Shown here: piece by piece, positions 1 to 64,000 of the stretch
Layout of the letters: every line of letters starts with the position of its first letter
Position numbering within the stretch: position 1 is the first letter of the stretch
From: a virus
Reading direction: 5' to 3' (one strand)
DNA length: 64,000 nt
Virus record (IMG/VR): IMGVR_UViG_3300047510_002509
The notes under the pieces: model-generated
What the model was told of the DNA's origin: nothing
Databases searched by the model: none
Seen by the model: the letters and a program-made list of their open reading frames with translations, nothing else
Position numbers and translations under genes: made by a program

Positions 1-1970
1 CCTTTGTCATACCAATCATTAATAACTAGCTCACCATCAAGATAAAGCTTTACTCCATCATCCGCTGGAGCGTAGACATGAGTTACATCAATTTCAGGTG
101 TCCAAGTTCCTATGTACTTAACAATTACATCCTCGTGGAGATTTGATCCAGCAACATAGCCCCCACCCCACTGCTCGTTAATTCCGTCAGTGTCAGTGGT
201 TGTATAAACTGGAGTAGCGTTTTCGGATAGTACGGGGGCATTATTCTGTCCTTGTACGTTATAAACTTCTACTTTTAATCCTTGTTGAGTATTTGTATCC
301 ACTACTGCTTGAGCCACCGCTTCAGTTGTAATTGCTTCAGCTACCACCGCTTCTTGTGTCTCAACGGCTGCGGTTGTATTAGCTAACACTTGAGTCTTGT
401 CTGCTACTACTTCCTGAGCAGCCTCTACTGTTGAAGCTGAAGAAACAAGAGTTTGAGCCGTGCTCATATCTGCTTGAGCCTGTGTTATTGCTGCTTGTGC
501 TTCAGAAACTTGTGTTGTTGCGTTTAAAACTGCCTCTGTAACTGCTGTTGTAGGTTCAAGAGTGTTTGCTGTTAATACAACTGCTTCTAGGGTTTGAGCG
601 ACTACTTCTATAGCTTCTGCAGATACTGCAACCTGAGCTTCTGCAACTTCTACCTCGGCTTCATCTATTTCAGTTTCTGCGATTTCTATTGCAGTTTCTG
701 TGGCGATAACAGATGATGCAAGAGATAGTCCCGCTGAAACAGCAACATCTTGAGCTGTGGATTGAAATGTTTGTGCTGTAGCAAGAGTCTCCTGCTCGGA
801 TGTTAGTGTCGCTGTGGCATTAGTTTCTGCAGCTTGAAGAGTTGTAAGAGTTGTTTGCTCTGTAGCTAAAGTAGTTGCCGCTTCTTCAGCTGCTTCTGTA
901 AGAGCAGGGTCAGAGCTAGTTGTAGTCACACGTATGTTGTCAATAATGTAAATATCACTATCTGGTTGAATAGTGACACTATCTATAGCTTTTCCATCAG
1001 GTGCTGTAATTGTTTCTACATATGTATGATCTGGGTTTGAAACACCATTGTGGTACATAACTCCATTTTCAAGAGTTCCTGTTGAAGTACTTCCATCCGT
1101 TGCAACAATGGTTTCTACTGCGTCACCATTTTTTGCATAAATATCAAACTCAATAGCAGTTACATTTTGATCTGTTGGATTAATAGTTATAGGAGATGTG
1201 CCGTTTGTGTAAAGAGCGTTTCCTTGAACACCTTCTGAGTTCCAACCGCCACTTATTTGAGCGCCAGTTCCAACTGTAATTTGAGGGTCTATTTGTCCAT
1301 CAGTGAAATTTTCAATAACTGTTGTAGTAGAACTGTTTGCTGCATCTGCCGCGGTTTGAGCTGCTGAAGCATCTGCTTCTGCTTGAGTCACTACTGATTC
1401 TTGAGTCGTTACTGCATTTGTCGCTTCTGTTACTGCTGTTTGAGCTTCTGCTACTACTGCTGTTTGGGCCTCAACTGTGGCGGTTGCTTGGGCCAAAGTT
1501 TGATTGGCAATTTCCGATACTGCAAGTGCTGTTTCTGCAGATTGAACTGCTGAACCTGCTTCTTGTGTAGCACTAGAAGCTTCTGCTACCTGTGTCTGAG
1601 CATTAGATACTGATTCTGTGACGTCCGCTGTTGGTTCTGATATTGATGATGTTACCTCCGAAATCTGATTAATTTTTGTTTCTAAGCTTGCTACTTCAGA
1701 TTCCGCCGTTGCTACAGCGGTTGCCGCTTCTGTGATTTGCTCTTGCGTTGAGCCACTGGAAGAAGCTTGTGGATCACCTCCCGACGACGCATTTGTATCA
1801 GTGGATGTACTGTTTGGGTCTGGTGCTGGTTGCACCCCCTCTTCGTCGGCAGCGTATGCAGTTTGTGGAGTTAAAACTCCGATGAAAAAAATTATAAAAG
1901 GGGTAGCAGAAAGTGATAGCCAAAATCTTGTTAAGAATTGACTCGGTCTTCCAGTAAAACGACGCGACAC
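1..1970 (-). CDS. Large secreted/surface protein with Ala/Thr/Glu-rich stalk and PA14 domain (3' end outside window)
   Basis: Not in the ORF track because it is open to the window edge. GGAGG RBS then GTG at 1970; signal peptide ending TAYA-ADEE; PA14-like HVYAPADDGVKLYLDGELVINDWYD at 3-80 in the same frame. Confidence 0.8.
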   Translation of the reverse strand, partial: MSRRFTGRPSQFLTRFWLSLSATPFIIFFIGVLTPQTAYAADEEGVQPAPDPNSTSTDTNASSGGDPQASSSGSTQEQITEAATAVATAESEVASLETKINQISEVTSSISEPTADVTESVSNAQTQVAEASSATQEAGSAVQSAETALAVSEIANQTLAQATATVEAQTAVVAEAQTAVTEATNAVTTQESVVTQAEADASAAQTAADAANSSTTTVIENFTDGQIDPQITVGTGAQISGGWNSEGVQGNALYTNGTSPITINPTDQNVTAIEFDIYAKNGDAVETIVATDGSTSTGTLENGVMYHNGVSNPDHTYVETITAPDGKAIDSVTIQPDSDIYIIDNIRVTTTSSDPALTEAAEEAATTLATEQTTLTTLQAAETNATATLTSEQETLATAQTFQSTAQDVAVSAGLSLASSVIATETAIEIAETEIDEAEVEVAEAQVAVSAEAIEVVAQTLEAVVLTANTLEPTTAVTEAVLNATTQVSEAQAAITQAQADMSTAQTLVSSASTVEAAQEVVADKTQVLANTTAAVETQEAVVAEAITTEAVAQAVVDTNTQQGLKVEVYNVQGQNNAPVLSENATPVYTTTDTDGINEQWGGGYVAGSNLHEDVIVKYIGTWTPEIDVTHVYAPADDGVKLYLDGELVINDWYDK

Positions 1971-2065
1971 TTTGATGCCTCCAGCGCACGGCAATTAAAG
2001 GCGGCAAAAACCGACCCTTTTCAGCTTGGTGTCCAGTCAAGCTGTATGTAAATTTTATCGTATTG

Positions 2066-2749
2066 CTAAATGTCTAAAATGCTTTTCTCTTTTGAGTACA
2101 TCAAAAAAATGTGTCTTACGTTTGCTGCGTACCAGTCACTACCACCTCTTGGTGGAACAACACCATCACTCTTTAAACCTTCAGCAATTTTTCCGTACGA
2201 AAGTCCAGCTGTACGTTCGTCATAAATTCTTTTTCTAATTTCAAGAGGTAGTGGGGATTTTGGTCCAATATTAACCCCCCAAACCTTTCCAGCGTCTCTA
2301 CGGTCCTTATGGACATCTTTCTGACGCATAGAAATCATTCCACGCTCCATTTCAGCCATTGCTGACATGATGGTTACAACAAAACGTCCTTGATAAGTTC
2401 CTGTGTCCAATCCCAAATCAAGAAGTGCTAAACGCCATTCGTATTTATGTGAACGATCAACAATACTTAAAAAATCACGAGTGGAGCGTGCAAGCCTGTC
2501 TAAGCGTGTAACAAAAAGTGCTTGCGCCTTTCCTGCATCTAACTCATCTAATGCTTTTCGCAAAACAGGTCTACCAGTAATACTTTTACCAGACTTACCC
2601 TCTTCACGAAGAATTACAGCTACATAACCAGCAGACTCTGCAGCTGCAATTAGCTGACGCTCTTGTGCATCAAGTGACACGCCTTCCTCTGCTTGCATTT
2701 GAGTAGACACTCGCGCATAGCAGTAGGCAATACCCTCACTCATATCCAA
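2066..2749 (-). CDS. Serine recombinase (resolvase family) with C-terminal recombinase/HTH region
   Basis: YARVST catalytic motif, SG..RP.L, RLDRLARS, AEMER. Confidence 0.9.
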   Translation of the reverse strand: MDMSEGIAYCYARVSTQMQAEEGVSLDAQERQLIAAAESAGYVAVILREEGKSGKSITGRPVLRKALDELDAGKAQALFVTRLDRLARSTRDFLSIVDRSHKYEWRLALLDLGLDTGTYQGRFVVTIMSAMAEMERGMISMRQKDVHKDRRDAGKVWGVNIGPKSPLPLEIRKRIYDERTAGLSYGKIAEGLKSDGVVPPRGGSDWYAANVRHIFLMYSKEKSILDI

Positions 2750-2942
2750 TGCCCTCTTTTTTCAAACTAATTATTGCTTGGTCTAGTCTGTCGTTTGGAC
2801 AATTCCTTACAGACTCTTCGTATGTATTACCGCAATCTCCACACTTCCAAGTCATCTCTGCAATAGCGTCGTAGTGTCCTACGACATATCCTTTGTCATA
2901 ACCTATGTCATAACCTTCCTGATAAAGATTTTTCTTTCTCAT
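2736..2942 (-). CDS. Hypothetical protein (GY repeats, CxxC)
   Basis: Coupled between thyX and the recombinase. Confidence 0.6.
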   Translation of the reverse strand: MRKKNLYQEGYDIGYDKGYVVGHYDAIAEMTWKCGDCGNTYEESVRNCPNDRLDQAIISLKKEGIGYE

Positions 2943-3676
2943 TAAGGAGATACTCTTCCGTTATCTACAAAAGCTTTGTGAGTTACTGGCATGTGATACT
3001 CAAAAATCTCTTCATACCTTTCAGCAACCATTTCAATCTCTCTTTGAGGATATGAAGGAAAGCTCTGACCTTCAACATTCCTACGGAGACTTAGGAAGTT
3101 CATCAAAGAGCGAGCATTCATGGTGACATAAGCAGAAGAATAAATTGTCACTGGGAGCACTCCTCGAGCGACTTCTCGAGCAACACCATTAGAAAGCATC
3201 TCTTTGTAGTTGTAGTACGCCTCTGTACATGTCTTTTTATAATTATTAACAGTTATTGCGTACTGCTGGTCAGTGCCTTCTTCAAAAACATAAGCACCTG
3301 GTTTGCCAACTTGAACTAGTTTTCTGTCCTGATTAGGGACATAGAACTCTGGTTCAAGCTCCCTATAACGCCCAGACTCTTCGTTGTAGGAAGCGATGCG
3401 ATGACGCATATGCTCGCGCCAGACAAAGATAGGTGCTTTGACGTAGAACGTGAAATATGAATGCTCAAATGGAGTGCCATGACGCTCTCTCATCAAGAAG
3501 TTAATCAGGCCTTGTTCTCTTTTAGATAACTCATTAGTTTCATCAAAAGAGGCTGTGTAGTCTCGAGTTCTTTCTCCCTCGGTGCTTACTCGAGCGGAAA
3601 AGATGACATCCATGTCTTCAGCACTACATTTAACAAGTTCTACGTCAACATCAGAACTGAACAGAATTTCAGACAA
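2942..3676 (-). CDS. thyX: FAD-dependent thymidylate synthase
   Basis: HGTPFEH and RHRIASYNEESGRY ThyX motifs; actinobacterial-type sequence. Confidence 0.97.
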   Translation of the reverse strand: MSEILFSSDVDVELVKCSAEDMDVIFSARVSTEGERTRDYTASFDETNELSKREQGLINFLMRERHGTPFEHSYFTFYVKAPIFVWREHMRHRIASYNEESGRYRELEPEFYVPNQDRKLVQVGKPGAYVFEEGTDQQYAITVNNYKKTCTEAYYNYKEMLSNGVAREVARGVLPVTIYSSAYVTMNARSLMNFLSLRRNVEGQSFPSYPQREIEMVAERYEEIFEYHMPVTHKAFVDNGRVSP

Positions 3677-3685
3677 AAGACTCTC

Positions 3686-3919
3686 CTAGTCCACTGGCTT
3701 TAGATGATTTGGCTTTGGCTCTTCCTTCTTTTTTGTCTTAACTGAATCCCTAGATTCAACGTTTGCCTTGGCTCTAGCAAAAGCTTGAAAGAAGGTCTTA
3801 ACAAGTGCATAGAGCACCAGAAGGCAGAATCCAACAATTAACACGACTATCAATGAACCGATCAAAAACAGACCTAGTTCAAATGCCAGTTCGAATGGAG
3901 CTTTCCAATTGATATCCAT
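3686..3919 (-). CDS. Small membrane protein
   Basis: One long hydrophobic segment; RBS AAAGG. Confidence 0.65.
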   Translation of the reverse strand: MDINWKAPFELAFELGLFLIGSLIVVLIVGFCLLVLYALVKTFFQAFARAKANVESRDSVKTKKKEEPKPNHLKPVD

Positions 3920-3933
3920 AACTTACCTTTCTA

Positions 3934-4464
3934 TTAGCCTTTAGGTCTCATGACCACAAGGGCGCTGGGGAAGGGGGCTGCGTTGGTGGAATTACCAAAC
4001 TTCAGCCGTCCACGAATAAAACGAACTTCGTGGTGTATTGCATAGTCGTGAAACCAAGCAGTGTCAGTTCTTGCTGGCACTAGGCACACAACCGTGGCTC
4101 CTTTTTGAGATTCAGCGTCAGCCTTTCTCATCCAGTCCTTGATGGTCTTGCCATAAGGAGGATTGAGCCAAATAGCACCACCCTGAGCATCGGTAGTCCA
4201 GTCGCGTGTAAAAGCGTCTTGTCTATTCGTCTCTGGGTGGTCTGGTCCATACCAGTTGCCTACAACCAAAGTAGAAGACTGCAGGGCTGCTGCATCCAAA
4301 GCAAAGTTAAACTCTGCATCTACCTTGGCGTAATAACTTCTTGGCGTAGACCAAGTGTCATCAAGCGATGACATCGCTGTTGAGCTTGAATAAAAGCCCG
4401 TGCTCTTCTCGTAAGGTTCTACCACGCTGATATCATATAGTAACTTAATTCTAAATTGCAACAC
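3934..4464 (-). CDS. Phage DNA N6-adenine methyltransferase (Dam-like family); true start probably downstream of 4464
   Basis: W.TP, F.LDAAA, WLNPPYG, LVPARTDTAWFH, RFIRGRLKF, APFPS. Confidence 0.9.
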   Translation of the reverse strand: MLQFRIKLLYDISVVEPYEKSTGFYSSSTAMSSLDDTWSTPRSYYAKVDAEFNFALDAAALQSSTLVVGNWYGPDHPETNRQDAFTRDWTTDAQGGAIWLNPPYGKTIKDWMRKADAESQKGATVVCLVPARTDTAWFHDYAIHHEVRFIRGRLKFGNSTNAAPFPSALVVMRPKG

Positions 4465-4498
4465 CCAAAACAGGCGTTTCTAAAAGGTATGATAAAGT

Positions 4499-4669
4499 TC
4501 AGGCCGTACGAACTCGCCCTTTTAGGACGTGCCAAGCGTTGCATTTATCGCATCCGTGTAAGAAATAGCTCTCTGGACGCCCTTTTTTGGTTTCCGAGTA
4601 GTTTTTCATCTGGACAAACCTACTAGCCAACTCTCGATTGGCAAAACCCTTTTTAACGCAAGTTGCCAT
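4499..4669 (-). CDS. Small Cys/His hypothetical protein
   Basis: ATG at 4669 directly after the repeated GGGAGCCCGGAAA element; CDKCNAWH. Confidence 0.6.
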   Translation of the reverse strand: MATCVKKGFANRELASRFVQMKNYSETKKGRPESYFLHGCDKCNAWHVLKGRVRTA

Positions 4670-4688
4670 TTTCCGGGCTCCCATTCCG

Positions 4689-4826
4689 TTATTTGAATCT
4701 GCGTCGAACATCGTTAGTGATAAGTCTGCCTTGGAACGTAGATAAGCGAGTAATAACCTTACTGATGAGGTCGATTAAATGACCCCTCCATGTCTGGGTC
4801 TTTTTGTGTCGTGACGTAGTTCTCAT
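4689..4826 (-). CDS. 45-aa hypothetical protein
   Basis: Manual translation MRTTSRHKKTQTWRGHLID...; ATGA-coupled to the upstream ORF. Confidence 0.45.
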   Translation of the reverse strand: MRTTSRHKKTQTWRGHLIDLISKVITRLSTFQGRLITNDVRRRFK

Positions 4827-4960
4827 TTTTCCGGGCTCCCGTTCCGTTCTGAGACCTTTGCGCAGTTGATGCAGATGTCGTAGTCCTTACCAGTGAAGGG
4901 ACAGGAGGACTGGGTGGTGAGTTGATGCTTACAGAAAAGTTGTTTGAGGAGATTAAGCAT
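4823..4960 (-). CDS. 45-aa Cys-rich hypothetical protein
   Basis: Manual translation MLNLLKQLFCKHQL...CPFTGKDYDICINC; GAGG RBS. Confidence 0.55.
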   Translation of the reverse strand: MLNLLKQLFCKHQLTTQSSCPFTGKDYDICINCAKVSERNGSPEK

Positions 4961-5207
4961 CTACTTCCTCCAGTTCGGCTGTGAAGTCGGTGATTTCAAG
5001 GACATGGGTGGTTTCTCTGAGTTTAGGCTTGTCTCCATGCATGAAAGCCATATGCATGGATGAGCCTACCTCTGGGTAAGTCATATCTGTGCACTCAATC
5101 CATTGGAAAGCAGGGGCAATCGTATTCGGAGTGTCCTTGCCTATCTTGAGGAACCGCTTTGGGTAATCAACCAGATACACGCTGGTTTCGGTGCGAACTG
5201 TCAACAT
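4953..5207 (-). CDS. Hypothetical protein, leaderless
   Basis: TTGACA-17-TAGTCT promoter ends 6 nt before the ATG. Confidence 0.65.
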   Translation of the reverse strand: MLTVRTETSVYLVDYPKRFLKIGKDTPNTIAPAFQWIECTDMTYPEVGSSMHMAFMHGDKPKLRETTHVLEITDFTAELEEVDA

Positions 5208-5249
5208 AATAAAAGACTAAGGGTTAACAGTTGCTGTGTCAAATACAAT

Positions 5250-5565
5250 AAAAAGGGGTTGGGGTGAAAACCTAGTACTCGCTTTCGCTTTCCCACCTGC
5301 GCTGCCCCAAGGCGTTACTCAGGTCGTCCCAAGCTTTCGCTCTGCAGGTTGGTTCTGTGGACTCTGCAGTAAAGGGTCTTAAAAGTGAGTAGGTGGACTG
5401 CTTTTTACCACCAAGGCCAAGCTATTACGGCTCTGTAGTACCGCTTTTAGGCCTACCAGACGTTCGGTCGCTAACCACTCTGCTAAGAGCCGCCTGTGCT
5501 TTACCCTCCCCATATAGCTTTGAGAGTGTTCAGCCATACTCCACGCAGCCCGTCGGCTTTGTGTT
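5250..5565 (-). ncRNA. Putative large structured non-coding RNA
   Basis: GC-richer intergenic block with several nested stems, a GAAA tetraloop, an upstream -10 (TAGGAT, 5572-5577) and a U-tract end; no credible CDS. Confidence 0.55.
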
Positions 5566-5674
5566 GAAAAAATCCTAACACATAAATCAGACATTTTGCT
5601 AACTTTATTTAGCAAAAATCCCAATTTTCCGGGCTCCCATTCCCTTTTTCTCCAAAGCAGCGTAGAGTAGGGGT

Positions 5675-5983
5675 ATGGAACTAAAAGAGTTTGTGATTAG
5701 GGATGAGGGTTGGGCTACCGACCTACAACAAGGGCTAGAGATGTACATGATGGCTCTATATGACTCTGTGGACGCTGAGGAGGGTACTCCTGAAGCTGAA
5801 ATAGAAACCGAAAGCGGTTTAATCTTCTGTGGGTGCCACACATGTGAAGCAAGAGAAATTCTAAGCTTTATCGTGCCACGAGCCATTAAAGGCTACTTAG
5901 ATGAAAAAGTTGGATTTGAAGATGCACCAGAGGGGTTTGTAGGTAAATTGGCTAAAGTGCCAAGCAACCTAAAACACGATTAA
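5675..5983 (+). CDS. Hypothetical protein (CGCxxC), leaderless
   Basis: TAGAGT-6-ATG; normal composition. Confidence 0.65.
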   Translation: MELKEFVIRDEGWATDLQQGLEMYMMALYDSVDAEEGTPEAEIETESGLIFCGCHTCEAREILSFIVPRAIKGYLDEKVGFEDAPEGFVGKLAKVPSNLKHD

Positions 5984-6384
5984 GCAGCTTTTGATCTACG
6001 CTCTTTCAACAAATCAAAGTCTTTAATCTTGGTTTCACCCATGTAATCCCAAGCATAACCACCTGCAATAAGAGCATGGTTGACTGACTGTTCCGCATCA
6101 TCGAGGAACAACCAGCCAAGAATACGACCATACTTTTCAGTTGAGTCTGGCTTCTCAGTTTTAATAACAATCTTTTCGGCGCTCGCAAGAAGTTCGCCTA
6201 GCTTTTTCTTGACCTCAAGACCTAGTTGCTTTTCGTAAGCATCTTTAGTGCGAGACTCTGGGGTATCAATACCAGCAAGTCTTACTCGTTGAAAAAAGCT
6301 GACGTTAAAGCCCAAATCAATGTCGACATCTATTGTGTCCCCATCTACTACTTTATGAACTTTTTTAACTCGATAGGTATACAA
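5980..6384 (-). CDS. Thermonuclease (SNase) family nuclease
   Basis: VVDGDTIDV, RVRLAGIDTPE, KYGRILG. Confidence 0.93.
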   Translation of the reverse strand: MYTYRVKKVHKVVDGDTIDVDIDLGFNVSFFQRVRLAGIDTPESRTKDAYEKQLGLEVKKKLGELLASAEKIVIKTEKPDSTEKYGRILGWLFLDDAEQSVNHALIAGGYAWDYMGETKIKDFDLLKERRSKAA

Positions 6385-6963
6385 CTACTTAATGTCCTGT
6401 CCGCAAGCGTGGCAGACTTTCTTTTCTACTGTTGTTGCAGGAGCATCTGCCTTTACCCCAGCACCTTTAAATTTAGGGCGACCAAACCCAACGATTGAGA
6501 CCATTACTCCAGCCTTGTTCTTCTTATAAGCACGAAGCTGCTTGCAAACTTCTCCACCATTTCTTTGGCTTCCGCCCTTGCGATTTGTAGTGTTTCCTTC
6601 AATACACCAAACGGTCCCATCTTCATTGTCTTTAATAACAATTCCAACGTGACTAATGCGATCAACACCATCTGCCGGGAAATCAAAATAGGCAATATCT
6701 CCTGGCTCTGGGTCACAAATTTGTGCGTCATACCAACGATTAACTTTTTTAAATGCTGCTGCACCACTTGGAGTGTAAACAGTGTTAGGAATTTTTACTC
6801 CTGCTTGGTCTCCACACCAATTAACAAATGAACCGCACCATGGTTGAAAGTTAGCTCCAGACCACTTGCCATACTTTGTTTCGTTGTCTTTTGGACCTTC
6901 AATGGTTCCAAGCTCTGCTTTTGCAATCTCAATAAGACGAGCCGCTGTACCTTGCTCTGCCAT
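6385..6963 (-). CDS. CHAP-domain endolysin/amidase
   Basis: PWCGSFVNW, PGDIAYFD, SHVGIV, IEGNT. Confidence 0.9.
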   Translation of the reverse strand: MAEQGTAARLIEIAKAELGTIEGPKDNETKYGKWSGANFQPWCGSFVNWCGDQAGVKIPNTVYTPSGAAAFKKVNRWYDAQICDPEPGDIAYFDFPADGVDRISHVGIVIKDNEDGTVWCIEGNTTNRKGGSQRNGGEVCKQLRAYKKNKAGVMVSIVGFGRPKFKGAGVKADAPATTVEKKVCHACGQDIK

Positions 6964-7361
6964 TAGTCTTTATCCCATTCTTCATCGATTGGTTGTTCTT
7001 CAGGCATTTCGCCTTCTGGCTTTCCTGTTGTTGGGGCATCTTCAGTTGGTGTTGGGTCAACTGGTGCTGCTGTAGGAGCAGAGTCTTCTGGTGTGCCAAA
7101 ATCAATTGGTGCTGGTGAATCTCCACCTTTACTACCAATCAAAATACCTGCAAGAGTTCCTGTAATAAATGTTGCAATAGAACCTAGAACATTAAAAAAC
7201 ATTTTGTCGTTTTCTGACTGCTCACCGATTGGTTGAGTGACAAAAATAAGAGCATACAAAATACCCATAGCGGTAAAGAGAAGAATTAATCCTAGAATCA
7301 CGCCAAGAATAAATTTTAATCTAGCGTCTAAATCAGACGACGTATATCTAGCTCTACTCAT
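6963..7361 (-). CDS. Two-TM membrane protein with acidic Pro-rich tail (holin/lysis accessory candidate)
   Basis: Two hydrophobic helices; coupled to the CHAP gene. Confidence 0.6.
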   Translation of the reverse strand: MSRARYTSSDLDARLKFILGVILGLILLFTAMGILYALIFVTQPIGEQSENDKMFFNVLGSIATFITGTLAGILIGSKGGDSPAPIDFGTPEDSAPTAAPVDPTPTEDAPTTGKPEGEMPEEQPIDEEWDKD

Positions 7362-7566
7362 TTACAGCACCTTCTCCCTGATTAAAAATGTCTTCACCGA
7401 CCAAATCTACAGGACATGTGCCAGCCACAGAGCAGACTGGAGGCTTACATTCTTTGGTGTCCCAGTTATCTGGGTCTTGACATGGGTATCTATAGCCACC
7501 GTCATACCCACACCCCACTAAAGACAAAGCAAGAACAAGTGCTCCTGCAAATCGAGCAATCTTCAT
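7354..7566 (-). CDS. Small Cys-rich lipoprotein
   Basis: Lipobox LVGC; RYPCQDP.NW...C.PP.C...G.C. Confidence 0.7.
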   Translation of the reverse strand: MKIARFAGALVLALSLVGCGYDGGYRYPCQDPDNWDTKECKPPVCSVAGTCPVDLVGEDIFNQGEGAVNE

Positions 7567-7653
7567 TTTTCCTCCACAGTCTGTTGTCCTAGACAGCGTC
7601 TATTATAAATTCACATGGAAAAAGTCATTTTTACTTATAAAAAAGAAAACCCC

Positions 7654-8073
7654 CTATTCGGGGGCTTTCTCTTGAATTAAAGGCAAAGGATCAACGTCCT
7701 TATTTCCGTATCGCCATGGGGAGATACGAGCCTCTAGGTGAAGGTGGGGACCAGAACTGTTTCCAGTATTACCTGACAAACCAATAACTTGTCCTTCTTC
7801 CACCTTGTTGCCTTTTTTCACACTTGTCTTGCTTAAGTGTGCGTAGACTGCCCGTACACCTTTGCCATGGTCAATGACCACAGCGGTGCCGTAGGAAGGC
7901 CCCCAAGTAACACTTGGACCAGCCTCTAGTACTTTGCCCTTCTTAACTGCAGAGACTTCAGTCCCCGCTGGGCACGCATAGTCAACTCCCCCGTGGTAGC
8001 CAATTTTCCACATCTTGCCTGGCTTTTTGTAAGGAGTCGTGATTTTGAATTTCTTCGGTAGTGGAGAACCCAC
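7654..8073 (-). CDS. M23 family peptidoglycan endopeptidase
   Basis: HGGVD, YAHL, GNTGNSSGPHLH. Confidence 0.93.
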   Translation of the reverse strand: MGSPLPKKFKITTPYKKPGKMWKIGYHGGVDYACPAGTEVSAVKKGKVLEAGPSVTWGPSYGTAVVIDHGKGVRAVYAHLSKTSVKKGNKVEEGQVIGLSGNTGNSSGPHLHLEARISPWRYGNKDVDPLPLIQEKAPE

Positions 8074-8125
8074 TATTCCTCCCGATTGTTGTTCCTATCT
8101 TCATATTATCCTCTGTCAAAAGGAA

Positions 8126-8165
8126 AGCGACTGGGTCGTTTATTATTGACCCAGCCGCTTTTTTT
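8126..8165. terminator. Hairpin with T-tract (probable terminator)
   Basis: AGCGaCTGGGTC...GACCCAGcCGCT followed by T6. Confidence 0.5.
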
Positions 8166-8251
8166 CCTTCTTGTCGGGTAAGGAAACTTATTTGTGAATA
8201 TTTTAAGGGTATTTCTAGTCTTTTATATTAAAAAGGTGTAAGTTAAGACTT

Positions 8252-8983
8252 ATGGGAAATGCTCCGATTGAGATAAAGTTTTTAGACATTGTAGGCGACT
8301 TGCCTGAAGAGACTAAGCCATACCCTGCCAAAAAGAACATTCCAAATTGGTATAAAAGTCTTCCTTCTTATATAGATGGTGAACAAGGACAAGTTTATTG
8401 GAATGATGTAGGTATTAATCAAGGTACAGCGACTGGTAAAAAATGTATGCCTATGTTGGATGCTATGACTGCTGGATACATAATTCCCCTACCCACAGAT
8501 ATAAAAGTTTCAAGACAAAATGGTCAGCAGCTGTTTCAATGGCCTGACCACGAAGTGTTGGGGTTTCATCCACCTCTTCAAATGACAACGCACCCGCATG
8601 TTGAAAAAAATTCAAATAACTCAATACCTAAATTTCACTCTCCTTGGACAATAGTTACTCCTCCTGGATATTCTGTTCTCTGTATTGCTCCGCTTAATAG
8701 AGACTCAGAACATAAAATTCTTGAGGCAATCCCTGGGGTTGTAGACACTGACACATACAACCACCCAATTAACTTTCCTTTTTTAATAGACCCGAATTGG
8801 ACTGGAATAATCCCTGCTGGATATCCAATGGTTCAAGTAATACCTTTTAAAAGAGAGTCTTTTAAAATGGAGTTTGGTGGCAGAGAAGAATATCTGAAAA
8901 TGCAGAAAAGCTTTAGAAGACTAAAAATGAGCTTTTACAATGGATATAAAGACCGATTTTGGTCACGCAAGGAATACAACTAA
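8252..8983 (+). CDS. Conserved phage beta-rich protein, paralog of 21932..22636
   Basis: Shared P.WYK, K.C.P..D, TPPGYS, IPAG.P, PFKR and W..KEYN motifs. Confidence 0.75.
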   Translation: MGNAPIEIKFLDIVGDLPEETKPYPAKKNIPNWYKSLPSYIDGEQGQVYWNDVGINQGTATGKKCMPMLDAMTAGYIIPLPTDIKVSRQNGQQLFQWPDHEVLGFHPPLQMTTHPHVEKNSNNSIPKFHSPWTIVTPPGYSVLCIAPLNRDSEHKILEAIPGVVDTDTYNHPINFPFLIDPNWTGIIPAGYPMVQVIPFKRESFKMEFGGREEYLKMQKSFRRLKMSFYNGYKDRFWSRKEYN

Positions 8984-9079
8984 ACGACGCTTAATTGGGT
9001 CAAACTTCTTTGGACGCTTTTTAAAAGCCTTTCCACACTTACGACTGTCGTTTGTAATTCTTGCTGTTTTTGCAGCCAT
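8963..9079 (-). CDS. 38-aa highly basic peptide
   Basis: AAGGAG RBS; MAAKTARITNDSRKCGKAFKKRPKKFDPIKRRLVVFLA. Confidence 0.5.
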   Translation of the reverse strand: MAAKTARITNDSRKCGKAFKKRPKKFDPIKRRLVVFLA

Positions 9080-9087
9080 GATGCTCC

Positions 9088-9696
9088 TTACGCTATATCG
9101 TCACTAAGACGTGTAGTTTCGTCATCTTTCACCTTAGCACCTGGCTCCCACAATATGTCTCCAGAAGTTCTGTTTTCATATCTTGCTAGAACAAAGAGCA
9201 AATCTGACAACCTATTAAGGTATTTAGCAGTCATAAGATTTATGCTTCCCCAATGCTCTTCGGCAGCTTTCCAAGTTGCTCGCTCTGCTCTGCGAACTAC
9301 GGTTCTGGCTACATGAAGATCAGCTGATGCTTTAGTTCCAGATGGAAGAACAAATGAACGAAGTGGTTCAAGATTGAAGTTAATTTTATCTATCCACTTT
9401 TCTAGGTACTCAACTTGTTCCTCTGTAATACGAAGTGGGGTTGTTTTTGAGTCCTCTACTACAGGAGTCGATAAGTCTGCTCCAACATCAAACAAGTGAT
9501 TTTGTATATTACGCATAACTGACATTAACCTGCTGCTAACCATAGAAGACATAGCAACGCCAATAAATGAGTTTGCTTCATCTACTGTTGCGTAAGCTTC
9601 AATACGAGAGTCTGTCTTGGGAACCCTACTAAGGTCTCCAAGAGAGGTTGTCCCCTCGTCTCCAGTCTTTGTATAAATGCGAGTTAGATTTACCAT
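9088..9696 (-). CDS. pduO: ATP:cob(I)alamin adenosyltransferase, PduO type
   Basis: TRIYTKTGDEG, AYATVDEANS, RTVVRRAER, YLNRLSDLLF; start at the TAATG overlap (9696). Confidence 0.95.
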   Translation of the reverse strand: MVNLTRIYTKTGDEGTTSLGDLSRVPKTDSRIEAYATVDEANSFIGVAMSSMVSSRLMSVMRNIQNHLFDVGADLSTPVVEDSKTTPLRITEEQVEYLEKWIDKINFNLEPLRSFVLPSGTKASADLHVARTVVRRAERATWKAAEEHWGSINLMTAKYLNRLSDLLFVLARYENRTSGDILWEPGAKVKDDETTRLSDDIA

Positions 9697-9842
9697 TAGT
9701 GTCCTGTCAGCGAGCGCCAAATTTGAAGAGTTATCAGATGTGATAAATAAAGTGCAGCCGCATTAAATGCAATGTTTGCAATAACATTCAGCCAAGGACT
9801 GACTTTTGTCTGCACTTCTAACTTCTCTTCAAGAAGAATCAC
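9696..9842 (-). CDS. 48-aa membrane peptide in the B12 operon
   Basis: GTGA and TAATG overlaps with both neighbours; hydrophobic C-terminal half. Confidence 0.6.
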   Translation of the reverse strand: MILLEEKLEVQTKVSPWLNVIANIAFNAAALYLSHLITLQIWRSLTGH

Positions 9843-10300
9843 GGGAATGGAACCTCTCCATTATCTGCAAATACAAGTCCAAGAGATTCACCTGGATGTA
9901 GGTGCACTTGGTCTATCCCTGTTTGAGCCCACCCCCACTCACCCTGTAAATCAAAAGGCCAAGGAATGATTTCGTTTTCTTTTACTAAGACTGCCCAATA
10001 CGACTCTGCTGGTGGCATATCCGTGCAAGACTCTACTGATGCATCAGGGAACCCACCAAGACGACAGAGCACTGCGCTGCCATACTTTAGAGTTCCCTCG
10101 GTTGATAGATTAACACTGCTAAGAAGGTCCAATGCCATGACATCACCTGTGACTGGCACGCATTGCTCTACAACCGCCCCATTATTTAGCGGTCCATAAT
10201 CAATATATAAATTTACGCAATCTGCTTTTGCCTGTTGAGTAAAAGCCAGTATTCCTAGAGCCGAGACAATTAAAACAAATCCTGCTATTAACTTTTTCAC
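9839..10300 (-). CDS. Secreted Cys-containing protein, DUF4430/transcobalamin-C-terminal-like (putative B12-binding)
   Basis: Signal peptide AKA-D; ALDLL...GT.KYG..LCR..G.P, YWA, W.WAQTGI...L.PG pattern; context next to pduO. Confidence 0.55.
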   Translation of the reverse strand: MKKLIAGFVLIVSALGILAFTQQAKADCVNLYIDYGPLNNGAVVEQCVPVTGDVMALDLLSSVNLSTEGTLKYGSAVLCRLGGFPDASVESCTDMPPAESYWAVLVKENEIIPWPFDLQGEWGWAQTGIDQVHLHPGESLGLVFADNGEVPFP

Positions 10301-10354
10301 TATGCCTTTCTTTAGTGTTTCTTATTCTTTACACTAACGTACTTAATGTATAAA

Positions 10355-10576
10355 TTAAGAAACATTATCTATAGGTTTCCAAAGGTATTGACCATCCATA
10401 AAAGGGTTAAGTTCGCTTGAGCCCTGATAAACCTGATTGGTTTCTCTATCTATTAAAAGCCATTTCTCTGGACATTTTGTTGTAATTGAAAGAGTGATTG
10501 CTTCTGGAAGTGTAGGAGCAGTGAAACTTCCCCAAGCCTGTGCTATAGACCCGCTTTGGATGTCTCTGTAGTTCAC
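10355..10576 (-). CDS. Hypothetical protein
   Basis: GTG start directly after the repeated GGGAGCCCGG element; TKCPEKWLLIDRET. Confidence 0.65.
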   Translation of the reverse strand: MNYRDIQSGSIAQAWGSFTAPTLPEAITLSITTKCPEKWLLIDRETNQVYQGSSELNPFMDGQYLWKPIDNVS

Positions 10577-10596
10577 TTTTCCGGGCTCCCTTTCCG

Positions 10597-11046
10597 TTAA
10601 CTTCTTCGGACGCGCTCTATAAGTTCTGTAGAGGAGAAGTTGTGTTTGCGACTATTGTAGTAAATCTCTATGTTGTGAGTTATACAGTAGTCCCTACCTG
10701 TGAAGTCTTTACCTATGTAGTCTTCCCCGATAATTCGAACATCTATGGGCAATGTCTTAAGTAAGTTGAGCAAGTCTTCTTCAGTCTCATAAATGACAAT
10801 CTCATCTACATACTTAACTGCTTTCAGCTGCAACTGACGCTCAATTAAAGACTGTATAGGTTTGCGCTTTTCTGGTCTATCAAGACTTGGGTCTGTTTGA
10901 AGAGCGACTATAAGATGATCGCATGCGGACTTTGCCTCTTCAAGCATGAGAATGTGACCTGCGTGTAGGAGGTCAAAACAAGAAGCGGTAAAACCAACTT
11001 TGTTGTGTTTGAACATACGCTCTAGTTCGAGTAGTGCTGATTCCAT
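10597..11046 (-). CDS. Glycerol-3-phosphate cytidylyltransferase-like (TagD family)
   Basis: FDLLHAGH (HxGH) motif, RKHNFSST. Confidence 0.9.
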   Translation of the reverse strand: MESALLELERMFKHNKVGFTASCFDLLHAGHILMLEEAKSACDHLIVALQTDPSLDRPEKRKPIQSLIERQLQLKAVKYVDEIVIYETEEDLLNLLKTLPIDVRIIGEDYIGKDFTGRDYCITHNIEIYYNSRKHNFSSTELIERVRRS

Positions 11047-11790
11047 TTAATCCTCCAACACTGCTTCTTTAATTTTGCGAAGGACTATGTCTTTTGTTCT
11101 AGATTTAGTAAAGGTTTCATATCTATAAGCTAAAGACTTAAACTTCCCAAAACTGTTCTTTGTGTCAGCAACGCTTTCTGCTAGCTTGTAGATTTCATGA
11201 GTCATTTCAAATCGTTTTAGGTTGACCTTTTTGTCAGTTATAAAACGTGCATATAAAACTGGCTCTTCTGCTAAATGAAACCTGTTTACACCCTTCCGTA
11301 GAATCATTTCAACTAAGCAAGGTCTAAACCACTTTGAGATGTTGAACCTACCTGGTGTAATACTTCCGTAATTCTGGTGGATTGTGTCGTGAAGTATTGG
11401 AGGCATTATCTCCATCTCGAGGTCTTCTTCAGAGAAGAACACCCAACCTAATGGCATCCAAATAACTTTCCTATCTTCCATAAAAGTTTCCATTGTTCTA
11501 GATAAGACAATTTGATGCTCTTGAAGAGGAACAAACTTTTGTAAAACAGGGTCAAACTCAAACTTGCTATCTACAACATTTGAAAAGACATAGGTGTTAG
11601 AAAACATGTTTTTATATGCTGGGCAAAAGAAAATACTATTATTTGGGTCAGCGTCTTCTTTTTTAAACTTCTTTAGAGACTGAGAAACTGGCTCTGGATC
11701 GTGGTACATCATGTTCCAGTCATACCGCTCTTCTGGTCTAATTGGGTAGAATGGAGACCAGTAAACAGTAACTTCGTCTTTGCGTGCCAT
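11047..11790 (-). CDS. Conserved phage beta-rich protein (distant relative of the 8252 family), leaderless
   Basis: CPA, PGRFNISKWFRP motifs; TATGAT-6-ATG. Confidence 0.7.
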   Translation of the reverse strand: MARKDEVTVYWSPFYPIRPEERYDWNMMYHDPEPVSQSLKKFKKEDADPNNSIFFCPAYKNMFSNTYVFSNVVDSKFEFDPVLQKFVPLQEHQIVLSRTMETFMEDRKVIWMPLGWVFFSEEDLEMEIMPPILHDTIHQNYGSITPGRFNISKWFRPCLVEMILRKGVNRFHLAEEPVLYARFITDKKVNLKRFEMTHEIYKLAESVADTKNSFGKFKSLAYRYETFTKSRTKDIVLRKIKEAVLED

Positions 11791-11892
11791 GTATTTATCA
11801 TAGTAGAGATTTCAATTTTCCGGGCTCTCTTTCCGTTAAAAGCAGCGGCGCGTTGAGAAATTAAGGGTTGGGGAAGAAGGTAGGGTTGTGGA

Positions 11893-12624
11893 GTGATTTA
11901 TGAGTGGAAAATGGATGGGGTTGTCCGAAATTACGGAGATGCCTTAGCTGAGCTAGTTACGCCCCCTTCTGTCTATGCTGCTTGGGCTGCAGATACTGAA
12001 CACATGTTCTTCCCTATGGGAAGTGTGATATGTAATGAAATAATGAATGAAACAATTCAAAGAAGATTAAAACCAGTATTTGTTGCATGTGGGTGGCGTG
12101 GGGAAGAATTAAATCCGACACTAGTTGGGATGTCACAGTTTGTAGGAGCAAGAGGACCACACACCCAAGCAGAACTTGCAAAACATGGGGTAGATGTAGA
12201 GGTAACTATGGACCCTGGTTATGTAGTACCAGACTTACTATCAAAAGCATCTCCAACAGGTCTAGCTATTGTCATTCGTCATATAAAAGACCCCTCTGAT
12301 TACAACGAATTTACAAAGCACGAGTATGGAGCCGATGAAGTCATAAGCGCAGCTATTAATACAATAGATGACACCATTGCGCTAACTCACCAAATCTCTG
12401 GCTCAAGATTCGTTTTGGCGGGTGCTATGCATGCTGCAATTGTGGCTCATGCTTATAACATTCCGTTTGCTCTACTAAACGGACCCTACATCGACTGCCT
12501 GCCTAAATGGTATGACTGGTTTGCTTCGGTAAACTTAGGAGAGCCAGTCTTCGTCTCAAACGTAGCCGAAGGGCGTAAGTGGTACAACGACAACGTAAGG
12601 AATAGGAATACAGATGGCATTTGA
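11893..12624 (+). CDS. Polysaccharide pyruvyl transferase-like protein
   Basis: NYGDAL, GARGPHT, DPG, AMHAAIVAHAYNIP. Confidence 0.75.
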   Translation: MIYEWKMDGVVRNYGDALAELVTPPSVYAAWAADTEHMFFPMGSVICNEIMNETIQRRLKPVFVACGWRGEELNPTLVGMSQFVGARGPHTQAELAKHGVDVEVTMDPGYVVPDLLSKASPTGLAIVIRHIKDPSDYNEFTKHEYGADEVISAAINTIDDTIALTHQISGSRFVLAGAMHAAIVAHAYNIPFALLNGPYIDCLPKWYDWFASVNLGEPVFVSNVAEGRKWYNDNVRNRNTDGI

Positions 12625-13024
12625 ATACAGCAAAGAAGAATGGATGCGCCATGCCGAATATGAACTTGATTTGGCTGGGGATGAGCCAGCTCTAAAAGAA
12701 TTTTATTTAAAAATGGTAGATCTTTTTACAAACTATCCACACACTGAACACACTTTATATTTTATGCCAGAAGCTTTAGAAAAACTTTTTCGCCATGAAA
12801 ATCTACGTCATCTAACAGAACACCCTAATGAATGGGTAAAAGTTGCAGATGATGTTTGGAGAAATAAAAGAAATCCTCGTGCATTTTCAAACGATGGGGG
12901 TATGACAACTGTTATGTTCCCAAGATTTCAAGAAAACTCTACAAACAACAACATAAAACTAACTAACACCCCAGAGAATGTGCTTGAGTTGTTTAATAAA
13001 CTAGGCGAAGTTAAAAACTTTTAA
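12614..13024 (+). CDS. Hypothetical protein
   Basis: Coupled ORF; W.NKR....FS.DGG motif. Confidence 0.7.
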   Translation: MAFEYSKEEWMRHAEYELDLAGDEPALKEFYLKMVDLFTNYPHTEHTLYFMPEALEKLFRHENLRHLTEHPNEWVKVADDVWRNKRNPRAFSNDGGMTTVMFPRFQENSTNNNIKLTNTPENVLELFNKLGEVKNF

Positions 13025-13260
13025 TTAGATTTAGAAGGATAGTTTTCAGCATCATCTGCCCAAAGTAGGTCGAAGATGTTTGATGGCATAGAGTCACCCT
13101 TTTTCTGGTGCGCCTTGAGATGGTCAACCATTTCTTGAGTTGATTCTGCTTTATAGAAGCTATCTATCATGTCACCAAAACTACACATAGTGCAGACCAC
13201 TCCACCCCGAGCATCTGCGTAAACATAAACATCATCGCTAAAAAATCTTGCGTATGCCAT
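13021..13260 (-). CDS. Hypothetical Zn-binding protein
   Basis: GGAG RBS; CxxC...H...H. Confidence 0.65.
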   Translation of the reverse strand: MAYARFFSDDVYVYADARGGVVCTMCSFGDMIDSFYKAESTQEMVDHLKAHQKKGDSMPSNIFDLLWADDAENYPSKSN

Positions 13261-13269
13261 TACTGTCTC

Positions 13270-13518
13270 CTATTTGCTTTTATTCTCTTTTGATTTTGGT
13301 TTAAATTTAGTCAGCCAAGATTTGTCAGAGTATTTAACCCACTCATACACAAAGATACACCCAGCGATTAGAAGCCCGAGTGAAAGCGACTGCACGATGT
13401 AGTAAGTGCTTGGGTCAATAAGGTATGTGTCCCAAGGGAAGGTATAAGCGACTACTGGAAATGCAATTACATTTCCAAATACAACTGAGATTACGATGCT
13501 TTTATATACGTTTGTCAT
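13270..13518 (-). CDS. Two-TM membrane protein
   Basis: AAAGGA RBS; hydrophobic helices. Confidence 0.65.
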   Translation of the reverse strand: MTNVYKSIVISVVFGNVIAFPVVAYTFPWDTYLIDPSTYYIVQSLSLGLLIAGCIFVYEWVKYSDKSWLTKFKPKSKENKSK

Positions 13519-13554
13519 TATGTCCTTTCTAATTATTCTTTTATTGTATCGAAT

Positions 13555-14340
13555 TTAATTATTAGTTTCAACAATCCGAGTGTACTTAATTCCACTGCCA
13601 CCATTGTCTTTAGCCCAGCCGCTGATAGAGCGTATTTCGGTTCTATCTCCTGGCTTACCGCCAGCATGAATCATCTCATCGGGGCCTACATAGATTCCAA
13701 TATGGTAGGCGCTTCCGTAGCTTTTGTGGTTGAAGGACACTAAGTCGCCAATTTTTGGCTCCGTGACAAACTCACCTGAGATTCTTTGCTTTGTTGCACT
13801 ATGTTCTAGGTCAATACCGAGGTGGGCGTATGTCCAGCGAACAAGCCCTGAGCAATCCCAAGACCTTGTAGTGGAGCCAGCAAATACCCAAGGGGTTATG
13901 CCAATTTGATTTTTTACTAAGACAAGAGTCTCGTTTAGGGTTTTAGTGTTTTTGGCTATTTCTTCTAGCCTAGCAATTTCTGCTTCTAGTTCGGCTTGCA
14001 CTTTTGCAGCCTCTGCCTCGATGGCAGCTTGCTTACGCTCTGCGTCAGATTTGAGTTTATCTTTTGCAGCTTTTTCCTGAGCCATCCAATCTAAGGAACC
14101 AACTAGTGGTGCATCCGAGCTAAATATGGGTCCAGCTTGGAGGACTTGTTTTTGTACAGGACCAGAAATAACAGTCTCTCTTTGTACAGGAGAGTTAATA
14201 GTTGGAGATAGTTTTGTTACTTGTCCTGAGATTACTTTGCTGTTAGCTGAGCGATCTACATCCGCTGTGGCCTCCGCGAAAGCAATCGTGGAGCTTGTCG
14301 TAATTAATCCAATAGCAATTACTAATAGAAGCTTTTTCAT
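13555..14340 (-). CDS. Secreted NlpC/P60 (C40) peptidoglycan peptidase with coiled coil
   Basis: Signal peptide; WDCSGLV, GDLV.F, HIGIY.G...MIHA. Confidence 0.92.
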   Translation of the reverse strand: MKKLLLVIAIGLITTSSTIAFAEATADVDRSANSKVISGQVTKLSPTINSPVQRETVISGPVQKQVLQAGPIFSSDAPLVGSLDWMAQEKAAKDKLKSDAERKQAAIEAEAAKVQAELEAEIARLEEIAKNTKTLNETLVLVKNQIGITPWVFAGSTTRSWDCSGLVRWTYAHLGIDLEHSATKQRISGEFVTEPKIGDLVSFNHKSYGSAYHIGIYVGPDEMIHAGGKPGDRTEIRSISGWAKDNGGSGIKYTRIVETNN

Positions 14341-14520
14341 TTGGCGACCTACCTTTCCTTGGTAGTTAGTACTCGGTCGTTGAGTGTTGAGCTATATTCA
14401 GTTTTATAGTGGAAATTCCATTATAAGCAATTTATTATTTCTTTTTCATAAAATGAACAATAATTTTCAAATATTGAAAATGTCATTCATCTTTATGTCA
14501 TTTAAACACTAGCCTAATTA

Positions 14521-14865
14521 CTACATTTCATCAAGAAAAACCTGAATAAAAGCCCTTTCTTCCTGTGAAAGTAGGTGTTTTAGCTCTAAATACTTCCTGT
14601 AATTATGCTCTCGAAAGTATACAGATTCGCCTTTTGGGGTCAGATTTATCTCTATAAGACCCTTCTGCCATAGGGTATTAGCCGTTTCTCCAACATCAGC
14701 TAATTGCATTTTCCATAGTTCTGGAAAAAGGTGCTCGCAGTCTGAAGTCACTCTATATACAGGTTCCCCTGTCTCCTCGGAAACTCCATATAACTCTATG
14801 GCACCCATCTCTAAAAAGAGATTGAAAAGATAATCTAACCTGTCTTCACTTGGATTTTCTGACAC
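14521..14865 (-). CDS. Hypothetical protein
   Basis: 114-aa ORF in operon. Confidence 0.65.
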   Translation of the reverse strand: MSENPSEDRLDYLFNLFLEMGAIELYGVSEETGEPVYRVTSDCEHLFPELWKMQLADVGETANTLWQKGLIEINLTPKGESVYFREHNYRKYLELKHLLSQEERAFIQVFLDEM

Positions 14866-14867
14866 TT

Positions 14868-15173
14868 TTACTCTTCTTCGTCAGCGTCAAAATCTAAGTC
14901 TTCTAGGTCCATCTCCTCTGTATTTTCGGGGTCTAATTGAAAAACTATGGTGTCTTCTAAAACATCATGTTCGGTAATAATGAGGGCTACCAATCTAATA
15001 GCTTGACGGTCTTTAAATCCAGCTTTTATAAGTGACTTATAAAGCTCGAACATTTGCATGGCATCTTCGTCCATAGACGAAATACCAAGGTCAACCTCTA
15101 GTCTATTGAATAAATCGTTAGACTCTGATTCACTCTTTTCCCGAGGTTCTTCGGGAGAGTTTTCCTCACTCAT
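14868..15173 (-). CDS. Acidic hypothetical protein, leaderless
   Basis: TAAACT-6-ATG. Confidence 0.65.
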   Translation of the reverse strand: MSEENSPEEPREKSESESNDLFNRLEVDLGISSMDEDAMQMFELYKSLIKAGFKDRQAIRLVALIITEHDVLEDTIVFQLDPENTEEMDLEDLDFDADEEE

Positions 15174-15198
15174 AAATACAGTTTAGACCTGTACTTGT

Positions 15199-16278
15199 TT
15201 ATCTATTTTCTCCTACATATTCGTGAGAATAAGACCAACGATTTGGGTTTAATTGCCACCTCATGTTTGCACGTTCAACAAGACCATCAGAGCGTTTCAT
15301 ATGGTTTTTTGATGTTGGTTTCCACAATTTAGAAGTGTCTCTATACTCCCCCAAGCGGGGGTGAGAAGTCTTTGAAAAATATCTTTTTCCTTGATTTATA
15401 TAATACTCTGCAACTGCTTCTGAAATTCTTGGACCAAACCCAAGGCCTTGATAATCAGGATGTACAACTAAACGATGCTCACGCCAAGCATTTTGTATAG
15501 TGCCAGACGGATAAGTCATTGCTGCTACATAACCAACTAACTGTTGTTCCCAGACAGCCACGTAGCTGTGTGAGGCCTTATTGAGCTTTTCGGAGAGATA
15601 GTGGTGCGAAGCGAAGTATCCCCAAACGCTGTTGTGGGCAGGGTATATGTCGAGTACCAGTTCAGGTCGGTGAAGATACCTTCCCGAGGTCCATTCGCCG
15701 CGGTCAGTGTCAATAACCCAATCTGGCTCAAGGAACTCAAGGATGTCGCGGTGGACAGTTGCCAATACGACTCCTTTTATGTTGTTTCGACGAATGTATT
15801 TAGACATTGAAGTTGATGCAGCTTTGGCAACATTACGGTCTACAACCGAGGTGTACTCGTCAATGACAGCACCACTTTGTAAAGATATTGCTAAGTCAGC
15901 GCGAAACTTTTGTCCATTAGATAAAACCTGATAAGGCTTTACCCACTCGGGCACCGACATCAGCCCAGCGGCTGAAAGGCGCTCGCTGGCATCTACAGGG
16001 TCTTTAAAGTGAGATGCAATTGATTTGTTGTGGTCCCAAATTGGGACTACAGGATTTCCAAAAGATTGTAGGAGAGTTGACTTGCCTGTCCCAGAGGCAC
16101 CAACGATTACTCCAATTCCAAAGTCACTAGGAAGCTTTGGAAGAACAAACGGGTGAAAGGTTGAAAGACCGTTTGTTTCGTAATCGAAGGGACGAACTAG
16201 CTCTCGCGTAAGGCTGTCCATCTCAACTGTGGAGGTCAAGGGGGTAGATGACCTATCTAGTTTTTGCCAACTCTCCAT
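15199..16278 (-). CDS. ABC-type ATPase fused to a GNAT (Mom-like) acetyltransferase
   Basis: Walker A GASGTGKS, signature LSNGQKFR, IDEYTS; HHYL and RLVVHPDYQGLGFG. Confidence 0.88.
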   Translation of the reverse strand: MESWQKLDRSSTPLTSTVEMDSLTRELVRPFDYETNGLSTFHPFVLPKLPSDFGIGVIVGASGTGKSTLLQSFGNPVVPIWDHNKSIASHFKDPVDASERLSAAGLMSVPEWVKPYQVLSNGQKFRADLAISLQSGAVIDEYTSVVDRNVAKAASTSMSKYIRRNNIKGVVLATVHRDILEFLEPDWVIDTDRGEWTSGRYLHRPELVLDIYPAHNSVWGYFASHHYLSEKLNKASHSYVAVWEQQLVGYVAAMTYPSGTIQNAWREHRLVVHPDYQGLGFGPRISEAVAEYYINQGKRYFSKTSHPRLGEYRDTSKLWKPTSKNHMKRSDGLVERANMRWQLNPNRWSYSHEYVGENR

Positions 16279-16316
16279 AGCTCCAGGCTATCAGAGAAAG
16301 TTAAAAAAGTCCAGGC

Positions 16317-17549
16317 TTAGAGCAAATCTGACCAGCTGATTGCGCCAATTGCAGATTGAGTTCCACCAAGAGAACGAATAGCAAGAGTTAAAGAGTCACT
16401 GACAGGGACATCTGCGTTTGTACGTCCAAGCTGAAGGTCCCAGCGTTGTAGGTTGCCATCCAAAGTTACAGCGGTGTTTGCTTGATTTGATGAAGACATC
16501 AATCCTTCTAAAACAGCTATACCTCCACTTAGACTGGTTGGAGAGATGTTGTATTCAACATTTCCAGTAGATGGGGTGTGAGATATCCATGTTCCACCAG
16601 TAACGGTTGCATTACGAAGAAGTGCCCACTCGTAGTTGCCTTGAGCTATAGGAAGGACTGTCAAACCAGTGGGAATAATAACTGAGTCAGTTCTGCCTGT
16701 AGCCATTCTAATAGAAACCAATGGATAGTAAGAAGAGCTTACGTTTACTGTTTCACTTCTGGCAGCACTCCATGATTCAGTGTGTCTTTGGTAGCCACCA
16801 TTTGAAACTACCGTAGCGCAGATTTGCTTCATAGAACTAGATGAAGAAGTTGTTCCTGTATTTTCAATTTCATATCGAATAGGTAAAGAAGCAGTTGTTA
16901 TGTAGACAGAGTCAACTCTGTTTGCGTGGTTAAATTGATGAGCAACAATAAAAAGACCGTCAACAGCAAAACCTAAACGTACAGACCCCGCCCCAAGCCA
17001 TTCATACTCTGAAAAAAAGATTTGAGCTTTAGTAAGGTCAAGAGCAACATCGCTAGGACCCGTGCCATTTAGTTTGTCTACATTCCATTCAGACTGTGGA
17101 ATGCGAGTTTCTATTACTTCTCCAGTAACAAAACTTCTACGAACAAAAGAAACGCTGGTTCCATCTAACTCTAGGTAGTAACCGTTTTGGCGACTAAAAT
17201 ATCCAGCTCTTTGTCGGAGGTTTGCTTTTGCTGGAGCAAAGACAAAAGTCTGCATAACCTGTAGAGATTTGCCAGGTTGGTAAGGAAAGACGCGTCTTGA
17301 CTCGCGGGTGACCGCATCCCCAGAAGCTGTGCCAACAGTCAATATCTCTGTACTTTGGTTTGCATTGTAAGAAATAGAAGCAGTTCCTGTAGTAGTGTCA
17401 CTATAGTCACCTGATGGTTTATAACGATGTTGGGAGTCAAAAAGAGTCACTGGTTCAGAGACTTTTGTGCGTCCAAACATATCCGTGCGAAACGCGTTTA
17501 TAAGATCACGAGATGGCTTGGATACGTTATTCAATGGTGACGATGACAT
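16317..17549 (-). CDS. Putative virion structural beta-protein
   Basis: D.FGR..VSEP.TLFD, YQPGKS, YEWLGAG motifs recurrent in phage virion proteins; Ser/Thr-rich. Confidence 0.6.
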   Translation of the reverse strand: MSSSPLNNVSKPSRDLINAFRTDMFGRTKVSEPVTLFDSQHRYKPSGDYSDTTTGTASISYNANQSTEILTVGTASGDAVTRESRRVFPYQPGKSLQVMQTFVFAPAKANLRQRAGYFSRQNGYYLELDGTSVSFVRRSFVTGEVIETRIPQSEWNVDKLNGTGPSDVALDLTKAQIFFSEYEWLGAGSVRLGFAVDGLFIVAHQFNHANRVDSVYITTASLPIRYEIENTGTTSSSSSMKQICATVVSNGGYQRHTESWSAARSETVNVSSSYYPLVSIRMATGRTDSVIIPTGLTVLPIAQGNYEWALLRNATVTGGTWISHTPSTGNVEYNISPTSLSGGIAVLEGLMSSSNQANTAVTLDGNLQRWDLQLGRTNADVPVSDSLTLAIRSLGGTQSAIGAISWSDLL

Positions 17550-17612
17550 GTATAAATTATCTCAGTAAGAAGCTATATTGACTTTTAGATAGTAAGAAGG
17601 TATGATACATAA

Positions 17613-17933
17613 ATGGGCAGAAAGAAAAAAACGACAGAGCAAGTTGCTGCAGCCCCAAGTCCGACTGCTCACTGGATTACTTCTCAAGAAGTTGTCATTC
17701 ACGGTAGGCATGTAGTCTCTGGGTCAGAACTTTCTATCAAAGGTGAGCGAGGCAGATTCAATTTCATCAGACACGTAATCAACCCAAAAACTGGTTCTGA
17801 GTGGGTAGATGTAGTGGGTGGTCCGAGCGGATATAAGACCCTGAGGTCCTTCCACGTTGATAAGATTCGTAGGGTTCACAATAAAGTCAAGACCCGTGCT
17901 GGGCGTAAGGCTAAAGGATTGGATGTAGAATAA
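17613..17933 (+). CDS. Basic hypothetical protein, leaderless
   Basis: TTGACT-17-TATGAT-6-ATG. Confidence 0.7.
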   Translation: MGRKKKTTEQVAAAPSPTAHWITSQEVVIHGRHVVSGSELSIKGERGRFNFIRHVINPKTGSEWVDVVGGPSGYKTLRSFHVDKIRRVHNKVKTRAGRKAKGLDVE

Positions 17934-17937
17934 AACT

Positions 17938-18222
17938 ATGAAATGTCTTTGCGGATTTGACCAGATGCCCAACAATGGGCGAGTCTTGGCTAACCATGTC
18001 CAAGCATGCATGATTGACGGTCCTTGTAAGGACATTCTTCCTGTACCTACAGTTGTGTGGCGTGATGGCGGGTTCTCCGTCGTACGGGCCGCTGAAGAGG
18101 GCGAACAGACCTATGAAATCGGTCTTGTCCGTTATAACCCTCCTGTTGAGGAAGAAGAAGAAGAGGCAGTTGTTGTCGTAGAAGAAACACCTGCTGAAAA
18201 AGCCCCTGCTTCAGAGGAATAA
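17938..18222 (+). CDS. Hypothetical protein with Zn-finger-like N-terminus and acidic tail
   Basis: CxC...H...C; poly-Glu. Confidence 0.6.
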   Translation: MKCLCGFDQMPNNGRVLANHVQACMIDGPCKDILPVPTVVWRDGGFSVVRAAEEGEQTYEIGLVRYNPPVEEEEEEAVVVVEETPAEKAPASEE

Positions 18223-18247
18223 TTACTTTCTGCTGTAGGCTTTAGTT

Positions 18248-18634
18248 ATGCCTTTACACAACCATTTACTAGTAAACGGGTGGACACTTAACCCGCCGAC
18301 AGAAGAAAAAGTCGTTATCGACTGGATGCGCTCATTAGTTGAATCCATCGATATGAAGGTCATTCAAGGACCTTATGCCTCCTACGTAACAGCAGAAGGT
18401 AACCGCGGTCTAACTGCAGTAGTTATGATCGAAACCTCTCACATCGCTATGCACATCTGGGATGAGAATAAACCTTCTAAAGTCCAGTTTGATTTGTATA
18501 CATGTGGAGAGCTTCCTGTAAAACAGGTCTTAGATAATCTTGAAAGCAACCTTGGTCTTATTGACTACACCTATGTAGTTCTTGAGAGAACCGATGGATT
18601 TACAATCGAAGACTTTACAAAGCCTTCAAAGTAA
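18248..18634 (+). CDS. speD: S-adenosylmethionine decarboxylase proenzyme
   Basis: GLTAVVMIETSHIAMHIW, FDLYTCG. Confidence 0.85.
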   Translation: MPLHNHLLVNGWTLNPPTEEKVVIDWMRSLVESIDMKVIQGPYASYVTAEGNRGLTAVVMIETSHIAMHIWDENKPSKVQFDLYTCGELPVKQVLDNLESNLGLIDYTYVVLERTDGFTIEDFTKPSK

Positions 18635-18838
18635 TTCAGACTCGTCAACAATATCTAAAGCTTTTTCAAAGAAGACATCTTCTTGTTTCATGTAATGATG
18701 CCGACAGAAGAATAAATCCCCTGCTTCAAAACTAACTCGATAATAAGCTTGATGATTACAAACATCACAACGCTCACGCAGAGTTACATACTCAAGTGGC
18801 GTATTGTCTAATTTTATAATTTGAGTAGTTTCACTCAT
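18626..18838 (-). CDS. Actinobacterial-type small Zn-binding protein
   Basis: RCDxC..QAY...G.L.FC.HH. Confidence 0.7.
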   Translation of the reverse strand: MSETTQIIKLDNTPLEYVTLRERCDVCNHQAYYRVSFEAGDLFFCRHHYMKQEDVFFEKALDIVDESELL

Positions 18839-19067
18839 GGTTCATTTGCTCGTAAATTTCTTTGCACATAGGGCAAACAGGAAATTTTTTAGGGTCTCTA
18901 GATGGAACCCAAATTTTTCCACATAGAGCCATAATTGGAGTCCCGTTTACAAGGGCTTCCATAATTTCATCTTTAGGGGCATAGTGGGCGTAGCGCTCAT
19001 GGTCACCCTGCTCATAGAGCGTGCGGGTGTCCTCTTGATGCTGGGTTCCAGAACCGAGTAAGGTCAT
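18831..19067 (-). CDS. DUF3039-like protein
   Basis: GDHERYAHY, ALCGKIWVPSRDPKKFPVCP.CKEIY. Confidence 0.88.
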   Translation of the reverse strand: MTLLGSGTQHQEDTRTLYEQGDHERYAHYAPKDEIMEALVNGTPIMALCGKIWVPSRDPKKFPVCPMCKEIYEQMNHE

Positions 19068-19076
19068 ATAGAGAGT

Positions 19077-20018
19077 TTAGTACTGGACTGGAACCATCAT
19101 TTCAAAAACCATGCTCTTTGGTAAAACAGCTATATGACTGGACACATCTTCTCTTCCAAAAGATATTAGGAAGTTGTCTTTGTGATCTGTTAGCCCAGCT
19201 GCAAACTCAACCCCAGGGCGGAAAAACTTAAAACCTTCAGAAACCGCAATAATCATGCCTTGAGAGTCATACTTAACAAAGTAGTGGACATAATCCCTTA
19301 TTGCAGAAGTACTCTGAGAAAAGGTGTTGGCTGACCAGTTAGTCATATTCTTAGTGAAAGTTCTATGACAAACTCCCAAATAAGTCCCATCTCCTAAAGC
19401 AAACAAATTGCTCCCACCTCTAAGCAAAGATACCTTTGGATTGTCAGTAAAAATCTGGGTCAATAGATTGTTTTGAACGGTGGCATTTGGCCCGTAAATA
19501 AAGTCAAAGTGCTCGCTTGGCTCGTTGGGGACCATCCAGTTCTTTTCTGGTCGTTGAGCGTCCATTCCTGCCATAATCTTGTAGTCGACAACTTTTGTAC
19601 ATTTTGAGTCAAGCCTTGCTATGCCAAAACGTGCATATGGAAAGTCTCCCTTTTCCATAACCACAAAGCTAAAATGCCACGCATTATCGCGATAGAAAAC
19701 TTTTGGGTCTTCTATGCCACGACGGAGCGCTCCAAGTTTTGATATGTCTATTTGACGCAAGTGTTTGAGCTTAAACTCTTTATCAAGTTCTGCCCACCAA
19801 ACGTTAGATTTAACTACATCACCAACTGTTACGTTGAGACCGCCAGTAGCTGTGAGTAAGTAGTTTGAAGAGCGAATCGCAACGACATACTTGTTTTTAT
19901 GTTTGCCAATAGATGCGTTAGTAGCAGACCATTTATTATCTTTAGGGTCTACTAAACGACACAAATCGATTATGTGACCGCCCAAGTCTGTGACAAATGG
20001 GAACTTTGATGGGTCCAT
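19077..20018 (-). CDS. Glycoside hydrolase-like beta-propeller protein
   Basis: N.SI, GIEDPK, EKNWM, RGGS, EFAAGL, SFGRED. Confidence 0.65.
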   Translation of the reverse strand: MDPSKFPFVTDLGGHIIDLCRLVDPKDNKWSATNASIGKHKNKYVVAIRSSNYLLTATGGLNVTVGDVVKSNVWWAELDKEFKLKHLRQIDISKLGALRRGIEDPKVFYRDNAWHFSFVVMEKGDFPYARFGIARLDSKCTKVVDYKIMAGMDAQRPEKNWMVPNEPSEHFDFIYGPNATVQNNLLTQIFTDNPKVSLLRGGSNLFALGDGTYLGVCHRTFTKNMTNWSANTFSQSTSAIRDYVHYFVKYDSQGMIIAVSEGFKFFRPGVEFAAGLTDHKDNFLISFGREDVSSHIAVLPKSMVFEMMVPVQY

Positions 20019-20366
20019 TTATAGTCCTGTAAAGTGTTTGACCAAAAAAGTAGTAGCAAGAGCTATCCAAAGAATGTTGAACCAAATAAGAGTTGGCATT
20101 GTTTTGATAGTTGCAGACCAAACTAGTAAAAAACTGGTTACAAGAGCAATAATATAAAGCCACCAAATAGACACACCAAACAACAAACCTGGAATAATGA
20201 TTACAGCTTTTGTTGTAAAAGCAAGAAACTCAACTGTGTTAGGTGCATTCCAATAGGCTTTGGTTCCCATTGTCTTAAGAGCTGTAGCCCACTGGAAGTG
20301 TTTACGCCAGTTGCCATCAAAAACTTCTTTGTTAGTAAAAAAGTTAGGGTCTTTGTAATTTTTCAT
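20019..20366 (-). CDS. Membrane protein
   Basis: Three hydrophobic segments. Confidence 0.65.
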   Translation of the reverse strand: MKNYKDPNFFTNKEVFDGNWRKHFQWATALKTMGTKAYWNAPNTVEFLAFTTKAVIIIPGLLFGVSIWWLYIIALVTSFLLVWSATIKTMPTLIWFNILWIALATTFLVKHFTGL

Positions 20367-21932
20367 CTACTCTTCCCTCATTAGTTTTATAAACTCATTG
20401 TGAGTTACTGATTCAGTGTCTGCAACTACTTTTATTAAATGTTTAAAGTTGTTATACCTATGCTCCATAAAAGACCTTGTAAAAGTGTAGAACTCGAAAA
20501 GCTTACTATTTTCTACAAAATCTTTATTTTTTAAGCCTAAGAGAATATATGACCAAGAATCAATTTCAAAGAAGTGGTGATTTAAAAAGTCATTAAGAAT
20601 AAAAGCTCTTCTTTTATTTATCCCTAAATAATGTTTTGCTTTGTCTGGGGCATTTTCCATTGTGTAATGCTCCCAAAACTCCGTGTCAGTTCTACCTCCC
20701 ATATAATGAGCGTAGACAAAACCTATTGTTTCTTCTTGATAGTCTCGCCAATAAGCATTAAATTCATCAATAACAGTTTGGTCCTTTAAATACATCAACT
20801 CTGAGTTAGCCAACAAATGACTTACCCAGTTGACAATTGTTGTCCAAATAGAAGTTGCTTCTAGCGGTTCAATAAACCCTGCAGAAAGACCTACCGTATA
20901 AACATTCTTTTTCCAAGGCTCTTTTAAATAACCAGGAGTCCAAGAGAATGATGTTTCTCTAGGCCATGTTGGTTCATACCCAAGCCATTCAATAATCTCT
21001 GCTTTTGCTTGTTCATCGTCAATCATTCGACTATTAAAGACATAGCCGCAGCCGTATCTACTTTGTAGAGGGATTTTCCACACCCATCCATACTTCATGG
21101 CAATAGCTTCCGTGTATGGAGGTATTTCTTCATCCATGTCTAAGAAAAATGGCATAGCCGCATTTACAGTTAAATGGTTTTCATGAGACACCCACTCTGA
21201 CTCAAACTTCTTTGCAAAGAAGGAGTTAAACCCAGAACAGTCGAACACAAAGTCTGTTTCTATAACTTTCCCTGTTTCCATAACTAAAGTATTTACGTAG
21301 CCTTCTTCATCAGTTGTGAAGTCTTGAACTACTCCTTCAACACGGTTGATTCCTCTTTCTTCTCCTGTTTTAGATAGAAAGGCCGCAAGCTTGCGAGCAT
21401 CAAAGTGCAAAGAAAAGGAGCCCATCTTTTCAAACTGATAAATCGGGTCATCATCTGGATACAGCTCATTTGTTTTCTTTTTAAATGAAACTTTTTTAGC
21501 TTCCCCGAGTCTGCTCATAAAACACCAGTCTGCTTGAGAATCTTGTGTTTTTGCAGCCATAGTAAAAATACTTGGAGTTCCAGCTAGAAGTCTTTCAAAA
21601 CTTAGCTCGGTGGCAGCGCAGTTTCCAAAAGCAACAAACGGGTGATAGAACCAATCATCTTTTCCTTCATTTCGCCAGTTTGTAAACTTAATAGACTGCT
21701 TTAAAGTTACGTCTGCTTCTTTCATCAATTCAGAGACTGGGATTTGAAGTACATCTAAAAACTGAATTAACTGAGGAGTAGAGCCTTCTCCAGCACCAAG
21801 AATCCCGACTTTGTCGGATTCAATTAAAGTAATTCTTTTAGTTGGCAGCATGGTCTTTGCGTATAAAGCAGTAAGCCATCCAGCAGTTCCGCCACCTAAA
21901 ATAGTGACATTCTTTATATCTCTAAGATCCAT
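20367..21932 (-). CDS. Tryptophan halogenase family flavoprotein
   Basis: GGGTAGW, GAGEGS, DCSGF, GWVWKIPL, GFIEPLEATSI. Confidence 0.92.
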   Translation of the reverse strand: MDLRDIKNVTILGGGTAGWLTALYAKTMLPTKRITLIESDKVGILGAGEGSTPQLIQFLDVLQIPVSELMKEADVTLKQSIKFTNWRNEGKDDWFYHPFVAFGNCAATELSFERLLAGTPSIFTMAAKTQDSQADWCFMSRLGEAKKVSFKKKTNELYPDDDPIYQFEKMGSFSLHFDARKLAAFLSKTGEERGINRVEGVVQDFTTDEEGYVNTLVMETGKVIETDFVFDCSGFNSFFAKKFESEWVSHENHLTVNAAMPFFLDMDEEIPPYTEAIAMKYGWVWKIPLQSRYGCGYVFNSRMIDDEQAKAEIIEWLGYEPTWPRETSFSWTPGYLKEPWKKNVYTVGLSAGFIEPLEATSIWTTIVNWVSHLLANSELMYLKDQTVIDEFNAYWRDYQEETIGFVYAHYMGGRTDTEFWEHYTMENAPDKAKHYLGINKRRAFILNDFLNHHFFEIDSWSYILLGLKNKDFVENSKLFEFYTFTRSFMEHRYNNFKHLIKVVADTESVTHNEFIKLMREE

Positions 21933-22636
21933 TAGTTGTACTCTTTCTTGTGCCAGATGTTATTTCGATAGTGACCAAACATTTTGGTCATACCATCCCA
22001 CATGCGTTTTGAGGCTTTGTCACCTAAAGTCTCGTCGTACTCTGACTCCCATGCATCTCGTTTGAATGGGAAGATTTGGTAGATAGGAGTTCCTGCTGGA
22101 ATTACTCCTTCAAAATTATCTTTCATGTAAAAAGGTAAATGTCCATGAGGCATTATTGCGTCAGAGTCATGAATACCATTCAATGTTGTGAATGGCAGGT
22201 CATAGCGATTAAACGGATGAGTAATTAATACGCTATAGCCTGGAGGAGTTTGAATAGAAAAGGGTGTTACCCAAGCGTACTGCTGGGGGTTATGCCCTGC
22301 TGGTATTGGTAGTAATTCCATACCATGATTGCTTCTATCATTAATTGGAGTAGGGTCAACAAGCCAATCTAGTTTTAAACCGTCTGGTCGTCTTGTAACC
22401 TGAACATCTTGCCACAATGTGGCTGTATAACCTGAAATCATGGTATCAAAGAAGGGGACGCACATTTTCATGCTGATGTTGGAGCGAGCGCCTCTATCGG
22501 TATAAATAATAGAAGCTTCTTTGCCATCTATAAATCTAGGAGATTTTTTATACCAATCTGGAACTACATTTCTGATAGGTATAGGTGTTTCAGGGTACTC
22601 ATGACTTTTACCGAATTTGATTAGCTTTTTTCCCAT
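21932..22636 (-). CDS. Conserved phage beta-rich protein, paralog of 8252..8983, leaderless
   Basis: Shared motifs; TAGGCT-6-ATG; coupled to the halogenase. Confidence 0.75.
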   Translation of the reverse strand: MGKKLIKFGKSHEYPETPIPIRNVVPDWYKKSPRFIDGKEASIIYTDRGARSNISMKMCVPFFDTMISGYTATLWQDVQVTRRPDGLKLDWLVDPTPINDRSNHGMELLPIPAGHNPQQYAWVTPFSIQTPPGYSVLITHPFNRYDLPFTTLNGIHDSDAIMPHGHLPFYMKDNFEGVIPAGTPIYQIFPFKRDAWESEYDETLGDKASKRMWDGMTKMFGHYRNNIWHKKEYN

Positions 22637-22650
22637 AATGACAGCCTATC

Positions 22651-22833
22651 CTACTTAGTTTCTAAACCATCAAGGACATCCACTTCATTGACAAAAGTAA
22701 TTACACAATTCCATGAGCAAAAGTGTTTATCAATGTTTTTGTGGCTCAAAACTATGTAGTTTTGTTTATTGGCGTAAGTATTCTCGGTCCACGTTTCGCA
22801 AGATGGGCCGTCGCAGTGTAAGGCTAATGACAT
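22651..22833 (-). CDS. Small Zn-finger protein
   Basis: CDGPSC...HFCSWNC. Confidence 0.6.
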   Translation of the reverse strand: MSLALHCDGPSCETWTENTYANKQNYIVLSHKNIDKHFCSWNCVITFVNEVDVLDGLETK

Positions 22834-22870
22834 GTCTTTTGTCTTTCTTGTCGTTTTATTATTTCTTAGT

Positions 22871-23167
22871 TTATAGCTCGCCTATGTCCATGTCAAGAGG
22901 TTTGCTGTAGTGAGAGTCGTGAACCCGCTCCGAACTCACACGCTGAGCCAAAGACTTGATTTTCTCGTAACTAAAGCCAGACCAGACTTCGATGTCTGTT
23001 GCGACTATAGGCGCGGTGGTGTACCCCTGCTCGATAAACTCTTTAGCTTTATCTGGATGGTCTTGTAGGGCTACCTCGGTGAACTCGACGCCTTCTACTC
23101 GTAGCATGCGCTTAGTGCTCTCGCACTGGACGCAATTGGGTAAGGTATAAACGTTTACATTAATCAT
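22871..23167 (-). CDS. nrdH: Glutaredoxin-like NrdH redoxin
   Basis: VYT.PNCVQC, GY.TAPIV, WSGF. Confidence 0.9.
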   Translation of the reverse strand: MINVNVYTLPNCVQCESTKRMLRVEGVEFTEVALQDHPDKAKEFIEQGYTTAPIVATDIEVWSGFSYEKIKSLAQRVSSERVHDSHYSKPLDMDIGEL

Positions 23168-23187
23168 TGTAAAACTATACTCTAGGG

Positions 23188-23970
23188 CTAGGACAGTTTA
23201 ATAATCTGACCAGCATAAATTTTATTTGGATCCTTAATGCCGTTCAGCTTTACTAATGCAGCGACAGTTGTTTTGTTTCTTGCTGCAATTCTAGTAAGAG
23301 TGTCTCCACGCACAACCGTATAGGTTTTAGCAGTTGGCGCAGCCGCAGCTGTGGAAGATGGTTTTGCTTTCGCAGGCGCAGTTGCTGATGGCTTCGTGGC
23401 TGGAGCTTTCTCGTGCGTCGGTGCTGGTGCCACAGGTGCATCCTCTGGAGTCGGTAGGGGTGCAGCTGCAACTACCTTCTCGCTCGCAATTACAGACTTG
23501 ATGAACTCGATTGGCTCCAAAAATCCTGATCCATCTGCTGACCATCCGTGTTTCTTTCCTTTCCAAAACTCAAGGTGTAAATGTACACCAGTACTCATTC
23601 CGCTGGTGCCCATGACACCAATTACTGTTCCAGCTTCCACCTTCTGACCAGACTTAACTTGAATTGAGCCTTTCTCAAGGTGGGCATAAAGATGGCTAAT
23701 CCACTGACCATTTACTTGGCTAGTGATTTTGACATAATAACCAAATCCGCCTGGCTCGCCGCCATTACCTTTTGCATTCGATGCACCTGCAAAATCTACC
23801 TTGCCATCAAAGCAAGCTTCGACATAGGTCTTCTTACCCTTACCAACAATGTCAGTTCCATTGTGGTGCTTCTTATCTTTTGTAACTGGATGAATTCTCC
23901 AGCCCATGTGACTGGTTACCTTCCAGTCTTTGTTTGGAACTCCATCGATGGGGAATTGTGACTTAGCCAT
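23188..23970 (-). CDS. M23 peptidase with C-terminal LysM (lysin)
   Basis: HNGTD, YAHL, TGVHLH; YTVVRGDTL..IA...N.I..PN.I. Confidence 0.93.
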   Translation of the reverse strand: MAKSQFPIDGVPNKDWKVTSHMGWRIHPVTKDKKHHNGTDIVGKGKKTYVEACFDGKVDFAGASNAKGNGGEPGGFGYYVKITSQVNGQWISHLYAHLEKGSIQVKSGQKVEAGTVIGVMGTSGMSTGVHLHLEFWKGKKHGWSADGSGFLEPIEFIKSVIASEKVVAAAPLPTPEDAPVAPAPTHEKAPATKPSATAPAKAKPSSTAAAAPTAKTYTVVRGDTLTRIAARNKTTVAALVKLNGIKDPNKIYAGQIIKLS

Positions 23971-24057
23971 TAAAGTGAATCTTTCTAGTTGGGAAGTTAT
24001 ATAAAAATACTAAGCCAACTAGAAAGACACGACTTTAAATTAGAACGCATGTACTAG

Positions 24058-24714
24058 TTACGGTTTTTTCTTAGTGGGCTTTGAATTGAAGCTTGGGACG
24101 GGGTTCACAAGCTTTCCTGTTGGTTTCTTTTTTGCTTTTAAATTACTGGTATCAAAGCTAGGAGGTGTAGTGTTTATGTCTGCATCTTCAGGAGTGATTT
24201 CCTGAGCAGAGCTTTTTAACTTTTCAAACGCCATAACAGCTTCAACAAAAGCAATAGGACTGACAAAACCTTTTCCGTTTAGGTCCCAGCGGTGGGTTTT
24301 TCCTTCAACAATTTCAAAGTGAAGATGTCTTCCAGCAGAAGCTCCAGTGTTTCCCATGATGCCAAGGATTGTTCCAGCTTCGACTTTTTGACCAGTCTTT
24401 ACTTTTAATGAACCCTCTGCCATATGACCAGAACGAGTTACATACCACTTGCCATCAATCTTTGAGCGGATGTCGACGTAGTACCCAATGCCACCTAGAG
24501 AGCCATCAGAGTTTTTTAACTTTGAGGGTCCTGCATATACCACTGTGCCGTCGTGCCATGCTTCGATGTAAATCTTTGGGTTTGATCCCCAAATGTCGTC
24601 ACCGTTATGATGCTTTTTTGTTTTTTCGATGGGATGTATGCGCCATCCAAACGGACTTGTAATTTTCCAAGCCTTGCCTTTTTTCCCGTCAATCGGGTAC
24701 TGAGTTTTAGCCAA
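24058..24714 (-). CDS. M23 peptidase, paralog of the adjacent lysin
   Basis: MAKTQYPIDG vs MAKSQFPIDG; HNGDD, GRHLHFE. Confidence 0.9.
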   Translation of the reverse strand: MAKTQYPIDGKKGKAWKITSPFGWRIHPIEKTKKHHNGDDIWGSNPKIYIEAWHDGTVVYAGPSKLKNSDGSLGGIGYYVDIRSKIDGKWYVTRSGHMAEGSLKVKTGQKVEAGTILGIMGNTGASAGRHLHFEIVEGKTHRWDLNGKGFVSPIAFVEAVMAFEKLKSSAQEITPEDADINTTPPSFDTSNLKAKKKPTGKLVNPVPSFNSKPTKKKP

Positions 24715-24760
24715 TTTGTTCCTTACACTAACAAAACAGGGAATATCCCTAATTTCATTA

Positions 24761-25267
24761 TTACAAGGTGTCTGGATAAGTTTTATAGATTAGATGTAAA
24801 ACTGAGTCGTTTACTGGGGTCTTAGCTTTGTAAAGTGATTCTGTTTTGACGAATTCTGACTTCTCTAAAACTCTTATACTCTTCTTATTTTCTCGCTGTA
24901 CATAAGCCTCTAAATAGTTAAGCTTCAAAGCATCAAATGCGTGCTGTCTCAGTAAACGAGTTGCAGTGGTTGCAATATTTCTATTAGACAGTTGTGAGTC
25001 AACCCAGTAGCTAACTAACGCGCTGTTAGTTGCCTTATCTATTTGAAGAATAATTTGACCACAAGGGTAGTTTTGCCAAGAGATAGTAAAAATTTTTGCT
25101 TCAACATCTTCTCTTGGTGCAATCCTATATTGCTCAATATAATGAGCGTTTCTGTCGTATGCGTCTTTTATGCTGGCTGAGTCAACGGTAGTAGCCGTAG
25201 AAACAGAAACCAGACCCTGCGATAAACTCACAAGGTCTGGCTCTATAAATTCTTTGGTGCGTTCCAA
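24761..25267 (-). CDS. RimJ/RimL-type GNAT acetyltransferase
   Basis: SYWVD...NRNIAT, N.KSIRVLEK..F. Confidence 0.75.
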   Translation of the reverse strand: MERTKEFIEPDLVSLSQGLVSVSTATTVDSASIKDAYDRNAHYIEQYRIAPREDVEAKIFTISWQNYPCGQIILQIDKATNSALVSYWVDSQLSNRNIATTATRLLRQHAFDALKLNYLEAYVQRENKKSIRVLEKSEFVKTESLYKAKTPVNDSVLHLIYKTYPDTL

Positions 25268-25555
25268 CTACTCGGTTGGTTCAGCGGGTGGTGCTAGTAC
25301 TTCCGTGACAAAAACATCATCGTAAGTAGGTGGATGTAGATTCTCTTTTGGTTCCCAGTTTTGAAGACCTGCTTCTTCAAGAGCTGCAAAATATGGAGCC
25401 TCTAGGCTTGCCCTATCTGCTTCTACAGCTGGATTGTCGTGGTCTGTTGCTAGTTCTAGCATCTTTGCACGCAGCCAAGCAATCTTCTCCTTCGGGTCAT
25501 CGAAGTGAGGAATTTGAACTGCCATCGTGGTCCTTCCTTGTGCTTTGGTATTCAA
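25268..25555 (-). CDS. Hypothetical protein
   Basis: Probable start at MAVQIP after AAGGA. Confidence 0.6.
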   Translation of the reverse strand: MNTKAQGRTTMAVQIPHFDDPKEKIAWLRAKMLELATDHDNPAVEADRASLEAPYFAALEEAGLQNWEPKENLHPPTYDDVFVTEVLAPPAEPTE

Positions 25556-25586
25556 TCATAGCATTACTACGTATATAGAATACTTT

Positions 25587-25802
25587 TTACTTTTTACCTA
25601 CACGCCGTCTGATTTGAATTGAAATAGACGCCTTCTGAGCTCTATGTTCTCTTTTTGTAAGGCTATGTTCTGTCTCCAGAATATGCCCATAACTGTTAAA
25701 CAACCTAGTAGTGCAATTATTATCGCGATTACATCGCCTTGGGTAAGTGTCATGGGGTAAGTATGTGGGCAAGCCTATTGGCACGTCAATAGGCTCGCCC
25801 AA
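25587..25802 (-). CDS. Hypothetical protein
   Basis: Fills gap in the minus-strand gene array. Confidence 0.4.
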   Translation of the reverse strand: MGEPIDVPIGLPTYLPHDTYPRRCNRDNNCTTRLFNSYGHILETEHSLTKREHRAQKASISIQIRRRVGKK

Positions 25803-25823
25803 CGGAGTATTTCACATTTATGC

Positions 25824-26234
25824 CTATTTGATGAGAAAACTCTTGATTTGTCTGCCATCAATAATTATTGGAGCTTTTCCATCATGCCAGACCAAAAAGC
25901 CAACTGGCATTTTTAATTGATTTTCGAGAAAGTGGTCCCAGTGGTGGTGTCTGGTTAGCCCAGCTATGGGATTCACATCGTTGTGCCCAGTTTGGTCAGC
26001 TTTAGTGGTTTGAGGCCACCTAACAAATCTGCCTCGAAGGGTGGAGGGGCATCCATTTAATGGATACTCGACTCGAAGGATTACGTTGAAAAGAAGCTTT
26101 CCAGCTCCTACTGTTGTGAAAGATGTTTGCTTCTTTGCGCCAAATCTGACAAGAGTCCATTTATCTGGCTCTATTGTTTGCTTATCTTTTCCTGATTCAG
26201 TTTTTGCTAACAAGGGTGTTCCTAGGTACTGCAA
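25824..26234 (-). CDS. Hypothetical protein
   Basis: 136-aa ORF. Confidence 0.6.
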   Translation of the reverse strand: MQYLGTPLLAKTESGKDKQTIEPDKWTLVRFGAKKQTSFTTVGAGKLLFNVILRVEYPLNGCPSTLRGRFVRWPQTTKADQTGHNDVNPIAGLTRHHHWDHFLENQLKMPVGFLVWHDGKAPIIIDGRQIKSFLIK

Positions 26235-26282
26235 GTAGTAAAAGAATTTCTTTTACTGATTACACTATAGAACAGTAAAGAC

Positions 26283-26453
26283 TTACCTACTTGAGTAAAA
26301 CCCTTTTGCTTTAAACACGATTGGCGGGGCAGAGAAAACCCTAGTCATCTCTTCCCCGCACTCCGTGCAAGTCACTTGTTCTTCTTCAGCAGTCATAGAA
26401 CGAACGACTTCTTTGTAATGTTCTTTAGAACATTTGTAGTCGTAAGTTGCCAC
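26283..26453 (-). CDS. FmdB-family zinc ribbon protein
   Basis: Manual translation MATYDYKCSKEH...CTECGEEMTRVFSAPPIVFKAKGFYS; overlaps the nrdJ stop. Confidence 0.85.
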   Translation of the reverse strand: MATYDYKCSKEHYKEVVRSMTAEEEQVTCTECGEEMTRVFSAPPIVFKAKGFYSSR

Positions 26454-28501
26454 TACTTATCCTTTTGATTCTCCACAATAAGCTTAATCTCGCAAGCGTC
26501 TGTGGTGCAGTAAGCGTCTCCAATAGCATCAGCTGCAAGACCTGCGTACACTCCAGAAAAATCAATTGGGAAGAGCTTCATCAATGAAGCCTCGTACTCT
26601 TCTTCGGTGATTTGGGTGTAAGGCATTTGTGGGTAGGTAAAGTTTCCTGAAGGTAGGAAAGATACAGTCTTAAGCTGTCCGTCGTACATGTGAAGGACTG
26701 TGCCTACATGTTGACCTTCTGTCTCAGGATCAAATGAAACTGTTACAGATACAGAGTTGTCTGACCAATAGTGCTGAGCCATTGCAGCCAATGACATCTT
26801 CTCAAAGATAGTAACGTCGCGTTCTGCACGTTCTGCATCTGATTTGATTGGGAAGTAAACAACAGAAGTTGTCTCAGGAGATTCAGATGCTGGTTCTACT
26901 GTGTAGTTAGCCATCTTGAAAAGTGGAAGCATTGGGTCATTGTTTCCAAAACGAATTGCTCGCTTGAAGAACTTTCCACCTGGAGTCCAGTGAACTCCTG
27001 GAGACTCTCCTGCAAGAATTGAGACAGTGCCAGAAGGCTTAACGGTTGTGGTCTTAATAGACTCACGGACACCTAGCCACTCTGAGTAAACGGTGTCGTA
27101 CTTTTTAATAACTGCATAGCCTTCATCCATCCACTGACGAAGAGTAGGTAGACCAACTCTGTCTGCGAAGTTTGCAACACCTGACATAGATGTTCCGATG
27201 CGACGGTTACGCTGCATGATTGCGTTTGTCTCTTCCCAGTGGGTTGGAAGAAGAGTTACAGTCTTAGCGTAAAGGTATGCGAACTTTAATGTGCGCTTGT
27301 AATCTTCGAGTGAGTCGTGACGGTTGAGGTAAGTTTCAACGAGCGTACACATTTCATATGATTCGAGAGACTGTTCTGCACAAGGGTTGTAACCTGCGAT
27401 TCGCCAGTCCTTGTTATTGATTGGGTCTGCCAAGCGTCCGTACTGACGAGACGTGTCCATCCAGATAACACCAGGCTCACCATTGCGGACAATTCCATCA
27501 ATGATTGGGTTGAAGTCAGTTCCAACTTCAACTGCGACTGAGTTGTTTGACATCCATGCCCAACCTGGGTTTTCTGCGTCGTATGAGTTGCGCTCAGGGA
27601 AACGCTCTGCATTCTTGAGGTTGAGGAACTCTTCATCATTGATGTCACCAATGAGGATTTCTGCGCTTCGACGAACATTGCCAGAGACTACACAACGACC
27701 AATCAAATTGCCAATATCAGCAATATCTGTACGAGTTAGTTTTTCACCTGCACGTCCAGTAAACATTTTACGAATAATGTCATGAAGAAGAACTAGTGGG
27801 TCTGGACCAGATGCTGTTCCACCAAAGGTTGCAATAGGTGCGCCGTATGGGCGAATCTCTGAGTAATCAAAAGTTAGCGCCTTCTGTCCTTCTTTAAGGA
27901 AAGAGTTAATAAGTGCAACCGTCGACTCCTGCCAGCCTTCGCGGGTGTCGGGGATGAGATAGAAATCCTCACCTGTTGGCTCATAGATAGTGAAGTCTTT
28001 GTCAGCGCCAAGTTGGTCAAAACCAACACCAACACCAAGCATCGATGCTTCCATAAGGAATGCAAAAGGTTTTGCTGGATTTAGCTTTGTCATCTCTGCA
28101 GTTGAAACAAATGCACAGTTTTGAAGTGCAGCAGAGTTTTTCTGCTCATTAACAATTGGAGTTCCCATAACCCAAAGTCCACGTCCTGGTGGAGTCCACT
28201 TCAAGTTGAAGAGACGGTCAAAAAATTCTTTTGCGGATGATTGAGCTTTTGAATCATTCCAAGGGAGACGCTGTGACTTTGCGTAATCCTTCTGAAGTGA
28301 GTATGTACCGTTAGTTACGCGCTCGCAGACATCTGCCCAAGTCTCTTTACTTCCATCTTCTTTCTTACGTGAGTATGTACGTAAGAAGGTGATTTCACCT
28401 ACGGAGTTACCTGCTGAGTCTGTATAACCAAAAGGTGCTTTCTTATCCTTGTACGTTGCAACATAGTCTTTTGACAGGGAAAAAGAGAAAGCAATACTCA
28501 C
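26453..28501 (-). CDS. nrdJ: Adenosylcobalamin-dependent (class II, monomeric RTPR-type) ribonucleotide reductase
   Basis: PPGRGLW, ALQNC, GNVRRSAE, NPCAEQ, TTVKPSGTVS, C-terminal CTTDAC. Confidence 0.95.
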   Translation of the reverse strand: MSIAFSFSLSKDYVATYKDKKAPFGYTDSAGNSVGEITFLRTYSRKKEDGSKETWADVCERVTNGTYSLQKDYAKSQRLPWNDSKAQSSAKEFFDRLFNLKWTPPGRGLWVMGTPIVNEQKNSAALQNCAFVSTAEMTKLNPAKPFAFLMEASMLGVGVGFDQLGADKDFTIYEPTGEDFYLIPDTREGWQESTVALINSFLKEGQKALTFDYSEIRPYGAPIATFGGTASGPDPLVLLHDIIRKMFTGRAGEKLTRTDIADIGNLIGRCVVSGNVRRSAEILIGDINDEEFLNLKNAERFPERNSYDAENPGWAWMSNNSVAVEVGTDFNPIIDGIVRNGEPGVIWMDTSRQYGRLADPINNKDWRIAGYNPCAEQSLESYEMCTLVETYLNRHDSLEDYKRTLKFAYLYAKTVTLLPTHWEETNAIMQRNRRIGTSMSGVANFADRVGLPTLRQWMDEGYAVIKKYDTVYSEWLGVRESIKTTTVKPSGTVSILAGESPGVHWTPGGKFFKRAIRFGNNDPMLPLFKMANYTVEPASESPETTSVVYFPIKSDAERAERDVTIFEKMSLAAMAQHYWSDNSVSVTVSFDPETEGQHVGTVLHMYDGQLKTVSFLPSGNFTYPQMPYTQITEEEYEASLMKLFPIDFSGVYAGLAADAIGDAYCTTDACEIKLIVENQKDK

Positions 28502-28571
28502 GGTAATCTCCTTATGAGATGAAAGGTTGGGGTGTGATTGTATAGTTTAGCGCAGATAAAACAAGATGAAA

Positions 28572-28727
28572 CTAGGACTTAGGTTTATTCCAACCAGAGT
28601 GTTGTCCTGCACATCCTTGTCGAGGACATCTTGGACGACCATGACCGTCGTCATACTCTCTAGGACGTCCACAATATGGACACTTGTCGCGCATGTTTTC
28701 TGGAAGCTTCTCAGGGGTGGGTCTCAT
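28572..28727 (-). CDS. 51-aa Zn-finger protein
   Basis: GAGGAG RBS; CPYCG...CPRQGC. Confidence 0.55.
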   Translation of the reverse strand: MRPTPEKLPENMRDKCPYCGRPREYDDGHGRPRCPRQGCAGQHSGWNKPKS

Positions 28728-29109
28728 TGTGGCTCCTCTCTAGGCTATTATCTCCTAAAAAGAAAACGTTCATTTCCAATTCTTGAGCAATAGCCAGCTC
28801 TAATCGAGCACCAGCAGAATTTTCCCAACCGTTAATCATTACTATAGATTCACACTTTAAAAGTGCTTCAATGTCTCGACGCATATAAATCTTGCGTGGG
28901 TAGATGTAGTTCTCGTCAAACTCTTCTGCAGGATTCCATACGGTATATCCCTGTTTTCTGAGGAATTCTGCTGCTTTATTAAACGCTGGACGGTTGTAAT
29001 CTGGAAGCCCTGTCATCGGACCAGAAAGATAGTAAATACTCATTGTTGGTTTTAGAGTCTTTTCTTTTTGGTCTTTAGCAAGAAGATGGGCCATTCGTGG
29101 TGACAACAT
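28711..29109 (-). CDS. DUF4406-like (nucleoside deoxyribosyltransferase fold) protein
   Basis: YLSGPMTG...N..AF, NPA, GWENSAGARLE. Confidence 0.85.
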   Translation of the reverse strand: MLSPRMAHLLAKDQKEKTLKPTMSIYYLSGPMTGLPDYNRPAFNKAAEFLRKQGYTVWNPAEEFDENYIYPRKIYMRRDIEALLKCESIVMINGWENSAGARLELAIAQELEMNVFFLGDNSLERSHNETHP

Positions 29110-29636
29110 TAGTGCTCGTGGTTAGAGACAATCATGTCGTACTTTCCACACTCCCCACACTCGATTCTCTCTATTGGACCTTCAATATCATAATCCAAAT
29201 ACAACTGACCATCAATTTCAGTGTCATCTGGGATTCCTGCCTTGTCTACTGCTTCAAGCCACTGACGAACATCTGAGACATATCTTGGATTACCAGTACC
29301 TGCATCCATAAAAATAAACAAAGACGCTGAAGTTGTATTGGTTTTAGTACGACGAATATGCCCATACTCATCTAGGAAAGAGTCTTCTGGATTTTCTTCA
29401 TCATCGAAGTCATAAAGTCTTTGAGGTTTTTCCTCTTCTTCTGGGTCTTCGATTGTCATAAGTTGAGCAAGTAGAAAGTCAGTCATATGAGACGCTTGTT
29501 CAAGACAAAGTGAATATTGACTATCTGGTCGAGACAGGTCCCATTCAATAGGGAACTGTTCTGGGTGATCGGGGTCCCATCCACCTTGGCGCATTAGTTC
29601 TACAGCCATGTGCTGCTTCAACTCTTCTACATTCAT
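29109..29636 (-). CDS. Acidic hypothetical protein
   Basis: Coupled ORF. Confidence 0.7.
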   Translation of the reverse strand: MNVEELKQHMAVELMRQGGWDPDHPEQFPIEWDLSRPDSQYSLCLEQASHMTDFLLAQLMTIEDPEEEEKPQRLYDFDDEENPEDSFLDEYGHIRRTKTNTTSASLFIFMDAGTGNPRYVSDVRQWLEAVDKAGIPDDTEIDGQLYLDYDIEGPIERIECGECGKYDMIVSNHEH

Positions 29637-29989
29637 TAGCCTTGTTTCCTTAAATCTTTACGAACGATAAGTTTTGCTGGCGGTCTACAACAGCCGTCAC
29701 ATCCGTGAATTGCTACATAGATGTCTTTACTAAGCATAAACTCGTCTGGGTCTGGATGGCCTACGCCATGCGGACAAGTTCTTTCCATAATTCCAAGGTC
29801 GCTTCTCCAATACTGTGGGTATGAGCGCATGTGGTGTTCTGAGCGGTTATGGACAGTGCAAAACGGTCCAATACATTCTTCAGGGTTATGGACATTGTTG
29901 ATAACAATATCTGTGTGCTCTAGAACAGCTGAGTCATATGGCAGTTCGTCGTTAAAAAGTTTTGAGTCTTGTTTCTTTTTCCTAGCCAT
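29636..29989 (-). CDS. Cys/His-rich hypothetical protein
   Basis: MERTCPHGVGHPDPD, HGCDGCC. Confidence 0.75.
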   Translation of the reverse strand: MARKKKQDSKLFNDELPYDSAVLEHTDIVINNVHNPEECIGPFCTVHNRSEHHMRSYPQYWRSDLGIMERTCPHGVGHPDPDEFMLSKDIYVAIHGCDGCCRPPAKLIVRKDLRKQG

Positions 29990-30036
29990 GAGCGTCCTTT
30001 TCTCTTTATGAGTACATCCTACTGTAGAGTCATTCT

Positions 30037-30693
30037 ATGGTCCCGCATTACAACATTGTGATTGCAACTCCTGCTGGAAGTTTCAAACCAGATTATGTAA
30101 AGAGTTTGGTCGAGACAACCAAGTGGATGAATAAAAAAGGCTACTCATATCACTTCGTATCGCAGTACTCATCCTTTGTTCCAAACGCTAGGGAAAATAC
30201 CGCTACAGATTCTGCAGGGGCAGACTGGGATGCGGTGGACTTTGGCGGTGGCTCATTTACCTGCGAAAAGGTCGTATGGATAGATTCAGACATCTCTTGG
30301 TCAGTCGAAGCTTTTGAGACCCTGATTCAAGGCGATAAAGACATTGTTTCGGGGATGTATGCGGTGGGGAGAGATGGTCGGATTGCCGCTATGCGTTTAG
30401 GGGAAAGTGGAGCGCCTATGTCTTTAAATGCCATGGATTTCCTAGTTGAGGGAGAGCCTGTGCTAGTTGATGGGGTTGGCTTCGGGTTTGTGGCTATCAA
30501 GGCTGAGGTCTTTAGAAAGATGCCTAGACCTTGGTTCAAAATCCGAGAGGTTGGGATTGAAGGGGCAGACTTTCCTGTCATGTTAGGGGAAGACTACTCT
30601 TGGTGTGTGGGGGCAAAAGAGGCTGGATTTAGAATTTGGCTGCACCCTTTGGTGAGGGTTGAACACCATAAATCTGCAATTTTTACTGTTTAA
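30037..30693 (+). CDS. GT-A fold glycosyltransferase-like protein, leaderless
   Basis: WIDSDI (DxD), GFGF..I...VF, GED..WC. Confidence 0.8.
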   Translation: MVPHYNIVIATPAGSFKPDYVKSLVETTKWMNKKGYSYHFVSQYSSFVPNARENTATDSAGADWDAVDFGGGSFTCEKVVWIDSDISWSVEAFETLIQGDKDIVSGMYAVGRDGRIAAMRLGESGAPMSLNAMDFLVEGEPVLVDGVGFGFVAIKAEVFRKMPRPWFKIREVGIEGADFPVMLGEDYSWCVGAKEAGFRIWLHPLVRVEHHKSAIFTV

Positions 30694-31030
30694 AGACCTT
30701 CCTGCACTTTAGAACGAAACTAGTGTATAGTGTTAGGTGTATATTCTTACTATGCCGAAAAATAAAAAAACTTAGAAAAAAACTTGATAGTACTGTTTTT
30801 TGCAGGAAAATCGCTACTATCATGGAAAATTCAAAAACTTTTTAAAAATCTTGATAGTAAGAATAAAAACTATACTTAATATTTTAATATTCAACCTATT
30901 TCCTATACGTGTATGAAAAAAACATTCCACCCCCCAAGAAAATGGGTTGAGAATTAGAATATTAAGAACTAGTGTATAGTCTTTAGTGTATAGTGTATAC
31001 TCTTAGAAAAGATCAAAAAGAGGGAGATTA
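30694..31030. other. AT-rich non-coding region with short repeats at the strand switch (origin candidate)
   Basis: TAGTGTATAG x3, CTTGATAGTA x2, A-tracts; no ORF. Confidence 0.45.
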
Positions 31031-31068
31031 GGTTGACAAGTTCTCTAGTGTTAGGTAATAATACTTTT

Positions 31069-31260
31069 ATGAATGACAAAATGACAGTGACTCCTGAGAG
31101 AGTCAAATATGTGATTGCTGGTCGTTTGATGAAAGATTGGTTTCCAACAAGGATTCCAGTTGATGCAGACGAGTGGTTAAAAATAGCAACTAGAGATGCT
31201 GAGTCTGTGGTTGATGAATTAATGGCTCATGGACTTTTGAAAGTTGAAGGTGCCAAATGA
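31069..31260 (+). CDS. Hypothetical protein
   Basis: TTGACA promoter at 31033; ATG at 31069. Confidence 0.6.
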   Translation: MNDKMTVTPERVKYVIAGRLMKDWFPTRIPVDADEWLKIATRDAESVVDELMAHGLLKVEGAK

Positions 31261-31487
31261 GTTGGGAACAAGTAGCAGTTCTTGCTTTAGTTAATTTTCT
31301 AAGTGTGTTCATGGCGATGTTTATTATTTCTGCCATAAACGCATACAGAGAAGCACGACGAAAGAATGAGTTTCTAGAAACTATGTTTGGGAACTTAATT
31401 CAAAAAGCTGAAACAGATGTCCAGTTCAGGAACATCATGGGCTGGAACTTTATGAGAGACGAAAGAGACAACAATGACGGACGCTAG
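31257..31487 (+). CDS. Small membrane protein
   Basis: N-terminal TM; ATGA coupling. Confidence 0.65.
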   Translation: MSWEQVAVLALVNFLSVFMAMFIISAINAYREARRKNEFLETMFGNLIQKAETDVQFRNIMGWNFMRDERDNNDGR

Positions 31488-31953
31488 AAACGCACTAGCC
31501 CTACTGGGTATAAGTGCCGAAGAAGCAGTCGAGACAGATGAAAAGCTGACTCGCAAACCAAGTCGTGACAAACGGATTTGCCTTTGTGGTCACGCAGTAA
31601 ACAAACACTCGACTGATGCAGGTCTTGTGATATGTGTACCAAGCCGATACAACTGCCCATGTAAAAATATTCGAGCAGTTGTACAAGCTGAAGACACCAG
31701 ACTGTTCTTGAGAAAGACCAGTGGTCCTGGAGCAGAACACGCTCTAACTCGTGGACTAGCCGCTTCCTTTAGTGCAGACAAAGGGGTCGAATGGATAGAA
31801 ACTCCTAAGTGTGACAAATGTGGGATTGAAGCAACTCCAGCAGGTGACGTGAGAATTAGTCCTGTTGCTGTCACTGAATATAAAACAGTTTCTAATGAAG
31901 CCACTGGATACGATGCTCTTCTATGTGATACTTGCCTTGAGGAGATACGATGA
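31474..31953 (+). CDS. Cys-rich (two Zn sites) hypothetical protein
   Basis: CLCGH...H...C...CPC; CDKC...CDTC. Confidence 0.7.
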   Translation: MTDARNALALLGISAEEAVETDEKLTRKPSRDKRICLCGHAVNKHSTDAGLVICVPSRYNCPCKNIRAVVQAEDTRLFLRKTSGPGAEHALTRGLAASFSADKGVEWIETPKCDKCGIEATPAGDVRISPVAVTEYKTVSNEATGYDALLCDTCLEEIR

Positions 31954-32240
31954 AAGAAGACATTAGAAGAGTTCTTCTGAACTATGTGATAAACCAAAAA
32001 CTAAACGAACAAGTCATGCTTGAACTTGACGTTGCCCTTAAACAAATCATTGACAACTGGATGGAGTCTAAAACAGACAAACTCCAAGAAATGATAAAAA
32101 CTTGGGAAGACTCCATTGGGAGTGAGGATGGCAGTCTCTACAGTTTGGGGTTAAGACGAGCAGTTGACATCATCACTGACACTGACGTCTTTGCCCAATT
32201 ACCTGTTTTAGAGAAGCCAGACACTCCTGATGAAGCCTAG
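31950..32240 (+). CDS. Hypothetical protein
   Basis: Coupled; LYSLGLRRA.D. Confidence 0.65.
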   Translation: MKEDIRRVLLNYVINQKLNEQVMLELDVALKQIIDNWMESKTDKLQEMIKTWEDSIGSEDGSLYSLGLRRAVDIITDTDVFAQLPVLEKPDTPDEA

Positions 32241-32541
32241 CTGCCCTAACTGTCAAAACGGTAGTTGCTACCACATCGAAGACAGTAAAAAACTTGCCAA
32301 ACAAGAAATCACCTATGACGGTGACGTTCAATTTAACATCCGACAAGTTCACTACTTGGAGGAGTTTTCCCACTGGGAGGGTGAGCTTTTGGTCAAAGGT
32401 GAAGTCTTCTGTGAGGGCACTGCTCCAACCTTCTGGGGAGTTCATGACATCTTGACCGAGTACATTTTCGATCAAACGGTTAAAGACGACCATCCAGTTC
32501 TAGACCACAATTGGTTCAAAGAAGACGCTAATGCCAATTGA
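32230..32541 (+). CDS. Hypothetical protein
   Basis: Coupled ORF. Confidence 0.6.
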   Translation: MKPSCPNCQNGSCYHIEDSKKLAKQEITYDGDVQFNIRQVHYLEEFSHWEGELLVKGEVFCEGTAPTFWGVHDILTEYIFDQTVKDDHPVLDHNWFKEDANAN

Positions 32542-32755
32542 AATTTGGTCTTGGATTCTGGCAATCATCGGTGTAGCAGGAATATACTTTGTCGGTAAGA
32601 GAACCCTTTGGGGATGGTTCGTCCTTCTTTTGAATGAGGTCCTTTGGACAATTTATGCCATCCTCACCGACCAGTATGGGTTTATTTTTTCAGCAATCGC
32701 TTACGCTGTTGTCTACATCAAGTCTTGGCACTCATGGCGAAAAGAAGACGTTTGA
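32531..32755 (+). CDS. Small PnuC-like membrane protein
   Basis: Trp-rich 3-TM, GW......LW..Y.....QYG. Confidence 0.6.
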   Translation: MPIEIWSWILAIIGVAGIYFVGKRTLWGWFVLLLNEVLWTIYAILTDQYGFIFSAIAYAVVYIKSWHSWRKEDV

Positions 32756-32974
32756 CCCTTAGACACGCCGAGTGAAATCACTTTTTATTTAGACCCCTCA
32801 CGCTTAACTTCAAAACCAAAAACCCTAATAACTCACGCTTATTTTTGACAATTGACCCGACAATTTGTTTATAAAGGGTGTGTTTCTCACACCATTTTTG
32901 AAAAAAACTTTTTGACTAGTCGTGCTATTTTGTATTCCAAGTAGAAACTAAAAAACCCTACTTGGAAAGATAAC

Positions 32975-33283
32975 GTGATGAACAAAGCAGCAATCGAGTC
33001 CTACCTCCGCAACCTTGCGGGTCAGGTCATCGGCGCAGTAATGATTGTCAGCCAGACCAGCGGTGTGGGCTCCCCACTCGACTTCTCTGGTTCAGAATGG
33101 CTCCTTGTAGCCAACGCACTTTGGGCCTCTATCATCCCAACCGCACTTCGCTGGTTGAACAAGAAGGACCCAGCCTTCGGACGTATCGCAGCAGTTGCGG
33201 CAGCCGAAGTAACCAAGAAGCTAGCCGCCGAAGCTGAGAAGGCGAAAGCCCCAGCCAAGAAGGCTCCAGCCAAGAAGAAGTAA
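32975..33283 (+). CDS. Holin-like membrane protein with PAKK tail
   Basis: SYLR, P..LRWLN..DPAFGR pattern of actinophage holins. Confidence 0.65.
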   Translation: MMNKAAIESYLRNLAGQVIGAVMIVSQTSGVGSPLDFSGSEWLLVANALWASIIPTALRWLNKKDPAFGRIAAVAAAEVTKKLAAEAEKAKAPAKKAPAKKK

Positions 33284-33286
33284 ATT

Positions 33287-33469
33287 ATGCCAATGACACC
33301 AGAGGAACTAGAAGCTCACGTAGCAACAGAGCTTGAACTTAAAGCCGAGATTGAGGCTTTGGTGGAACGGCTGCGTAACTCGGAGTACCGAACCAAAACT
33401 GAAAAAGCGTACTACGCAGACCTATTGGCTTCCAAGCGTCAGGAGCTCAGGGTTCACTTGGGCTTGTAG
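33287..33469 (+). CDS. Hypothetical coiled-coil protein
   Basis: 60-aa ORF following the holin. Confidence 0.55.
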   Translation: MPMTPEELEAHVATELELKAEIEALVERLRNSEYRTKTEKAYYADLLASKRQELRVHLGL

Positions 33470-33559
33470 GGGGTAAAAATTTCAGACAACGACCTCCAGC
33501 TTTTCAACGGCAAAAGCGAAGAAGAACCAAACGAACCGCTTATCGACACTCCTGTCGAC

Positions 33560-34474
33560 ATGCGGCCCGACCTGTCCGAATATGGTCTTATAGAACATGA
33601 CCGCGGCATCGTCGAAGATACCTATGAGAACCGCTCCCTCTTGCGAGCGCACTCTTTCCAGTGGGTACCCGTCTATACAGAGAACGGACATCCAACTGGG
33701 TTAATCGAGGCCCGCTCCCTTGAGCAGATGAAGGAACGGCGACTGATGTCGCTGTCCAGCAAAAGGGCCCTTCTCACTGAGCCACTTCAGAATAACTCCG
33801 ACTACTTGACGGGTCTGGATCTGGTTGTAGATTCCGAGGCCTGCAAACTTGTACCTCCTTGGGTACTCGGCGCGACCCGCGCCTATATAAAAGAGCAGGA
33901 AGATGGTGGCCCGCTAACGGCTCGGCGAGCGCCGAAAGCTCTACCCGCCCGCTGCCGTGCGTATACCTCTGAGGGTATCCGCTGTATGTTGTGGTCATCT
34001 GGACGTCTGAAAGATGACGGCTTGTGTCGCCTACACCTCGGCGCGAACAAGAAGACGGGCGCGGACATTGAACGGGCTCGCAAGAAGCTAATGCAATCCG
34101 CACCTTACGCTGTGGACAAACTTGAAGAACTTATGGAGAACGCTGTTTCTGAGCCAGTCAAGCTCAAGGCGGCAACGGAGATTCTCGACCGTGCTGGTAT
34201 TCGTGCTGGTATGGAAATTGATATCGGCGTGGAGCTTAAGGATGCTCGTACCCCCGCTGAGATTATCGCTGAACGGCTTGAGCGTCTGAAAGCTGGAGCG
34301 GTTGTGATTCAAGGCGAGCTCGTTGATCGAACTTCCACACAAGATGCGGAAGTTGTTCTGGAGCTGGATCAGGATCCCCCTAAAATTTTTACCCCCCAGG
34401 CTGAAGCGGCCTCGACATCGGAACAACTTGAAACACCAGCCATATCGGCGGAGGAGCTAGAGGAGCTACAGTGA
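33560..34474 (+). CDS. Terminase small subunit-like protein with Zn finger
   Basis: RC......G.RC...CRLH.G followed by AV..L..L...A.SE.VKL.AA.EILDRAG. Confidence 0.55.
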   Translation: MRPDLSEYGLIEHDRGIVEDTYENRSLLRAHSFQWVPVYTENGHPTGLIEARSLEQMKERRLMSLSSKRALLTEPLQNNSDYLTGLDLVVDSEACKLVPPWVLGATRAYIKEQEDGGPLTARRAPKALPARCRAYTSEGIRCMLWSSGRLKDDGLCRLHLGANKKTGADIERARKKLMQSAPYAVDKLEELMENAVSEPVKLKAATEILDRAGIRAGMEIDIGVELKDARTPAEIIAERLERLKAGAVVIQGELVDRTSTQDAEVVLELDQDPPKIFTPQAEAASTSEQLETPAISAEELEELQ

Positions 34475-34671
34475 CAAACGAACAACTTCTTGAATTGGCG
34501 CAGCGGCACGCAGAGCGTCTGGAAAATGACATCAAGCTGGCCCGCACAAGAGATGAACATATCCGTGTAACGGCACGGGCTAATGAAGCCGCTGAGATGG
34601 TAAACGGCTTGCTGGGAATTAAAGACGGTGAGCCTGACCGCAATAGTCGCGGCATGGGATTTATAGATTAA
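34471..34671 (+). CDS. Hypothetical protein
   Basis: GAGGAG RBS; GTGA coupling. Confidence 0.6.
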   Translation: MTNEQLLELAQRHAERLENDIKLARTRDEHIRVTARANEAAEMVNGLLGIKDGEPDRNSRGMGFID

Positions 34672-34712
34672 TTACTAAACTATGCTAGGTGCTAGCATAG
34701 TTAGTAATTAAT
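34667..34712. repeat. AT-rich 21-bp inverted repeat (cruciform)
   Basis: ATTAATTACTAAaCTATGCTAG-gtg-CTAGCATAGTTAGTAATTAAT. Confidence 0.85.
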
Positions 34713-35156
34713 AGTTTGTCAAGAGGAGAACGGCATGGCTTACGCAGACGGTGACTGTACGAGAGAGCCTATGCCAAAAGACGGCGTGTCAGATATGGAT
34801 GACCTGCTATGACAACGGATTGCTTCTGGTGCGGCGAGGAAGTTAATCGGGACGGCGTGTGCAAAAGCTGCGCAGCAGCCCCATTGCCCGATGCCACCAC
34901 TTCCGAATAACGGCTCGCCCTACAACGAGGTATGCACCCACACTTCCTGTGAAAGCGGCGAGCAACGGCAAGAGATGATGCAGACCCCAGTCACCTGACG
35001 GGTCGGCATGCGCAAGAATTGAAATCATTCTTTAATACTAACGGTATGCACGTAGAACTTAGCCCGTAAGTACAACGGTATGTCGTGTAGTAATTTACAC
35101 CTAAATTACAACGGTAATACTGCAGGAAGGTTTAGCTGCAGCTTAAGATCCGATCC

Positions 35157-35582
35157 CAACTTCCAAATAACTTTGCCAAGCTAGCGGCCTGGCGTTTTCG
35201 CATGAACGCACGAAAAAAGTGCAGGAAAATGTAACCGCTCGGTGACAACAGCAGGTGTACGTACACTCAACATCCAAATAACTTTTATGCAGCCGCAGCG
35301 GATCAGAGCTGTAGGGGGTAAAAATTTCTGATCCATCGGGCCCGAAGCTGTTGAACTTCCAAATAACTTTGGGTAACGGCCCGCCGCCAGATCAGATTTT
35401 TTTACCCCTGAAGCTGCAGCAGCTCCAGATCAGATTCAACATCCAAATAACTCAGTGCACAAAAAATCCGCTGTTCAAAAATCCTTGACAAGACTTGACA
35501 AGGGGTAGTAGGCTAGGTTTCGCAACGCGGGCGCCGCGAAACTAAAAAGGGCCCGATCAGATCTAACTTCCAAATAACTTTT
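35157..35582 (+). repeat. Iteron-like direct repeats AACWTCCAAATAACT (5 copies) in non-coding DNA
   Basis: Copies near 35158, 35269, 35355, 35437, 35565; related copies at 36839, 37083, 37131, 45418, 46049. Confidence 0.75.
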
Positions 35583-35651
35583 ACCATCTCAAGCTGCAGC
35601 ACCAGGTGCACGCCACTTGCGCAGATAAAAAATTTATAATAGAGTTGCGGC

Positions 35652-35948
35652 ATGATAGAGACGCTCATACTGTGGAAGCTTTGGAACATAGAAGACAAAA
35701 TTGAAGGCGAGCCTTCTGGGGAAGATGGGTATCTCTGGATGGTGATGCTCGGTTCTTTGCTCTGGCCTGTTGGTATCTACTTTGTTGTACGTGAATACTT
35801 TGGCAGGTCTAAGTGGCTCGCTCTTTTTGCGGCGGCAGGGATTGGGTTGCTTACCATCCTTGTGCTACCCGTGTATTTACTCATCTCTTTGATTCTGGTT
35901 ATTTACGGATTTTCTTTTCTAGATAAGCTTGACAAAGATGTCAGGTAG
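35652..35948 (+). CDS. Membrane protein, leaderless
   Basis: TAGAGT-6-ATG; hydrophobic. Confidence 0.65.
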   Translation: MIETLILWKLWNIEDKIEGEPSGEDGYLWMVMLGSLLWPVGIYFVVREYFGRSKWLALFAAAGIGLLTILVLPVYLLISLILVIYGFSFLDKLDKDVR

Positions 35949-35958
35949 GTAATAGAAT
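35929..35958 (+). promoter_or_regulatory. Early promoter
   Basis: TTGACA-(TCAGG spacer)-TAGAAT. Confidence 0.8.
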
Positions 35959-36003
35959 AACTAACGGAACAAGAGTTCCATACAAAACGATGAAAGGACA
36001 CCC

Positions 36004-36306
36004 ATGTCAACGATTACAAAAGTAGCGGCTTTACCCCAGTGTGATTTCTGCACAGAGAAGGCCCGCTTTGACGGCATGACTATTTACGGCCCGTGGGGCA
36101 ATATGTGTGAACCACACTTTGATACATACGGCGTCGGACTTGGACTCGGCAAGGGCCAGCGGCTCGTCGAAGAAGGAGAAGATGTTGTGATGTCGTGGGG
36201 CGAGCTCGCGGATCTCAATCACGGCAAGCAGGTAGAACTGTTTGGGTTTTGCACCTGTGAAGACGGCCCGTCTGTGTATGAGGACTGCAACGGAGGGAGG
36301 GACTAA
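36004..36306 (+). CDS. Hypothetical Zn-binding protein
   Basis: GATGAAAGGA leader; CDFC, GPWGNMC..H, GLGLGKGQ. Confidence 0.75.
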   Translation: MSTITKVAALPQCDFCTEKARFDGMTIYGPWGNMCEPHFDTYGVGLGLGKGQRLVEEGEDVVMSWGELADLNHGKQVELFGFCTCEDGPSVYEDCNGGRD

Positions 36307-36423
36307 TGCGCGGATACGTTGAATGGCTTGAGAGCCAAGAGCGAGACGGCTTGGGAACAAGCCACGAAGATTGGATTGACTCGCACCTAGAGAAAGCGGA
36401 TGCGGCACGGGATAGGGAGACGG

Positions 36424-36840
36424 ATGAGACTACCGAATAAGTTGTACCACGCCGCACCTGAGTGCGTGCTCATAAATATTCAAACGGAGGGATTGAAATC
36501 TAACTTCGGAGAAATCTATGCGGCAAGCACTCCAGCGGATGCAATGAACTTTATGTGGTTCAGACTTCTTGACCACCCGCACTACCAGTTCGAGAACGGC
36601 AAGGTAGTCGGCATGGAACTAGAACGGCATGACCGTATCTACGTATTTGAAATTTCAACTAACCGCACAAACAAAGAACGTTGGGAAGTTGGGACGGATC
36701 ACAGCTCAAAATTTTTTGGCGGCGCGGAGAGTTGGGTGTACGGAGGTAAAAATATCGAACGGCGTGCCATAAGCGACATCACATACTTCTCACGAGAGAT
36801 GATTGAAACGGCAAGCAGATCCGCTGCAGCGTCGAACTAA
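36424..36840 (+). CDS. Hypothetical protein, possible ADP-ribosyltransferase/KptA-like fold
   Basis: LYHAA......I..EGL...IY pattern. Confidence 0.55.
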   Translation: MRLPNKLYHAAPECVLINIQTEGLKSNFGEIYAASTPADAMNFMWFRLLDHPHYQFENGKVVGMELERHDRIYVFEISTNRTNKERWEVGTDHSSKFFGGAESWVYGGKNIERRAISDITYFSREMIETASRSAAASN

Positions 36841-36903
36841 CATTCAAATAACTACGGTAAGCCCGTGGAGCTCACATTGAGCCCACGGGTTTATTATTTT
36901 GTC

Positions 36904-37095
36904 ATGGGTAAAAAAGAACGGGATGAACTCAAGCGTCGCATCAAAGGCGTGCCTGGGAACTACGTGCAGAACCAGAAGGCACAGGTCTTTGAAGACCGCC
37001 GCACAAAGCGGCTTCGTACCCGTGGGGTAAAAAACGATAACGCAATTCAAGAATCGTTGATGTCTGATCGCGATCCGCGTCCAACTTCTGAATAA
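36904..37095 (+). CDS. Basic hypothetical protein, leaderless
   Basis: TATTAT-6-ATG; DRRTKRLRTR. Confidence 0.6.
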   Translation: MGKKERDELKRRIKGVPGNYVQNQKAQVFEDRRTKRLRTRGVKNDNAIQESLMSDRDPRPTSE

Positions 37096-37207
37096 CTTGG
37101 CAATGCCGCCAGGGCCCTCCAGGTTGATGGAACTTCCAAATAACTTTCGCTTTTCAAATCTCGCATTTGCTGACTGAACGACACGCCCAAAAAGTTTGAC
37201 AAAGAAC

Positions 37208-37235
37208 TTGACAAAGTGCAGGAAAATAATAGAAT
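37208..37235 (+). promoter_or_regulatory. Early promoter with TGCAGGAA spacer box
   Basis: TTGACA aag TGCAGGAA aataa TAGAAT. Confidence 0.85.
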
Positions 37236-37282
37236 GTATTTTGTCTAGGGTTTCCTAGAAAAGTAGAGTAAGGAAAATAAAA

Positions 37283-37525
37283 ATGGCGACAGTTCAAGAC
37301 CTAATCAAGATGCTTCAAAAAGAATACGACCCAACTCAGGCAATCGTCTTTCAATACTTCACAGCAGAGCACGCTGGACTGGAGGAAGAAGAGTTTGTAG
37401 AAGTTGCAGACTATCTAATGGATAACGACTCATTCGGAGAAGAAACTTCAGAGATGTTTAGTGGCTGGATTACCGAAGCCCAAGATGTTCTAGCAACAGT
37501 AGAAGATGAAGAAGAGGAGGATTAA
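37283..37525 (+). CDS. Acidic early protein
   Basis: AAGGA RBS. Confidence 0.7.
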   Translation: MATVQDLIKMLQKEYDPTQAIVFQYFTAEHAGLEEEEFVEVADYLMDNDSFGEETSEMFSGWITEAQDVLATVEDEEEED

Positions 37526-37527
37526 AA

Positions 37528-37698
37528 ATGACAAATTACAAAATCTATGCGACCCTCACCAGAGAGTATGTGGTTGAGGTAGGCGAAGCACAGAGCGAAG
37601 ATGACGCTATCAACAAACTTGATGACTGGATTTCAGATGACTTCGAGGATTATGAAATCACAGCCAAGTGGGACTTTGTTGCTGTTCCCTCTGAATAA
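37528..37698 (+). CDS. 56-aa acidic early protein
   Basis: GAGGAGG RBS; manual translation MTNYKIYATLTREYVVEV... Confidence 0.65.
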   Translation: MTNYKIYATLTREYVVEVGEAQSEDDAINKLDDWISDDFEDYEITAKWDFVAVPSE

Positions 37699-37701
37699 CA
37701 C

Positions 37702-37730
37702 TTGACAAATAGTCATAAATAAGTAATAAT
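37702..37730 (+). promoter_or_regulatory. Early promoter
   Basis: TTGACA-17-AATAAT. Confidence 0.7.
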
Positions 37731-37775
37731 AGTTTCATCCCGAAAGGGATTTCCAAAACGACGAAAAGAGGAAAA

Positions 37776-38498
37776 ATGCCAAACTGGGTATTCAATACTA
37801 TGTCTATCACAGGAAAAGAAGAAGACCTCAAGAAGTTTGTTGAGAAGGCGAAGAAGCCTCACAACACTTATTGGGAAGACTGGAAAACAAAAGAAATCAA
37901 AGAAGAAATCGACGACAGAGTTATTTCTTTTTGGAACTTCATCAAACCAGAAAACGAGCAACTTTATTTTGGGGCGAGCGATTACAAGCCAGAGGGTTAT
38001 GACCAACTGACTGATGCCGAGAAGATGGCTCTTTCAATGTCATTCAAATCAGATGGTTGGTATGACTGGAACATCCGCAACTGGGGAACTAAGTGGGATA
38101 CAAGCGACCCATACCTTGAAGACAACAGCAAGAAGGGCGAGGTTCAATACCAGTTCTCTACGGCTTGGAGTCCTGCCGAAGGTGCTTACCGAGCAATGGT
38201 TGAGCAACACCCAGAACTGACTTTTGATTTCCACTGTGAAGAAGAGCAAGGCTGGGGCGTGAAGTATGCTGGCGAGAGTGGCGAGTTGGTTGTAGTTGAA
38301 GAGTGGGACATCCCGAACAGCCACGCCGACTACAAAGAGCGTGATAACGAGGACGGATGTGTCTGCTCTTGGGATGCCGACGACCCCGAGAACTGGTATG
38401 ACGACTGCCCAAACAAGGCGGAGCAGGTAGCCAAGTTAGTTGAAGGCACGGAGGAAGTTGTTGCTAAGTTTGAAGACATCAGCGAGATGATTGTCTAA
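37776..38498 (+). CDS. DUF1281/YubB ferredoxin-like domain protein
   Basis: MPNW..N...I.G, GWYDWNIRNWGTKWD, F.TAWSP. Confidence 0.85.
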   Translation: MPNWVFNTMSITGKEEDLKKFVEKAKKPHNTYWEDWKTKEIKEEIDDRVISFWNFIKPENEQLYFGASDYKPEGYDQLTDAEKMALSMSFKSDGWYDWNIRNWGTKWDTSDPYLEDNSKKGEVQYQFSTAWSPAEGAYRAMVEQHPELTFDFHCEEEQGWGVKYAGESGELVVVEEWDIPNSHADYKERDNEDGCVCSWDADDPENWYDDCPNKAEQVAKLVEGTEEVVAKFEDISEMIV

Positions 38499-38589
38499 AG
38501 ACGGCACGGCGTGGGGTGGGGTAAAAAGCCCCACCCTCTGCCGACGGCAGGGTAGGATTGGATTTACAAACGGAAGGGTAAAAAACGGC

Positions 38590-38931
38590 ATGTCTAAAGA
38601 AGAAAACATTGTTGATGCGGAGCTCGTCGCAGGCGAGGATTTCGAGGTAAAAATTATCGATCCGCAGCCTATCGAGCGTAGCTTGCACTACTTCGCGCTT
38701 GACGGGAACTACGGTAACGCGAGTGGCATGCTCGTGCTAGAGACTACGTACTGGAGAGATGTCGACTGGGAGATTCTGGAGTCAGCATCTGATGACCAGC
38801 GCGCCAATGTCGCACGGTTGATTACTGAGTCATACGAGAAGCCTGAAGACATGACGGTGCTGTATGACAAGTTCGAGCAGTACGGTATTGACCTTGATGA
38901 TTTTATGCCGCGAGACCAGCTTGACAGCTAG
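38590..38931 (+). CDS. Acidic hypothetical protein
   Basis: Probable start MSKEENIV. Confidence 0.65.
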   Translation: MSKEENIVDAELVAGEDFEVKIIDPQPIERSLHYFALDGNYGNASGMLVLETTYWRDVDWEILESASDDQRANVARLITESYEKPEDMTVLYDKFEQYGIDLDDFMPRDQLDS

Positions 38932-39095
38932 GCCTCACGTAGGGTAAAAATATAGAACTGCCGCGGGTTTCTTCGTCGTTATCCCGTGTGCCACACCTGA
39001 GCATGTGTAAAAACTGCTCACTATCCTTTTCTGGCGAGCGCCGATGTCCCCCAAAGAGGGGACAGGAAATAAATCAAAAAGTTATTGCGTTCTAC

Positions 39096-39124
39096 TTGAC
39101 ACGATTGCAGGAAGATGCAATAAT
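39096..39124 (+). promoter_or_regulatory. Early promoter with TGCAGGAA box
   Basis: TTGACA cgat TGCAGGAA gatgc AATAAT. Confidence 0.8.
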
Positions 39125-39163
39125 TATCTCAATGCGAAAGCAGAAACGACGAAAGGAAAAATT

Positions 39164-39652
39164 ATGGGATACACCCACTACTATAAAAGAAGTCTTGATA
39201 GCAACGACCCAGAACTTTACGACAAGGTTCGTAAAGGTTTCACAGAGTTAGTAAAAAATGCCGAACTCAATGGCATTACAGTTGCAGATGCTTTTGGAGA
39301 AAAAGCTGGCGCATGGCAAGCAGATGGCGAGCGCATCGCTTTCAATGGTCTTGGAGAAGAGAGTTGCGAAACTTTTTCTTTCTCTCAGATTGTTCCACCT
39401 CAACCTCATTGGCGCGAAAACGAAAAAACTTTTTTCGATTTCACAAAGACTAATTATCGTCCATACGATGCTCTAGTCTGCGCGACCCTAATCCTTATCA
39501 AAGAGGTTTATGGTTCACAGGTTGAGATTTCCTCAGATGGTGGTTGGGACGATTGGGCAGATGGCTATGAACTTTACTTCTCAACCTTTAGAAACCCAAT
39601 GACACCTGAAAAACTTTTTGCCGAAGAACTTGCTTTTTTGGCAGGAAAGTAG
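39164..39652 (+). CDS. Conserved phage early protein
   Basis: ACGACGAAAGGA leader; MGYTHY, FNG, ETF, F.KT..RPYD, SSDG. Confidence 0.75.
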   Translation: MGYTHYYKRSLDSNDPELYDKVRKGFTELVKNAELNGITVADAFGEKAGAWQADGERIAFNGLGEESCETFSFSQIVPPQPHWRENEKTFFDFTKTNYRPYDALVCATLILIKEVYGSQVEISSDGGWDDWADGYELYFSTFRNPMTPEKLFAEELAFLAGK

Positions 39653-39658
39653 TAGATT
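39630..39658 (+). promoter_or_regulatory. Early promoter with GCAGGAA box
   Basis: TTGCTT-17-TAGATT. Confidence 0.7.
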
Positions 39659-39693
39659 AGTTTTCACTAGCACCAACGACGAAAGGACACCCA

Positions 39694-40152
39694 ATGCTAG
39701 ATAACACGAAAGATGTTCAGGGCGTAGGCGTTTACGCCGAGTTCCGTAAGCCCGGAGCAACAATGCAAATCATTGTCACACCTGATGGATACACAACTGA
39801 TGGGAAAGATGTTCCTGCCAATTTGTTCCGTCGAGTAGTGACACCAGCATCACCTAAGAAACAATGGCGCAACAATGCAATTCCTAATCACGCGATTACA
39901 GAATTGAGTGGAGTGGCACTTGGTGATGAAAAGAAAGAGGCTTTTGCTTCCCAGCGTTTGTTTTTTGCGATTGACTTGTTTGATGCAATAAACAATGGTG
40001 GGTGGGAAATTGTCAAAGACGCTTTTCTTGTTGAAGTTTCCAAAAAAGATTTGGAAGATGTTCGGACAGGAAAGACACCCAACAAACTTCTCTATCGCAT
40101 TGGTTTGGTTAGAGAAGCCAACGAGTTCCCACAAGAACTAATACCAGCGTAA
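39694..40152 (+). CDS. Hypothetical early protein
   Basis: ACGACGAAAGGA leader. Confidence 0.75.
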   Translation: MLDNTKDVQGVGVYAEFRKPGATMQIIVTPDGYTTDGKDVPANLFRRVVTPASPKKQWRNNAIPNHAITELSGVALGDEKKEAFASQRLFFAIDLFDAINNGGWEIVKDAFLVEVSKKDLEDVRTGKTPNKLLYRIGLVREANEFPQELIPA

Positions 40153-40177
40153 AGACGACGAAAGGACATAGGGAAAA

Positions 40178-41221
40178 ATGGAAAACACAAATCTTAGAGA
40201 GAGATACAACTCTCTCGGTGGTAGTAAAACTTTGTGGCAGATGGTTGAAGAAGTTGTTGCTCAGGCAGTATCTGAAACTTCAACAACAAATCTATCTGCA
40301 CAAGTTGTATCTGCGGGGCGTTATGTTGCTCGCGCTAGTGGCTCAGATAGAGCGCCACGAAAGTCAAAGCAAGTAATTTCCGTAGATAGCATGGAAGGTG
40401 AAGAGTCTTACGAAAGACCAAATGGCGAAATGTATTTTGGTCGCATGTGGGGCGAACACTCAGATGTGATGGCACTTCGCAAAGCGAGAGAAATGACTAT
40501 GAAGTCTTTCTCAGGTGAAGGTGGCTCTCCAATGTTTGCACTTATCTATGGCGCTCCGGGTTGCGGTAAAACTGCGATGGTTGAAGCCGCTTTTGGTGAT
40601 GATGTTGTCACACTCATTGGAACAGGTGACACCGAAGTTGCTGACATGGTTGGTGGTTATGTTCAAACTCCAAGTGGTGGTTTCGATTGGGTTGATGGTG
40701 GTTTAGTAGATGCCGCCGTCAATGGCAAAGTTTATTTCATTGACGAAATTGGTTTGATTGACCCAAAGGTTTTGTCACTTGCTTATGGTTTGATGGACGG
40801 ACGACGCGAGTTAGTTGTCACCGCAAATCCAGAGCGTGGCACTATCAAGGCTCACCCAAACTTCTATGTAGTTGCCGCGACTAACCCAAATGCTCCGGGA
40901 GTTCGTTTGTCTGAGGCGTTGCTATCTCGTTTCACTCTTCAAGTTGAAATGACAACAGATTGGGCGCTCGCAAAAAAGCTCGGAGTTCCAACTGCGATAG
41001 TTACTGCATCACAGAACCTTGCTAAGAAGCAAGTGTCTAATGAAGTTTCATGGTCTCCACAATTCCGTGAGTTGCTTGCTTTCCGAGATGTTGCGAAAAC
41101 TTTTGGCAATACTTTCGCTATCTCGAACCTACTTGCCTCTGCCCCCGAAATAGACAGACCTGTCGTTGCCGATGTGCTGACAAGGGCTTATGGGGAAGAG
41201 GTAAAGCCAGCGAAAATCTAA
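40178..41221 (+). CDS. MoxR/CbbQ/CobS-like AAA+ ATPase
   Basis: GAPGCGKT, FIDEI, AATNP, LSEALLSRF. Confidence 0.92.
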   Translation: MENTNLRERYNSLGGSKTLWQMVEEVVAQAVSETSTTNLSAQVVSAGRYVARASGSDRAPRKSKQVISVDSMEGEESYERPNGEMYFGRMWGEHSDVMALRKAREMTMKSFSGEGGSPMFALIYGAPGCGKTAMVEAAFGDDVVTLIGTGDTEVADMVGGYVQTPSGGFDWVDGGLVDAAVNGKVYFIDEIGLIDPKVLSLAYGLMDGRRELVVTANPERGTIKAHPNFYVVAATNPNAPGVRLSEALLSRFTLQVEMTTDWALAKKLGVPTAIVTASQNLAKKQVSNEVSWSPQFRELLAFRDVAKTFGNTFAISNLLASAPEIDRPVVADVLTRAYGEEVKPAKI

Positions 41222-41289
41222 CCCCTATGTCGGATTTTCGCTGAGGGGTAGGGGGCGCTTCATGGGTGTCGCGCCCCCCACTTCCCTAC

Positions 41290-41319
41290 TTGACACCCAA
41301 AGATGTTTTATTGTATTAT
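41290..41319 (+). promoter_or_regulatory. Early promoter
   Basis: TTGACA-18-TATTAT. Confidence 0.75.
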
Positions 41320-41367
41320 TTTCATGTCGAGGACAACGACATAAAGACAAATGGAAGGAACGACGAA

Positions 41368-43137
41368 ATGGCACACATAAAGGTTTCTGCAACTAGAGCA
41401 GAGTCCACTCCCCCTGAGTGGTTAGCAACAGGCGCACAGATAGGCGAACTTGTAAACACTTGGTCTGGAAGGTCAGACATAATCGCTTATGTAGGTGAAG
41501 GTGCAGGTGGTATCGCACCAGCATGTTTCAACCCACCATTAGCAGAGGTTGAAGTAAATACAAAGGTCGCGTTTGGTGGCGCAACAACTCCAGCGATGGT
41601 TGGAGATTTGAGAGAGCGCAAACAACAGTTTGAGTTTCCAAAAGCGATAGGTGCAATTTTGCACGAAGCCTTTCACGCAAAGTTTTCTATCTTTGACATG
41701 GAAAGTGCATACAAGGCGCTCGCAAAAGATGAATACGAAGCCTTGATACTTTTGGAAGAGGGTCGTATTGAAACTCAGGGTCTATGGCACATGCCTGAGT
41801 CTTTGAACTTTCTACGCGCTTGCGCGATGGAACTTGTTATCGCAGATGCAAAAGAAATGGAAGCCAGCACTTCAACAACTCAAACTTGCGCCAGCGCAGT
41901 TGGATTGGTCTTGGCTCGCGTTGATGCGGGGATTGTAGATGCTCATGAAGTTGCAAATGTTGAAAAAGAAGTTTCAGCTTTTTTAGGTGAAGAAGTTATT
42001 TCAAAGTTGCGAGAGATTTCTAAAAACTTTCGCGAAACTATTATTGACTTTCCAACTCAGGCAGAGACTCACCTTTACCCATTAGCAAAAGAGTGGGCAA
42101 AGATTATTCGTGATGTGAAAGAAGAGAAGGGCGAGAAAGATGAGCAGATGGCTCAGGCTTTCGCGCAGATGATGATGGAAGCGATTAGCGAAGCATCAGA
42201 GGAAATGGAAGTTTCAACAGGTATGGCGCTCGCAGACCAGCAGATGTCAGAAGAGATGGCAGAGGAAGCAAAGTCAAAAGCCAACCAAGCCAAAGAAGAA
42301 AACGAAAACAAAGATGTATCAGAAAAAGTTTTCTCAAAATCCACAACAGAAACAGGTGGAAGCACAAACTCGACTCTAGTAGAAGTTCGTAAGCCAACCA
42401 GCGCAGAGCGCATCGCGGCAGTTACGATTTCTAAGATGTTAGAAAAAGCAAAGTATCGTGACAGAGATGCGATTGAAATTAGTTCAATTATTCCTCCCGG
42501 AAGATTGCGCTCTCGCGCTATTGTTCAAAATGCCGCGATGAAGTCACGCGGGATTGTCCAGCAGACAGAAGCATGGCGTCGCACAGTTCGTAAGCAGACA
42601 GATGAAACAAGTCTTACAGTTGGTGTGATGGTGGACATTTCAGGTTCAATGGGAAGTGCCATGAAACCAATGGCGACAACTGCGTGGGTAATGTCAGAAG
42701 CAGTTCGCAGAGTGCAGGGTCGTTGCGCGATGGTTTACTACGGCTCAGATGTTTTTCCAACTTTGAAGGCAGGGCAACACCTTGAAGAGGTTCGAGTCTA
42801 TTCAGCGATGGATAATACTGAAAAGTTTGACAAAGCCTTTAGAGCCTTAGATGGCGCACTAAATCTGCTCAATGGTAGTGGCGCTCGATTGCTTGTCATT
42901 GTGTCCGATGGACAATACACAGGTGAAGAGCGTGGCAAGGCTCGCCATTGGACAAAGCGTTGCGCCGAGTCAGGTGTTGCGGTTTTGTGGCTTCCGTTCG
43001 ACTCAGGGCATTACGCCAAATCACTACTAGAAAGTAGCGCGGGTGTAGTAATGTCAGGAGTGCTTGACCCTGTATCGGCTTCCGTCGAGATTGGAAAAAC
43101 GGCAGAGCGAGTCCTAACAAATGTGGGCATGCGGTAG
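41368..43137 (+). CDS. VWA (CobT-like) protein with N-terminal HExxH metallopeptidase-like motif
   Basis: HEAFH...EEGRIE; MIDAS DISGSM; VSDG; start MAHIK after GGAAGGA. Confidence 0.88.
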   Translation: MAHIKVSATRAESTPPEWLATGAQIGELVNTWSGRSDIIAYVGEGAGGIAPACFNPPLAEVEVNTKVAFGGATTPAMVGDLRERKQQFEFPKAIGAILHEAFHAKFSIFDMESAYKALAKDEYEALILLEEGRIETQGLWHMPESLNFLRACAMELVIADAKEMEASTSTTQTCASAVGLVLARVDAGIVDAHEVANVEKEVSAFLGEEVISKLREISKNFRETIIDFPTQAETHLYPLAKEWAKIIRDVKEEKGEKDEQMAQAFAQMMMEAISEASEEMEVSTGMALADQQMSEEMAEEAKSKANQAKEENENKDVSEKVFSKSTTETGGSTNSTLVEVRKPTSAERIAAVTISKMLEKAKYRDRDAIEISSIIPPGRLRSRAIVQNAAMKSRGIVQQTEAWRRTVRKQTDETSLTVGVMVDISGSMGSAMKPMATTAWVMSEAVRRVQGRCAMVYYGSDVFPTLKAGQHLEEVRVYSAMDNTEKFDKAFRALDGALNLLNGSGARLLVIVSDGQYTGEERGKARHWTKRCAESGVAVLWLPFDSGHYAKSLLESSAGVVMSGVLDPVSASVEIGKTAERVLTNVGMR

Positions 43138-43227
43138 CGCGGTAGCGAAACCCATGAACTCAATAGCCCCCGAAACAAGTGCGTCCTTCCAGCGCGTTGT
43201 CCAACTTGTGGCAGGGGCAAAAATTGG

Positions 43228-43260
43228 AAGCCCCGTCTGAAACCAAGAGGCGGGGCTTTC
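43228..43260 (+). terminator. Intrinsic terminator
   Basis: AAGCCCCG...CGGGGCTTT. Confidence 0.7.
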
Positions 43261-43294
43261 AACCTAAAAACAAAACGACGAAAGGCGGGTAAAA

Positions 43295-43744
43295 ATGGAC
43301 GGCATACAACCACTTCTTGACCATGTAGGTGCAGAGGTCGAGTGGGATAGCGGATTACCGATGCACGAAGATAAACGCGATGCGATGTTTTATTGCGATG
43401 GCGGTTCGTCACGATTTGTGGCGAGGGTAAAAATAGCTGAGTTTGCGGTTGATGTTTATTGCGATGGCATCACCGATGTGCGGGACAGAACAAATGGCGA
43501 GCGCTACCGATACGGCGGTGACTTGATAATGAACAACTACACAACGGACGAGTTGCTAAATCAGGCAACCGAAAGCGGAGACCTTGATGTTGTCAATAAC
43601 AGTTGGTTCGATTTGTATTGCGAAGGCGAACACCTTGATACGGTAAGCCACGATGTGTGGGACGCGCTAAGAGATGCAATTACTTTTCTTCAAACGGAAA
43701 AGCAAAACGCTCAGGCGATTGAAAACGTCGGCGTGGATTTCTAA
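43295..43744 (+). CDS. Acidic early protein
   Basis: ACGACGAAAGG leader. Confidence 0.7.
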   Translation: MDGIQPLLDHVGAEVEWDSGLPMHEDKRDAMFYCDGGSSRFVARVKIAEFAVDVYCDGITDVRDRTNGERYRYGGDLIMNNYTTDELLNQATESGDLDVVNNSWFDLYCEGEHLDTVSHDVWDALRDAITFLQTEKQNAQAIENVGVDF

Positions 43745-43754
43745 GGGGTAAAAA

Positions 43755-44240
43755 ATGTCGAGAGTTATTCAGTTGATGTTGGTGGAAGCAGAAACAGCAG
43801 AAGAAGCGGCGAACCATGTGTCAGGCCTTCTTGATAATGAAACCCCTACACCCCATTGGTCGGACTACCATGACCTTGTTGATGAGTTTGATGGTAAGAG
43901 TGCGGTTGCGTATTCAGAAACCATTGGTCAGATAAAACTCAAAGAGTTCCTCGCTTATCGCGAAGCTGATCTGAAAAGATACTATGACAGGGTAAAAAAT
44001 TTCGATCTTGCCAAAGCAGTTGAGAATTACGATCCGTTCCGAGCAGGGCATAGTTTTACGGAAGACGATTTCCGAACTTATGAACTACGCAAACTTGCAG
44101 GTATCTTGGAAGACAGTTGGACTATGGACACAGGCGTCTATGATTTGGAAACTTGGTCAGCAAATCTCAAAGCCTTCAGAGAGCGTTGCCAACTCGCCCC
44201 TGAGATGCAATTCCTAGTTGCGGTGAGTTTCCACCACTAG
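43755..44240 (+). CDS. Hypothetical early protein
   Basis: WSD motif; C-terminal FLV.V.FH. Confidence 0.7.
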   Translation: MSRVIQLMLVEAETAEEAANHVSGLLDNETPTPHWSDYHDLVDEFDGKSAVAYSETIGQIKLKEFLAYREADLKRYYDRVKNFDLAKAVENYDPFRAGHSFTEDDFRTYELRKLAGILEDSWTMDTGVYDLETWSANLKAFRERCQLAPEMQFLVAVSFHH

Positions 44241-44263
44241 GCGACACGCCCAGCAAAATGTCT

Positions 44264-44292
44264 TTGACAAGATGTCAGGAAAATGCAAGAAT
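44264..44292 (+). promoter_or_regulatory. Early promoter with TCAGGAA box
   Basis: TTGACA-17-AAGAAT; GACACGCC upstream. Confidence 0.75.
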
Positions 44293-44317
44293 ACTTTCAA
44301 CGACGAAAGGAGCAGAA

Positions 44318-44425
44318 ATGCCAAAGAAGCCAGTAATGATTTACATACATTGTTGGAGATGCGGTGCGCCGTTCTCTATCAAGGAAAGTGATTACACCCA
44401 TCACGCGGGGTGCGGAAAGTGCTAA
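44318..44425 (+). CDS. 35-aa Zn-finger peptide
   Basis: ACGACGAAAGGAG leader; CWRC...CGKC. Confidence 0.65.
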   Translation: MPKKPVMIYIHCWRCGAPFSIKESDYTHHAGCGKC

Positions 44426-44562
44426 TGACTATCTGCGCCAGATGCGGTTGGGCTATCCATCAGGATTTTGGGTGGGTAGATGGGTATGGCTATTTAGATT
44501 GCGGTGGCAAGCCCCATGTGCCATCAAAAGTTGTTACCAATTCGTTATCAAAAAGTGCTTGA
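44425..44562 (+). CDS. 45-aa Cys/His peptide
   Basis: TAATG coupling; CARC...C....H. Confidence 0.55.
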   Translation: MTICARCGWAIHQDFGWVDGYGYLDCGGKPHVPSKVVTNSLSKSA

Positions 44563-44568
44563 CTTGAC

Positions 44569-44598
44569 TTGACAGATGTCAGGAAGGTCGTGTAATGT
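44569..44598 (+). promoter_or_regulatory. Early promoter with TCAGGAA box
   Basis: TTGAC x3, then TCAGGAAGG, TAATGT. Confidence 0.75.
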
Positions 44599-44676
44599 TT
44601 TATCTATCAGGGAAACCTGAGAACCTCTCTGAGGGAGTCTCCGAGAGAAATGACATAAAGATAAGGAGTCTTAGTT

Positions 44677-45039
44677 ATGTCTAAGGCATCAGTTACAAAA
44701 GCAGTATCAACCCCAGCAGTTGTTGAGGTTGTAACCACAGCAGAGGTAAAGGCAGACGCCGTTTATCTCGACAAGGCAACACAGATTGTCATTGACGACT
44801 TCATCGCGACTCGCGACATGATTACGAAGTTGGAAAAGACAAAGAAGGAACTAGAGGCAAAAATCAAGGATTATCTTGGTGAGGCTACTAAGGGACTTCT
44901 CCCAGACGGAACTCTCCGTATCGAGGCGTCAAATCGCGAGCGTCGCGGAATTGACACCGAAGCCCTAAAGACAGCCTTCCCAGAGGCATACGAGGCAACA
45001 CAGACTCTTAGCAAGTATGTTGTCTTGGTCGCTAAGTAA
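44677..45039 (+). CDS. Coiled-coil early protein (resembles the C-terminal region of YqaJ-type proteins)
   Basis: AAGGAG RBS; K..LE..IK..LG, ID...LK...PE.Y. Confidence 0.7.
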   Translation: MSKASVTKAVSTPAVVEVVTTAEVKADAVYLDKATQIVIDDFIATRDMITKLEKTKKELEAKIKDYLGEATKGLLPDGTLRIEASNRERRGIDTEALKTAFPEAYEATQTLSKYVVLVAK

Positions 45040-45130
45040 GACCTAATCCCCCCATTAGGAGCAAGCCCCTCACCCCTCAGGGGTGGGGGGTTTCTTAGTG
45101 GAAAAAAATAAAAGACGAAGAGAGGTAAAA

Positions 45131-45307
45131 ATGACGAAGAGGTATGTTGTTCAGTATTCAGGTTGGGCAGTTGTAGAAGCCAAAGATGAGAAACAGGCTT
45201 CCTATGATGTTGGAACTCTACTTGCCGATAGTGGCTTACCGAACGATGGTGGCGAAGGTGAGTGGCTAATTGACGAAGTCGAACTTGAAGAAGAGGACGA
45301 AGAGTAG
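45131..45307 (+). CDS. Small acidic protein
   Basis: GAGG RBS. Confidence 0.65.
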   Translation: MTKRYVVQYSGWAVVEAKDEKQASYDVGTLLADSGLPNDGGEGEWLIDEVELEEEDEE

Positions 45308-45320
45308 TAAGAAGAAAAAA

Positions 45321-45353
45321 AAGCCCCCGCGAAGATGCGGGGGTTTTCTTTTT
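45321..45353 (+). terminator. Intrinsic terminator
   Basis: CCCCCGC...GCGGGGG TTTTCTTTTT. Confidence 0.85.
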
Positions 45354-45470
45354 GCTTAGATGCGGGGTAAAAATTCCAGGAGCTGCGGCAGCAACAGCAA
45401 ATACCTGCACCAGGTGCAAATAACTTTTCAATGATGCGCCGCTATTTGGTGACATGAACGAACTAGATGC

Positions 45471-45499
45471 TTGACAAAGATGCAGGAAAGTAGTAGATT
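45471..45499 (+). promoter_or_regulatory. Early promoter with TGCAGGAA box
   Basis: TTGACA-17-TAGATT. Confidence 0.85.
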
Positions 45500-45531
45500 A
45501 GTTTTTGTCAGAAGGACGAAAGGACAAACAA

Positions 45532-45915
45532 ATGCAAACTCTCGACAAGCAAGTAGTAGAACTCGACTCCAGTTGTGTATGCGCCGAAGAAGATGGCACA
45601 TGGACAGAGTGTTGGGGTTGTTGGGACGACTCGAAGGAACTCTATGCAGAAATGCTAGAGGCTTGGAAGCGTGCCATTAGTTTCGATGAAGGCAAACAAG
45701 TAGTGCGGATAGATGGCAGGGCTATGACTTGGCTACGCCGTGATGGGTATGCCGTAGTTGAGGCAGACAAGGTTTTAGATGCCTTGCAGATAAATGGCGA
45801 CTTCCGCTTGGTATTCACACTTGAAGAAACAGAACTGAAGTGCGTGCGGTATTCACATGATGAGCCAGTAGGTGCGTCGTTTACTTTCTCTGCGATGGAA
45901 CAGCAAGAAGACTAA
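45532..45915 (+). CDS. Hypothetical early protein
   Basis: GACGAAAGGA leader; CxC..CxxC; SHDEP.G. Confidence 0.75.
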   Translation: MQTLDKQVVELDSSCVCAEEDGTWTECWGCWDDSKELYAEMLEAWKRAISFDEGKQVVRIDGRAMTWLRRDGYAVVEADKVLDALQINGDFRLVFTLEETELKCVRYSHDEPVGASFTFSAMEQQED

Positions 45916-45928
45916 GCACAAACTCCAG

Positions 45929-45966
45929 AAGACTCCCGTATCGCAAGATGCGGGAGTTTTTCTTTT
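45929..45966 (+). terminator. Intrinsic terminator
   Basis: ACTCCCGTATC-gcaa-GATGCGGGAGT TTTTCTTTT. Confidence 0.85.
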
Positions 45967-46068
45967 GTTGAAGATGCAGCGGATCGCGATCAGTTTTGAG
46001 CTAGGGGTAAAAATTTTGTCCTGGCGGGCCAGGCGCGGATCGTAGATGCAAATAACTTTTCGATCAGA

Positions 46069-46109
46069 CCCTGCGGACCTTGTGGTCCCTGCGGACCTTG
46101 TGGTCCCTG
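46069..46109 (+). repeat. 18-bp tandem repeat CCCTGCGGACCTTGTGGT (about 2.3 copies)
   Basis: Direct reading. Confidence 0.8.
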
Positions 46110-46140
46110 TTGCGCTCGCCGACACGCCAGAAAAATAAAC

Positions 46141-46169
46141 TTGACAAAGTTGCAGGAAGGTGAAATGAT
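46141..46169 (+). promoter_or_regulatory. Early promoter with TGCAGGAA box
   Basis: TTGACA-17-AATGAT; GACACGCC 20 bp upstream. Confidence 0.8.
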
Positions 46170-46273
46170 TCTTTTACACACGGAGTCCAGCAGTGGTCAC
46201 CTGAACGACTTGAACTCTAGAGGGTCGGAAACAAGATGTTGCTCCGTGTGTATCTAAAATGACGAAAGGACAA

Positions 46274-46519
46274 ATGATGGCACAAATGGAAATTACAGAA
46301 AAAGAAGCAGAACTATCTGCGATGGGTATGGCTATGTTGCTTACCTTTATGCAAGAACAAATCAACAAGCACAAGAACCACAAAGATTATTCAATGGACA
46401 AGTTGTTTGCGTTGATGGAGATGTATGCAACGATTGGTGATTTATGGGTGCGGTATCAAATGATTACTGGACTTACAAGAGAAGAAATTGCAGAGTATCT
46501 GCAAGAGCAGGAAGGATAA
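46274..46519 (+). CDS. Hypothetical early protein
   Basis: GACGAAAGGA leader. Confidence 0.65.
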   Translation: MMAQMEITEKEAELSAMGMAMLLTFMQEQINKHKNHKDYSMDKLFALMEMYATIGDLWVRYQMITGLTREEIAEYLQEQEG

Positions 46520-46521
46520 AA

Positions 46522-46653
46522 ATGGACGACATACTAAGAACTGTTTTGCAAGAGGCGAACCAAATTTGTATTGAGTGCGGAAGAAAGTTTGACTTGTTTG
46601 ATGAGGAACAAGCAGCAGAGTGGCACGCTGGACACGATTGTGAGGTGGAGTAA
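46522..46653 (+). CDS. Small Zn-binding protein
   Basis: CIECGRKFDL...EW..GHDCE. Confidence 0.65.
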   Translation: MDDILRTVLQEANQICIECGRKFDLFDEEQAAEWHAGHDCEVE

Positions 46654-46655
46654 AA

Positions 46656-46895
46656 ATGGCAGAGCAGGAGAAGCGCGAGTATCACTTCGTAGTTCGCTAC
46701 GACGCGGACACAGATGAGTTTGACATGGACTACGACACTTTGATGGCAAAGTTTCATGACAGTCCTATCTATGACCCTGAAACAGGAGAGTGGATTAGAT
46801 TGAAGGACACAGACTGGGAGAACGAGGGAACTAATTACAACAACGCGGGTGACGCAATTTGGGACGCGGTAAAAAATCTGAAGTTAAGGAGTTGA
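46656..46895 (+). CDS. Acidic hypothetical protein
   Basis: GGAG RBS. Confidence 0.65.
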   Translation: MAEQEKREYHFVVRYDADTDEFDMDYDTLMAKFHDSPIYDPETGEWIRLKDTDWENEGTNYNNAGDAIWDAVKNLKLRS

Positions 46896-46896
46896 G

Positions 46897-47115
46897 ATGG
46901 AAGAAGCGATTGACGAGATAAATCTTTCTCGAACAGTTTTGTTTGTTGGTGACTACTTCTCAATGATGACAACAGTTGTCCTCGCCGAAGAAAAGCGCGA
47001 GAAAGATGAAGATGACGATGAGTTTGCCATTAGGTTGGCAAAGCAGTTTATGCAGGAGTATTACGGCTGGGACTTAGAAGCAGTATCAAATGAAATAGGG
47101 ATTGTTGAGGAGTAG
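46897..47115 (+). CDS. Acidic hypothetical protein
   Basis: AAGGAG RBS. Confidence 0.65.
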   Translation: MEEAIDEINLSRTVLFVGDYFSMMTTVVLAEEKREKDEDDDEFAIRLAKQFMQEYYGWDLEAVSNEIGIVEE

Positions 47116-47315
47116 CGGCGCTCGCAGCAGTAAATAGAGGGTAAAAATCTGGCTTATTCTAGAACTCCAGCGTCGCGTAGTTGGAGCCTAGCTCGCACGC
47201 CGCTGATGAGGCGGGATTGCTACCCCCTGCCGCACCCTCCTTTGCACCCCCTAGCAGGGGAGGAGTGTCGAGTCCTTCCACATCATCTGCCTGTATGAGG
47301 TTTAGTATTGATGGT

Positions 47316-47561
47316 ATGGCTGAGATTGAAATCCTTGACTCCTCTGTTCACCCAAACCCTGAAGGGGAGAAGTTTGTTGCGGCGTTGATTGATGACGCTA
47401 ATGATGGTCGAGTCAAGTTGGTAATTATGTTTGAGGAAGAAGGCTACACGGCTGTTCTTGACTTGGACTCACTAATTGAAGAAGAAGACATCTCTGCAAA
47501 AAAGCACACACATCTAGGCGGCAGATACGACGCACTCCTGCGTGACCTGCTCTGGGAGTAA
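47316..47561 (+). CDS. Acidic hypothetical protein
   Basis: Probable start MAEIEIL; the upstream part of the track ORF is hairpin-rich UTR. Confidence 0.6.
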   Translation: MAEIEILDSSVHPNPEGEKFVAALIDDANDGRVKLVIMFEEEGYTAVLDLDSLIEEEDISAKKHTHLGGRYDALLRDLLWE

Positions 47562-47564
47562 AAA

Positions 47565-48146
47565 TTGACAACGATGGTTGCGGTTCAAGGACCGACATGG
47601 GCTGTTGTTGGCTGCGATAGCCAAGTTACTGAAGATAATCGCATTTTTGTTCTTCCAAAAGATAATCCAAAGATTGTGAAGAACGGTCCTTTCTTGTTTG
47701 GCGCTGCGGGTGACATGAGAGCAATAAATCTTCTTGCTTATCAGTTCAAGCCACCTGCGCCGCCTGTAAGTTGTTCAGTCAGCAGATTAGATAAGTTCAT
47801 CTCCACAAAGTTCATACCTGAGTTGAAAACCCTGTTTGATGAAGTTCAGTATGGAGAAAAGGGGACGCAAGATTCAGAAATTCTCTGCGTTGTTCATGGA
47901 CACATCTACGAAATTGGGTCTGGATACGATTGGTGTCGCGATCAGACTGGGATTTACGCGTTCGGATCTGGTGGTCAATACGCGTTGGGATCGCTCTACA
48001 ACCAGCTAGAGGGTAAAAAATTGTCCATCACTGCCGCCCGTGCCGCTGTGCGGCGCTCGCTAGAGGTCGCAACAACCTTAGACCCCAACACAGGTGGGTC
48101 GTTCCTCATCACAGTTCAACAAGATGAGTGCCGTCAGCCCAGGTAA
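47565..48146 (+). CDS. Proteasome beta/HslV-like Ntn peptidase
   Basis: N-terminal (M)TT, DSQVT, K, GAAG, GSGG.YALG, D..TGG. Confidence 0.85.
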   Translation: MTTMVAVQGPTWAVVGCDSQVTEDNRIFVLPKDNPKIVKNGPFLFGAAGDMRAINLLAYQFKPPAPPVSCSVSRLDKFISTKFIPELKTLFDEVQYGEKGTQDSEILCVVHGHIYEIGSGYDWCRDQTGIYAFGSGGQYALGSLYNQLEGKKLSITAARAAVRRSLEVATTLDPNTGGSFLITVQQDECRQPR

Positions 48147-48246
48147 CTTTCGTTCCTGCTCTTCTAAACAACTTTTCTAAGTTCCTGCTGGTGCGTCCCC
48201 CATTTGTGATGTTTATCAAATTGTTACATTTTCCTGCATTTTGGAC

Positions 48247-48274
48247 TTGACTTTCCTGCATTTCTGAGTATTGT
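48247..48274 (+). promoter_or_regulatory. Early promoter with inverted TTCCTGCA boxes
   Basis: TTGACT-16-TATTGT; TTCCTGCA at 48231 and 48253. Confidence 0.65.
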
Positions 48275-48310
48275 TATCTATGTAAGGAAAAAACGACGAA
48301 AGGAAAGACA

Positions 48311-48484
48311 ATGCGAGGATTACCAGATAGTGCGGTGTATGGCACATACAAGCGCATAGCAGGTGGCGGTCGCCGTAAGCCAAAGGCTCAGGTCAGTTTG
48401 CTTGAGGTCATTATTGAGTGGCTTGATGGCTACGAGGCTCGCGTAAGAGAAGAAGCAAAACTAAGAAAAATTAGAGGCTACTAA
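48311..48484 (+). CDS. 57-aa basic early protein
   Basis: ACGACGAAAGGA leader; manual translation MRGLPDSAVYG... Confidence 0.65.
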   Translation: MRGLPDSAVYGTYKRIAGGGRRKPKAQVSLLEVIIEWLDGYEARVREEAKLRKIRGY

Positions 48485-48487
48485 GAC

Positions 48488-48517
48488 TTGACAAAGTGCA
48501 GGAAGATGTAATAAACT
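48488..48517 (+). promoter_or_regulatory. Early promoter with TGCAGGAA box
   Basis: TTGACA-18-TAAACT. Confidence 0.8.
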
Positions 48518-48551
48518 TATCCAGTAAGACAAAATGACGAAAGGAAACAAA

Positions 48552-48767
48552 ATGTTTGACAAAGCGATTGAGTTCGTAGGACTAGCAGACACTTCCAAGT
48601 GGAAGCAAGAGCGTAAGTATGTAGTTCGCCGTAATGTGGTGTTCTCTGTCGCGCTCGCGGTTGTGCTATTTGCGGTGTGGCAAGTGTCCACTAATTTGTG
48701 GTGGACAGAAAATGGCTACTGCTGGGGAGATTTGATTTCCTGCAACTTCCCTGAAGAAGGGAAGTGA
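48552..48767 (+). CDS. Small membrane protein
   Basis: GACGAAAGGA leader; TM then LWW...GYCWG. Confidence 0.7.
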   Translation: MFDKAIEFVGLADTSKWKQERKYVVRRNVVFSVALAVVLFAVWQVSTNLWWTENGYCWGDLISCNFPEEGK

Positions 48768-48768
48768 T

Positions 48769-49260
48769 GTGGCAAAGGGTAAAAAAGCTGGAACAACAGC
48801 GCCGACATGGGACGAATTTGTTGAGTGCACGCCGATGGTTGATGGGAAGCCACGACCTGAGTTGTTGCAGGAAGGCGAGACCATGTGGCAGAACAGGTTT
48901 TATGTTGTTTTTAGAACTTACCTAATACCTCATCAGGGACATGATGGACCTATCCATCTAAGCATTAGGCATCAGCAACGCAAGGCGATTAGGGACTGGC
49001 GTCATTTCCAGCGCATCAAAAACGAACTTGCGGGAGCACAAAGAGAAGCAATAGAGATTTTCCCACCAGAAGCCTTGCTGGTTGATGGTGCGAATCAGTA
49101 TCACCTCTTCGTTTTGTCGATGGGAGATACAACCCCCTTCACTTGGAAATCAGGTCGTGCGGTTTCAGGAGAAGAAGGTGGAGAAGAGTTAGAAAGAAAA
49201 ATGCGCGACATGGGTTTTGACCCAAAGCAAACAGTTCAAAGACCAAGAGACGAAGGGTAA
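48769..49260 (+). CDS. Conserved phage hypothetical protein
   Basis: HLSIR, W...Q.IKNE..G....A.E.FP....LVD.AN.YHL. Confidence 0.75.
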   Translation: MAKGKKAGTTAPTWDEFVECTPMVDGKPRPELLQEGETMWQNRFYVVFRTYLIPHQGHDGPIHLSIRHQQRKAIRDWRHFQRIKNELAGAQREAIEIFPPEALLVDGANQYHLFVLSMGDTTPFTWKSGRAVSGEEGGEELERKMRDMGFDPKQTVQRPRDEG

Positions 49261-49262
49261 AA

Positions 49263-49460
49263 ATGAAGAGTCAGCGCATCGCTGAAGAAGCAGCAAAGTT
49301 GTATGTAGATGGTTTGGCAGTTGAGGCAGTAGCCCAGAAGTTGGGCGTTGCCTACAGAACAGCACGCAAAGCCATAAAAGCAAGTGGGATTGAGTTTAGA
49401 GACCCGTCCCAGCGTTTGGTGGGCAGAACCCGCCCAGATAGGAGTATTACCAATGCCTAA
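49263..49460 (+). CDS. Small helix-turn-helix protein
   Basis: LY..G.....VA..LGV.Y.T.R..I...G...R. Confidence 0.8.
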   Translation: MKSQRIAEEAAKLYVDGLAVEAVAQKLGVAYRTARKAIKASGIEFRDPSQRLVGRTRPDRSITNA

Positions 49461-49599
49461 GAACATTGTTTGGACAGCGCTGATTTCGGCGCTCGCAGGG
49501 GCAGGTGCAGTCATCTCTGCATTTGTAGGAGCATCAGATTTCGTGATGGCGTTTGGTGCAGTAGCAATTTCGTCTGCCATCTTGAGTGGAAGAGAGTAA
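49453..49599 (+). CDS. Small two-TM peptide
   Basis: AGGAG RBS; hydrophobic. Confidence 0.6.
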   Translation: MPKNIVWTALISALAGAGAVISAFVGASDFVMAFGAVAISSAILSGRE

Positions 49600-49606
49600 C
49601 TATTAG

Positions 49607-50002
49607 ATGTGGCTATTTACTGATACAGGTTTTGTTAGTGCGGTCGTCTCGAAGGAGAACAGAGAGTTGATTTCTGTTCGTGCTCGCGACAAGAAGTCCC
49701 TTGAGTCATTTGTGAAGATGTTCAAGGTAAAAATCGTGGAACTCCAGAACAGGGACTACGAGTATCGTGTCTACATCACTAAAGAGCAATTGACCAAGTG
49801 GATTTCCACCCGCGTTGAGGAGTTGAACTACGATAACTTCAAGACGCAGGTGACAAAGACCCGTGGCTATGAGTTTGCCGAGCCTCTGCACGGAGTCTGG
49901 TATGAGATGCTCGAGGTGTCCGATAAGCGTAAAAAGACCAAAAAGGGGAGCAGTTTAGGCTCACGCTGGTATGAAGAAGAGCACAGTCTTCCTTACGCGT
50001 AG
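49607..50002 (+). CDS. Conserved phage hypothetical protein
   Basis: MW.FT..GF.SAV, VRAR, DY.YR, Y.NFK. Confidence 0.75.
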   Translation: MWLFTDTGFVSAVVSKENRELISVRARDKKSLESFVKMFKVKIVELQNRDYEYRVYITKEQLTKWISTRVEELNYDNFKTQVTKTRGYEFAEPLHGVWYEMLEVSDKRKKTKKGSSLGSRWYEEEHSLPYA

Positions 50003-50150
50003 TCGGAGTGTCGAGGTTTGACACCCTTTCTGACCCCTGTGCTATGGTTTTACAGATGAAACGACACATTAGACAAAACGAAGGGCGTCCTAGCCCATTG
50101 GTTGCGAGTAACTAGCAACCTGCCCATGTCCCCTAACAAAGGAGAAGCAA

Positions 50151-50804
50151 ATGCGAAACCCTTTATTTCGCCATGCCGAAACCACAGTGTTTGGTGTGAT
50201 AGCAGCAGTGCTAGCAGGAGCAGTCGTGTGGAGCGCGGCAGCAAGTGCAGAAACTAATCGAGTAGATGCAGTAGAAGCAGCAGCCCCCGTTGTTGTTGTT
50301 AATGAAGAAGTGCGGCTATTCAAAGTAGTTGCGGCGAAGATTGACAGAGCTGCGACAGAAGAGAAGAAGCTGCAAGAGGTAAAAAATCTGAAAGCCGAGA
50401 TACAGCTTGAGCTGTTTGAGGAACGAAAAGTCCCTCTAGCTGAGATAGAACTAAAGAACTTACTGAAGTTGGTAGGTTTTGAAGGTCAATCCCTCAAGGC
50501 AGCTTGGGCTATCGTGATGACTGAATCCAATGGTCGTCCAAAAGCACATAATGGGAACGCCTCAACAGGCGATAACTCATACGGACTATTCCAAATAAAC
50601 ATGATTGGTTCTCTTGGAGAGGCTCGTAGAGCCAAGTATGAACTCAAGTCCAATGATGATTTGTTTGACCCAGTAACTAACGCAACCATCGCATACAAGA
50701 TGAGTGCGGGTGGAACTGACTTCTCAGCGTGGAAGGTTAGAGGGTATAATCAAGGTAGTGAGAGATTTAGAACATTTCTCGCTGAATACCCATCAGATAA
50801 ATAA
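50151..50804 (+). CDS. Secreted lytic transglycosylase (SLT/lysozyme-like)
   Basis: Signal peptide; ES.G, SYGLFQIN, L.DP..NA, W. Confidence 0.88.
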   Translation: MRNPLFRHAETTVFGVIAAVLAGAVVWSAAASAETNRVDAVEAAAPVVVVNEEVRLFKVVAAKIDRAATEEKKLQEVKNLKAEIQLELFEERKVPLAEIELKNLLKLVGFEGQSLKAAWAIVMTESNGRPKAHNGNASTGDNSYGLFQINMIGSLGEARRAKYELKSNDDLFDPVTNATIAYKMSAGGTDFSAWKVRGYNQGSERFRTFLAEYPSDK

Positions 50805-50813
50805 AGGATAACC

Positions 50814-51470
50814 ATGAGCGATGAGAAAAACCTAAACGAGGGCACTCATCACCCTGACATTTTGGACCAGGGTGGCGTCAATGTCCCACAAGGTTTCAAC
50901 CCAGATGCAACCGATGGTGATGGTGATGGGTTCGTGCAAGATGGTACCGAGTGGGAGCGTCCCGTTGATGGGTTCAATCCAGATGCCAAAGATGGCGATG
51001 GAGATGGATTTGTTCAAGACGCAACCAAATGGGAACGCCCTGCGGAGCCTGTTGCTGTTGCGGTAGAGCCAGAAACTATTCCAGTAGTGATGGCAGCAGC
51101 TGTTGAAGAAGCAGCTCCAGTTGTAGAAGCAGCTCCAGCTGCACCTGCAAAGAGAAACAAGGGTAAAAAATCCAGCACATCAGCTGTGATCCCAACGGAA
51201 ATCGAAGAAGGATCTGTTGTTCTTCTTTCTAAACTCGTATTTCAGTCAAACACTGAGCAGAACAGCAACTCCGTTCGTGTACTTCAGGCTCGTTTGATGG
51301 AGCATGGCTACATCACTGCTGGTGATGACAAGCCAGGCTGGGTAAGTACGGGAACTGTTGAAGCCCTAGAAGACTACAAGAAAGATAATGGAATCGAAGC
51401 AGATAGTATTTACGCCGAGGACGTCATCAAGTCCTTGTTTGTAGGCACATCAGTTCAAGTTCTTCCATAG
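50814..51470 (+). CDS. Protein with two DGDGDG Ca-binding-like repeats and a PG-binding-like domain
   Basis: GFNPDA.DGDGDGFVQD.T.WERP x2; V..LQ.RL...GY...G.....T..AL..Y. Confidence 0.7.
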   Translation: MSDEKNLNEGTHHPDILDQGGVNVPQGFNPDATDGDGDGFVQDGTEWERPVDGFNPDAKDGDGDGFVQDATKWERPAEPVAVAVEPETIPVVMAAAVEEAAPVVEAAPAAPAKRNKGKKSSTSAVIPTEIEEGSVVLLSKLVFQSNTEQNSNSVRVLQARLMEHGYITAGDDKPGWVSTGTVEALEDYKKDNGIEADSIYAEDVIKSLFVGTSVQVLP

Positions 51471-51483
51471 TTTTACAAGTATC

Positions 51484-51530
51484 AACGCCCAGTATCTCTG
51501 AGAAAATCGGAGTGCTGGGCGTTGGTGTTT
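51484..51530 (+). terminator. Intrinsic terminator-like hairpin
   Basis: AACGCCCAGTA...TGCTGGGCGTT. Confidence 0.6.
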
Positions 51531-51542
51531 TAACGCCAACGC

Positions 51543-51842
51543 ATGGGTACGGACTATGGAAGGGCGGTTCTCATGTCAGCATACAAAATGAGTAAGAAAA
51601 CCTCTGGGATTATGAAAAGAATCCTTGCGGTGTTCTCTGCATCTGGGTTGTCTGTGATTGGTGCTGGTGCTATTGCTGGTGTCGAACTATGGCAAGCAGT
51701 CTTGATGGCAGGTATTGGTGGTGTAGCAACAGTGGTTGAAGCCCTGAGTCGCGCATACCTTACCGATGGCAAGCTCACTGAAGATGAAATTAATGACATC
51801 TTCGTTGAGGCTGAAGCAAAAACATCTAAGAAAGCAAAGTAA
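51543..51842 (+). CDS. Holin-like membrane protein with EF-hand-like DGKL motif
   Basis: RI.AVF....L..IGAGA..G, DGKL...EIN. Confidence 0.65.
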   Translation: MGTDYGRAVLMSAYKMSKKTSGIMKRILAVFSASGLSVIGAGAIAGVELWQAVLMAGIGGVATVVEALSRAYLTDGKLTEDEINDIFVEAEAKTSKKAK

Positions 51843-51908
51843 TTCAGATGTTGGAGGGCCTGGTGATCGGAATTTTTACCCTCCCAGGCCCTCTACTCCC
51901 ATAGCAAA

Positions 51909-51942
51909 AGAAAAACCCCGCCGAAGCGGGGTTCTCTTTTTT
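51909..51942. terminator. Bidirectional terminator between convergent early units
   Basis: AAAAACCCCGC-cgaa-GCGGGGTTCTCTTTTTT. Confidence 0.85.
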
Positions 51943-51947
51943 AGGTT

Positions 51948-52181
51948 CTATTCGACATTTCTTTCAATGTCGCGGGTTGCCCCACAAGTTGGACAAGCCC
52001 ACTCGTAATACTCCATGTCGTGATACAACTCAATGTCTACATCTGCCTCGACATCTTCAACCTCGAACATCTTACACTCTTCGTTGTAGCAAGCCTCTGC
52101 ACGGACATCACTCCACTCCCTCTGAGCCCCTGCGATTTGGTATTCGTTTCCTGTAACACCTGCTGGGTAGTAGCCTGACAT
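51948..52181 (-). CDS. Small Zn-ribbon early protein
   Basis: ACGACGAAAGGA leader; YP.GVTG.E..IAG, CPTCG. Confidence 0.7.
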   Translation of the reverse strand: MSGYYPAGVTGNEYQIAGAQREWSDVRAEACYNEECKMFEVEDVEADVDIELYHDMEYYEWACPTCGATRDIERNVE

Positions 52182-52216
52182 TTGTTTTCCTTTCGTCGTT
52201 TGCCTCTATACGGATA

Positions 52217-52244
52217 ACTGTAGCACCTTCCTGCACTTTTGCAA
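52217..52244 (-). promoter_or_regulatory. Early promoter with TGCAGGAA box
   Basis: TTGCAA-16-TACAGT. Confidence 0.75.
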
Positions 52245-52327
52245 GTAGACACGCCGTTTATTACATCACATTTAGGTAACAAAAAACCCTCCCCAAGAAG
52301 GGAGGGAGGGTCTTTCGTTTGAGTTAT

Positions 52328-52657
52328 TTAGGAGGCAACTAATAACTCACGGACTCGTTGTGCGGTGTCTGTAGCCAGAGCAAGGGTCTGACCCTCATCA
52401 TCTGTGCCACCCGTTAGGACGACATCACCAACGACGAAATCTGAACCCACCCAGAAAGTCTTATCCCAGAGTTTCTGTGCGGCTTGGTTGTGCGGTAGCC
52501 CTATGAGTTTGCCCTCTTCATTGAGCCACATTGTCAAGTCTGGTGCTAGGTCTACGGCTTGCACCCACCCACCAACTGCGGTCTGTAATTCTTGAAGCCC
52601 CACTTTATCTAGGGTTTCCATTGTGCCGTCTGCCTTGAGAACTAGTGCGGTAGTCAT
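52328..52657 (-). CDS. DUF3846-like protein
   Basis: L..LQ..VGG..Q, NEEGK..GLP.N, VGDVV..G. Confidence 0.85.
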   Translation of the reverse strand: MTTALVLKADGTMETLDKVGLQELQTAVGGWVQAVDLAPDLTMWLNEEGKLIGLPHNQAAQKLWDKTFWVGSDFVVGDVVLTGGTDDEGQTLALATDTAQRVRELLVAS

Positions 52658-52869
52658 TAGGAAGCTCTCCCCCAGATAATGTCTTGCACTTCTTCTGCGG
52701 GCATCTCCCTGTGAGCGACACACCCGTCATTGGTGCGGGACTCTTCAGTCACCTGAAAGTCAGTCACATACCGTGACCCCGAGAACAACTCTCGAACATC
52801 TTTGATACGGTCTACATGGAAGTGATACTTTGTTCCACCTGCGGTGATTGCTACACCATAAGTTTTCAT
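52657..52869 (-). CDS. Hypothetical early protein
   Basis: GACGAAAGAGG leader. Confidence 0.65.
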   Translation of the reverse strand: MKTYGVAITAGGTKYHFHVDRIKDVRELFSGSRYVTDFQVTEESRTNDGCVAHREMPAEEVQDIIWGRAS

Positions 52870-52916
52870 CTTTGCCTCTTTCGTCATTTATGCGGTGAGC
52901 CTCTCACCACTCCTCT

Positions 52917-52944
52917 AATCTAGCACCTTCCTGCATAATGTCAA
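52917..52944 (-). promoter_or_regulatory. Early promoter with TGCAGGAA box
   Basis: TTGACA-16-TAGATT. Confidence 0.8.
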
Positions 52945-52986
52945 GCCCAACCTCAGTGAATTAGATAACAGTTTGGTAACAAGTTT

Positions 52987-53012
52987 TTAGCACTCTAAGC
53001 CTAGAGTGCTAA
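52987..53012. promoter_or_regulatory. CIRCE-like inverted repeat (8-nt spacer)
   Basis: TTAGCACTC-taagccta-GAGTGCTAA. Confidence 0.55.
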
Positions 53013-53139
53013 TCCCAACATCACAATAACTCAGCCCCAGCCAGTAGCCCAGCCAGACTTAGCCAGGCACACATGTACCAGGTCAGACATTTGTAAGTTG
53101 TTTGTATCTGTCAGCACAACATTTGCTACTCGTCAGTAG

Positions 53140-53435
53140 CCACCACCTGACCCACCACCTGACCCACCACCTCCACCTGTCTAGTCATTGACCTAAGCAC
53201 AAGTCTTGACCACTAGCACTAGACATTAGACATCAAGCCCACCTTGACAAGACATTGACTAGAAACTTTAGACAAGAACTAGTCATTGACTAGACACATT
53301 GACAACAAAAGAACAACCTCCAGATTTACAACCTGCACAAAAAATAAAAAACATCTTTATTTGACACCCCCCCTCCCCCCTGCAGAATAAAAACAACATG
53401 CATTGACAAGCAGCAGCACATTTTTTGATTGACAG
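53140..53435 (+). repeat. Non-coding repeat tract: CCACCACCTGAC tandem plus nine co-oriented TTGAC
   Basis: Direct reading; G-poor top strand. Confidence 0.75.
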
Positions 53436-53606
53436 AAAAAAGCTCGACGACATCAAAAAAAGCCCGGAACGATTTGGAGAAAGGCTCCTAGCATGCAGAG
53501 CCGTCTCACAGGCCAAAACAAAAAAACGTTAAGGTTCATAAAAACGCTGCTGCCGTACAAAGATTTAGCTCCGTACGGCTCCTCTAAAAGCCTGTACACT
53601 AAGTAA

Positions 53607-54101
53607 GTGGATATCCCAACCTTGCCTGCAGATGAAGTAACCTTCATCAAATCTTTGCCACGCCCACAAGCTGAGGCCCGTATGCGAGCCCTCTGGGAGG
53701 TTGGCTGGTCCCTACAATCAATCGGGTCCTCTCTCGTTCCTCAACGCCCTAAAACCACAATCCACTTCTGGGTCAAGCGAGCCACCCCTGAGGAGCAACA
53801 TAGGCAGGTACCTTCACCGCCTCCACGCTCTCTGACAACCAGCGTTCCGACAAGGACTGCTCCTCGAGTTAGAACGATTTCTCCGGGCGTCCCCGAGCAT
53901 CTAAAAAGCGAGATTAAGCAGTTATCTCTACAAGCAAGACTCTACCGAGCAAAAACGCCGATGGGTCATCCTGTAGCCCTTGCTAACGATCAATTAACTA
54001 CAATGGTTAAAACCCTCTACACAATGGGCGTTCCTGCACAAGCATTAGCCGATGCCGCTGGAGTTTCTTACAGAGCAATGATTCGAAGGATAACAAAATG
54101 A
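53607..54101 (+). CDS. Double HTH DNA-binding protein, leaderless
   Basis: GWSLQSIG...TTIHFW; GV....LADAAGVSYRAM. Confidence 0.75.
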   Translation: MDIPTLPADEVTFIKSLPRPQAEARMRALWEVGWSLQSIGSSLVPQRPKTTIHFWVKRATPEEQHRQVPSPPPRSLTTSVPTRTAPRVRTISPGVPEHLKSEIKQLSLQARLYRAKTPMGHPVALANDQLTTMVKTLYTMGVPAQALADAAGVSYRAMIRRITK

Positions 54102-54259
54102 CCCGTCTTAGATTCACTCGCTACAACAACAGTGGCAGCTTGGGCAACACCTACGTCTTCGGGTTTAATATCTACAGAGATGACCGACGTTTATTTACCA
54201 TTGACCTAATTATCGGCAAACGAGTCTTTGTTTTCTACCTTGAGCGGAGAGACTCGTGA
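54098..54259 (+). CDS. 53-aa hypothetical protein
   Basis: ATGA and GTGA overlaps on both sides. Confidence 0.6.
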   Translation: MTRLRFTRYNNSGSLGNTYVFGFNIYRDDRRLFTIDLIIGKRVFVFYLERRDS

Positions 54260-54579
54260 ACACCGTCTTTAAGAACAAGACTGGTTCCTACGCCCCCACC
54301 GAGCTGTCCATTGTTGTGTGGTCTAACCAAAAAGGCAGGGGTAGAGCCCTTGAGACTATGACTACCGACGATTCCACTATGCCAATCGTTTTCCCCACTG
54401 CCTATCTTAAGAAAAGGCGCGAGTGGGGCCTTGCCACATTTGTGTCCACACAGCAAGAGGTTTTTGACCTTCTACCTAAGAGCACCAAAAGAAGTCCTCT
54501 AATAATCCCAATGCCGATTGCCAAATCAGCCTTGGGCTGGGACAACTTCTATATCCCAACTGAATACGTAGAGGAATAA
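54256..54579 (+). CDS. Hypothetical protein
   Basis: Coupled ORF. Confidence 0.65.
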   Translation: MNTVFKNKTGSYAPTELSIVVWSNQKGRGRALETMTTDDSTMPIVFPTAYLKKRREWGLATFVSTQQEVFDLLPKSTKRSPLIIPMPIAKSALGWDNFYIPTEYVEE

Positions 54580-54950
54580 TGAGAAAACAACTAGATGTCT
54601 TTCCAGCAATCGTAAAAGTCATTTCTCCGGGCTCCCTTTCCGACCTAAGCCTCGCTAACGTCAAAGGGGATATGCCACAAGGGACAAGGAAGTTGGACCG
54701 TTGTAGGGTTGTGGTGCTTGGCGACACGATTGTGATTGCCGTTGACTCTCCTGAGGGGCCTCAGCTAGTCTTCCGCGAGCGGGTTGTTGAAATGCTCAAT
54801 GAGAAGGGCTTAGACAGGGTAAAAACCGAATCAGGCAAAATGCTGGCTTTTATCAAGGACAATAACTGCGGGTGTGGGTCTCGGCTTCGTAGTTGGAACC
54901 CTTTTGGAAACATCGTCTCATCTACGGAGGACCCAAGTGGAATTATTTGA
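54579..54950 (+). CDS. Hypothetical protein (CGCGSRLRSW)
   Basis: Coupled ORF upstream of the portal. Confidence 0.7.
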   Translation: MRKQLDVFPAIVKVISPGSLSDLSLANVKGDMPQGTRKLDRCRVVVLGDTIVIAVDSPEGPQLVFRERVVEMLNEKGLDRVKTESGKMLAFIKDNNCGCGSRLRSWNPFGNIVSSTEDPSGII

Positions 54951-55221
54951 GTTTGTAATACTCGCCCTTGCAACCTTTCGTATCACCAGACTAATAACGC
55001 GAGACGTTATTACCGAACCAATAAGGAGTAGAGTCTGGAAAAAGCTACCCCCAGAGTCTTCCAAGATTGGCTACCTATTCACTTGCGAGTGGTGTATGTC
55101 GATTTGGGTAGCATCACTTGTCTACGTATGCTTTATCATTACATCAGTAACTGTTATCCTTTTAGTGCCATTCGCACTATCAGCCGTAGCAGGACTGTTG
55201 ACTGCGTATGAGGACAAATAG
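54937..55221 (+). CDS. DUF1360-like membrane protein
   Basis: LATFRITRLIT.D.I..P.R, L.TC.WC.S.W. Confidence 0.85.
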   Translation: MELFEFVILALATFRITRLITRDVITEPIRSRVWKKLPPESSKIGYLFTCEWCMSIWVASLVYVCFIITSVTVILLVPFALSAVAGLLTAYEDK

Positions 55222-55253
55222 CTCATGCTCCGTAACAAAGTGAAGGGTTAACA

Positions 55254-57023
55254 ATGGCGGTATTCAAAAAAGAAGAGCCAGTACAAGAGCCAGTTGTTTC
55301 TGAAACCAAGAAACCACGTCCTCGTCGCCGTACTCGTACTAACCGCTCTACTCAAATTATTGAGAGAACAGTAGCTCCTCAGCCTTCTGGCATTCTTTCA
55401 GTTTTCACTTCACCAAACTCACCAGCTCCGCTTTCTTACAACACTCCTCGTTCTATGACTGCAGCAGCAGTTCAAGTCAAAGTAAATGACAAAGGCGAGT
55501 TCGAACAGTTTAAGCAACGTCGTAGCGCATCCTCATCTGCATGGCAGGCCGAAGCTTGGGAGTATTACGACGCAATTGGTGAAATTAAATACGCATTTAA
55601 TCTTGTTGCATCTGTTGTCTCACGTATTCGTATATACGCAGCTGCAATTGATGACCCATCACAGGCTCCAGTTTCAGTACACGAGTCTCGAGTAATTGAC
55701 CAACGTCTTGCATCAGCAGCAGAGCGTGCTCTTGACCGTCTTAACTCTGCATATGGAGGCCAAGCAGGTCTTCTTAAAGATGCAGCTCTTAATCTTTCAG
55801 TTGCTGGTGAATGTTATCTAGTACAAATGCCAGCTCGTCCAGGTTCAGGAATTCCTGAATCTTGGGACGTCCGTTCCGTTGACGAAGTTGTAACAGATGC
55901 ACGTGGTGGATTTAATGTTATTGGTCGCCGTGAGCAGGGTGCAGGTCAAGGTGGCGGTGCATCAATGGGAGTTAACAAACTTAATAAAGGTTCCTTTGTA
56001 GGACGTATCTGGCGTTCACATCCACGTTTCTCTGATGAAGCAGATTCTTCTCTACGCGGTCTTCTAGATCTTTGCGCAGAACTACTTCTCCTCAACAGAA
56101 CATTCCGTGCAACTGCACGCTCTCGCCTCAACGCAGGAGCACTTTATCTTCCAGACGGACTTTCTGTTGCTGCACAAGCAGACCCTAACTATCCATACGA
56201 TTCTGAAGACGGAATGGGAGCGGGCTTTACTGCAGAAGAAGCAGAAGACGAATTTGAAGAGCAACTCATCGATGCGATGACAACTCCGATTCGTGATGAA
56301 GAATCTGCGAGCGCTGTTGTTCCTCTTATCATTCGCGGTCCTGCAGAACTTGGTGACCGCATCAAGCAATTTAAGTTTGAGCGTTCTTTCGACCCAGCAC
56401 TTGCTGAGCGTTCAGACCGTGTACTAGAGCGCATTCTTCAAGGTCTTGATGTTCCAAAGGACATCGTCACAGGTCTTGCAAATGTTAAGTACTCCAACGC
56501 GATGCAAATCGACGAGTCTCTGTACAAGGCACACATCGAACCATTGATGCTTCTCATCTCAGACGCTCTTACAGTTGTCTACCTACGCCCATATCTAATG
56601 GCAAATGGTTTCACCGAGTCTGAAGTAAATAGAATTGTTGTTTGGTACGACCCATCAGCAGTCTCAACACGTAACGACCGTGCTGCAGATGCAGATGCAG
56701 GTTACGACCGCATGGCAGTTTCTGCTGACACATGGCGTCGTGCTCACGGCTTCTCAGACCAAGATGCTCCTACTCCAACAGAAGTTGCTCTACGACTTCT
56801 ACAAGAGCGTGGCGCAATCACACCAGAACTTACAGAGGCAATGCTTAAAGCTGTTGCACCAGATGTGATGCAAGCAGTTCAGCAAGTAAGCCAAGAAAGT
56901 TCTGTTGCTCCAATGTCACCAGAGTTGCAAACTCTTCTTGACGGTGCAATTGGCGAAGCTCCAGCAGAGACTCCAACCGAGGAACCAGCAACACCTGCAC
57001 CAACTGAGGAGGCTCAGCAGTAA
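55254..57023 (+). CDS. Portal protein (actinophage type)
   Basis: WQ.EAWEYYD.IGE, L.V.GECY, RIWR.HPR....ADS, SA.VP. Confidence 0.8.
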   Translation: MAVFKKEEPVQEPVVSETKKPRPRRRTRTNRSTQIIERTVAPQPSGILSVFTSPNSPAPLSYNTPRSMTAAAVQVKVNDKGEFEQFKQRRSASSSAWQAEAWEYYDAIGEIKYAFNLVASVVSRIRIYAAAIDDPSQAPVSVHESRVIDQRLASAAERALDRLNSAYGGQAGLLKDAALNLSVAGECYLVQMPARPGSGIPESWDVRSVDEVVTDARGGFNVIGRREQGAGQGGGASMGVNKLNKGSFVGRIWRSHPRFSDEADSSLRGLLDLCAELLLLNRTFRATARSRLNAGALYLPDGLSVAAQADPNYPYDSEDGMGAGFTAEEAEDEFEEQLIDAMTTPIRDEESASAVVPLIIRGPAELGDRIKQFKFERSFDPALAERSDRVLERILQGLDVPKDIVTGLANVKYSNAMQIDESLYKAHIEPLMLLISDALTVVYLRPYLMANGFTESEVNRIVVWYDPSAVSTRNDRAADADAGYDRMAVSADTWRRAHGFSDQDAPTPTEVALRLLQERGAITPELTEAMLKAVAPDVMQAVQQVSQESSVAPMSPELQTLLDGAIGEAPAETPTEEPATPAPTEEAQQ

Positions 57024-58367
57024 ATGGCTGAAGAGACTTGCCCTCCAGCAACTCAAGATGTTGCTTTGAATCTAAAAAATCGCAAGAACGCGATTGACAC
57101 TGCAATGTATGGACCACTCAATCCTGCAGAGCCAAACGAAGAGTATTGGACTGCACTTGGAAGCGAGTGGGGCGTAGATGCAGAAACTGCTAAAAAGCAG
57201 ACTTGTGGCAATTGCGCTGTCTTTATTAAAACACCAGAGATGCTTTCATGCATTGAAAGCGGTTTGACCGACAACTCAGATGAGTTCGATTCAATTGATG
57301 CAGCTGGTGAACTAGGATATTGCGAAGCGTTTGATTTCAAATGTGCATCTGCACGTACATGTCGCGCTTGGGTTGCAGGTGGTCCTGTGACAGCTGCTGC
57401 TAAAAAGAAGATTGCACAAACCCCTGCCCCTAAAAAAGATCGCGTCAAAGGCTCTGACAAAAATACAAAGGGCTCAGCTGCAGGCGGTAAGAAAATCACT
57501 TTTACTCCTGCGATTGAAGCTTCTCTTCGAAAGAAGGCACAGGAGCACAACGAGAAGGCACCTAAGGGTCGCAAGACTTCCGTCTCAACGCTCAAGGCGG
57601 TCTACCGCCGTGGTGCAGGAGCCTATTCAGTATCTCATCGACCTGGGATGACTCGTAACCAGTGGGCTATGGGTCGCGTTAACGCTTTCCTTCGTCTACT
57701 TAAGTCTGGTAAGCCAAAGAACTCTGCGTACAAAGCAGATAATGACCTTCTACCAGCATCACACCCTAAGTCTTCAAAAAAGAACGCATCTTCAAAAGCA
57801 ATTACAGCTTCTGCGTTGATTCCTGAAGAGCAGGCACTAGCAGACGCTCTTGTTTCAATCACAGAGAAATATGGCAAGTTTGACCAAGACGGTGATGGAG
57901 TTTGGGCTGGCTACACACCTGCTTCTGAGAACGAAGTAAAAGATATCGGCGTTAAGTGCTCCAACTGCGTCTTCTACCAAGCAGGAGATGTATGTCGAAT
58001 TATTTCTCTTCCAATTGAAGATGATGGTAAGTGCCGTTTTGCTGTAATTCCAGAAGGCGTTGTAGATGTTTCGCAGGTTCCAGTTCGTGATGAAGAAGAC
58101 CTAGAACTTCTTCTTGCATCTGCAGAGGCAGAAGCAGACCTAACCGTGGAGTTGAAGTCTGAAGAAGAGTACGAAACTCCAGAGTACGCAATTTTTGCCA
58201 TGACAGAATATTCTGGACTTGGCTACGAAGCAGAGCCAGCTTTCCGTGCTGCTTGGCTTCGTGCAGTTCGCAACAATGAAAACCCATTTAAGCGAGCAGC
58301 AGTTCTTGCAGTAATGACATACGACAGCATGGATTCAGACCTTCTGCCGAAAAGGAAGAACAAGTAA
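57024..58367 (+). CDS. Multi-domain head-associated protein with two Cys clusters (HiPIP-like) and a basic YRRG..SHRPG..QWA..RVN.F domain
   Basis: CGNC...GYC....FKC...RTC..W; CSNCVFY....C.........G.C; follows the portal. Confidence 0.7.
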   Translation: MAEETCPPATQDVALNLKNRKNAIDTAMYGPLNPAEPNEEYWTALGSEWGVDAETAKKQTCGNCAVFIKTPEMLSCIESGLTDNSDEFDSIDAAGELGYCEAFDFKCASARTCRAWVAGGPVTAAAKKKIAQTPAPKKDRVKGSDKNTKGSAAGGKKITFTPAIEASLRKKAQEHNEKAPKGRKTSVSTLKAVYRRGAGAYSVSHRPGMTRNQWAMGRVNAFLRLLKSGKPKNSAYKADNDLLPASHPKSSKKNASSKAITASALIPEEQALADALVSITEKYGKFDQDGDGVWAGYTPASENEVKDIGVKCSNCVFYQAGDVCRIISLPIEDDGKCRFAVIPEGVVDVSQVPVRDEEDLELLLASAEAEADLTVELKSEEEYETPEYAIFAMTEYSGLGYEAEPAFRAAWLRAVRNNENPFKRAAVLAVMTYDSMDSDLLPKRKNK

Positions 58368-61300
58368 TGGCTGCCAAGAGCAAAATACAAGTACCAGTTA
58401 TTTCTTATGAAGCGCAGAACCAGCGAATTATTGATGCTGGTCTTGAGCTAGTTAAAGAAGCAAACTCTAAGTTTTCTGGTTCTCGCATTGTTACTCGTAG
58501 AGCTGCTCTTGCTGTTCTAAACCGTTCTTTGACAAAGTATGAAGGTGAGTCTTACTCTCTTCGTCGTATTCGCTCCATCAAAGAGTTAAACAACTACATC
58601 CAACTTGCTCAATACAACAAAGTTTTCTTTGGAACTGTAGATAACACAGACCTACTTCCAATCTCCCACCCACGTTCTACTCGCAAGCATGAGTTGAGCA
58701 CTGCTGACCTTATGCGCCACCGCGCTCGCTGGATTGTTGACGACCCAAAGATTCAAGACGATGAGATTCGCTCTGTTCTAGCTTCTGCTCTAACTGCACA
58801 CCCAGCTACCGCTGAGTACGAGTATTCAATCGCTCGCTTGCAGTCACTGCCACAGGGCACAGTCCCTTCTTACGCACTTCTAGCAGCTCTAGGTGATGGA
58901 AACTCATCTGCTGCACGTCGCGCTCGTGCTTTGCTACAGCGTCGTGACCGTAAGGGTCGCTTTGCGTTCATGGGCGGTTCACTTCGTGCTTTGATTCGTA
59001 AAGCAAATGGTGTTGTTCAATCTCTAACTGGTAAGACTGTTGCTGCCGATGAGAACAGCGATACTTTTGACATTGAGTTGCCAAATGGTGACCTTGTTCG
59101 TGTCCCAGCCAAGTCTGCAGAAGGTGTCAAGGCAGTTCTTAAGTCTGCTCAAAATCCAGATGGATATAGCAAGACTCCTGCAAAGGTAAAAACTGGTGAC
59201 CCAGTTGTTGATGAAAAAGATTTAATTAAGCTCGATGCTCCTGCAGGATTTAGCAAGGATGAAAGCTGGTCTCCAAGCGAAGACGACCAGAAGTACTACG
59301 GAACCAAGATTGACCTTGGAACCAAGTACACAGATGATGCATACGACGTTATTAAAGTTTCTAGCCCTAACGCATTTGCTAAAGACCAATTCGAAGCAGC
59401 ACAACAGCGCGAAGGAGAAGGTCAGAACGTTGTTACAGAAGGACTTGGAAAGAATGGCTCACTAGACCCAAATCTTCCTGTCTACTTTGTATCTCGCCGT
59501 GGAGAGAACGAGAAGTTCCCGTTTGCTGCTGTACAGCGTTGGTCTGATGTTCAGGACTACATTGCACAGGATGAACCAAAGTTTGAGAAGAACGAACTAC
59601 CAGACCCATCAAAGATGCTTGATGAAGGTCAAGAAGCTTCTGAGCCACAAGCCCCAGAGGCAACACCTGCTGAAGGTCTTGAAGGCAAGTTAGTTCCTAA
59701 ATCTTCAAAGAAGAATTTGAAGAAAGACCAGAAGAAGTATCAAAAGGCTCTTAAGGATTATGAGAAGAGTGGTGGAACATTCCCACTCGACCCGACCAAA
59801 GACCACATGCTTCTTCCAGATGGCACAGTTGTTGACGCTGAGACTGGTGAGGTTGTTCGTAATGCAGATGGAACCTCTGCAAAAATTAAGCCTGGAACTG
59901 AAGCATCTGAAGTTCCTGCTGGCGCATACAAGATGGACGATGCTCCATACACACCACAGGGAGCCGATGCAGATGTAGAGTCTGCTGACTACACAGATGA
60001 CCCTGCTGAAATCGCACAAAAGTTTGATACTCCAGAAATTACTGATGCTTTGGAAAAAGCTGTTGATGGAGACGGAACTTCTCAGCTTCCATTTGAAGCA
60101 GGAGATGAGTCTGTACCTGCTGAGGCTCTAAGAGATGCTCTTGATGAAAAGGGCGAAGACTCTAAAAGCATTCTTGCAAAAATTTACGACAAGATTAAAA
60201 ACAAGCTTTCAGGTAAGAAAGAAGAAGCTACACCTGAAGTTCCTCAAGATGTTGTAGATGAATTAGGCAAAGACTTACCAGAGTCTCCAATGCCATCTGC
60301 TGATGCAGACCCAGCAAAATTGCCTGCACTGCTTGATGGATTGTCTGATGCAGAAAAAGACGAGTATGCCAAAACTGGCGATTACGCCAAGCATCTTCCA
60401 AAAAATAAAGATGATTTTGATTTGCCAGAAGGTTACGGCTTCCTAGACGCAGAGCCTTTTAACAAAGACCTATTCACACTTCCAGAGGATGCTCCAGAAG
60501 GATTTAATTTCGACCCAATCGATATTGCAAATAACTACGACACTGAAGCACTTAAGAAGGAGTTGCGTCGCGCTGTGGAACCAGGCGGCGATGGTTATGG
60601 AATTCTTTCTCAAGAGACTGATACTGGCGAAGATTACAATGGGTACGTTCCAGCAGAAGCGATTCGCGATGCGCTTCAACTACAAGGTGAAGACACTAAT
60701 TCTCTTCTTAATGACATTTACGAAGAAGGTATCGCTGGTCAAGAAGACCTAACCCCTGTAGAAATCAGTGACGCTCTGGAAGGAGAAGAACCTGAAACAT
60801 CCGAAGGAACACCAACCCCTGAGCAAGAAGCGCCTGCCGAAGCCCCGCAACAAGTTGCGACGGATGAAGCGGGACCCGAAACCGTTGCCAATATTGGAGA
60901 ACCAAGCGGACCTGCAATCGTTGAATCAAAAGCAGGAGATCTCAAACCAGGAGATATAACTGTTGGTGACAACTTTACGATTGAAAACGTATTTTCTGAT
61001 GAAGAGTCTGAGGCACTAAAACCGGGTTCAGTTTGGGTTGAGGGTTACTATCCAGGTCACGTCACACAAAAGACTAAATTGTGGAACGCAGACACAAACA
61101 TTTCTGTTTTCCGTAACGTCGAGCCTCCTGCAAAGGGAGACTTGCCAGAGCTGTCTAAGCCAAAGCCAAAAGAGTTTGACCCTGAAGGCAAGATTTACAA
61201 GGACAAGGTCCTTGGTGTTTTTGTTCCAAAAGATGGAGAAGCTCGCAGCAAGTTCCTCGATGCTCTAGACCAATACAACGCTCAGATGGCAGAGGCTAAA

Positions 61301-64000
61301 GCTAAGTGGCAAGAGCCAGAAGGTCTAGACAAGTGGCACAGTAAAGAAGACACTGTTTCTTCTGTTCCTGTTTCTAACCCTGTTGCCATTGTTGAAGTTC
61401 CTGCAGCTGAAGTAAAAGCTGGAGACATAACTTTCAAGAAAGAGAAAGACGCTCCAAACTACGAATTTTTTGTTGTTGAAGAGAACCTCGGCATTGACCC
61501 AGAAACAGGTCAGGCAAAACTAAAGGGATTCTATCCAGGACACGTCTCTCAGGAGAAGGCTTGGAACGCAGGAACTCTTATCAAAGTTATGCGTGGAACT
61601 CAGGACTTGCCTTCACCTGGCGACAAGCCAGCTCTAGAGCGTCCAAAGTATGCAGACCCAGATTACAACTCTAAGAAGGCTGCTTTTGATAAAGCTAAAG
61701 CAGAGTCTGGTGCAGCTTTCACACCTCCAATTGACCCAGAAACAACCACAGCTGCAGTTCCTCCAAAGCCATCTCGCCCTGTTTACCCAATCTTTGGTGG
61801 CGGCGAGAAGCTCAAGTCGATTCTTGCTGAAGCTAATGGAGACCCAGCAAAGCTCAAGGAACTTCTTAATAATGAAGTTATTGTCAGCTTTGATTTTGAA
61901 ACTGCTGCAAACAAGACAAAAGTATTTAACGAGCAAAAGCCAATTCAAGTTGCAGTTACAAAGACTAAGAATGGCGAGCTTGTAGAAGAGCCTCTAGTTC
62001 TTTGGATGAATCCTGAAGTACCTCTAGGCGATTTCTACAAGAAGGCTGACTCAGAAGGTATTCTCAAGGACACTGAAGGAAACCCAATCTCTGATGAGTG
62101 GCTCGCTAAGCAGCAATCTATTAGTGAAGCTTTTGCCAAGATTAAGGAATACCTTGGTGACGAGCCTGTAATTCTCATGGGCCATAACATCAGTGACTTT
62201 GATATCCCAATTCTTCAGCGCCACATGGAAGAAATCGGTGAGACTGTAAATATTGGTGGAACTATTGACACACTTCCACTTGCAAAGAAGTTAAAGTTCC
62301 TTGGAGATGGAAACAAGCTTGCTGAAGTTTACGCAAAGTATTTCCCTGAGAAGGGAGACCTCAACTGGCACGACGCTGCAACTGATGTTTCAGTTCTTCC
62401 AGACATTCTCAACGCAATGCTTGATGAAACTGCGTTAACTAAGAATCCTCTAGTTTTAGAAGATTTCGACATTGATGCAGCAAAGGCTAAGTACGATGCA
62501 GCTGTAGCAGACTACCTTGCTAGTAAGGCTAAGAAGTCTAAGGTTGAAACAGACCAGATTATGGCTGAGACTGTTGCTAAGGGCGGCGAAGGGGAGACTG
62601 TTGACTCTCTTATCGAGAAGGTCCCAGCTGAGCTTCCAACAAAAGATGACCTAACTTCTGCAACTATCTCTGAAGTCGTTACAACAGAGCCAGACATCGA
62701 GTCTGTCCTTGGTGGATTTGTTTCCAACAACTATGTAAATGACCCAGAAAACGTTACCTACCTAGGTGCAGTTCCTGTTGAAGAGTGGAAAGCAGGAGAC
62801 TTTATTGCTGCACCAAACGGCGGATACTGGGAAGTCCTCTCAATTGAGCCAGACCCAGAAAACGATAAAAAAGTTTTTGTTAATCGACGTCTGCTTGCAA
62901 ACGGTAACGTTTACAGCGCCGAGAACGGAAAAATTAACAGCTGGGTTAAGTATGCGAAGTACGGTTTGTGGAGACGTAACTCTGCTACTACTGAAGTAGA
63001 ACCAGAGCCAGAGCTAGAACAACCACAACTTGAAACCGATGAGGCCCCAAAGAAGGAGGAGTCCGCTGGTACTTGGGAGGGTTACAAGATTTCTCAAGGC
63101 ACCGACGGTGTTTACTATGCCGAAAACATTAAGTCTGAGGATGTACAGAAACTAAAGAGTGGTGAGCTAACACCTCCACAAACTCCATTCTTTGCACCAC
63201 TTGGCGGCGGAAATGATCAAGAGACTGGAGAAGGCTACTTCTTCACCACAGATGGCAAGCGCTTCTGGGGTAAGTATGGTGCCGCTGGTGCTTTGGTACG
63301 TCGCAAGAATGCAGATGGAGAGTACGAGTACTTCTTAGCAAAGCGTTCTTCAAGCCTATCCCAAGGTGGTGGCAAGTGGGGCATCCCAGGTGGTGCTCAC
63401 AAAGACCAACTTATGGCGAAGACTCCACAAGCAACTTCCAAAGAAGAGTTTATGGAAGAAGTTGGTGGTGACCTCACTAACCTCACACCTATCTACACCG
63501 ACATTAACAAGGTTGGGGCAGAGTGGGGCTACGAGACAGATGTTTATGAAGTAGGACCAAACCAATTCAAAGACCTTTCCAGCAAGGATGGAGAGAACAC
63601 TGCAGTTGGTTGGTTCACCGCTGACCAAATTACCAAGATGGCAGATGAAGGAAAACTTCACTCAGACTTTGCTGACTCATTCCCAGGAATTATTGACTCT
63701 GTAAATCTTGATGCTCCTACCTCTGGTAAGCCAACTACCACTGAAACCGTATTTGCTGAAGATGTTTCAACAACATTCGACACCAGCAAGTGGGTCAAGT
63801 CAGGTGGACAAGGTGGTTCTAACCAAGGTGCTTTCTACACTGACCCACAAACTGGTCAGCAGTACTACGTAAAGAAGCCAAAGTCTGACAAGCACGCTGC
63901 GAATGAAGTTCTTGGCGGTGCATTATACGAAGCTGCAGGTGTTAAGTTCGGTCGTGCTTATCTAGGTGTAGACAAGAGTGGAAAAACTGTTTTAGTTTCT
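58367..64000 (+). CDS. Giant polyvalent protein (>1878 aa, runs off window): DEDDh exonuclease, Nudix, kinase-like domain
   Basis: TAATG-coupled start; same frame at each point translated and at the window end; FDFET/GHNISDFD/HDAATD; FWGKYGAAG...WGIPGG...EEVG; GQGGSN...YYVK...NEV. Confidence 0.85.
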   Translation, partial: MAAKSKIQVPVISYEAQNQRIIDAGLELVKEANSKFSGSRIVTRRAALAVLNRSLTKYEGESYSLRRIRSIKELNNYIQLAQYNKVFFGTVDNTDLLPISHPRSTRKHELSTADLMRHRARWIVDDPKIQDDEIRSVLASALTAHPATAEYEYSIARLQSLPQGTVPSYALLAALGDGNSSAARRARALLQRRDRKGRFAFMGGSLRALIRKANGVVQSLTGKTVAADENSDTFDIELPNGDLVRVPAKSAEGVKAVLKSAQNPDGYSKTPAKVKTGDPVVDEKDLIKLDAPAGFSKDESWSPSEDDQKYYGTKIDLGTKYTDDAYDVIKVSSPNAFAKDQFEAAQQREGEGQNVVTEGLGKNGSLDPNLPVYFVSRRGENEKFPFAAVQRWSDVQDYIAQDEPKFEKNELPDPSKMLDEGQEASEPQAPEATPAEGLEGKLVPKSSKKNLKKDQKKYQKALKDYEKSGGTFPLDPTKDHMLLPDGTVVDAETGEVVRNADGTSAKIKPGTEASEVPAGAYKMDDAPYTPQGADADVESADYTDDPAEIAQKFDTPEITDALEKAVDGDGTSQLPFEAGDESVPAEALRDALDEKGEDSKSILAKIYDKIKNKLSGKKEEATPEVPQDVVDELGKDLPESPMPSADADPAKLPALLDGLSDAEKDEYAKTGDYAKHLPKNKDDFDLPEGYGFLDAEPFNKDLFTLPEDAPEGFNFDPIDIANNYDTEALKKELRRAVEPGGDGYGILSQETDTGEDYNGYVPAEAIRDALQLQGEDTNSLLNDIYEEGIAGQEDLTPVEISDALEGEEPETSEGTPTPEQEAPAEAPQQVATDEAGPETVANIGEPSGPAIVESKAGDLKPGDITVGDNFTIENVFSDEESEALKPGSVWVEGYYPGHVTQKTKLWNADTNISVFRNVEPPAKGDLPELSKPKPKEFDPEGKIYKDKVLGVFVPKDGEARSKFLDALDQYNAQMAEAKAKWQEPEGLDKWHSKEDTVSSVPVSNPVAIVEVPAAEVKAGDITFKKEKDAPNYEFFVVEENLGIDPETGQAKLKGFYPGHVSQEKAWNAGTLIKVMRGTQDLPSPGDKPALERPKYADPDYNSKKAAFDKAKAESGAAFTPPIDPETTTAAVPPKPSRPVYPIFGGGEKLKSILAEANGDPAKLKELLNNEVIVSFDFETAANKTKVFNEQKPIQVAVTKTKNGELVEEPLVLWMNPEVPLGDFYKKADSEGILKDTEGNPISDEWLAKQQSISEAFAKIKEYLGDEPVILMGHNISDFDIPILQRHMEEIGETVNIGGTIDTLPLAKKLKFLGDGNKLAEVYAKYFPEKGDLNWHDAATDVSVLPDILNAMLDETALTKNPLVLEDFDIDAAKAKYDAAVADYLASKAKKSKVETDQIMAETVAKGGEGETVDSLIEKVPAELPTKDDLTSATISEVVTTEPDIESVLGGFVSNNYVNDPENVTYLGAVPVEEWKAGDFIAAPNGGYWEVLSIEPDPENDKKVFVNRRLLANGNVYSAENGKINSWVKYAKYGLWRRNSATTEVEPEPELEQPQLETDEAPKKEESAGTWEGYKISQGTDGVYYAENIKSEDVQKLKSGELTPPQTPFFAPLGGGNDQETGEGYFFTTDGKRFWGKYGAAGALVRRKNADGEYEYFLAKRSSSLSQGGGKWGIPGGAHKDQLMAKTPQATSKEEFMEEVGGDLTNLTPIYTDINKVGAEWGYETDVYEVGPNQFKDLSSKDGENTAVGWFTADQITKMADEGKLHSDFADSFPGIIDSVNLDAPTSGKPTTTETVFAEDVSTTFDTSKWVKSGGQGGSNQGAFYTDPQTGQQYYVKKPKSDKHAANEVLGGALYEAAGVKFGRAYLGVDKSGKTVLVS

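Follow-up and report, generated by a model that had tools for sequence, protein, structure and literature searches.

A divergent manA RNA and a structured RNA family without an Rfam match form a probable stable-RNA cassette in a putative phage of Actinobacteria

Since 2010 the manA RNA has been listed as a candidate riboswitch. Marine manA RNAs commonly lie in potential 5' UTRs, and a cis-regulatory role was proposed for them (PMC2864571). Transcriptome data revealed a copy within a tRNA array of a Bifidobacterium megaplasmid (PMC10832533). According to a 2026 preprint, manA RNAs assemble into pentamers, octamers, decamers and a 60-mer and build RNA-only cages, for which no biological role is known; the subunits are joined by an intermolecular L5-L7 kissing contact and by either an L3-L8 or an L8-L9 contact (bioRxiv 10.64898/2026.07.01.735769). 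Cage formation took place in vitro, at about 3 mg/mL, and of ten manA constructs screened five are listed without a structure (10.64898/2026.07.01.735769). RNA-only cages are also formed by GOLLD and ROOL (bioRxiv 10.1101/2024.12.08.627333).

This study concerns a stretch of 64,000 nucleotides (the window) from an IMG/VR virus record (IMGVR_UViG_3300047510_002509), a virus genome of 136,029 bp whose completeness estimate is complete. A preliminary description had placed a structured non-coding RNA at 5250-5565, and homologs and covariation bore this out. The single RNA of about 315 nt that it envisaged was found instead to be two separable RNAs in tandem behind one promoter: a divergent member of the manA family, as judged from its sequence and covariation, and a second structured RNA, which we refer to as motif B. 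All stems named in that description, as well as the TAGGAT hexamer, were found in place in a sequence check. It had also suggested an ornate phage RNA of a known or a new class; the element is indeed a phage RNA of unknown function, but its 5' 180 nt are the known manA and only the 3' 117 nt lie outside Rfam. As explained overall, the locus is quite probably a two-gene stable-RNA cassette of a ~136-kb phage of Actinobacteria. The features are collected in Table 1.

Table 1. Positions of the RNAs, their predicted interaction strands and neighbouring elements (window numbering unless another locus is named)
Feature	Position	Strand	Basis or remark
Whole cassette (promoter, manA, motif B)	5256..5620	-	Presence/absence unit
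manA RNA (RF01745), actinophage subfamily	5385..5565	-	Rfam match, covariation, custom model
manA loop L3 (AAGCUAU)	5514..5520	-	Pairs with 5425-5419, 7 Watson-Crick pairs
3' side of manA P8 loop region (AUAGCUU)	5419..5425	-	L3 partner
manA loops L5 (UAGC, 5485-5482) and L7 (UAGCG, 5473-5469)	5469..5485	-	2-bp GC/GC kissing pair
Motif B, ~117-nt structured RNA family outside Rfam	5265..5381	-	Model R1, covariation
Motif B loop L2, near-invariant	5348..5363	-	Pseudoknot candidate strand
Extended -10 element TG-N-TAGGAT	5572..5580	-	Positional homology; predicted +1 A5565, -35 weak (about 5596-5602)
Promoter of 84-aa ORF, TTGACA-17 nt-TAGTCT-6 nt-ATG	5214..5242	-	Leaderless mRNA, start 5207; function predicted from sequence
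84-aa ORF	4953-5207	-	One homolog, 83% identity
Repeat copies (core GGGAGCCCGGAAAA, ~22-29 bp)	4664-4692, 4822-4850, 5620-5648, 10572-10600, 11811-11839, 54618-54646		
Repeat copy at cassette edge	5620..5648	-	One of 6 copies, marks cassette boundaries
manA, Rhodococcus phage Francesca (PP978770.1)	L144 4981-5170		Unannotated, 72.9 bits
manA, Corynebacterium phage C3PO (NC_042085.1)	L145 2343-2535		Unannotated, 47.2 bits

The Rfam comparison that had been proposed as a check gave a divided answer. At the gathering cut-off no family was found in the window, and manA appeared only in E-value mode, for the 5' 180 nt. There, RF01745 matches over its full length (5561-5382, model positions 1-192 of 192, 52.6 bits, E 2.1e-12), with a genome-wide E-value of 6.8e-14, and none of 14 control genomes was matched. 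The score lies 2.6 bits under the gathering cut-off of 55.2 bits, which is a curation threshold, and five relatives from the same subfamily score above it (55.4-64.9 bits). The Rfam cut-off conceals some genuine manA genes in actinophages. A custom model (R2) scores the window copy at 173.8 bits, with the window sequence included in its training set. The predicted fold comprises P1 with a GACG loop, P2, P3, a P4-P5-P7 junction, P8 and P9; P6 is missing, as in the solved member 6FAB. Helices P1-P5 and P7-P9 are supported by covariation, and 28 of the 44 predicted pairs show compensatory change on both sides among 11 homologs. The GGTGG/CCACC stem noticed previously is P9, all five pairs of which form in 46 of 46 distinct homologs. 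The CGGCTCT/AGAGCCG stem did not hold, as it is fully paired in just one of these 46 sequences. The stacked P2/P9 arm was recognised as a tRNA neither by ARAGORN nor by the tRNA model.

With regard to the loops of manA, the strand complementary to L3 sits just before the 3' arm of P8. Across 16 distinct cores, cognate L3 and P8-loop sequences have a mean complementarity of 5.3 bp against 3.4 bp for non-cognate combinations, an excess reached in none of 5000 permutations. New sequences outside this sample gave the same pairing, with 6 bp in Francesca and 8 bp in C3PO, and by eye the L3 of the preprint's Photobacterium construct A28C contains UCAGC, with GCUGA at the equivalent spot before the P8 3' strand. 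L5 and L7 switch together, the kissing pair being AC/GU in at least four sequence groups, or AU/AU, as read by eye from the alignment and without a formal statistic; L083 is the one exception, and in L103 P7 is deleted. Comparison of the sequences thus showed that the two loop pairings joining subunits in the manA cryo-EM assemblies covary in this subfamily. That they are intermolecular here and build cages in cells is what we infer from the in vitro structures of the preprint (10.64898/2026.07.01.735769), sequence covariation being equally compatible with pairing inside one molecule. The manA of the window is likely to oligomerise in vitro, and it would act in trans, neighbouring copies being joined through the L5-L7 and L3-P8-loop pairings into rings of the pentamer type and into small, closed cages like those of the solved manA structures. 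The retention of two subunit contacts by compensatory change over many variants suggests selection on the pairings.

The actinophage manA subfamily was found in about 80 viral contigs and in two cultured actinophages. A pattern for the manA 5' end returned 85 stretches, three of them by chance; a tRNA or tmRNA lies within 1 kb of 61 of the 85 loci, and a tRNA or terminator-like hairpin follows in 56 of 85 under a loose heuristic used without a shuffle control. A typical locus has a promoter or tRNA before manA and a terminator or tRNA after it. In both Francesca and C3PO, manA lies flush between two tRNA genes, and the P9 word is common to 13 Corynebacterium phage records. Two exact-pattern scans of viral contigs with the P9 hairpin gave no match, the patterns being too strict. 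Pattern matches in L007, L017, L097, L122, L125 and L136-L140 were rejected as chance. In L058, L063, L075, L101, L117 and L128 manA is longer, the P4-P7 domain containing large insertions, and these variants may form different assemblies. Just upstream of manA in L012, L013, L015, L025 and L029 lie unannotated tRNA-like or structured elements, and similar elements occur in the array of L006 (2040-2340 and 2540-2760); all of them have T-arm-like ends finishing in UCCAC and are missed by ARAGORN at default settings.

Motif B was modelled from 20 homologs with the window copy excluded (R1), and this model scores 5381-5265 at 76.2 bits (E 6e-19). The closing stem P1 pairs 5378-5375 with 5272-5269, and P2 pairs 5369-5364 with 5347-5342 beneath a 16-nt loop. 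These are followed by P3 with a GAAA loop, a UGRGACG junction, P4, a GGGA junction, P5 and an AGUACUA junction; in the window copy P4 is extended and the variable P5 is cut down to a GNRA hairpin. The previously named stems CTGCAG/CTGCAG, AGC-GAAA-GCT and CCTG/CAGG proved to be P2, P3 and P4, which are fully paired in all 24 sequences and carry compensatory changes. Among these 24 distinct sequences, 97.5% of cells are paired and 12 pairs show compensatory change. The covariation exceeds that of all 500 shuffles and all slid controls in an alignment fitted to the model, and RNAalifold recovered most of the same helices from a plain alignment. Invariance was observed at 34 of the 40 junction and loop positions and at 18 of the 42 paired ones, figures inflated by the closeness of the homologs (mean 87%, minimum 72% identity).

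A pseudoknot is probable, and for the near-invariant L2 two registers were identified: GUCCA with UG(R)GAC at 5331-5326, and UCCAC with GUGGG near 5296-5292. Both fit all 24 sequences, and compensatory change was found in neither. The 3' end reads CCA in 28 of 30 copies, and CAC in the window and in L026. A T-box-like reading of GUGGGAAC offers a possible lead, in which motif B would bind tRNA CCA ends.

Motif B is, on the evidence of its sequences, an RNA family without an Rfam match: two different copies compared with Rfam at E up to 10 gave nothing but one 14-nt chance match. ARAGORN and Rfam revealed no T arm or cloverleaf that would mark a tRNA or tmRNA. Literature searches, including full-text searches for its conserved words, returned no description in article text, a scope short of the 10,006 candidate viral RNAs that Fremin et al. 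(2023; PMC10690425) list. RNase P, raiA, twister, twister-sister, hatchet, pistol, HDV-like and hammerhead RNAs were considered and rejected for want of an Rfam match. Their core motifs are presumably absent from motif B or wrongly ordered in it. A group I intron core was also rejected, as the order of the P7 strands is reversed and L118 has a C to U change at the guanosine-site pair.

Motif B occurs in about 30 other IMG/VR contigs, mostly in tRNA/tmRNA arrays, and three independent patterns returned largely the same contig set. A tRNA or tmRNA lies within 1 kb of 26 of 32 motif B loci, and in L045/L046 motif B exactly fills the gap between tRNA-Met and tRNA-Leu. One exact-pattern scan of GTDB genomes gave 10 matches, all failing model R1. 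BLAST found no cultured-phage match, and short chance pieces were all that plasmids gave; in Francesca and C3PO model R1 gave no match. A conserved stretch of ~55 nt with a possible long stem, which may be another RNA or a promoter region, lies directly upstream of motif B in L118 (about 410-465) and also in L014, L024, L028 and L032.

In the window, 4-5 nt separate manA (5565-5385) from motif B (5381-5265). Elsewhere their arrangement differs. L006 (near-identical to L008), a phage contig with a tmRNA/tRNA array that was detected when metagenomes were scanned for the manA P9 hairpin, has motif B about 370 nt upstream of manA, in reverse order relative to the window. In L026, L009 and L118 motif B comes first, followed by a separate promoter-like site and then manA. 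Among records at least 90% complete, four have both RNAs, four motif B only and seven manA only. This comparative analysis showed manA and motif B to be independently folding units, each kept by covariation, each found without the other and both normally placed among phage tRNA/tmRNA genes. The close relative L141 has both flanks joined, with exactly 365 nt (5620 to 5256) missing, and the RNAs are also missing at the syntenic site of L002, L003 and L005; these four relatives indicate that the cassette is accessory and independent of the 84-aa ORF. Both RNAs would thus be accessory genes that are gained, lost and reordered as modules. A further observation is that CACCCCAACCCC, which follows motif B (window 5255-5266, minus strand), resembles CACCCCTACCCC, which follows manA in L026/L039 and starts a terminator there; that this likeness reflects an order swap by recombination is speculative.

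The promoter proposed previously was confirmed in its position, as TAGGAT coincides with the TANNNT hexamer site of the homologs, 6 nt before the RNA start. Of 42 promoter-type manA loci, 29 have TANNNT at precisely this distance of 6 nt from the AAC start, as against none of 24 tRNA-adjacent ones, and TG is present at -15/-14 in 27 of the 42 promoter-type loci. TG-N-TAGGAT is, we infer, the RNA promoter, from which a sigma-70-type polymerase of the host would start the transcript at about A5565. A consensus promoter scan missed both this promoter and that of the 84-aa ORF, since their -10 hexamers match at only 3-4 of 6 positions and the first has a weak -35. The transcript is then predicted to be cut into manA and motif B by tRNA-processing nucleases of the host, a step that we consider reasonably likely because homologs lie flush against tRNA genes and motif B occupies the slot filled by a tRNA behind manA in relatives, where the tRNA follows the same short pyrimidine-rich spacer. 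Processing is less certain here, as the genome is without tRNA genes and its motif B ends in CAC rather than CCA.

Several alternative explanations were weighed against the two-gene cassette. The region could be one new ornate RNA of about 315 nt held by a long-range closing helix, as first described. Its parts are indeed 4-5 nt apart, share a promoter and are both missing together in L141, and the transcript may remain uncut in the source phage. However, the halves are found alone, apart or in reversed order in the other phage genomes examined, the 5' arm of the supposed closure is already used as the 3' strand of manA P3b, and homologs do not keep the first long stem, which makes a single RNA highly improbable. 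The supposition that the stems arose by chance in intergenic DNA, or that the region codes for protein, draws on folding energies no better than those of shuffled sequences (z = +0.31, not above chance, for the 341-nt region, and +0.28 to -0.74 for sub-regions). Minimum-free-energy folding is uninformative here, so that the evidence for RNA structure is comparative. This evidence consists of the Rfam E-value of 2e-12 for manA and two covariance-supported families over about 110 contigs. The overlapping ORFs had rightly been judged spurious: the frame of the minus-strand ORF at 5379-5624 is open in 2 of 46 homologs, whose lengths spread over all three frames. The proposed homolog comparison thus returned covariation and a reading frame that is not conserved; covariation refutes the chance or coding origin, whose probability we regard as negligible. 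It is, finally, very unlikely that manA acts as a cis-regulator or riboswitch, as its Rfam label has it, controlling the 84-aa ORF. Marine manA is often found in potential 5' UTRs (PMC2864571), the RNA lies upstream of ORF 5207-4953 on the same strand, and no canonical terminator was found between them, including before the U-tract. Against this, motif B intervenes, manA does not occupy a 5'-UTR position at the window locus, and the ORF, which has no PHROG family, is missing from every other fetched locus apart from L141. It has its own predicted leaderless-type promoter, and in the RNA-free L141 the homologous ORF sits right behind the upstream flank, with the repeat on both sides and with the same promoter geometry and another -10 (TAACCT). 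Behind most manA homologs comes a tRNA or a terminator-like hairpin, and some have tRNAs on both sides. The gene context, with a promoter or tRNA before and a terminator or tRNA after, thus points to a stand-alone RNA and not to a riboswitch.

The role of motif B is harder to assign. It may adopt a compact junction with a pseudoknot, in which the invariant single strands would offer a surface for binding. Phage tRNA and tmRNA arrays may help to protect translation when the host attacks it, which favours a role as a decoy for, or a binder of, some host factor (one acting in tRNA processing, translation or anti-phage defence) that would serve the same purpose as the arrays. We put this forward tentatively, by analogy, as the most likely single role, and a scaffold or other function is, taken together, just as probable. 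Theta (HDV-like) ribozymes sit beside phage tRNAs and help processing, and motif B could similarly be a new ribozyme, for example a self-cleaving one, aiding the processing of phage stable-RNA transcripts. The higher invariance of its junctions and loops (34/40) than of its paired positions (18/42), its likely pseudoknot and its frequent location directly beside tRNAs are in line with this, and its short G(A)GAC/GUCC pairing, which contains a bulged purine, is reminiscent of helix P7 in group I introns. Yet none of the Rfam ribozymes gave a match up to an E-value of 10, the strands are ordered the opposite way to those of group I P7, and the G-C pair that would be the G-site is G-U in L118. 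Motif B also persists in a tRNA-free genome, and its discrete ends and CCA suggest a processing product rather than a processing element. A ribozyme, the main rival to the decoy or binder, is unlikely. We are doubtful, too, of a bolder combination, in which motif B would be a new catalytic or ligand-binding RNA class, free in tRNA arrays, and manA a trans-acting cage-builder in infected Actinobacteria and not a riboswitch.

With regard to the source of the cassette, no tRNA genes were found in the 136,029-bp genome, which has two WhiB genes; these point to an actinobacterial host, and WhiB was found in 23 of 24 records tested. Near the cassette lie genes for an endonuclease, an endolysin, a DNA methyltransferase, a thymidylate synthase and a recombinase of the integrase/invertase type. 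A dispersed repeat with the core GGGAGCCCGGAAAA is present in six copies of the same orientation in the window. Among the fetched loci it is confined to close relatives (L002-L005, L026/L039 and L141), where it flanks gene cassettes that differ between phages, and it may serve as a site for recombination or for protein binding. The window also has a recombinase gene, at 2066-2749. In the other arm of the window (35153-37147 and 35986-48562, plus strand), an element CAAATAACTTT is repeated in eight copies, and many ACGACGAAAGGA words lie upstream of likely start codons.

The context of the manA subfamily favours a free trans-acting RNA and argues against the cis-regulatory label. As manA is present, unannotated, in the cultured phages Francesca and C3PO, tests of expression, assembly and knockout are possible. 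Motif B is a compact family with an unusually conserved core and a candidate for ribozyme, ligand and cryo-EM screens.

Compared with tRNA mimics, tmRNA and YrlA, motif B has similar stem-closed ends, a 3' CCA in 28 of 30 copies and a placement in arrays like that of tRNA genes, but it is without T, D and anticodon arms and its closing stem has only 4 bp. It shares with theta ribozymes and group I P7 the location beside phage tRNAs, a probable pseudoknot and a P7-like helix with a bulged purine, whereas its own closing stem, its CCA end and its varying G-site pair set it apart. With regard to manA, the full-length model match, the layout of P1-P5 and P7-P9, the L5-L7 pairing and the proximity to tRNAs, as in the tRNA-array copy of the Bifidobacterium megaplasmid (PMC10832533), agree with described members. 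The pairing between L3 and the 3' strand of the P8 loop is equivalent to the L3-L8' contact of Photobacterium manA A28C/A767 and, by eye, also to that of construct 6FAB. In contrast, the RNAs described here belong to actinobacterial phages rather than marine cyanophages or Photobacterium, occur in a stand-alone gene context rather than in 5' UTRs and, in the window, score slightly under the cut-off; this copy, being without P6, cannot make the L6-P6' contact seen in Photobacterium manA, and L8-L9 complementarity is not evident by eye. The kinship with GOLLD or ROOL raised at the outset found no match to either Rfam model at E up to 10, and those RNAs measure 600-800 nt or more, against 180 and 117 nt here. 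Nevertheless, they too are encoded by phages, lie near tRNA islands and have unknown functions, and manA plausibly works, by analogy, like GOLLD and ROOL.

Follow-up and report, generated by a model that had tools for sequence, protein, structure and literature searches.

A polar ten-letter word in the early-gene block of an uncultured freshwater actinobacterial phage, tentatively read as a DNA docking site

The 136-kb genome of an uncultured freshwater actinobacterial phage carries a 10-letter word, gGGGTAAAAAw, in about 25 copies within its early-gene block, nearly all of them co-oriented with the genes. The word is enriched, polar and conserved at the nucleotide level both inside and outside reading frames; it recurs with variant spellings across related phages, and its association with the short palindromes GATC and AGCT is maintained. 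It would be a cis-acting signal of the early-gene block in a large family of uncultured freshwater actinobacterial phages, and we tentatively read it as an orientation-dependent docking site on duplex DNA for a phage-specified transcription regulator, a reading that we hold to be plausible, if short of probable.

Distribution and conservation of the word

The window analyzed here is a stretch of 64,000 nucleotides. An exact count of GGTAAAAA gave 27 copies in 33,472-51,880, with 24 on the plus and 3 on the minus strand (34386, 35399 and 51873), and 5 further copies in the rest of the window; an earlier note, made from the letters alone, had estimated about 27, 24 of them on the plus strand, and about 4 elsewhere, and the observation proved stronger than claimed. 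The 32 matches in the whole window compare with 3.6 +/- 1.6 in shuffled sequence, and 27 of the 37 copies in the genome fall in this 18.4-kb block, against 10 in the remaining 117 kb. The copies in the block are the following (signed GATC positions are offsets from the word).

33472..33479 (+): gene junction, after the TAG stop of 33287-33469 and at the start of gene 33479-34474 (start ATT here, ATG in L001 and L005)
34386..34393 (-): reversed, within CDS 33479-34474; kept in 4/4 relatives; GATC at 34367 and 34373
35317..35324 (+): non-coding repeat array, in the loop of an 8-bp inverted repeat, GGATCAGA/TCTGATCC, 35300-35337
35399..35406 (-): reversed, same array; GATC at +13
36745..36752 (+): CDS-internal, gene 36400-36840, codon frame 1
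36907..36914 (+): codons 2-4 of gene 36904-37095, immediately 3' of a terminator-like hairpin
37026..37033 (+): CDS-internal, frame 3
38520..38527 (+): 22 nt past the stop of 37776-38498, within hairpin GGGTGGGG/CCCCACCC
38577..38584 (+): ribosome-binding-site (RBS) type, 5 nt upstream of ATG 38590; L005 carries GGAGAAG instead
38646..38653 (+): CDS-internal; GATC at +13
38943..38950 (+): intergenic, 18 nt downstream of a conserved TTGACA, 38921-38926
43288..43295 (+): RBS-type, overlaps the ATG at 43295; absent from L001
43426..43433 (+): CDS-internal, frame 3
43747..43754 (+): junction/RBS-type, upstream of ATG 43755; L006 reads GGAGAAAAATG instead
43991..43998 (+): CDS-internal; GATC at -23 and +13
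45124..45131 (+): RBS-type, at the window-specific inserted gene 45131-45307, 3' of terminator 45072-45091
45366..45373 (+): intergenic, 19 nt past terminator 45320-45347 and 105 nt upstream of sigma-A-type promoter 45471
46006..46013 (+): intergenic, past terminator 45928-45961 and 135 nt upstream of promoter 46141; GATC at -24, -18, +32 and +56
46868..46875 (+): 3' end of CDS 46656-46895, 29 nt upstream of the start of the 72-aa acidic protein gene
47140..47147 (+): intergenic, 3' of the 72-aa gene and ~30 nt upstream of a conserved three-hairpin non-coding element; counterpart at the same position in G001 and G002
48012..48019 (+): CDS-internal, HslV-like gene; GATC at -23, -47 and -72
48778..48785 (+): codons 4-6 of gene 48769-49260
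49256..49263 (+): junction, contains the TAA stop and the A of ATG 49263; relatives read AGTAAAAATG
49726..49733 (+): CDS-internal, frame 3
50378..50385 (+): CDS-internal, SLT lysozyme-like gene
51162..51169 (+): CDS-internal, peptidoglycan-binding-domain gene; GATC at +26 and +49
51873..51880 (-): reversed, in the loop of a 10-bp inverted repeat, 51856-51895, adjoining bidirectional terminator 51911-51936; GATC at +12

Across the orthologous sites of four related lineages, identity at positions -1 to +8 is 91-99%, with a baseline of 80%, which delimits a compact footprint of 10 nt with flanks at ~0.75 identity. The conservation persists within genes, at synonymous sites, and 27 of 28 aligned relatives retain the CDS-internal copies, which occur in two codon frames. 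By class, the CDS-internal and other plus-strand copies are kept in 51/53 cases and the minus-strand copies in 5/6, whereas the RBS-type copies are the least conserved (10/17). Local repetition was controlled for as well: once the core is masked, the islands around the word have no extended similarity in common. The strand-specific, selected signal that the earlier note had proposed is borne out.

A survey of 80 related IMG/VR loci found the word in 53, with a polar core, GTAAAAA, common to the family (943 plus versus 176 minus); the core is constant, and the 5' letters and accessory words vary by lineage. In G001, the word forms palindromic pairs, TTTTACCCC-N6-TATATATA-N6-GGGGTAAAA, and a 22-nt composite, ATATATA-N5-GGGGTAAAAA.

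A putative docking site for a transcription regulator

Several properties favor the docking site. We propose it because the word is enriched in and confined to one co-oriented gene block; because its compact footprint recurs in CDS-internal copies that are placed anywhere in their genes and conserved in two codon frames, with tandem copies 26-70 nt apart; and because reversed copies are conserved and G001 has palindromic pairs. The proposal also draws on the search for a -35 or -10 partner at a fixed distance from the word, which found none, on the lineage-specific flanks and spellings around a constant core in 53/80 loci, and on the phage specificity of the word, which was not over-represented in 31 small Actinomycetota genomes. 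Orientation-dependent, asymmetric multi-copy systems are, moreover, documented in actinophages (PMC9283540, PMC3203893).

The putative regulator would act as host RNA polymerase travels rightward across the block, on that polymerase; many asymmetric sites point with transcription, at gene junctions where they fit and otherwise within genes. Each lineage surrounds the core with its own accessory words, here the short palindromes GATC and AGCT. We infer a protein that reads the word, an action on DNA rather than RNA and an effect on transcription. Two proteins of the block bear on its identity.

46897..47115 (+): 72-aa acidic protein with a YGWD motif; word copies on both sides in three lineages
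49263..49460 (+): 65-aa helix-turn-helix protein (HTH_23, E 3.4e-5, just under Pfam's cut-off)

The 72-aa protein occurs in 51/53 word-bearing and 0/17 word-free related loci and is a candidate partner by association only, the co-occurrence being confounded by phylogeny. The 65-aa protein is the only DNA-binding candidate recognized in the block, and it is also present in word-free relatives.

The closest parallel in layout is offered by the stoperators of Cluster A mycobacteriophages (L5 gp71, TipsytheTRex repressor), 13-bp asymmetric sites that number more than 20 per genome, are spread genome-wide with an orientation tied to the direction of transcription, lie in short intergenic spaces, overlapping starts and stops, and have lineage-specific spelling (PMC9283540). 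The word shares their number, shortness, asymmetry, transcription-tied orientation, lineage-specific spelling, placement in short intergenic spaces and over starts and stops, and Actinobacteria as hosts. It differs in being 9-10 bp long and confined to one 18-kb early block, in having 10 of its 24 plus-strand copies deep in genes, in its accessory GATC and AGCT, and in that no cognate two-domain repressor or lysogeny module was identified in this phage. Besides the failure to find such a repressor and the presence of the 65-aa protein in word-free relatives, several observations count against the docking site. Operator-like overlap with a sigma-A-type promoter is seen solely at copy 38943, which takes a -10 position, and many copies stand just past terminators, a placement that fits a restart signal better than a block; in G002, moreover, two copies stand in for a sigma-A promoter.

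Promoter and RNA-level alternatives

The word might instead be a minimal phage-specific promoter or initiator, forming a second temporal class over the sigma-A early promoters, which we regard as possible but unlikely. A small phage protein, for example the 72-aa acidic one, would reprogram host RNA polymerase, and transcription would begin at the AT-rich core or right behind it, as with the 8-bp T4 late promoter. The latter, TATAAATA, is used by gp55/gp33/gp45 and is likewise an 8-bp, AT-rich, polar word with no -35 partner, dozens of copies and some copies within upstream genes; however, no gp55-like sigma was found here, the word marks early rather than late genes, and for most of its copies the distance to a start codon is either too long or too short.

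Consistent with a promoter, three lineages have copies 12-45 nt past terminator hairpins, G runs border the AT-rich stretch of the core, and GGTAAAAAT agrees with an extended -10 (TGnTAnAAT) at 6/9 positions in a comparison with DSL-LC01 promoters. The G001 composite, the spacing of copy 38943 from its TTGACA, the position of copy 47140 before a structured element and the distribution of the 72-aa protein point the same way, as do G002 copies 632 and 3910, located 25-31 nt upstream of an ATG that has the usual leader but lacks any other promoter; these two replace a sigma-A promoter before the standard leader. Yet searches for sigma (PF04542), T7-type RNA polymerase (PF00940) and NusG-like genes found none, and the giant virion protein has no polymerase signature. 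Copies abutting an ATG cannot serve that gene under sigma-type geometry, and for ten CDS-internal copies, which are not biased toward gene 3' ends, the next start is 150-500 nt away. Furthermore, the would-be -7 position is A and not T, orthologous sites have no conserved start-site region, and phylogeny confounds the gene-to-word co-occurrence.

A start-associated or processing word in early transcripts, read by the ribosome, a translational regulator or an endonuclease and comparable to the targets of T4 RegA and RegB and to the Cluster K SAS, appears doubtful. Word polarity does track the coding strand, 6 of the 24 plus-strand copies form the ribosome-binding region and two more directly follow the start codon (6-8 of all 27 copies are start-associated), a GGAG Shine-Dalgarno at times takes the place of the word in relatives, and the long operon 48.5-51.9 kb has about one copy per cistron. 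Copies abutting start codons, about a quarter here and apparently a larger share in other lineages, suggest a role in translation and count against a docking site; among the sampled copies listed for other lineages (at most six per locus), about half end at ATG, even without a G-rich Shine-Dalgarno (AGCAAAAAGTAAAAATG). On the other hand, RBS-type copies are the least conserved class, reversed copies are conserved, and only read-through would bring the copies past a terminator into RNA.

The earlier note had placed several copies in the loops of inverted repeats and suggested an RNA loop cut by a RegB-like nuclease. A perfect enclosing stem of at least 8 bp is present at 3/27 copies (35317, 38520 and 51873) against 1.4% of random positions, so the loop context is real yet a minority feature; the stems at 38646 and 43991 are bulged and not kept in relatives. 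The nuclease target is accordingly weak, given rare and unconserved stems, retained minus-strand copies and the palindromic DNA pairs of G001, and a general RNA-loop signal is not supported.

In Cluster K, the SAS (GGGATAGGAGCCC) lies 3-8 bp upstream of start codons, with 6/125 inside ORFs, and the function of SAS/ESAS is still unknown (PMC3203893; PMC12699233). The likeness extends to a conserved, asymmetric core that keeps a single orientation within the non-structural portion of the genome, to partial overlap with the ribosome-binding region, and to flanking imperfect inverted repeats at about half of the sites, with a consensus varying by sub-lineage; start-associated copies are, in contrast, a minority and the least conserved class here.

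GATC, AGCT and the avoided palindromes

GATC is the presumed target of a phage Dam enzyme, whose specificity is assumed from its protein family; the earlier note was right that a Dam-like methylase is encoded.

3949..4383 (-): phage-type Dam N6-adenine methyltransferase gene (PF05869, E 1.9e-26)

The depletion of GATC that the earlier note described was confirmed (61 in the window versus 203 expected; genome observed/expected 0.31), including a GATC-free stretch from 38,663 to 43,967. Within the block, 23/31 GATC sites lie within 70 bp of the word; in a rigid-cluster permutation test of GATC-to-word distance the mean was 5.8 and 0/5000 permutations reached the observed value, and 13/15 GATC clusters are near the word against a null of 4.0. 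Measured against expectation, GATC numbers 23 versus 12.8 near the word (70 bp) and 7 versus 56.8 far from it, a contrast that holds inside CDS (5.9 versus 0.33 per kb). The clustering of AGCT and GCWGC also stood, with 30/51 and 18/37 near the word at 18.8% near-word coverage. At about twice their neutral expectation there, GATC and AGCT exceed what relaxed avoidance would give: selection keeps both beside the word, though they have been purged from the remainder of the block.

Dam-gated regulatory islands, in which the flanking GATC would be the working part and its methylation state would decide activity, are improbable. The Dam gene, the near-far contrast, the preferred offsets (+13 and -23 to -26) and an association that persists in relatives through GATC turnover all agree with them. 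Most copies, however, lack a GATC at any constant position, individual sites are no more conserved than random 4-mers, AGCT is equally islanded although no matching methylase was found, and in G001 and G002 the word is retained but GATC is not enriched. The Dam-dependent GATC clusters of P1 pac, Mu mom and the IS10 promoter likewise concentrate GATC in a few functional sites of Dam-encoding or Dam-using elements, but their GATC positions are fixed and essential, whereas those here turn over and AGCT behaves alike. What survives of the Dam-sensitive sites in the earlier note are the offset peaks and the lineage-private GATCs, 12/15 of which are again near the word; a Dam-sensitive role may exist, though only as an accessory layer particular to the lineage.

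Islands shielded from restriction (an option of the earlier note), Chi-like anti-exonuclease sites or strand-specific nick sites are very unlikely: a polar 8-mer concentrated in a block where many 4-bp palindromes are avoided more strongly than elsewhere in the genome might suit first-entering DNA, but a shield should let every avoided word return to neutral levels near the core, where CCGG, the most avoided, numbers 0 versus 10.8 expected, ACGT, GTAC, TTAA and TATA are still depleted and GATC and AGCT are above neutral, and G002 has the word with zero GATC. A Chi-like role is not supported, as the host over-representation that it predicts is absent in the 31 genomes (a weak test, the host not being established) and high per-site conservation and junction placement are unlike Chi.

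The earlier note had further placed about 30 of the 31 block GATCs near either the word or a partner motif, AAATAACT; the proximity is real and the count slightly high, with 28/31 near GGTAAAAA or AAATAACT. The partner motif is represented as follows.

35158..35582 (+): five co-oriented AACTTCCAAATAACTTT copies in a ~1-kb non-coding region
36839, 37083 and 37131: starts of three more AACTTCCAAATAACTTT copies

The early-gene block and its word

The source genome (136,029 bp, a single IMG/VR record rated complete by CheckV), of which the window spans bases 61,687–125,686, encodes a portal, terminase, ribonucleotide reductase, primase-helicase, MoxR-type ATPase, VWA protein, and HslV-like peptidase with 45% to 76% identity to those of phage DSL-LC01. 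The latter is a 129-kb metagenome-assembled Actinomycetia phage from a freshwater lake (PMC10611076). The early-gene block (about 33,460–51,890), in which reading frames were set by substitution periodicity against four relatives, comprises approximately 37 small rightward genes flanked by leftward replication genes on one side and head genes on the other. It contains 9 to 10 strong sigma-A-type promoters (TTGACA-N17-TAnAAT, with GCAGGAA within the spacer) and several intrinsic terminators. The leader AACGACGAAAGGA-N5-8-ATG is common to this phage and DSL-LC01, where it follows a different promoter, GATTCTAAAGATGTTATAATAGAATC, with about 20 occurrences.

Sigma-A-type promoters of the family cTTGACAAAGtTGCAGGAAgatG-AAtAAT, each followed by the leader
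37208, 39096, 44264, 44569, 45471, 46141, 48488: plus strand
52944: minus strand

Among polar 8-mers in the block, GGTAAAAA ranks first; it is part of the word gGGGTAAAAAw, and the footprint of this asymmetric 8-mer is 10 nt. It has 32 matches in the window versus 3.6 expected, and 27 of the 37 copies genome-wide fall in the 18.4-kb block (33,472–51,880), 24 of them on the plus strand, in agreement with the manual count of the earlier note. Ten of the 24 plus-strand copies are internal to coding sequences (CDSs) and 6 are of the ribosome-binding site (RBS) type; most copies lie either 0–1 nt or 150–500 nt from the next start, and the MoxR-VWA operon (39.1–43.2 kb) is free of them. Among block copies, 38943 alone overlaps a TTGACA-N17-TAnAAT promoter, and no -35, -10, or start codon partner with a constant spacing to the word was found. 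Several copies had been placed in the loops of inverted repeats, which is true of 3 of the 27 for perfect enclosing stems of at least 8 bp (1.4% of random positions) and does not extend to the word in general: the overall stem distribution resembles background, and the bulged stems that enclose two further, CDS-internal copies are not retained by relatives. Hairpin enclosure as a general feature was accordingly rejected.

Two further observations concern the left part of the rightward genes. A 331-aa gene (60% identity to DSL-LC01) has an apparent ATT start at 33479–33481, immediately 3′ of a word copy; its frame is open from 33470, and ATG occupies the ATT position in the comparison loci L001 and L005. 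The first rightward genes (29.7–33.4 kb) lack the word and carry repeats of their own, TAGTGTATAGT (three copies) and AAAAACTT (six copies) in 30700–31010, suggestive of a distinct class of promoters that is active earlier.

Conservation of the word across phages

Enrichment and polarity of the word recur in all eight syntenic IMG/VR loci compared, which represent four lineages with 68% to 87% protein identity and 75% to 85% DNA identity. Over the ten-base span -1 to +8, identity at orthologous sites is 91% to 99%, versus a block-wide baseline of 80% and about 75% in the flanks. One-mismatch variants are confined to the G run, TAAAAA never being altered, and third-codon positions beside CDS-internal copies vary freely while the copies persist. 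In RBS regions, some relatives substitute a plain GGAG Shine-Dalgarno sequence. Selection on the word acts at the nucleotide level and overrides codon choice.

Exact 8-mer kept at orthologous sites, by class of copy
CDS-internal (10 copies, two codon frames, any gene position): 27 of 28 aligned relatives
Other plus-strand copies: 24 of 25 aligned relatives
Reversed copies: 5 of 6 aligned relatives
Copies acting as ribosome-binding regions: 10 of 17 aligned relatives

Two contigs at a greater distance, G001 and G002, also have the block, at 40% to 60% protein identity, and are rich in the word. The word is constant across lineages with a 40% to 60% protein difference. Most copies in these contigs lie 3′ of terminator hairpins and about one quarter adjoin a start codon. 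The flanks differ by lineage, with GATC and AGCT words here, TATATATA in G001, and CCCTAGGG in G002; in G001, ATATATA-N5 precedes the word and palindromic pairs around TATATATA are frequent, and G002 spells the word CCCCTAGGGGGTAAAAATTTCAGGG. Such lineage-specific accessory words amount to a natural experiment on how a signal and its reader co-evolve.

We surveyed 80 loci around the HslV-like gene, out of 469 IMG/VR relatives. The core GTAAAAA, spelled GGGGTAAAAA, GAGGTAAAAA, or AGCAAAAAGTAAAAA, was present in 53 of them, with a median density of 10 per 10 kb on the strand of the genes versus 1.7 on the opposite one (943 versus 176 in total), and about half of the copies sampled in other lineages end at an ATG. 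Across the 80 loci, word density showed no trade-off with the density of extended -10 promoters. The word was absent from 17 more distant survey loci and from the 50 kb of DSL-LC01 examined, early block included; these word-free sequences have higher GC, and GATC is undepleted in them (5.8 per kb versus 0.73 per kb). The phages, whose hosts are among the most abundant bacteria of fresh water, cannot so far be cultivated, and the word offers a sequence handle on their gene regulation. A literature search with the word sequence itself returned nothing relevant.

In 31 small Actinomycetota genomes, a host assignment that is itself tentative, the 9-mer GGGTAAAAA occurred 0 to 31 times per genome (at most 16 in all but one), no more often than its reversed control word. 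The word is not a host word, because the 9-mer is not over-represented there. A host search via ribonucleotide reductase yielded phage-like contigs binned into unrelated MAGs. In one of the 31 Actinomycetota genomes (G029, 1.5 Mb), an island (locus L060, G029:C1:472000-488000) holds four co-oriented word copies within 1.6 kb, one of them in the hairpin loop of ACGCTCA/TGAGCGT. It neighbors homologues of block genes and also holds a VWA protein, a sigma-region-4-like helix-turn-helix (HTH) protein, and a 41% homologue of phage gene 49607–50002. The island may derive from a phage and hint at the host.

Word copies in the L060 island
7561: word copy
7679: word copy
8979: word copy
9151: word copy

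GATC and other palindromes around the word

GATC occurs at 0.31 of expectation genome-wide and is absent from 38,663–43,967, bearing out the depletion and the gap reported before. Of the 31 GATCs in the block, 23 lie within 70 bp of a word copy; when GATC clusters were permuted as rigid units, the mean was 5.8 and none of 5000 permutations reached 23. Counting proximity to AAATAACT as well gives 28 of 31, so the association claimed in the earlier note stands and its figure of about 30 is lowered. The clustering also withstands control for local repeats: once the core is masked, no long stretch of similarity unites the islands, and duplication of a single repeat therefore does not account for it. 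A long-repeat origin of the islands was rejected. Within coding sequence, GATC reaches 5.9 per kb near the word versus 0.33 per kb far from it.

Palindromes near the word (within 70 bp; 3,456 bp in total) and far from it (14,975 bp)
GATC: near, 23 observed versus 12.8 expected; far, 7 versus 56.8
AGCT: near, 30 observed versus 12.8 expected; far, 20 versus 56.8
CCGG: near, 0 observed versus 10.8 expected; far, 4 versus 44.8

AGCT and GCWGC gather around the word, as had been noticed by eye, and CCWGG does likewise. The genome avoids no word more strongly than CCGG (0.15 of expectation), and ACGT, GTAC, TTAA, and TATA remain depleted near the word. Preferred GATC offsets are +13 and -23 to -26, and GATCAGA and (C/G)AGCT(G/C) are recurrent forms. 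Individual GATCs turn over, with 39 of 81 aligned sites kept versus about 50% for random 4-mers, and GATCs in relatives again lie near a copy (22 of 27, 20 of 25, and 12 of 16), as do 12 of 15 lineage-private ones. GATC and AGCT beside the core point to positive selection, beyond relaxed avoidance, in islands specific to this lineage.

The block as a whole differs from the rest of the genome in its observed/expected ratios for ACGT (0.28), ATAT (0.23), TATA (0.30), TTAA (0.25), and GTAC (0.33), versus 0.76 to 1.05 elsewhere. This palindrome avoidance might resemble that of DNA which enters the cell first.

Candidate readings of the word and neighboring elements

We tentatively read the word as a DNA docking site for a phage-specified regulator of transcription: a putative phage protein would dock on the word in DNA and act on transcription of the block. 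This reading is preferred because it fits most of the facts and has a documented precedent in actinophages (PMC9283540). The facts are a compact asymmetric footprint; strong, incomplete co-orientation with transcription; tandem and palindromic pairs; copies at junctions, 3′ of terminators, and anywhere in genes; conserved reversed copies; restriction to one co-regulated block with a copy-free MoxR-VWA operon; and lineage-specific flanks. Cluster A stoperators are likewise short, asymmetric, and numerous (more than 20 copies of a single site, compared with 27 here), and their orientation correlates with transcription, as in 24 of 27 copies here and in the 53 survey loci. They differ in occupying promoters and short intergenic spaces genome-wide, whereas the word is confined to 18.4 kb with ten copies deep in CDSs. 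The Cluster A repressor is a monomeric protein of about 180 aa with an HTH and a stoperator domain; here, Pfam and PHROGs scans of about 50 plus-strand early-region proteins yielded a 65-aa HTH protein (49263–49460) as the sole candidate regulator. On the docking-site reading, the stoperator and SAS/ESAS theme would reach past cultured mycobacteriophages.

That the word is a minimal promoter class is possible, if rather doubtful. It would suit the post-terminator copies, two G002 cassettes, and the AT-rich core, and a 72-aa acidic protein (46897–47115) is found in 51 of 53 word-bearing and 0 of 17 word-free loci, a figure confounded by phylogeny. Structure models of this protein (pLDDT 87) and of the 131-aa protein at 49607–50002 (pLDDT 72) gave no convincing fold match, and a protein atlas search returned unnamed clusters only. 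Start-abutting and deep CDS copies fit a promoter poorly, as does the absence of a fixed-distance -35 or -10. Six-frame family searches of the whole genome matched neither sigma-70 region 2 (PF04542) nor a T7-type RNA polymerase or NusG/NGN. A T4-type late promoter relies on a phage sigma of the gp55 type, and its word lies shortly upstream of the genes served, in contrast to the spacings of most copies here. In a giant virion protein of the head operon (3137 aa, 58367 to beyond the window end), a RenU-like Nudix domain (E 1e-9) and a segment resembling exonucleases were recognized, and no RNA polymerase signature was found.

An RNA-level signal, start-associated or for processing, appears unlikely. 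It would suit junction copies, which are apparently commoner in other lineages, but leaves reversed and palindromic copies unexplained. The SAS/ESAS of Cluster K share with the word a subset bearing lineage-specific flanking inverted repeats (three perfect and two bulged here), and differ in consensus (GGGATAGGAGCCC) and placement: their core lies 3–8 bp before starts and rarely in open reading frames, whereas 6 of 24 copies here are of the RBS type and 10 are CDS-internal.

Methylation by Dam is improbable as the main mechanism and plausible as an accessory layer. The phage does encode a Dam, as the earlier note proposed (PF05869, E 1.9e-26); for Dam, both DSL-LC01 (complete genome) and four partial relatives were negative. 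Whole-genome six-frame searches matched no D12-class Dam, N6_N4 methylase, or C5 methylase, and DpnII-family enzymes, as possible host restriction enzymes, were not found among the 61 Actinomycetota genomes searched. Dam-regulated GATC sites hold fixed conserved positions, whereas here individual GATCs are unconserved and only the offset peaks recur. The word and its GATC ring could, at long odds, act as an epigenetic switch coupled to replication: the core would be read by a phage factor, the Dam state of nearby GATCs would mark DNA as parental or new, and the early block would go off, or a second program on, at replication onset. What selection maintains would then be the density of GATCs around each core, not fixed positions, from which GATC turnover and the extreme purge elsewhere in the block would follow. 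Accessory GATC and AGCT words, purged elsewhere in the block, together with an encoded Dam make it possible to test concretely for methylation-linked control in an actinophage of virulent type. A restriction shield, Chi, or nicking role is, taken jointly, highly improbable, given, for the shield, the CCGG deficit and the persisting depletion of ACGT, GTAC, TTAA, and TATA near the word and, for Chi, which is over-represented and strand-skewed in host chromosomes, the counts of GGGTAAAAA in the tentatively assigned host group.

Two elements of the block deserve separate mention. About 1 kb with little coding signal (34672–35650) looks like an origin or regulatory hub; it contains a palindrome with 21-bp arms (34672–34716), ACAACGGTA three times at 35040–35115, the 17-bp AACTTCCAAATAACTTT five times at a spacing of 84–127 bp, two oppositely oriented word copies, 10 GATCs, and one short reading frame.

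34811–34912: 33-codon CxxC...CxxC open reading frame

Rfam and tRNA scans of the whole window gave no matches, including for a conserved, three-hairpin non-coding element about 120 nt long (47150–47290), 3′ of word copy 47140 in all lineages. Alignment of the window with comparison loci L001, L006, L007, L030, and L043 revealed compensatory changes at eight predicted pairs of this element, which includes CTGATGAGGCGGG and could be a small RNA or a 3′/5′ UTR element.

Follow-up and report, generated by a model that had tools for sequence, protein, structure and literature searches.

A hairpin on the plus strand of this phage DNA (38962-38988) displays in its loop an exact complement of the motif that lies directly before the Shine-Dalgarno (SD) sequences and start codons of a set of early genes. 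Its structure (an invariant loop on a covarying stem), its conservation, its complementarity to the motif (13 bases can pair), its presence as a single copy per genome and its co-occurrence with the motif support the proposal of the initial annotation that this region presents the antisense of a shared early leader, written ACGACGAAAGGA; the anti-SD element that formed part of the same proposal is not supported. The explanation that fits best, which we hold with modest confidence, is that the loop acts from a 3' untranslated region (UTR) and would pair with the shared leader sequence and ribosome-binding site (RBS), in cis, in trans, or both. Antisense pairing of a loop at an RBS and regulation from a 3' UTR are mechanisms of a known kind; what is new is the setting, in which the loop would be the cognate partner of a phage start-associated sequence.

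Genomic setting, structure and conservation of hairpin 1

The window, i.e., the whole 64,000-nt stretch of DNA that was analysed, comprises bases 61687-125686 of a 136-kb IMG/VR virus record with a G+C content of 44%. Megablast against GenBank phages found no close relative of it. Judged by the portal protein, its nearest isolate is the uncultured freshwater Actinomycetia phage DSL-LC01 (74% identity), with more remote kin among Microbacterium and Arthrobacter phages; because of this kinship, the host is probably an actinobacterium. The hairpin cluster lies within a rightward block of small early genes with strong sigma-70-type promoters, each of which is followed by a short GAAA-loop hairpin, the sequence AACGACGAAAGGA and a start codon.

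All features of the unit that contains the cluster are on the plus strand. Its sigma-70-type promoter (37702-37730; TTGACA-17-AATAAT, 11 of 12 matches) is followed directly by the leader hairpin ATCCC-GAAA-GGGAT (37737-37750) and by the motif AACGACGAA with its SD sequence (37757-37772), which precede the ATG at 37776. The first gene (37776-38498) encodes a 240-aa protein with a DUF1281_C-like domain (PF18406, E = 6e-6). The second (38590-38931) encodes a 113-aa protein of no known family, for which Pfam, PHROG and Atlas gave no lead and no RNA-binding family was matched; this gene abuts hairpin 1 upstream in most relatives. The interval from 38932 to 39095 is non-coding and ends at the next unit's promoter (39096-39124; TTGACA-17-AATAAT with TG, from the promoter scan), which has the same layout, including the GAAA hairpin TGC-GAAA-GCA downstream and AACGACGAAAGGA at 39145-39157 before the ATG at 39164. 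No terminator was found between the 113-aa gene and hairpin 1, and canonical terminators are located just 3' of hairpin 1 in relatives. We lean toward reading 38932-39095 as the 3' UTR of an early unit that starts at the 37702 promoter and comprises the genes for the 240-aa and 113-aa proteins.

Several other elements were observed in the early region. The polar motif GGGTAAAAA, often in the form TAG-GGGTAAAAA-TTTC, is strongly enriched on the plus strand between window positions 33470 and 51900 (e.g., at 33472, 35317, 36745, 38520, 38577, 38646, 38943, 43426, 46006, and 48012), where it is found after stop codons, in RBSs, within genes, before hairpin 1 and, in some cases, after terminators. 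The plus-strand copy at 38942-38950 has counterparts 4-20 nt 5' of hairpin 1 in most relatives. GGGTAAAAA was rejected as the promoter of a separate small RNA on account of this variable spacing to the stem, since transcription would begin inside the stem in some relatives. The sequence GGTAAAAA (38646-38653), in the 5' part of the 113-aa gene (codons E-V-K), is kept at homologous positions in L137, L139, L141, and L143, though nearby N-terminal residues vary. Between the 240-aa and 113-aa genes (38505-38560) are two conserved GC-rich hairpins, GGGGUGGGG-UAAAAA-GCCCCACCC, with GGGTAAAAA in its loop region, and CUGCCGACGGCAG; an Rfam hit to RAGATH-33 at this location is weak and at chance level (E = 3.4). 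Farther upstream, a 334-codon frame (33467-34474) is open straight from a TAG stop followed by GGGGGTAAAAATT; it is in frame with an upstream 61-aa ORF, and its first canonical start lies 30 codons in.

Hairpin 1 consists of a 6-bp stem formed by CGCGGG (38962-38967) and CCCGTG (38983-38988), which reaches 8 bp if a bulge is allowed (38960-38991), and a loop of 15 nt, TTTCTTCGTCGTTAT (38968-38982), with TTCGTCGTT at 38972-38980, just as initially described. Folded alone, it has a predicted energy of -11.3 kcal/mol with the loop open (z = -2.2). The 176-nt region as a whole folds no better than shuffled sequences on either strand (z = -1.3), and only single elements of the cluster stand out. 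Rfam gave no match at gathering score in the window and, at E ≤ 10 over 38400-39300, two chance-level hits located elsewhere than the cluster; no tRNA or tmRNA was found. The possibility that the reversed motif copy leads a minus-strand gene was rejected, as there is no start codon downstream.

Relatives of the region were gathered from viral and metagenome contigs via the neighbouring proteins. At least 13 different hairpin 1 stems occur among them, including TGCGCGGG/CCCGCGCA, TACGTGGG/CCCACGTA, TTCGGGAGG/CCTCCCGAA, TTCGGTAGG/CCTACCGAA, TTCGCGGGG/CCCCGCGAA, TCGCGGAG/CTCCGCGA, and TCGCCAGGGG/CTCCTGGCGA, and the loop core TTTCTTCGTCGTT is constant across these variants. Apart from one aberrant copy, the 13-nt core UUUCUUCGUCGUU is invariant, i.e., 13 of the 15 loop bases are fixed while the stem changes freely: seven of the eight stem pairs are altered on both sides yet remain paired (16 distinct relatives). 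When a covariance model derived from four close copies was used to align these 16 sequences over hairpin 1 and the adjoining pseudoknot, 95% of cells were paired, 9 of 14 pairs had changed on both sides, none of 500 shuffles equalled the observed pairing score and sliding the partner columns lowered pairing to 26-43%; such an alignment, being fitted to the structure, is somewhat favourable, and the compensations can also be seen on inspection of the raw sequences. Judged by these comparisons, the conservation of hairpin 1 exceeds chance. Its G-U pairs can form on the plus strand only, which suggests that the fold is selected in plus-sense RNA. The loop core is kept even where the adjacent 113-aa protein is merely 45-55% identical.

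Protein-based scans for remoter relatives with a changed motif yielded 13 stem variants and a single loop variant. The latter, in L250, has the altered loop UUUCCCGUCGUU (TTTCCCGTCGTT) with a different possible fold, and is unmatched by any change in the leaders, which keep the usual motif. Loop and motif are otherwise invariant in all relatives found, and since neither varies across the family, covariation of loop and target, the most powerful test that comparison offers, is absent.

The copy at 38972-38980 is the sole motif copy in the whole genome that is both anti-oriented to local transcription and non-coding, and each of the motif-rich genomes (G000, G005, G009, and G007) contains exactly one anti-oriented copy. 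The whole records behind five relatives were searched. G005, G009, and G007 contain five, three, and five copies of ACGACGAAAGG, respectively, and one anti-oriented hairpin copy each, the remaining reverse hits in these three being leaders of opposite-strand genes or coding sequence; G006 has neither ACGACGAAAGG nor the hairpin copy, and G008 has one copy of ACGACGAAAGG and no anti-oriented hairpin copy. This co-occurrence of loop and motif is suggestive, and not independent, because G006 and G008 are also the more distant relatives. In G007 the hairpin has been relocated behind the gene for an AAA-ATPase, a gene with a promoter of its own and with AAACGACGAA in its leader. There it has a different stem (GGTGCCGGGG/CCCCGGCACC), the same loop, a U-run after it and no pseudoknot, so that the loop sequence has survived the move.

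The start-associated motif and its predicted pairing with the loop

The window contains 11 copies of the motif AACGACGAA where 0.34 would be expected, a 30-fold over-representation. Nine copies, eight on the plus strand and one on the minus strand, immediately precede an SD sequence and start codon (sites at 37757, 39145, 39675, 41359, 43274, 44299, and 48292 and, on the minus strand, 52200), and the start at 40155 carries an 8-mer of it. The initial annotation had found the complement of the loop in the leader of the unit's first gene (37757-37765) and in other early leaders, as is the case. The term leader is too narrow, though, as the motif also precedes internal operon genes that have no promoter (39675, 40155, and 43274), with fixed spacing to the SD sequence, and is on these grounds a start-associated sequence rather than just a promoter-proximal leader.

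In the predicted duplex, the loop forms nine Watson-Crick pairs with AACGACGAA and, beyond one bulged A, the pairs G-C, G-U, A-U, and A-U. All 13 invariant loop bases can thereby pair with AACGACGAA(A)GGAA, that is, with motif plus SD, which would account for the conservation of the loop. Hairpin 1 in this respect has the hallmark of a base-pairing regulatory RNA, a conserved single-stranded seed complementary to the target RBS. For the nine motif-bearing starts, the predicted energies are -12.7 to -14.5 kcal/mol, and for one-mismatch variants of the motif -10.4 to -12.7 kcal/mol. The unit's own leader (37757), at -13.4 kcal/mol, is not the best target; the best value, -14.5 kcal/mol, is reached by others, among them the next unit's motif at 39145-39157. 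The pairing with starts that had been foreseen was thus recovered, with a restriction on its rank: in a genome-wide scan, the duplexes rank among the best 0.3-1% of windows without heading the list, and some G-rich coding stretches outscore the leaders through G-U pairs. Thermodynamics alone would therefore not single out the leaders; what speaks for the proposed pairing is that the 9-mer matches exactly, is conserved and lies where it does.

Protein-binding hairpins are likewise marked by an invariant loop of this kind on a covarying stem, and the 13-nt core might instead be the recognition site of a protein, for example the product of the 113-aa gene or a host factor that binds RNA, in which case the complementarity to the motif would have no role in pairing. 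We consider this unlikely, although more probable than the other alternatives. In nearly all relatives the 113-aa gene is the direct upstream neighbour, and yet its product has no match to RNA-binding families and in G007 the hairpin is separated from the homologue of this gene. The pairing energy is not outstanding genome-wide, and Cluster K mycobacteriophages keep start-associated sequences without an antisense loop (see below). Against this, a 9-nt perfect match of a given loop with the motif has an estimated chance of ~1e-4, and a perfect complement of that length, extendable to 13, of the genome's most over-represented start motif is an improbable coincidence.

For the preferred reading, pairing of the loop with the motif, the question is whether it would act on its own message or on others. 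The unit has the layout of icaR, with the motif before its first gene (37757) and, on the presumed transcript, no terminator ahead of hairpin 1; motif-led units without a terminator before the hairpin are likewise found in seven relatives and in the AAA unit of G007. A related arrangement occurs nearby, where a hairpin after the AAA-ATPase gene of the window (41205-41240) has the loop CCCUAUGUC, complementary to GACAUAGGG (40165-40173) between the SD and ATG of the same gene. This match between a 3' loop and its own RBS is kept in three relatives, even though their AAA start sites lack ACGACGAA; it favours self-regulation, as in icaR, and speaks for a tendency of 3' loops in this family to match sites within the unit that carries them. 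The complement of the AAA hairpin is gene-specific, unlike that of hairpin 1, which showed no specificity for its own leader: it is complementary to the shared motif, and other leaders outscore the one in its unit. A purely cis reading of hairpin 1 is disfavoured for these reasons, and also because there is one copy per genome against many motif-led units and because the loop was kept after moving to another unit. In G007, the homologue of the 113-aa gene belongs to a unit that is led by the motif and closes with a plain hairpin, in which nothing is complementary to the leader; this indicates that a cis lock is not a rule, and a strict own-leader rule was rejected on the basis of this small-gene unit. 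A second hairpin-plus-pseudoknot pair, in L254, was also set aside, its loop (CCCCCA) having no complement in its own leader.

An RBS extension that is shared among genes and unmatched to 16S rRNA calls for a common reader, and the loop of hairpin 1 is a candidate for that role. That the loop pairs with the motif seems to us, by a slight preponderance, the probable case when both modes are taken together, and this probability is divided roughly evenly between cis and trans.

The gene-end pseudoknot and the remainder of the cluster

Of the further hairpins that had been noted after hairpin 1, two were recovered (hairpins 3 and 4), and the segment 38998-39020 proved to belong instead to a pseudoknot of a widespread phage gene-end family (38993-39020, plus strand), recognized from pattern scans and covariation. 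Stem S1 pairs ACAC (38993-38996) with GUGU (39005-39008), stem S2 pairs UGAGCA (38998-39003) with UGCUCA (39015-39020) and the A-rich loop AAAAAC spans 39009-39014. The window copy follows the family pattern, CCUGAGCA, then G plus 3-5 nt, then AAAC UGCUCA, with the 5' flank pairing to the loop. Positions 38998-39020 match SIO1-like roseophages at 93-97% over 29 nt, where the element follows the ribonucleotide reductase gene, and pattern scans found it in further viral contigs and at 67 places in genome contigs of bacteria and archaea that belong to many phyla, against an estimated ~4 by chance. Covariation links the 3-5 bases preceding CCUGAGCA to the loop bases that come after the G (e.g., GAC/GUC, ACAC/GUGU, CCAC/GUGG, CUAC/GUAG, AAAC/GUUU, CGAAC/GUUCG, and CAAC/GUUG); among 66 distinct copies, flank-loop pairing is 89% and 64% vs. 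57% and 38% after shuffling. This covariation identifies the element as an H-type pseudoknot with an A-rich third loop. As a rule it begins 7-20 nt past a stop codon; it is present as a single copy in this genome, is spread across a great many phages and prophages that are not related to one another and is not in Rfam (gathering score in the window; E ≤ 10 over 38400-39300).

Three broader readings of the pseudoknot were rejected: as a general terminator, with a T-run within 12 nt in only 26% of copies; as the mark of a neighbour-gene family, with flanking genes that are diverse and mutually unrelated; and as a companion of PhoH, which is absent from this genome. The pseudoknot recurs as CRISPR spacers in Candidatus Tepidiaquacella proteinivora (L233, L240; CP054675) and Poribacteria (L241; OX639973), flanked by the repeats GTCTCAATTCCACTATGGTTCAATTCAAAT and GTTTCGATTCCATACTGGTTCGATTAAAAG, suggesting that hosts target this conserved phage element. 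One virus record (L128, IMGVR_UViG_3300032334_000379) contains four copies within 4.3 kb (487-540, 1776-1811, 3700-3753, and 4264-4312) with compensatory stem changes (UAAGCA/UGCUUA, UAGGCA/UGCCUA); one of the four lies 3 nt before a tRNA gene and one right at the start site of a TATAAT promoter.

Downstream of the pseudoknot is TCCTTTTC (39024-39031, plus strand), which the initial annotation had read as an anti-SD sequence in a hairpin. It is a single-stranded U-rich linker that relatives do not keep, other U-rich sequences taking its place and a T-run occurring in several, and it is probably a terminator tail. Hairpins 3 (GGCG-AG-CGCC; 39033-39042) and 4 (TGTCCCC-CAAAGA-GGGGACA; 39045-39064), both on the plus strand, are of terminator type. 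The stem of hairpin 3 is followed by TTTTT in relatives, where it forms an intrinsic terminator, and the window copy lacks a U-run; hairpin 4 is kept in close relatives and has no U-run.

Hairpin 1 shares this gene-end site with the pseudoknot and the terminator hairpins, and its G007 copy, with its U-run, could itself terminate transcription. Hairpin 1 may on that account be a mere 3'-end stability or termination hairpin with a loop constrained by folding or termination, an alternative to which we give little credence. The loops of terminators are normally short and free to vary, unlike a loop in which 13 of 15 bases are invariant while the stem varies freely. The window's hairpin 1, moreover, is followed by GUGCCACACC and not by the U-run of an intrinsic terminator, and it is absent from the list produced by the terminator scan of the window.

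Finally, the shared 9-mer could be a double-stranded DNA site of a phage regulator, similar to the asymmetric, polar stoperator-type sites known in Cluster A mycobacteriophages (mentioned in PMC3203893), with the hairpin copy as a reversed site identical to the leader copies as duplex DNA, but this is very improbable given that the motif is fused to the SD sequence at fixed spacing even at internal operon genes without promoters, and that compensatory stem changes and strand-specific G-U pairs point to selection on a single-stranded fold.

Proposed mechanism and comparison with known systems

In the favoured mechanism, the stem of hairpin 1 would hold the 13-nt UUUCUUCGUCGUU single-stranded in the 3' tail of an early message, which would continue with the gene-end pseudoknot and close with a U-rich tract and terminator-type hairpins. 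The loop would pair with AACGACGAA(A)GGAA just before about ten early start codons, and pairing across the SD sequence would block the ribosome and perhaps create a nuclease substrate. In cis, the loop may act on the first gene of its own message. In trans, a stable 3' fragment protected by the pseudoknot and terminator, such as the ~100-nt RNA conjectured in the initial annotation, may reach all motif-bearing early messages, which would make it an RNA analogue of the translational repressors that turn early genes off. We infer transcription through the site, any processing of the RNA, pairing in vivo and the effect of that pairing. The boldest form of the proposal, in which one RNA loop in the tail of an early message, stabilised by the pseudoknot, is the master translational repressor of all motif-marked genes, is possible and distinctly speculative. 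If it were true, such a loop would be the RNA equivalent of T4 RegA and would explain why the motifs reach beyond the SD sequence; phages would have an RNA-based route for switching off a whole class of early genes, and phage 3' tails would carry regulators and not terminators only.

CpxQ and SroC are small RNAs derived from 3' UTRs, and CopA/CopT exemplifies pairing through loops. The phage element resembles them in that a conserved seed is single-stranded beside a stable 3' structure, the predicted targets are RBSs and one regulator would serve many targets; the loop of hairpin 1 also holds a YUNR-type UUCG turn, as in RNAs of the CopA/CopT type. Unlike CpxQ and SroC, the phage RNA is predicted from sequence, its likely actinobacterial host is not expected to have an Hfq-type chaperone and its putative regulon is set by a phage-specific start-associated sequence. 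The T4 translational repressor RegA and the nuclease RegB are proteins that shut off many early messages through their ribosome-binding regions. Here, too, many early messages would be affected at once at the RBS, with the difference that the proposed agent is an RNA loop.

In the icaR mRNA of Staphylococcus aureus, an anti-SD sequence in the 3' UTR pairs with the RBS, blocks initiation and creates a substrate for RNase III (PMC3868564). The phage element likewise places an anti-SD sequence in a 3' tail, complementary to a ribosome-binding region. It differs in that icaR is a single host gene with the C-rich sequence UCCCCUG, whereas the phage complement matches the motif of about ten genes, is displayed in a large hairpin loop and pairs by prediction from sequence. 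The pseudoknot, by itself, is reminiscent of coremin/xrRNA_C, a compact gene-end or UTR element with a short stem followed by N-UAAAC, but the resemblance is loose: coremin has a YGAD or YGNNAD loop in its first hairpin, a spacer of 8-10 nt and a required second hairpin, whereas the phage element lacks a YGAD-type loop, its 8-9-nt "loop" forms a second helix and its N-UAAAC stretch is the sole part that recalls the coremin spacer (PMC10520033).

The closest parallel is found in Cluster K mycobacteriophages, which contain 13-nt start-associated sequences (SAS) and, in each of four K1 genomes, a single reversed copy that was left unexplained (PMC3203893). As late as 2024 and 2025, publications describe SAS as being of unknown role and mention no antisense hairpin (PMC11373665, PMC12699233). 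The reversed SAS was located at 58682-58694 in Adephagia and likewise in Anaya and CrimD. It coincides with a 10-nt loop, CCUCCUAUCC, of a long hairpin in the gap between gp92 and gp93, on the transcribed strand; the hairpin stretch (L273 38620-38730, corresponding to 58619-58729 of Mycobacterium phage Adephagia) is common to 131 phage records. The anti-SAS loop is kept in seven of nine sampled phages. Ekdilam has an anti-SD version only, SirPhilip has an unrelated loop together with 15 SAS, and Pixie and TM4 have no anti-SAS loop. A universal coupling of SAS and anti-SAS in Cluster K is contradicted by these four phages and was rejected. SirPhilip, Pixie, and TM4 have 10-18 start-associated sequences and no anti-oriented loop, from which it appears that such motifs can work without an antisense partner. 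As judged from these genomes, the K1 parallel is real but the coupling is evidently not obligatory.

The two systems share an asymmetric ~13-nt motif that includes the SD sequence and lies directly before start codons, is confined to non-structural genes and occurs in a single orientation, and in K1 there is also a single reversed copy in a loop. They differ in sequence (GGGATAGGAGCCC there vs. AACGACGAAAGGA here) and in the position of the hairpin, which in Cluster K comes after a terminator and not at a gene end; the phages are unrelated, and the shared architecture is no more than an analogy. A motif of the same design combined with a single conserved loop that is its exact complement suggests that the reader of a start-associated sequence can be RNA. 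Start-associated sequences of actinobacteriophages have been without a known reader since 2011 (PMC3203893), and the SAS of Cluster K1 would, if the proposal is true, gain a testable RNA partner. Because K1 phages grow on Mycobacterium smegmatis and can be engineered, the idea of an RNA reader is directly testable there.

Follow-up and report, generated by a model that had tools for sequence, protein, structure and literature searches.

Genomic context of the U–MoxR–VWA module

The stretch of DNA analysed here (64 kb, further referred to as the window) is a part of a 136-kb phage genome. The region from 33 to 54 kb is an array of small genes behind strong σ70-type promoters, with an extended leader in common; the genes are provisionally called early because of these promoters and the shared leader. 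Within the array lies a module consisting of gene U, a gene for a MoxR-type ATPase, and a gene for a protein with a VWA domain that has its own promoter (Table 1). The nearest relatives of the MoxR protein belong to Actinomycetia phage DSL-LC01 (69%), a metagenome-assembled phage with no isolate, and to Microbacterium phage Pumpernickel (55%), which points to an actinobacterium as the probable host. Judging by the sequences, the carriers of the features described below probably form a family of freshwater actinobacterial phages.

The VWA protein is the likely partner of MoxR; phage MoxR–VWA pairs have been proposed to be assembly chaperones (PMC7824862). Protein U had no match in Pfam or PHROG. 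Its predicted model is confident (pLDDT 88), with no fold match above Z 4.9, which does not by itself make the fold new, and its likeness to WGR-like folds is weak and non-significant (Z 4.2–4.8). Residues E16, Q25, P30, R47, W58, D119, P129 and R135 of U are invariant across the family. The probable promoter of the U–MoxR unit and the promoter at 45471–45499 have 24 identical nt in common (repeat family D13); the former is missing from the list of the consensus promoter scan. A tRNA search of the window gave no hits. The left edge of the early region holds a 304-aa ORF (33560–34474) with a weak match to the terminase small subunit (PHROG 2538, E 1e-3), and at 58367–64000 lies the start of a 3137-aa reading frame that passes the window end.

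Table 1. Coordinates of the module and of the hairpins with antisense loops in the window
Feature	Position	Strand	Basis and remarks
RNA of two hairpins, one with a 13-nt invariant loop that is antisense to ACGACGAA, the motif shared by early leaders	38962..39020 (region 38955-39025)	+	18 loci
Probable promoter of the U–MoxR unit	39630..39658	+	degenerate −35, 17-nt spacer, −10; putative activity
U leader target (SD end and spacer), partner of the hairpin-2 loop	39686..39693	+	covariation z 13.2; sister pairs 25:5
Gene U, 152 aa	39694..40152	+	conserved upstream of MoxR family-wide
MoxR RBS target (SD end and spacer), partner of the hairpin-1 loop	40165..40173	+	covariation; sister pairs 30:2
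MoxR-type AAA+ ATPase, 347 aa	40178..41221	+	Pfam AAA_5, E 4e-18; PHROG 16448 and 249
Hairpin 1	41208..41243	+	stem 41208-41218/41233-41243, 11 bp
Hairpin 2	41251..41278	+	G+C-rich stem 41251-41258/41271-41278, no U-tract
VWA gene promoter, σ70-type	41290..41319	+	11/12 consensus
Local sense copy of the loop-2 target, over the VWA −35 box	41292..41299	+	candidate H-type pseudoknot decoy on read-through RNA
VWA leader with a small 5' hairpin; loop 41331-41338 and SD 41352-41359 are separate targets	41324..41359	+	SD z 12.9; 5' leader z 6.6
VWA-domain protein, 589 aa	41368..43137	+	Pfam VWA, E 8e-4, under the curated cut-off; annotated in relatives
VWA 3' hairpin	43166..43219	+	covariation; hold-out z 10.1; sister pairs 21:2
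Terminator-like hairpin after the VWA element	43224..43262	+	fold; putative termination
Hairpin with a loop antisense to the oriented multi-copy motif GGTAAAAA	51854..51893	+	conserved in at least 12 relatives

Hairpins with antisense loops

Two hairpins follow the MoxR reading frame. The 5' arm of hairpin 1 is formed by the final MoxR codons, and the stop codon lies inside the loop. The loop element at 41223–41231 is complementary to the MoxR target in all positions (9/9), with a duplex energy of −16.8 kcal/mol, and each of the two 9-mers occurs once per strand of the window. The loop of hairpin 2 (41259–41270) matches the U leader in 8 of 8 positions (element 41263–41270, −13.8 kcal/mol). 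The first-pass annotation, which had reported both hairpins and their complementarity to the regions preceding the two start codons, was exact in these respects. It had also reported a match of loop 2 to the start of the gene at 36004; this match is present in the window (10/10 to 35997–36006, −16.8 kcal/mol), but it is kept among the nearest relatives only, and the 36004 leader was rejected as a conserved target.

The VWA gene has a similar arrangement. The apical loop of its 3' hairpin (43184–43191) is antisense to the VWA SD and the bulge (43195–43202) to the loop of the small leader hairpin, the two contacts being in nested order. The second contact is frequent among relatives, and the matches to the VWA leader reach 15 nt. 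Thus the recurrence of the design at 43181, previously claimed, is borne out: the hairpin is complementary to the leader of its own gene. The terminator-like hairpin that follows it is not listed by the terminator scan.

Both MoxR hairpins had been taken for transcript 3' ends, which is unsupported: in the terminator scan neither is a canonical terminator, and hairpin 2 was rejected as a canonical intrinsic terminator since its G+C stem is not followed by a U-tract (present in 8% of relatives). Actinobacterial terminators can be U-tract-free. By its sequence, hairpin 2 may be one of these, or it may act as an obstacle to 3' decay of a read-through RNA. As to a single transcript, the promoter consensus and the unit specificity of the pairings agree; given hairpin 2 without a U-tract, the boundaries of the U–MoxR transcript unit are putative.

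The target of loop 2 occurs in five plus-strand copies in the window, one of them 13 nt behind the hairpin (Table 1). Of 83 loci, 25 have such a sense copy, and the match to U is kept in 22 of these as well; the copy covaries with loop 2 (z 8.0). It is located 8–33 nt past the stem, mostly within or adjoining the −35 box of the VWA promoter. Since the gap between loop 2 and the copy varies (19–47 nt in well-matched cases) and the pairing is at the 3' edge of the loop, an H-type pseudoknot fits the arrangement better than a fixed palindrome in DNA would. Alternatively, the copy could come from duplicated leader or promoter cassettes. A further 9-nt exact complement of the hairpin-2 loop, right after the VWA stop codon (43150–43158), is absent in L001 and is probably due to chance.

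Covariation of loops and leaders

In the window, 31 intergenic loops were compared with 34 start regions using shuffled controls. The p values, uncorrected for 31 tests, were 0.01 for loop 1, <0.004 for loop 2, <0.004 for 51854, 0.05 for 43181 and 0.11 for 38962, so that loops 1, 2 and 51854 stand out and the other two are borderline. Far stronger evidence is provided by covariation in relatives. Each of the three pairings covaries (z 13–14) across a set of 85 distinct related phages. Permutation z-scores for the three genes were 14, 11 and 10, decreasing to about 7 after de-replication at 75% identity, with cross-unit controls of 1–2.

For MoxR, the 25 nt from the stop codon contain a match of at least 7 nt to the own RBS in 56% of cases, compared with 7% for mismatched pairs (52 distinct loci). 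The 42 matches contain 37 distinct target sequences, and 39 of the 42 targets overlap the SD. At L010, L012, L015, L017, L041 and L050 the two partners are wholly different in sequence from those elsewhere and yet matched, and a one-base difference between L042 and L043 is compensated. Similarly, changes in the U leader are matched by the loop of hairpin 2 in L006, L007, L023, L048 and L058, even where the target has left the spacer for a position before the SD. In all three tests of natural covariation the changes are compensatory, the pairing rather than the sequence being kept. The hairpin-1 stem changes together with the final MoxR codons (own versus other z −4.6).

The result was replicated on a hold-out set of 49 new loci with windows fixed beforehand: z-scores for the three pairings were 8.1, 9.4 and 10.1, against 1.6 and 3.4 between units. 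The latter value belongs to the U leader and the VWA trailer and therefore indicates some cross-talk or shared tags. Relatedness was controlled for by taking disjoint pairs of neighbours from a tree of 123 tips and setting own against swapped partners. Own partners prevailed over swapped ones 30:2 for MoxR, 25:5 for U and 21:2 for VWA, the cross-unit controls being 16:8, 9:6 and 8:13. An earlier, smaller sister test (25 pairs) had the same direction, weak for U (p 0.06) and VWA (p 0.09). The own-versus-mismatched, hold-out and sister tests agree that the spacers are gene-specific beyond generic anti-SD similarity, as the first-pass annotation had argued; its statement that there is one hairpin per gene of the unit is true in this clade.

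The antisense elements are locally unpaired (0.75 versus 0.38; 88 of 93 cases). No other leader of the locus contains the full target in 9/16, 10/20 and 19/31 cases, and a long exact match is present in just 50–60% of relatives. A comparison of G-U with A-C mismatches, which would mark the RNA strand, gave 5/35, 10/110 and 16/223. The predicted duplexes are short (−13 to −17 kcal/mol, loop penalties not yet counted). In a nested fold of the whole U–MoxR transcript their pair probabilities are about 0, which is uninformative because loop–leader pairs are pseudoknots that such a model cannot form; the leaders themselves are predicted to be largely open. Covariation, hold-out replication, the phylogenetic control and the display of the elements in loops make selection for base pairing between loops and leaders well supported at the sequence level.

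Range across phages and genes

The feature is also present in cultured phages. In Pumpernickel the hairpin after the ATPase gene matches the U leader in 11 of 11 positions; the matches in Cece and A3Wally are 8 and 7 nt, and in both the loop fits the VWA leader equally well. In Zooman and Big4 such a U leader and the hairpin are both absent, a concordant loss; gene U overlaps the gene before it in these phages. In DSL-LC01 the VWA match is 13/13 at position −33. No such element was seen in Gordonia phage Forza. At L332 the MoxR and VWA genes are coupled without hairpins, and the loop after VWA matches the MoxR leader (a single case).

The design had been proposed to be general for early genes. 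Among 349 other genes with downstream hairpins (crude gene calls), matches of at least 8 nt were found to 3.7% of own and 4.5% of other leaders, that is, with no excess beyond the module, and a genome-wide antisense-loop design was rejected. Cellular homologues (34 loci, mostly Micromonospora) had no pairing signal. Therefore the design is tied to the U–MoxR–VWA module.

Two side observations concern single relatives or small groups of them. In L033, L037 and L054 a sequence that looks tRNA-like by eye lies between the anti-leader hairpin and the VWA promoter. Past the MoxR stop codon of L486, a loop seems to join an anti-RBS part with the complement of the GGTAAAA tag.

Proposed mechanism and alternatives

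From the sequence data, we propose, with a probability of about 0.55, that the elements are cis-acting translational locks on the U–MoxR–VWA mRNAs, by which each message throttles its own translation. The antisense element of each cistron would be kept single-stranded in the loop of a hairpin situated after the reading frame and would pair, over 8–15 bp and across 1–1.8 kb, with the SD and spacer of its own cistron in the same RNA molecule. The lock would be transcribed last, and ribosomes could thus load freely on the nascent message, with loading reduced once the 3' hairpins exist. A burst of nascent translation followed by throttling in cis is suggested by the coverage of the SD (39/42), the leaders predicted to be open, and the lock being made only after 1–1.8 kb. 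Assuming that the pairing represses, protein output per transcript from the strong early promoters would be capped. It is the RNA-level cis pairing, the repression and the timing that we infer here. Two modulators may be envisaged: the terminating ribosome might strip the element of hairpin 1, which is roughly 3–16 nt from the stop codon, off the RBS, and on read-through RNA the sense copy might form a pseudoknot with loop 2 and so keep it hidden until 3' trimming.

The same cis pairing could instead be positive, the closed loop shielding the leader from RNases or returning terminating ribosomes to the start of the same gene. In favour of such a role, the distance between the first base of the stop codon and the start of the hairpin-1 element is 1–17 nt across relatives (median 6). 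Many of the targets of U and VWA, including the one in DSL-LC01, are found before the SD and close to the 5' end of the RNA, and 5'/3' pairing in hbs modulates RNase Y cleavage (PMC5737220). However, most MoxR targets cover the SD, where the paired state should block 30S binding, and the U and VWA elements are 25–60 nt past the stop codon, beyond the ribosome footprint; a stabilizing or recycling role is thus unlikely, if a serious alternative. The first-pass annotation had left open a cis closed loop or processed fragments acting in trans. Cis action is favoured for the three gene-specific pairs since cross-unit matches are mostly near background. We consider it quite unlikely that stable 3' fragments act as small antisense RNAs switching off several early genes: the match to the 36004 leader is limited to the nearest relatives and the targets are mostly unique or nearly so within the locus, even though loop 2 fits that leader better than the U leader and as many as 16 leaders share the target in some relatives. 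Action in trans suits the elements at 38962 and 51854 better, as their loops are invariant and mirror shared tags.

If the words functioned in DNA, be it as binding sites for a protein or as the inverted repeats at the flanks of a mobile module, their copies in the loops would be reversed sites. This might explain why the loop-2 word occurs also in the spacer of the VWA promoter and covaries there; the region is full of oriented motifs, and the weak, non-significant WGR-like character of protein U would fit as well. Yet the word pairs are three, independent and fast-changing, with 37 different MoxR words; the gap from the loop copy to the downstream copy is variable, the words are placed selectively in RNA loops, and the module has no transposase. 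We therefore regard a DNA-level origin as very improbable. Terminal inverted repeats of an insertion sequence or a MITE were rejected, a fixed repeat sequence being absent (37 different targets in 42 loci). The leaders of the family are alike, so that even mismatched pairs reach 4.6–6.2 nt, and C/U-rich loops could face purine-rich leaders by chance or by generic anti-SD composition; but the permutation, hold-out and sister-pair tests control for composition, the comparison of own and swapped partners contradicts this explanation, and other genes and cellular homologues show no excess, leaving it practically no weight.

Comparison with known systems

The claim that no such phage system had been described holds in part. 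We found no published description of such pairing in a dsDNA phage in the open-access literature, but the icaR, hbs, hok and aapA mRNAs use pairing between their own 5' and 3' regions. Judging by sequence features, the locks would work like the 5'–3' interactions of icaR, hok and aapA.

In icaR of S. aureus a short motif located past the ORF base-pairs with the SD of its own mRNA and blocks formation of the initiation complex, the choice between cis and trans being left open (Ruiz de los Mozos 2013, PMC3868564). The likeness is that a downstream element complements the gene's own SD region. However, icaR is a single gene on a bacterial chromosome; its 3'UTR is long, its anti-SD is a generic UCCCC, and RNase III cuts the duplex, whereas here a dsDNA phage has one loop per cistron, gene-specific spacer pairing in dozens of covarying versions, an element adjoining the stop codon, and a local decoy copy. 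Loop duplexes of 8–15 bp look short for an RNase III substrate.

For aapA, repression by pairing of the SD from the 3' end has been tested (PMC6733600). As in hok and aapA, the full-length message would be silenced by a downstream anti-SD; in those systems the state is altered by 3' processing. Their mRNAs are silent during transcription, whereas the phage leaders are predicted to be open, and their pairing spans a few hundred nt instead of 1–1.8 kb. The phage unit was rejected as a type I toxin–antitoxin mRNA: it has no ORF for a small hydrophobic toxin, the ORFs being of 152, 347 (AAA_5) and 589 aa (VWA). Neither the U nor the MoxR leader is covered by a minus-strand promoter in the list of the general, untargeted promoter scan, and no antitoxin RNA emerged.

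In B. subtilis hbs a long-range 14-bp pairing joins the ends of one mRNA (Braun 2017, PMC5737220). It differs in that RNase Y cleavage is modulated and the SD is not covered, and it concerns a single cellular gene. In phage T7, as reportedly described by Saito and Richardson in 1981, the RNase III-processed 3' tail of the early gene 1.1–1.2 mRNA pairs with the upstream RBS; that case is said to differ in needing the RNase III cut at R1.3, in its short distance and in being a single site. For the MS2 maturation gene it is known that nascent RNA can be translated for a limited time before the inhibitory pairing forms (PMC4615214). MS2, however, is an RNA phage, and its inhibitor is located upstream, within the 5'UTR. 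The SAS/ESAS of mycobacteriophages and the PeSL cassettes of T4-type phages place a shared extended leader motif and promoter cassettes before small early genes. We know of no antisense loop for either, and they resemble the shared tags of the phage, not its gene-specific pairs.

The bacterial cases of 5'–3' mRNA pairing known so far stand alone, each found for a single gene. The phage pairing is a modular one: its sequence has been devised anew dozens of times, with the partners still matched, which is strong comparative evidence for kilobase mRNA loops in a dsDNA phage. It makes testable whether closing a bacterial mRNA on its own RBS represses, stabilizes or recycles, and whether it does so in cis; the cultured Microbacterium phages Pumpernickel, Cece and A3Wally carry the feature, and Zooman and Big4 are natural loss variants. 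It also suggests that the dosage of the phage MoxR–VWA chaperone module is under unusual selection.

One-to-many elements and other words of the early region

The design had also been reported to recur at 38962 and 51854. Hairpins with antisense loops are indeed located there, but the loops mirror shared multi-copy motifs rather than the RBS of their own genes. In the 38962 element the loop is invariant and the stems are variable across the 18 loci, the second hairpin has a conserved internal loop, and ACGACGAA is found on many early genes. The first hairpin occurs at other positions in L057 and DSL-LC01. An Rfam search that included this element gave weak terminator-like matches and no family, and a scan of the collection with its 14-mer gave mostly chance matches, the hairpin context being confined to this phage group. 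By its sequence, the element is the best candidate for a trans-acting regulator of early genes.

The motif mirrored at 51854, GGTAAAAA, has about 25 plus-strand copies and three reversed ones in the region 33471–54818, in both coding and non-coding sequence, every ~500–900 nt and mostly off start codons. The array is a candidate protein-binding array or RNA tag. Counterparts of the motif are GATAAAA in L191 and AGTAAAA in L019–L021 and L026. The 51854-type loop and the word switch jointly in L190/L191; in the AGTAAAA clade this position has a terminator only, and a weaker candidate hairpin lies just upstream. Both elements are one-to-many and may be read at the RNA or at the DNA level.

As a tentative and rather unlikely extension of the cis-lock model, the two kinds of elements could form a multi-address RNA layer. 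Each cistron would have a private loop–RBS lock, one of them ribosome-released and one pseudoknot-masked until 3' trimming, and the one-to-many loops at 38962 and 51854 would read tags on most early mRNAs, coding sequence included, so that early protein synthesis would be timed without a protein repressor.

Several other words were observed in the early region. CAAATAACT has 12 plus-strand copies and none on the minus strand; they are clustered in the gene-free segment at 35.1–35.6 kb (35122–35612) and found also at 36845, 37137, 45417 and 46049. The cluster may possibly represent origin iterons or an operator. Clade-specific over-represented words of the early region occur in L017, L015/L061, L044/L055, L022, and L035/L046/L059/L063; some are present on both strands (operator-like) and some are oriented, and in L022 a reversed copy of the clade word lies within a hairpin loop. 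The spacers of the early promoters at 35929, 37208, 39096, 39641, 44264, 45471, 46141 and 48488 contain mostly GCAGGAA or TCAGGAA, with a variant at 35929. In several early promoters GACACGCC is located ~15–20 nt upstream of the −35 box, and these motifs are possible regulator sites.
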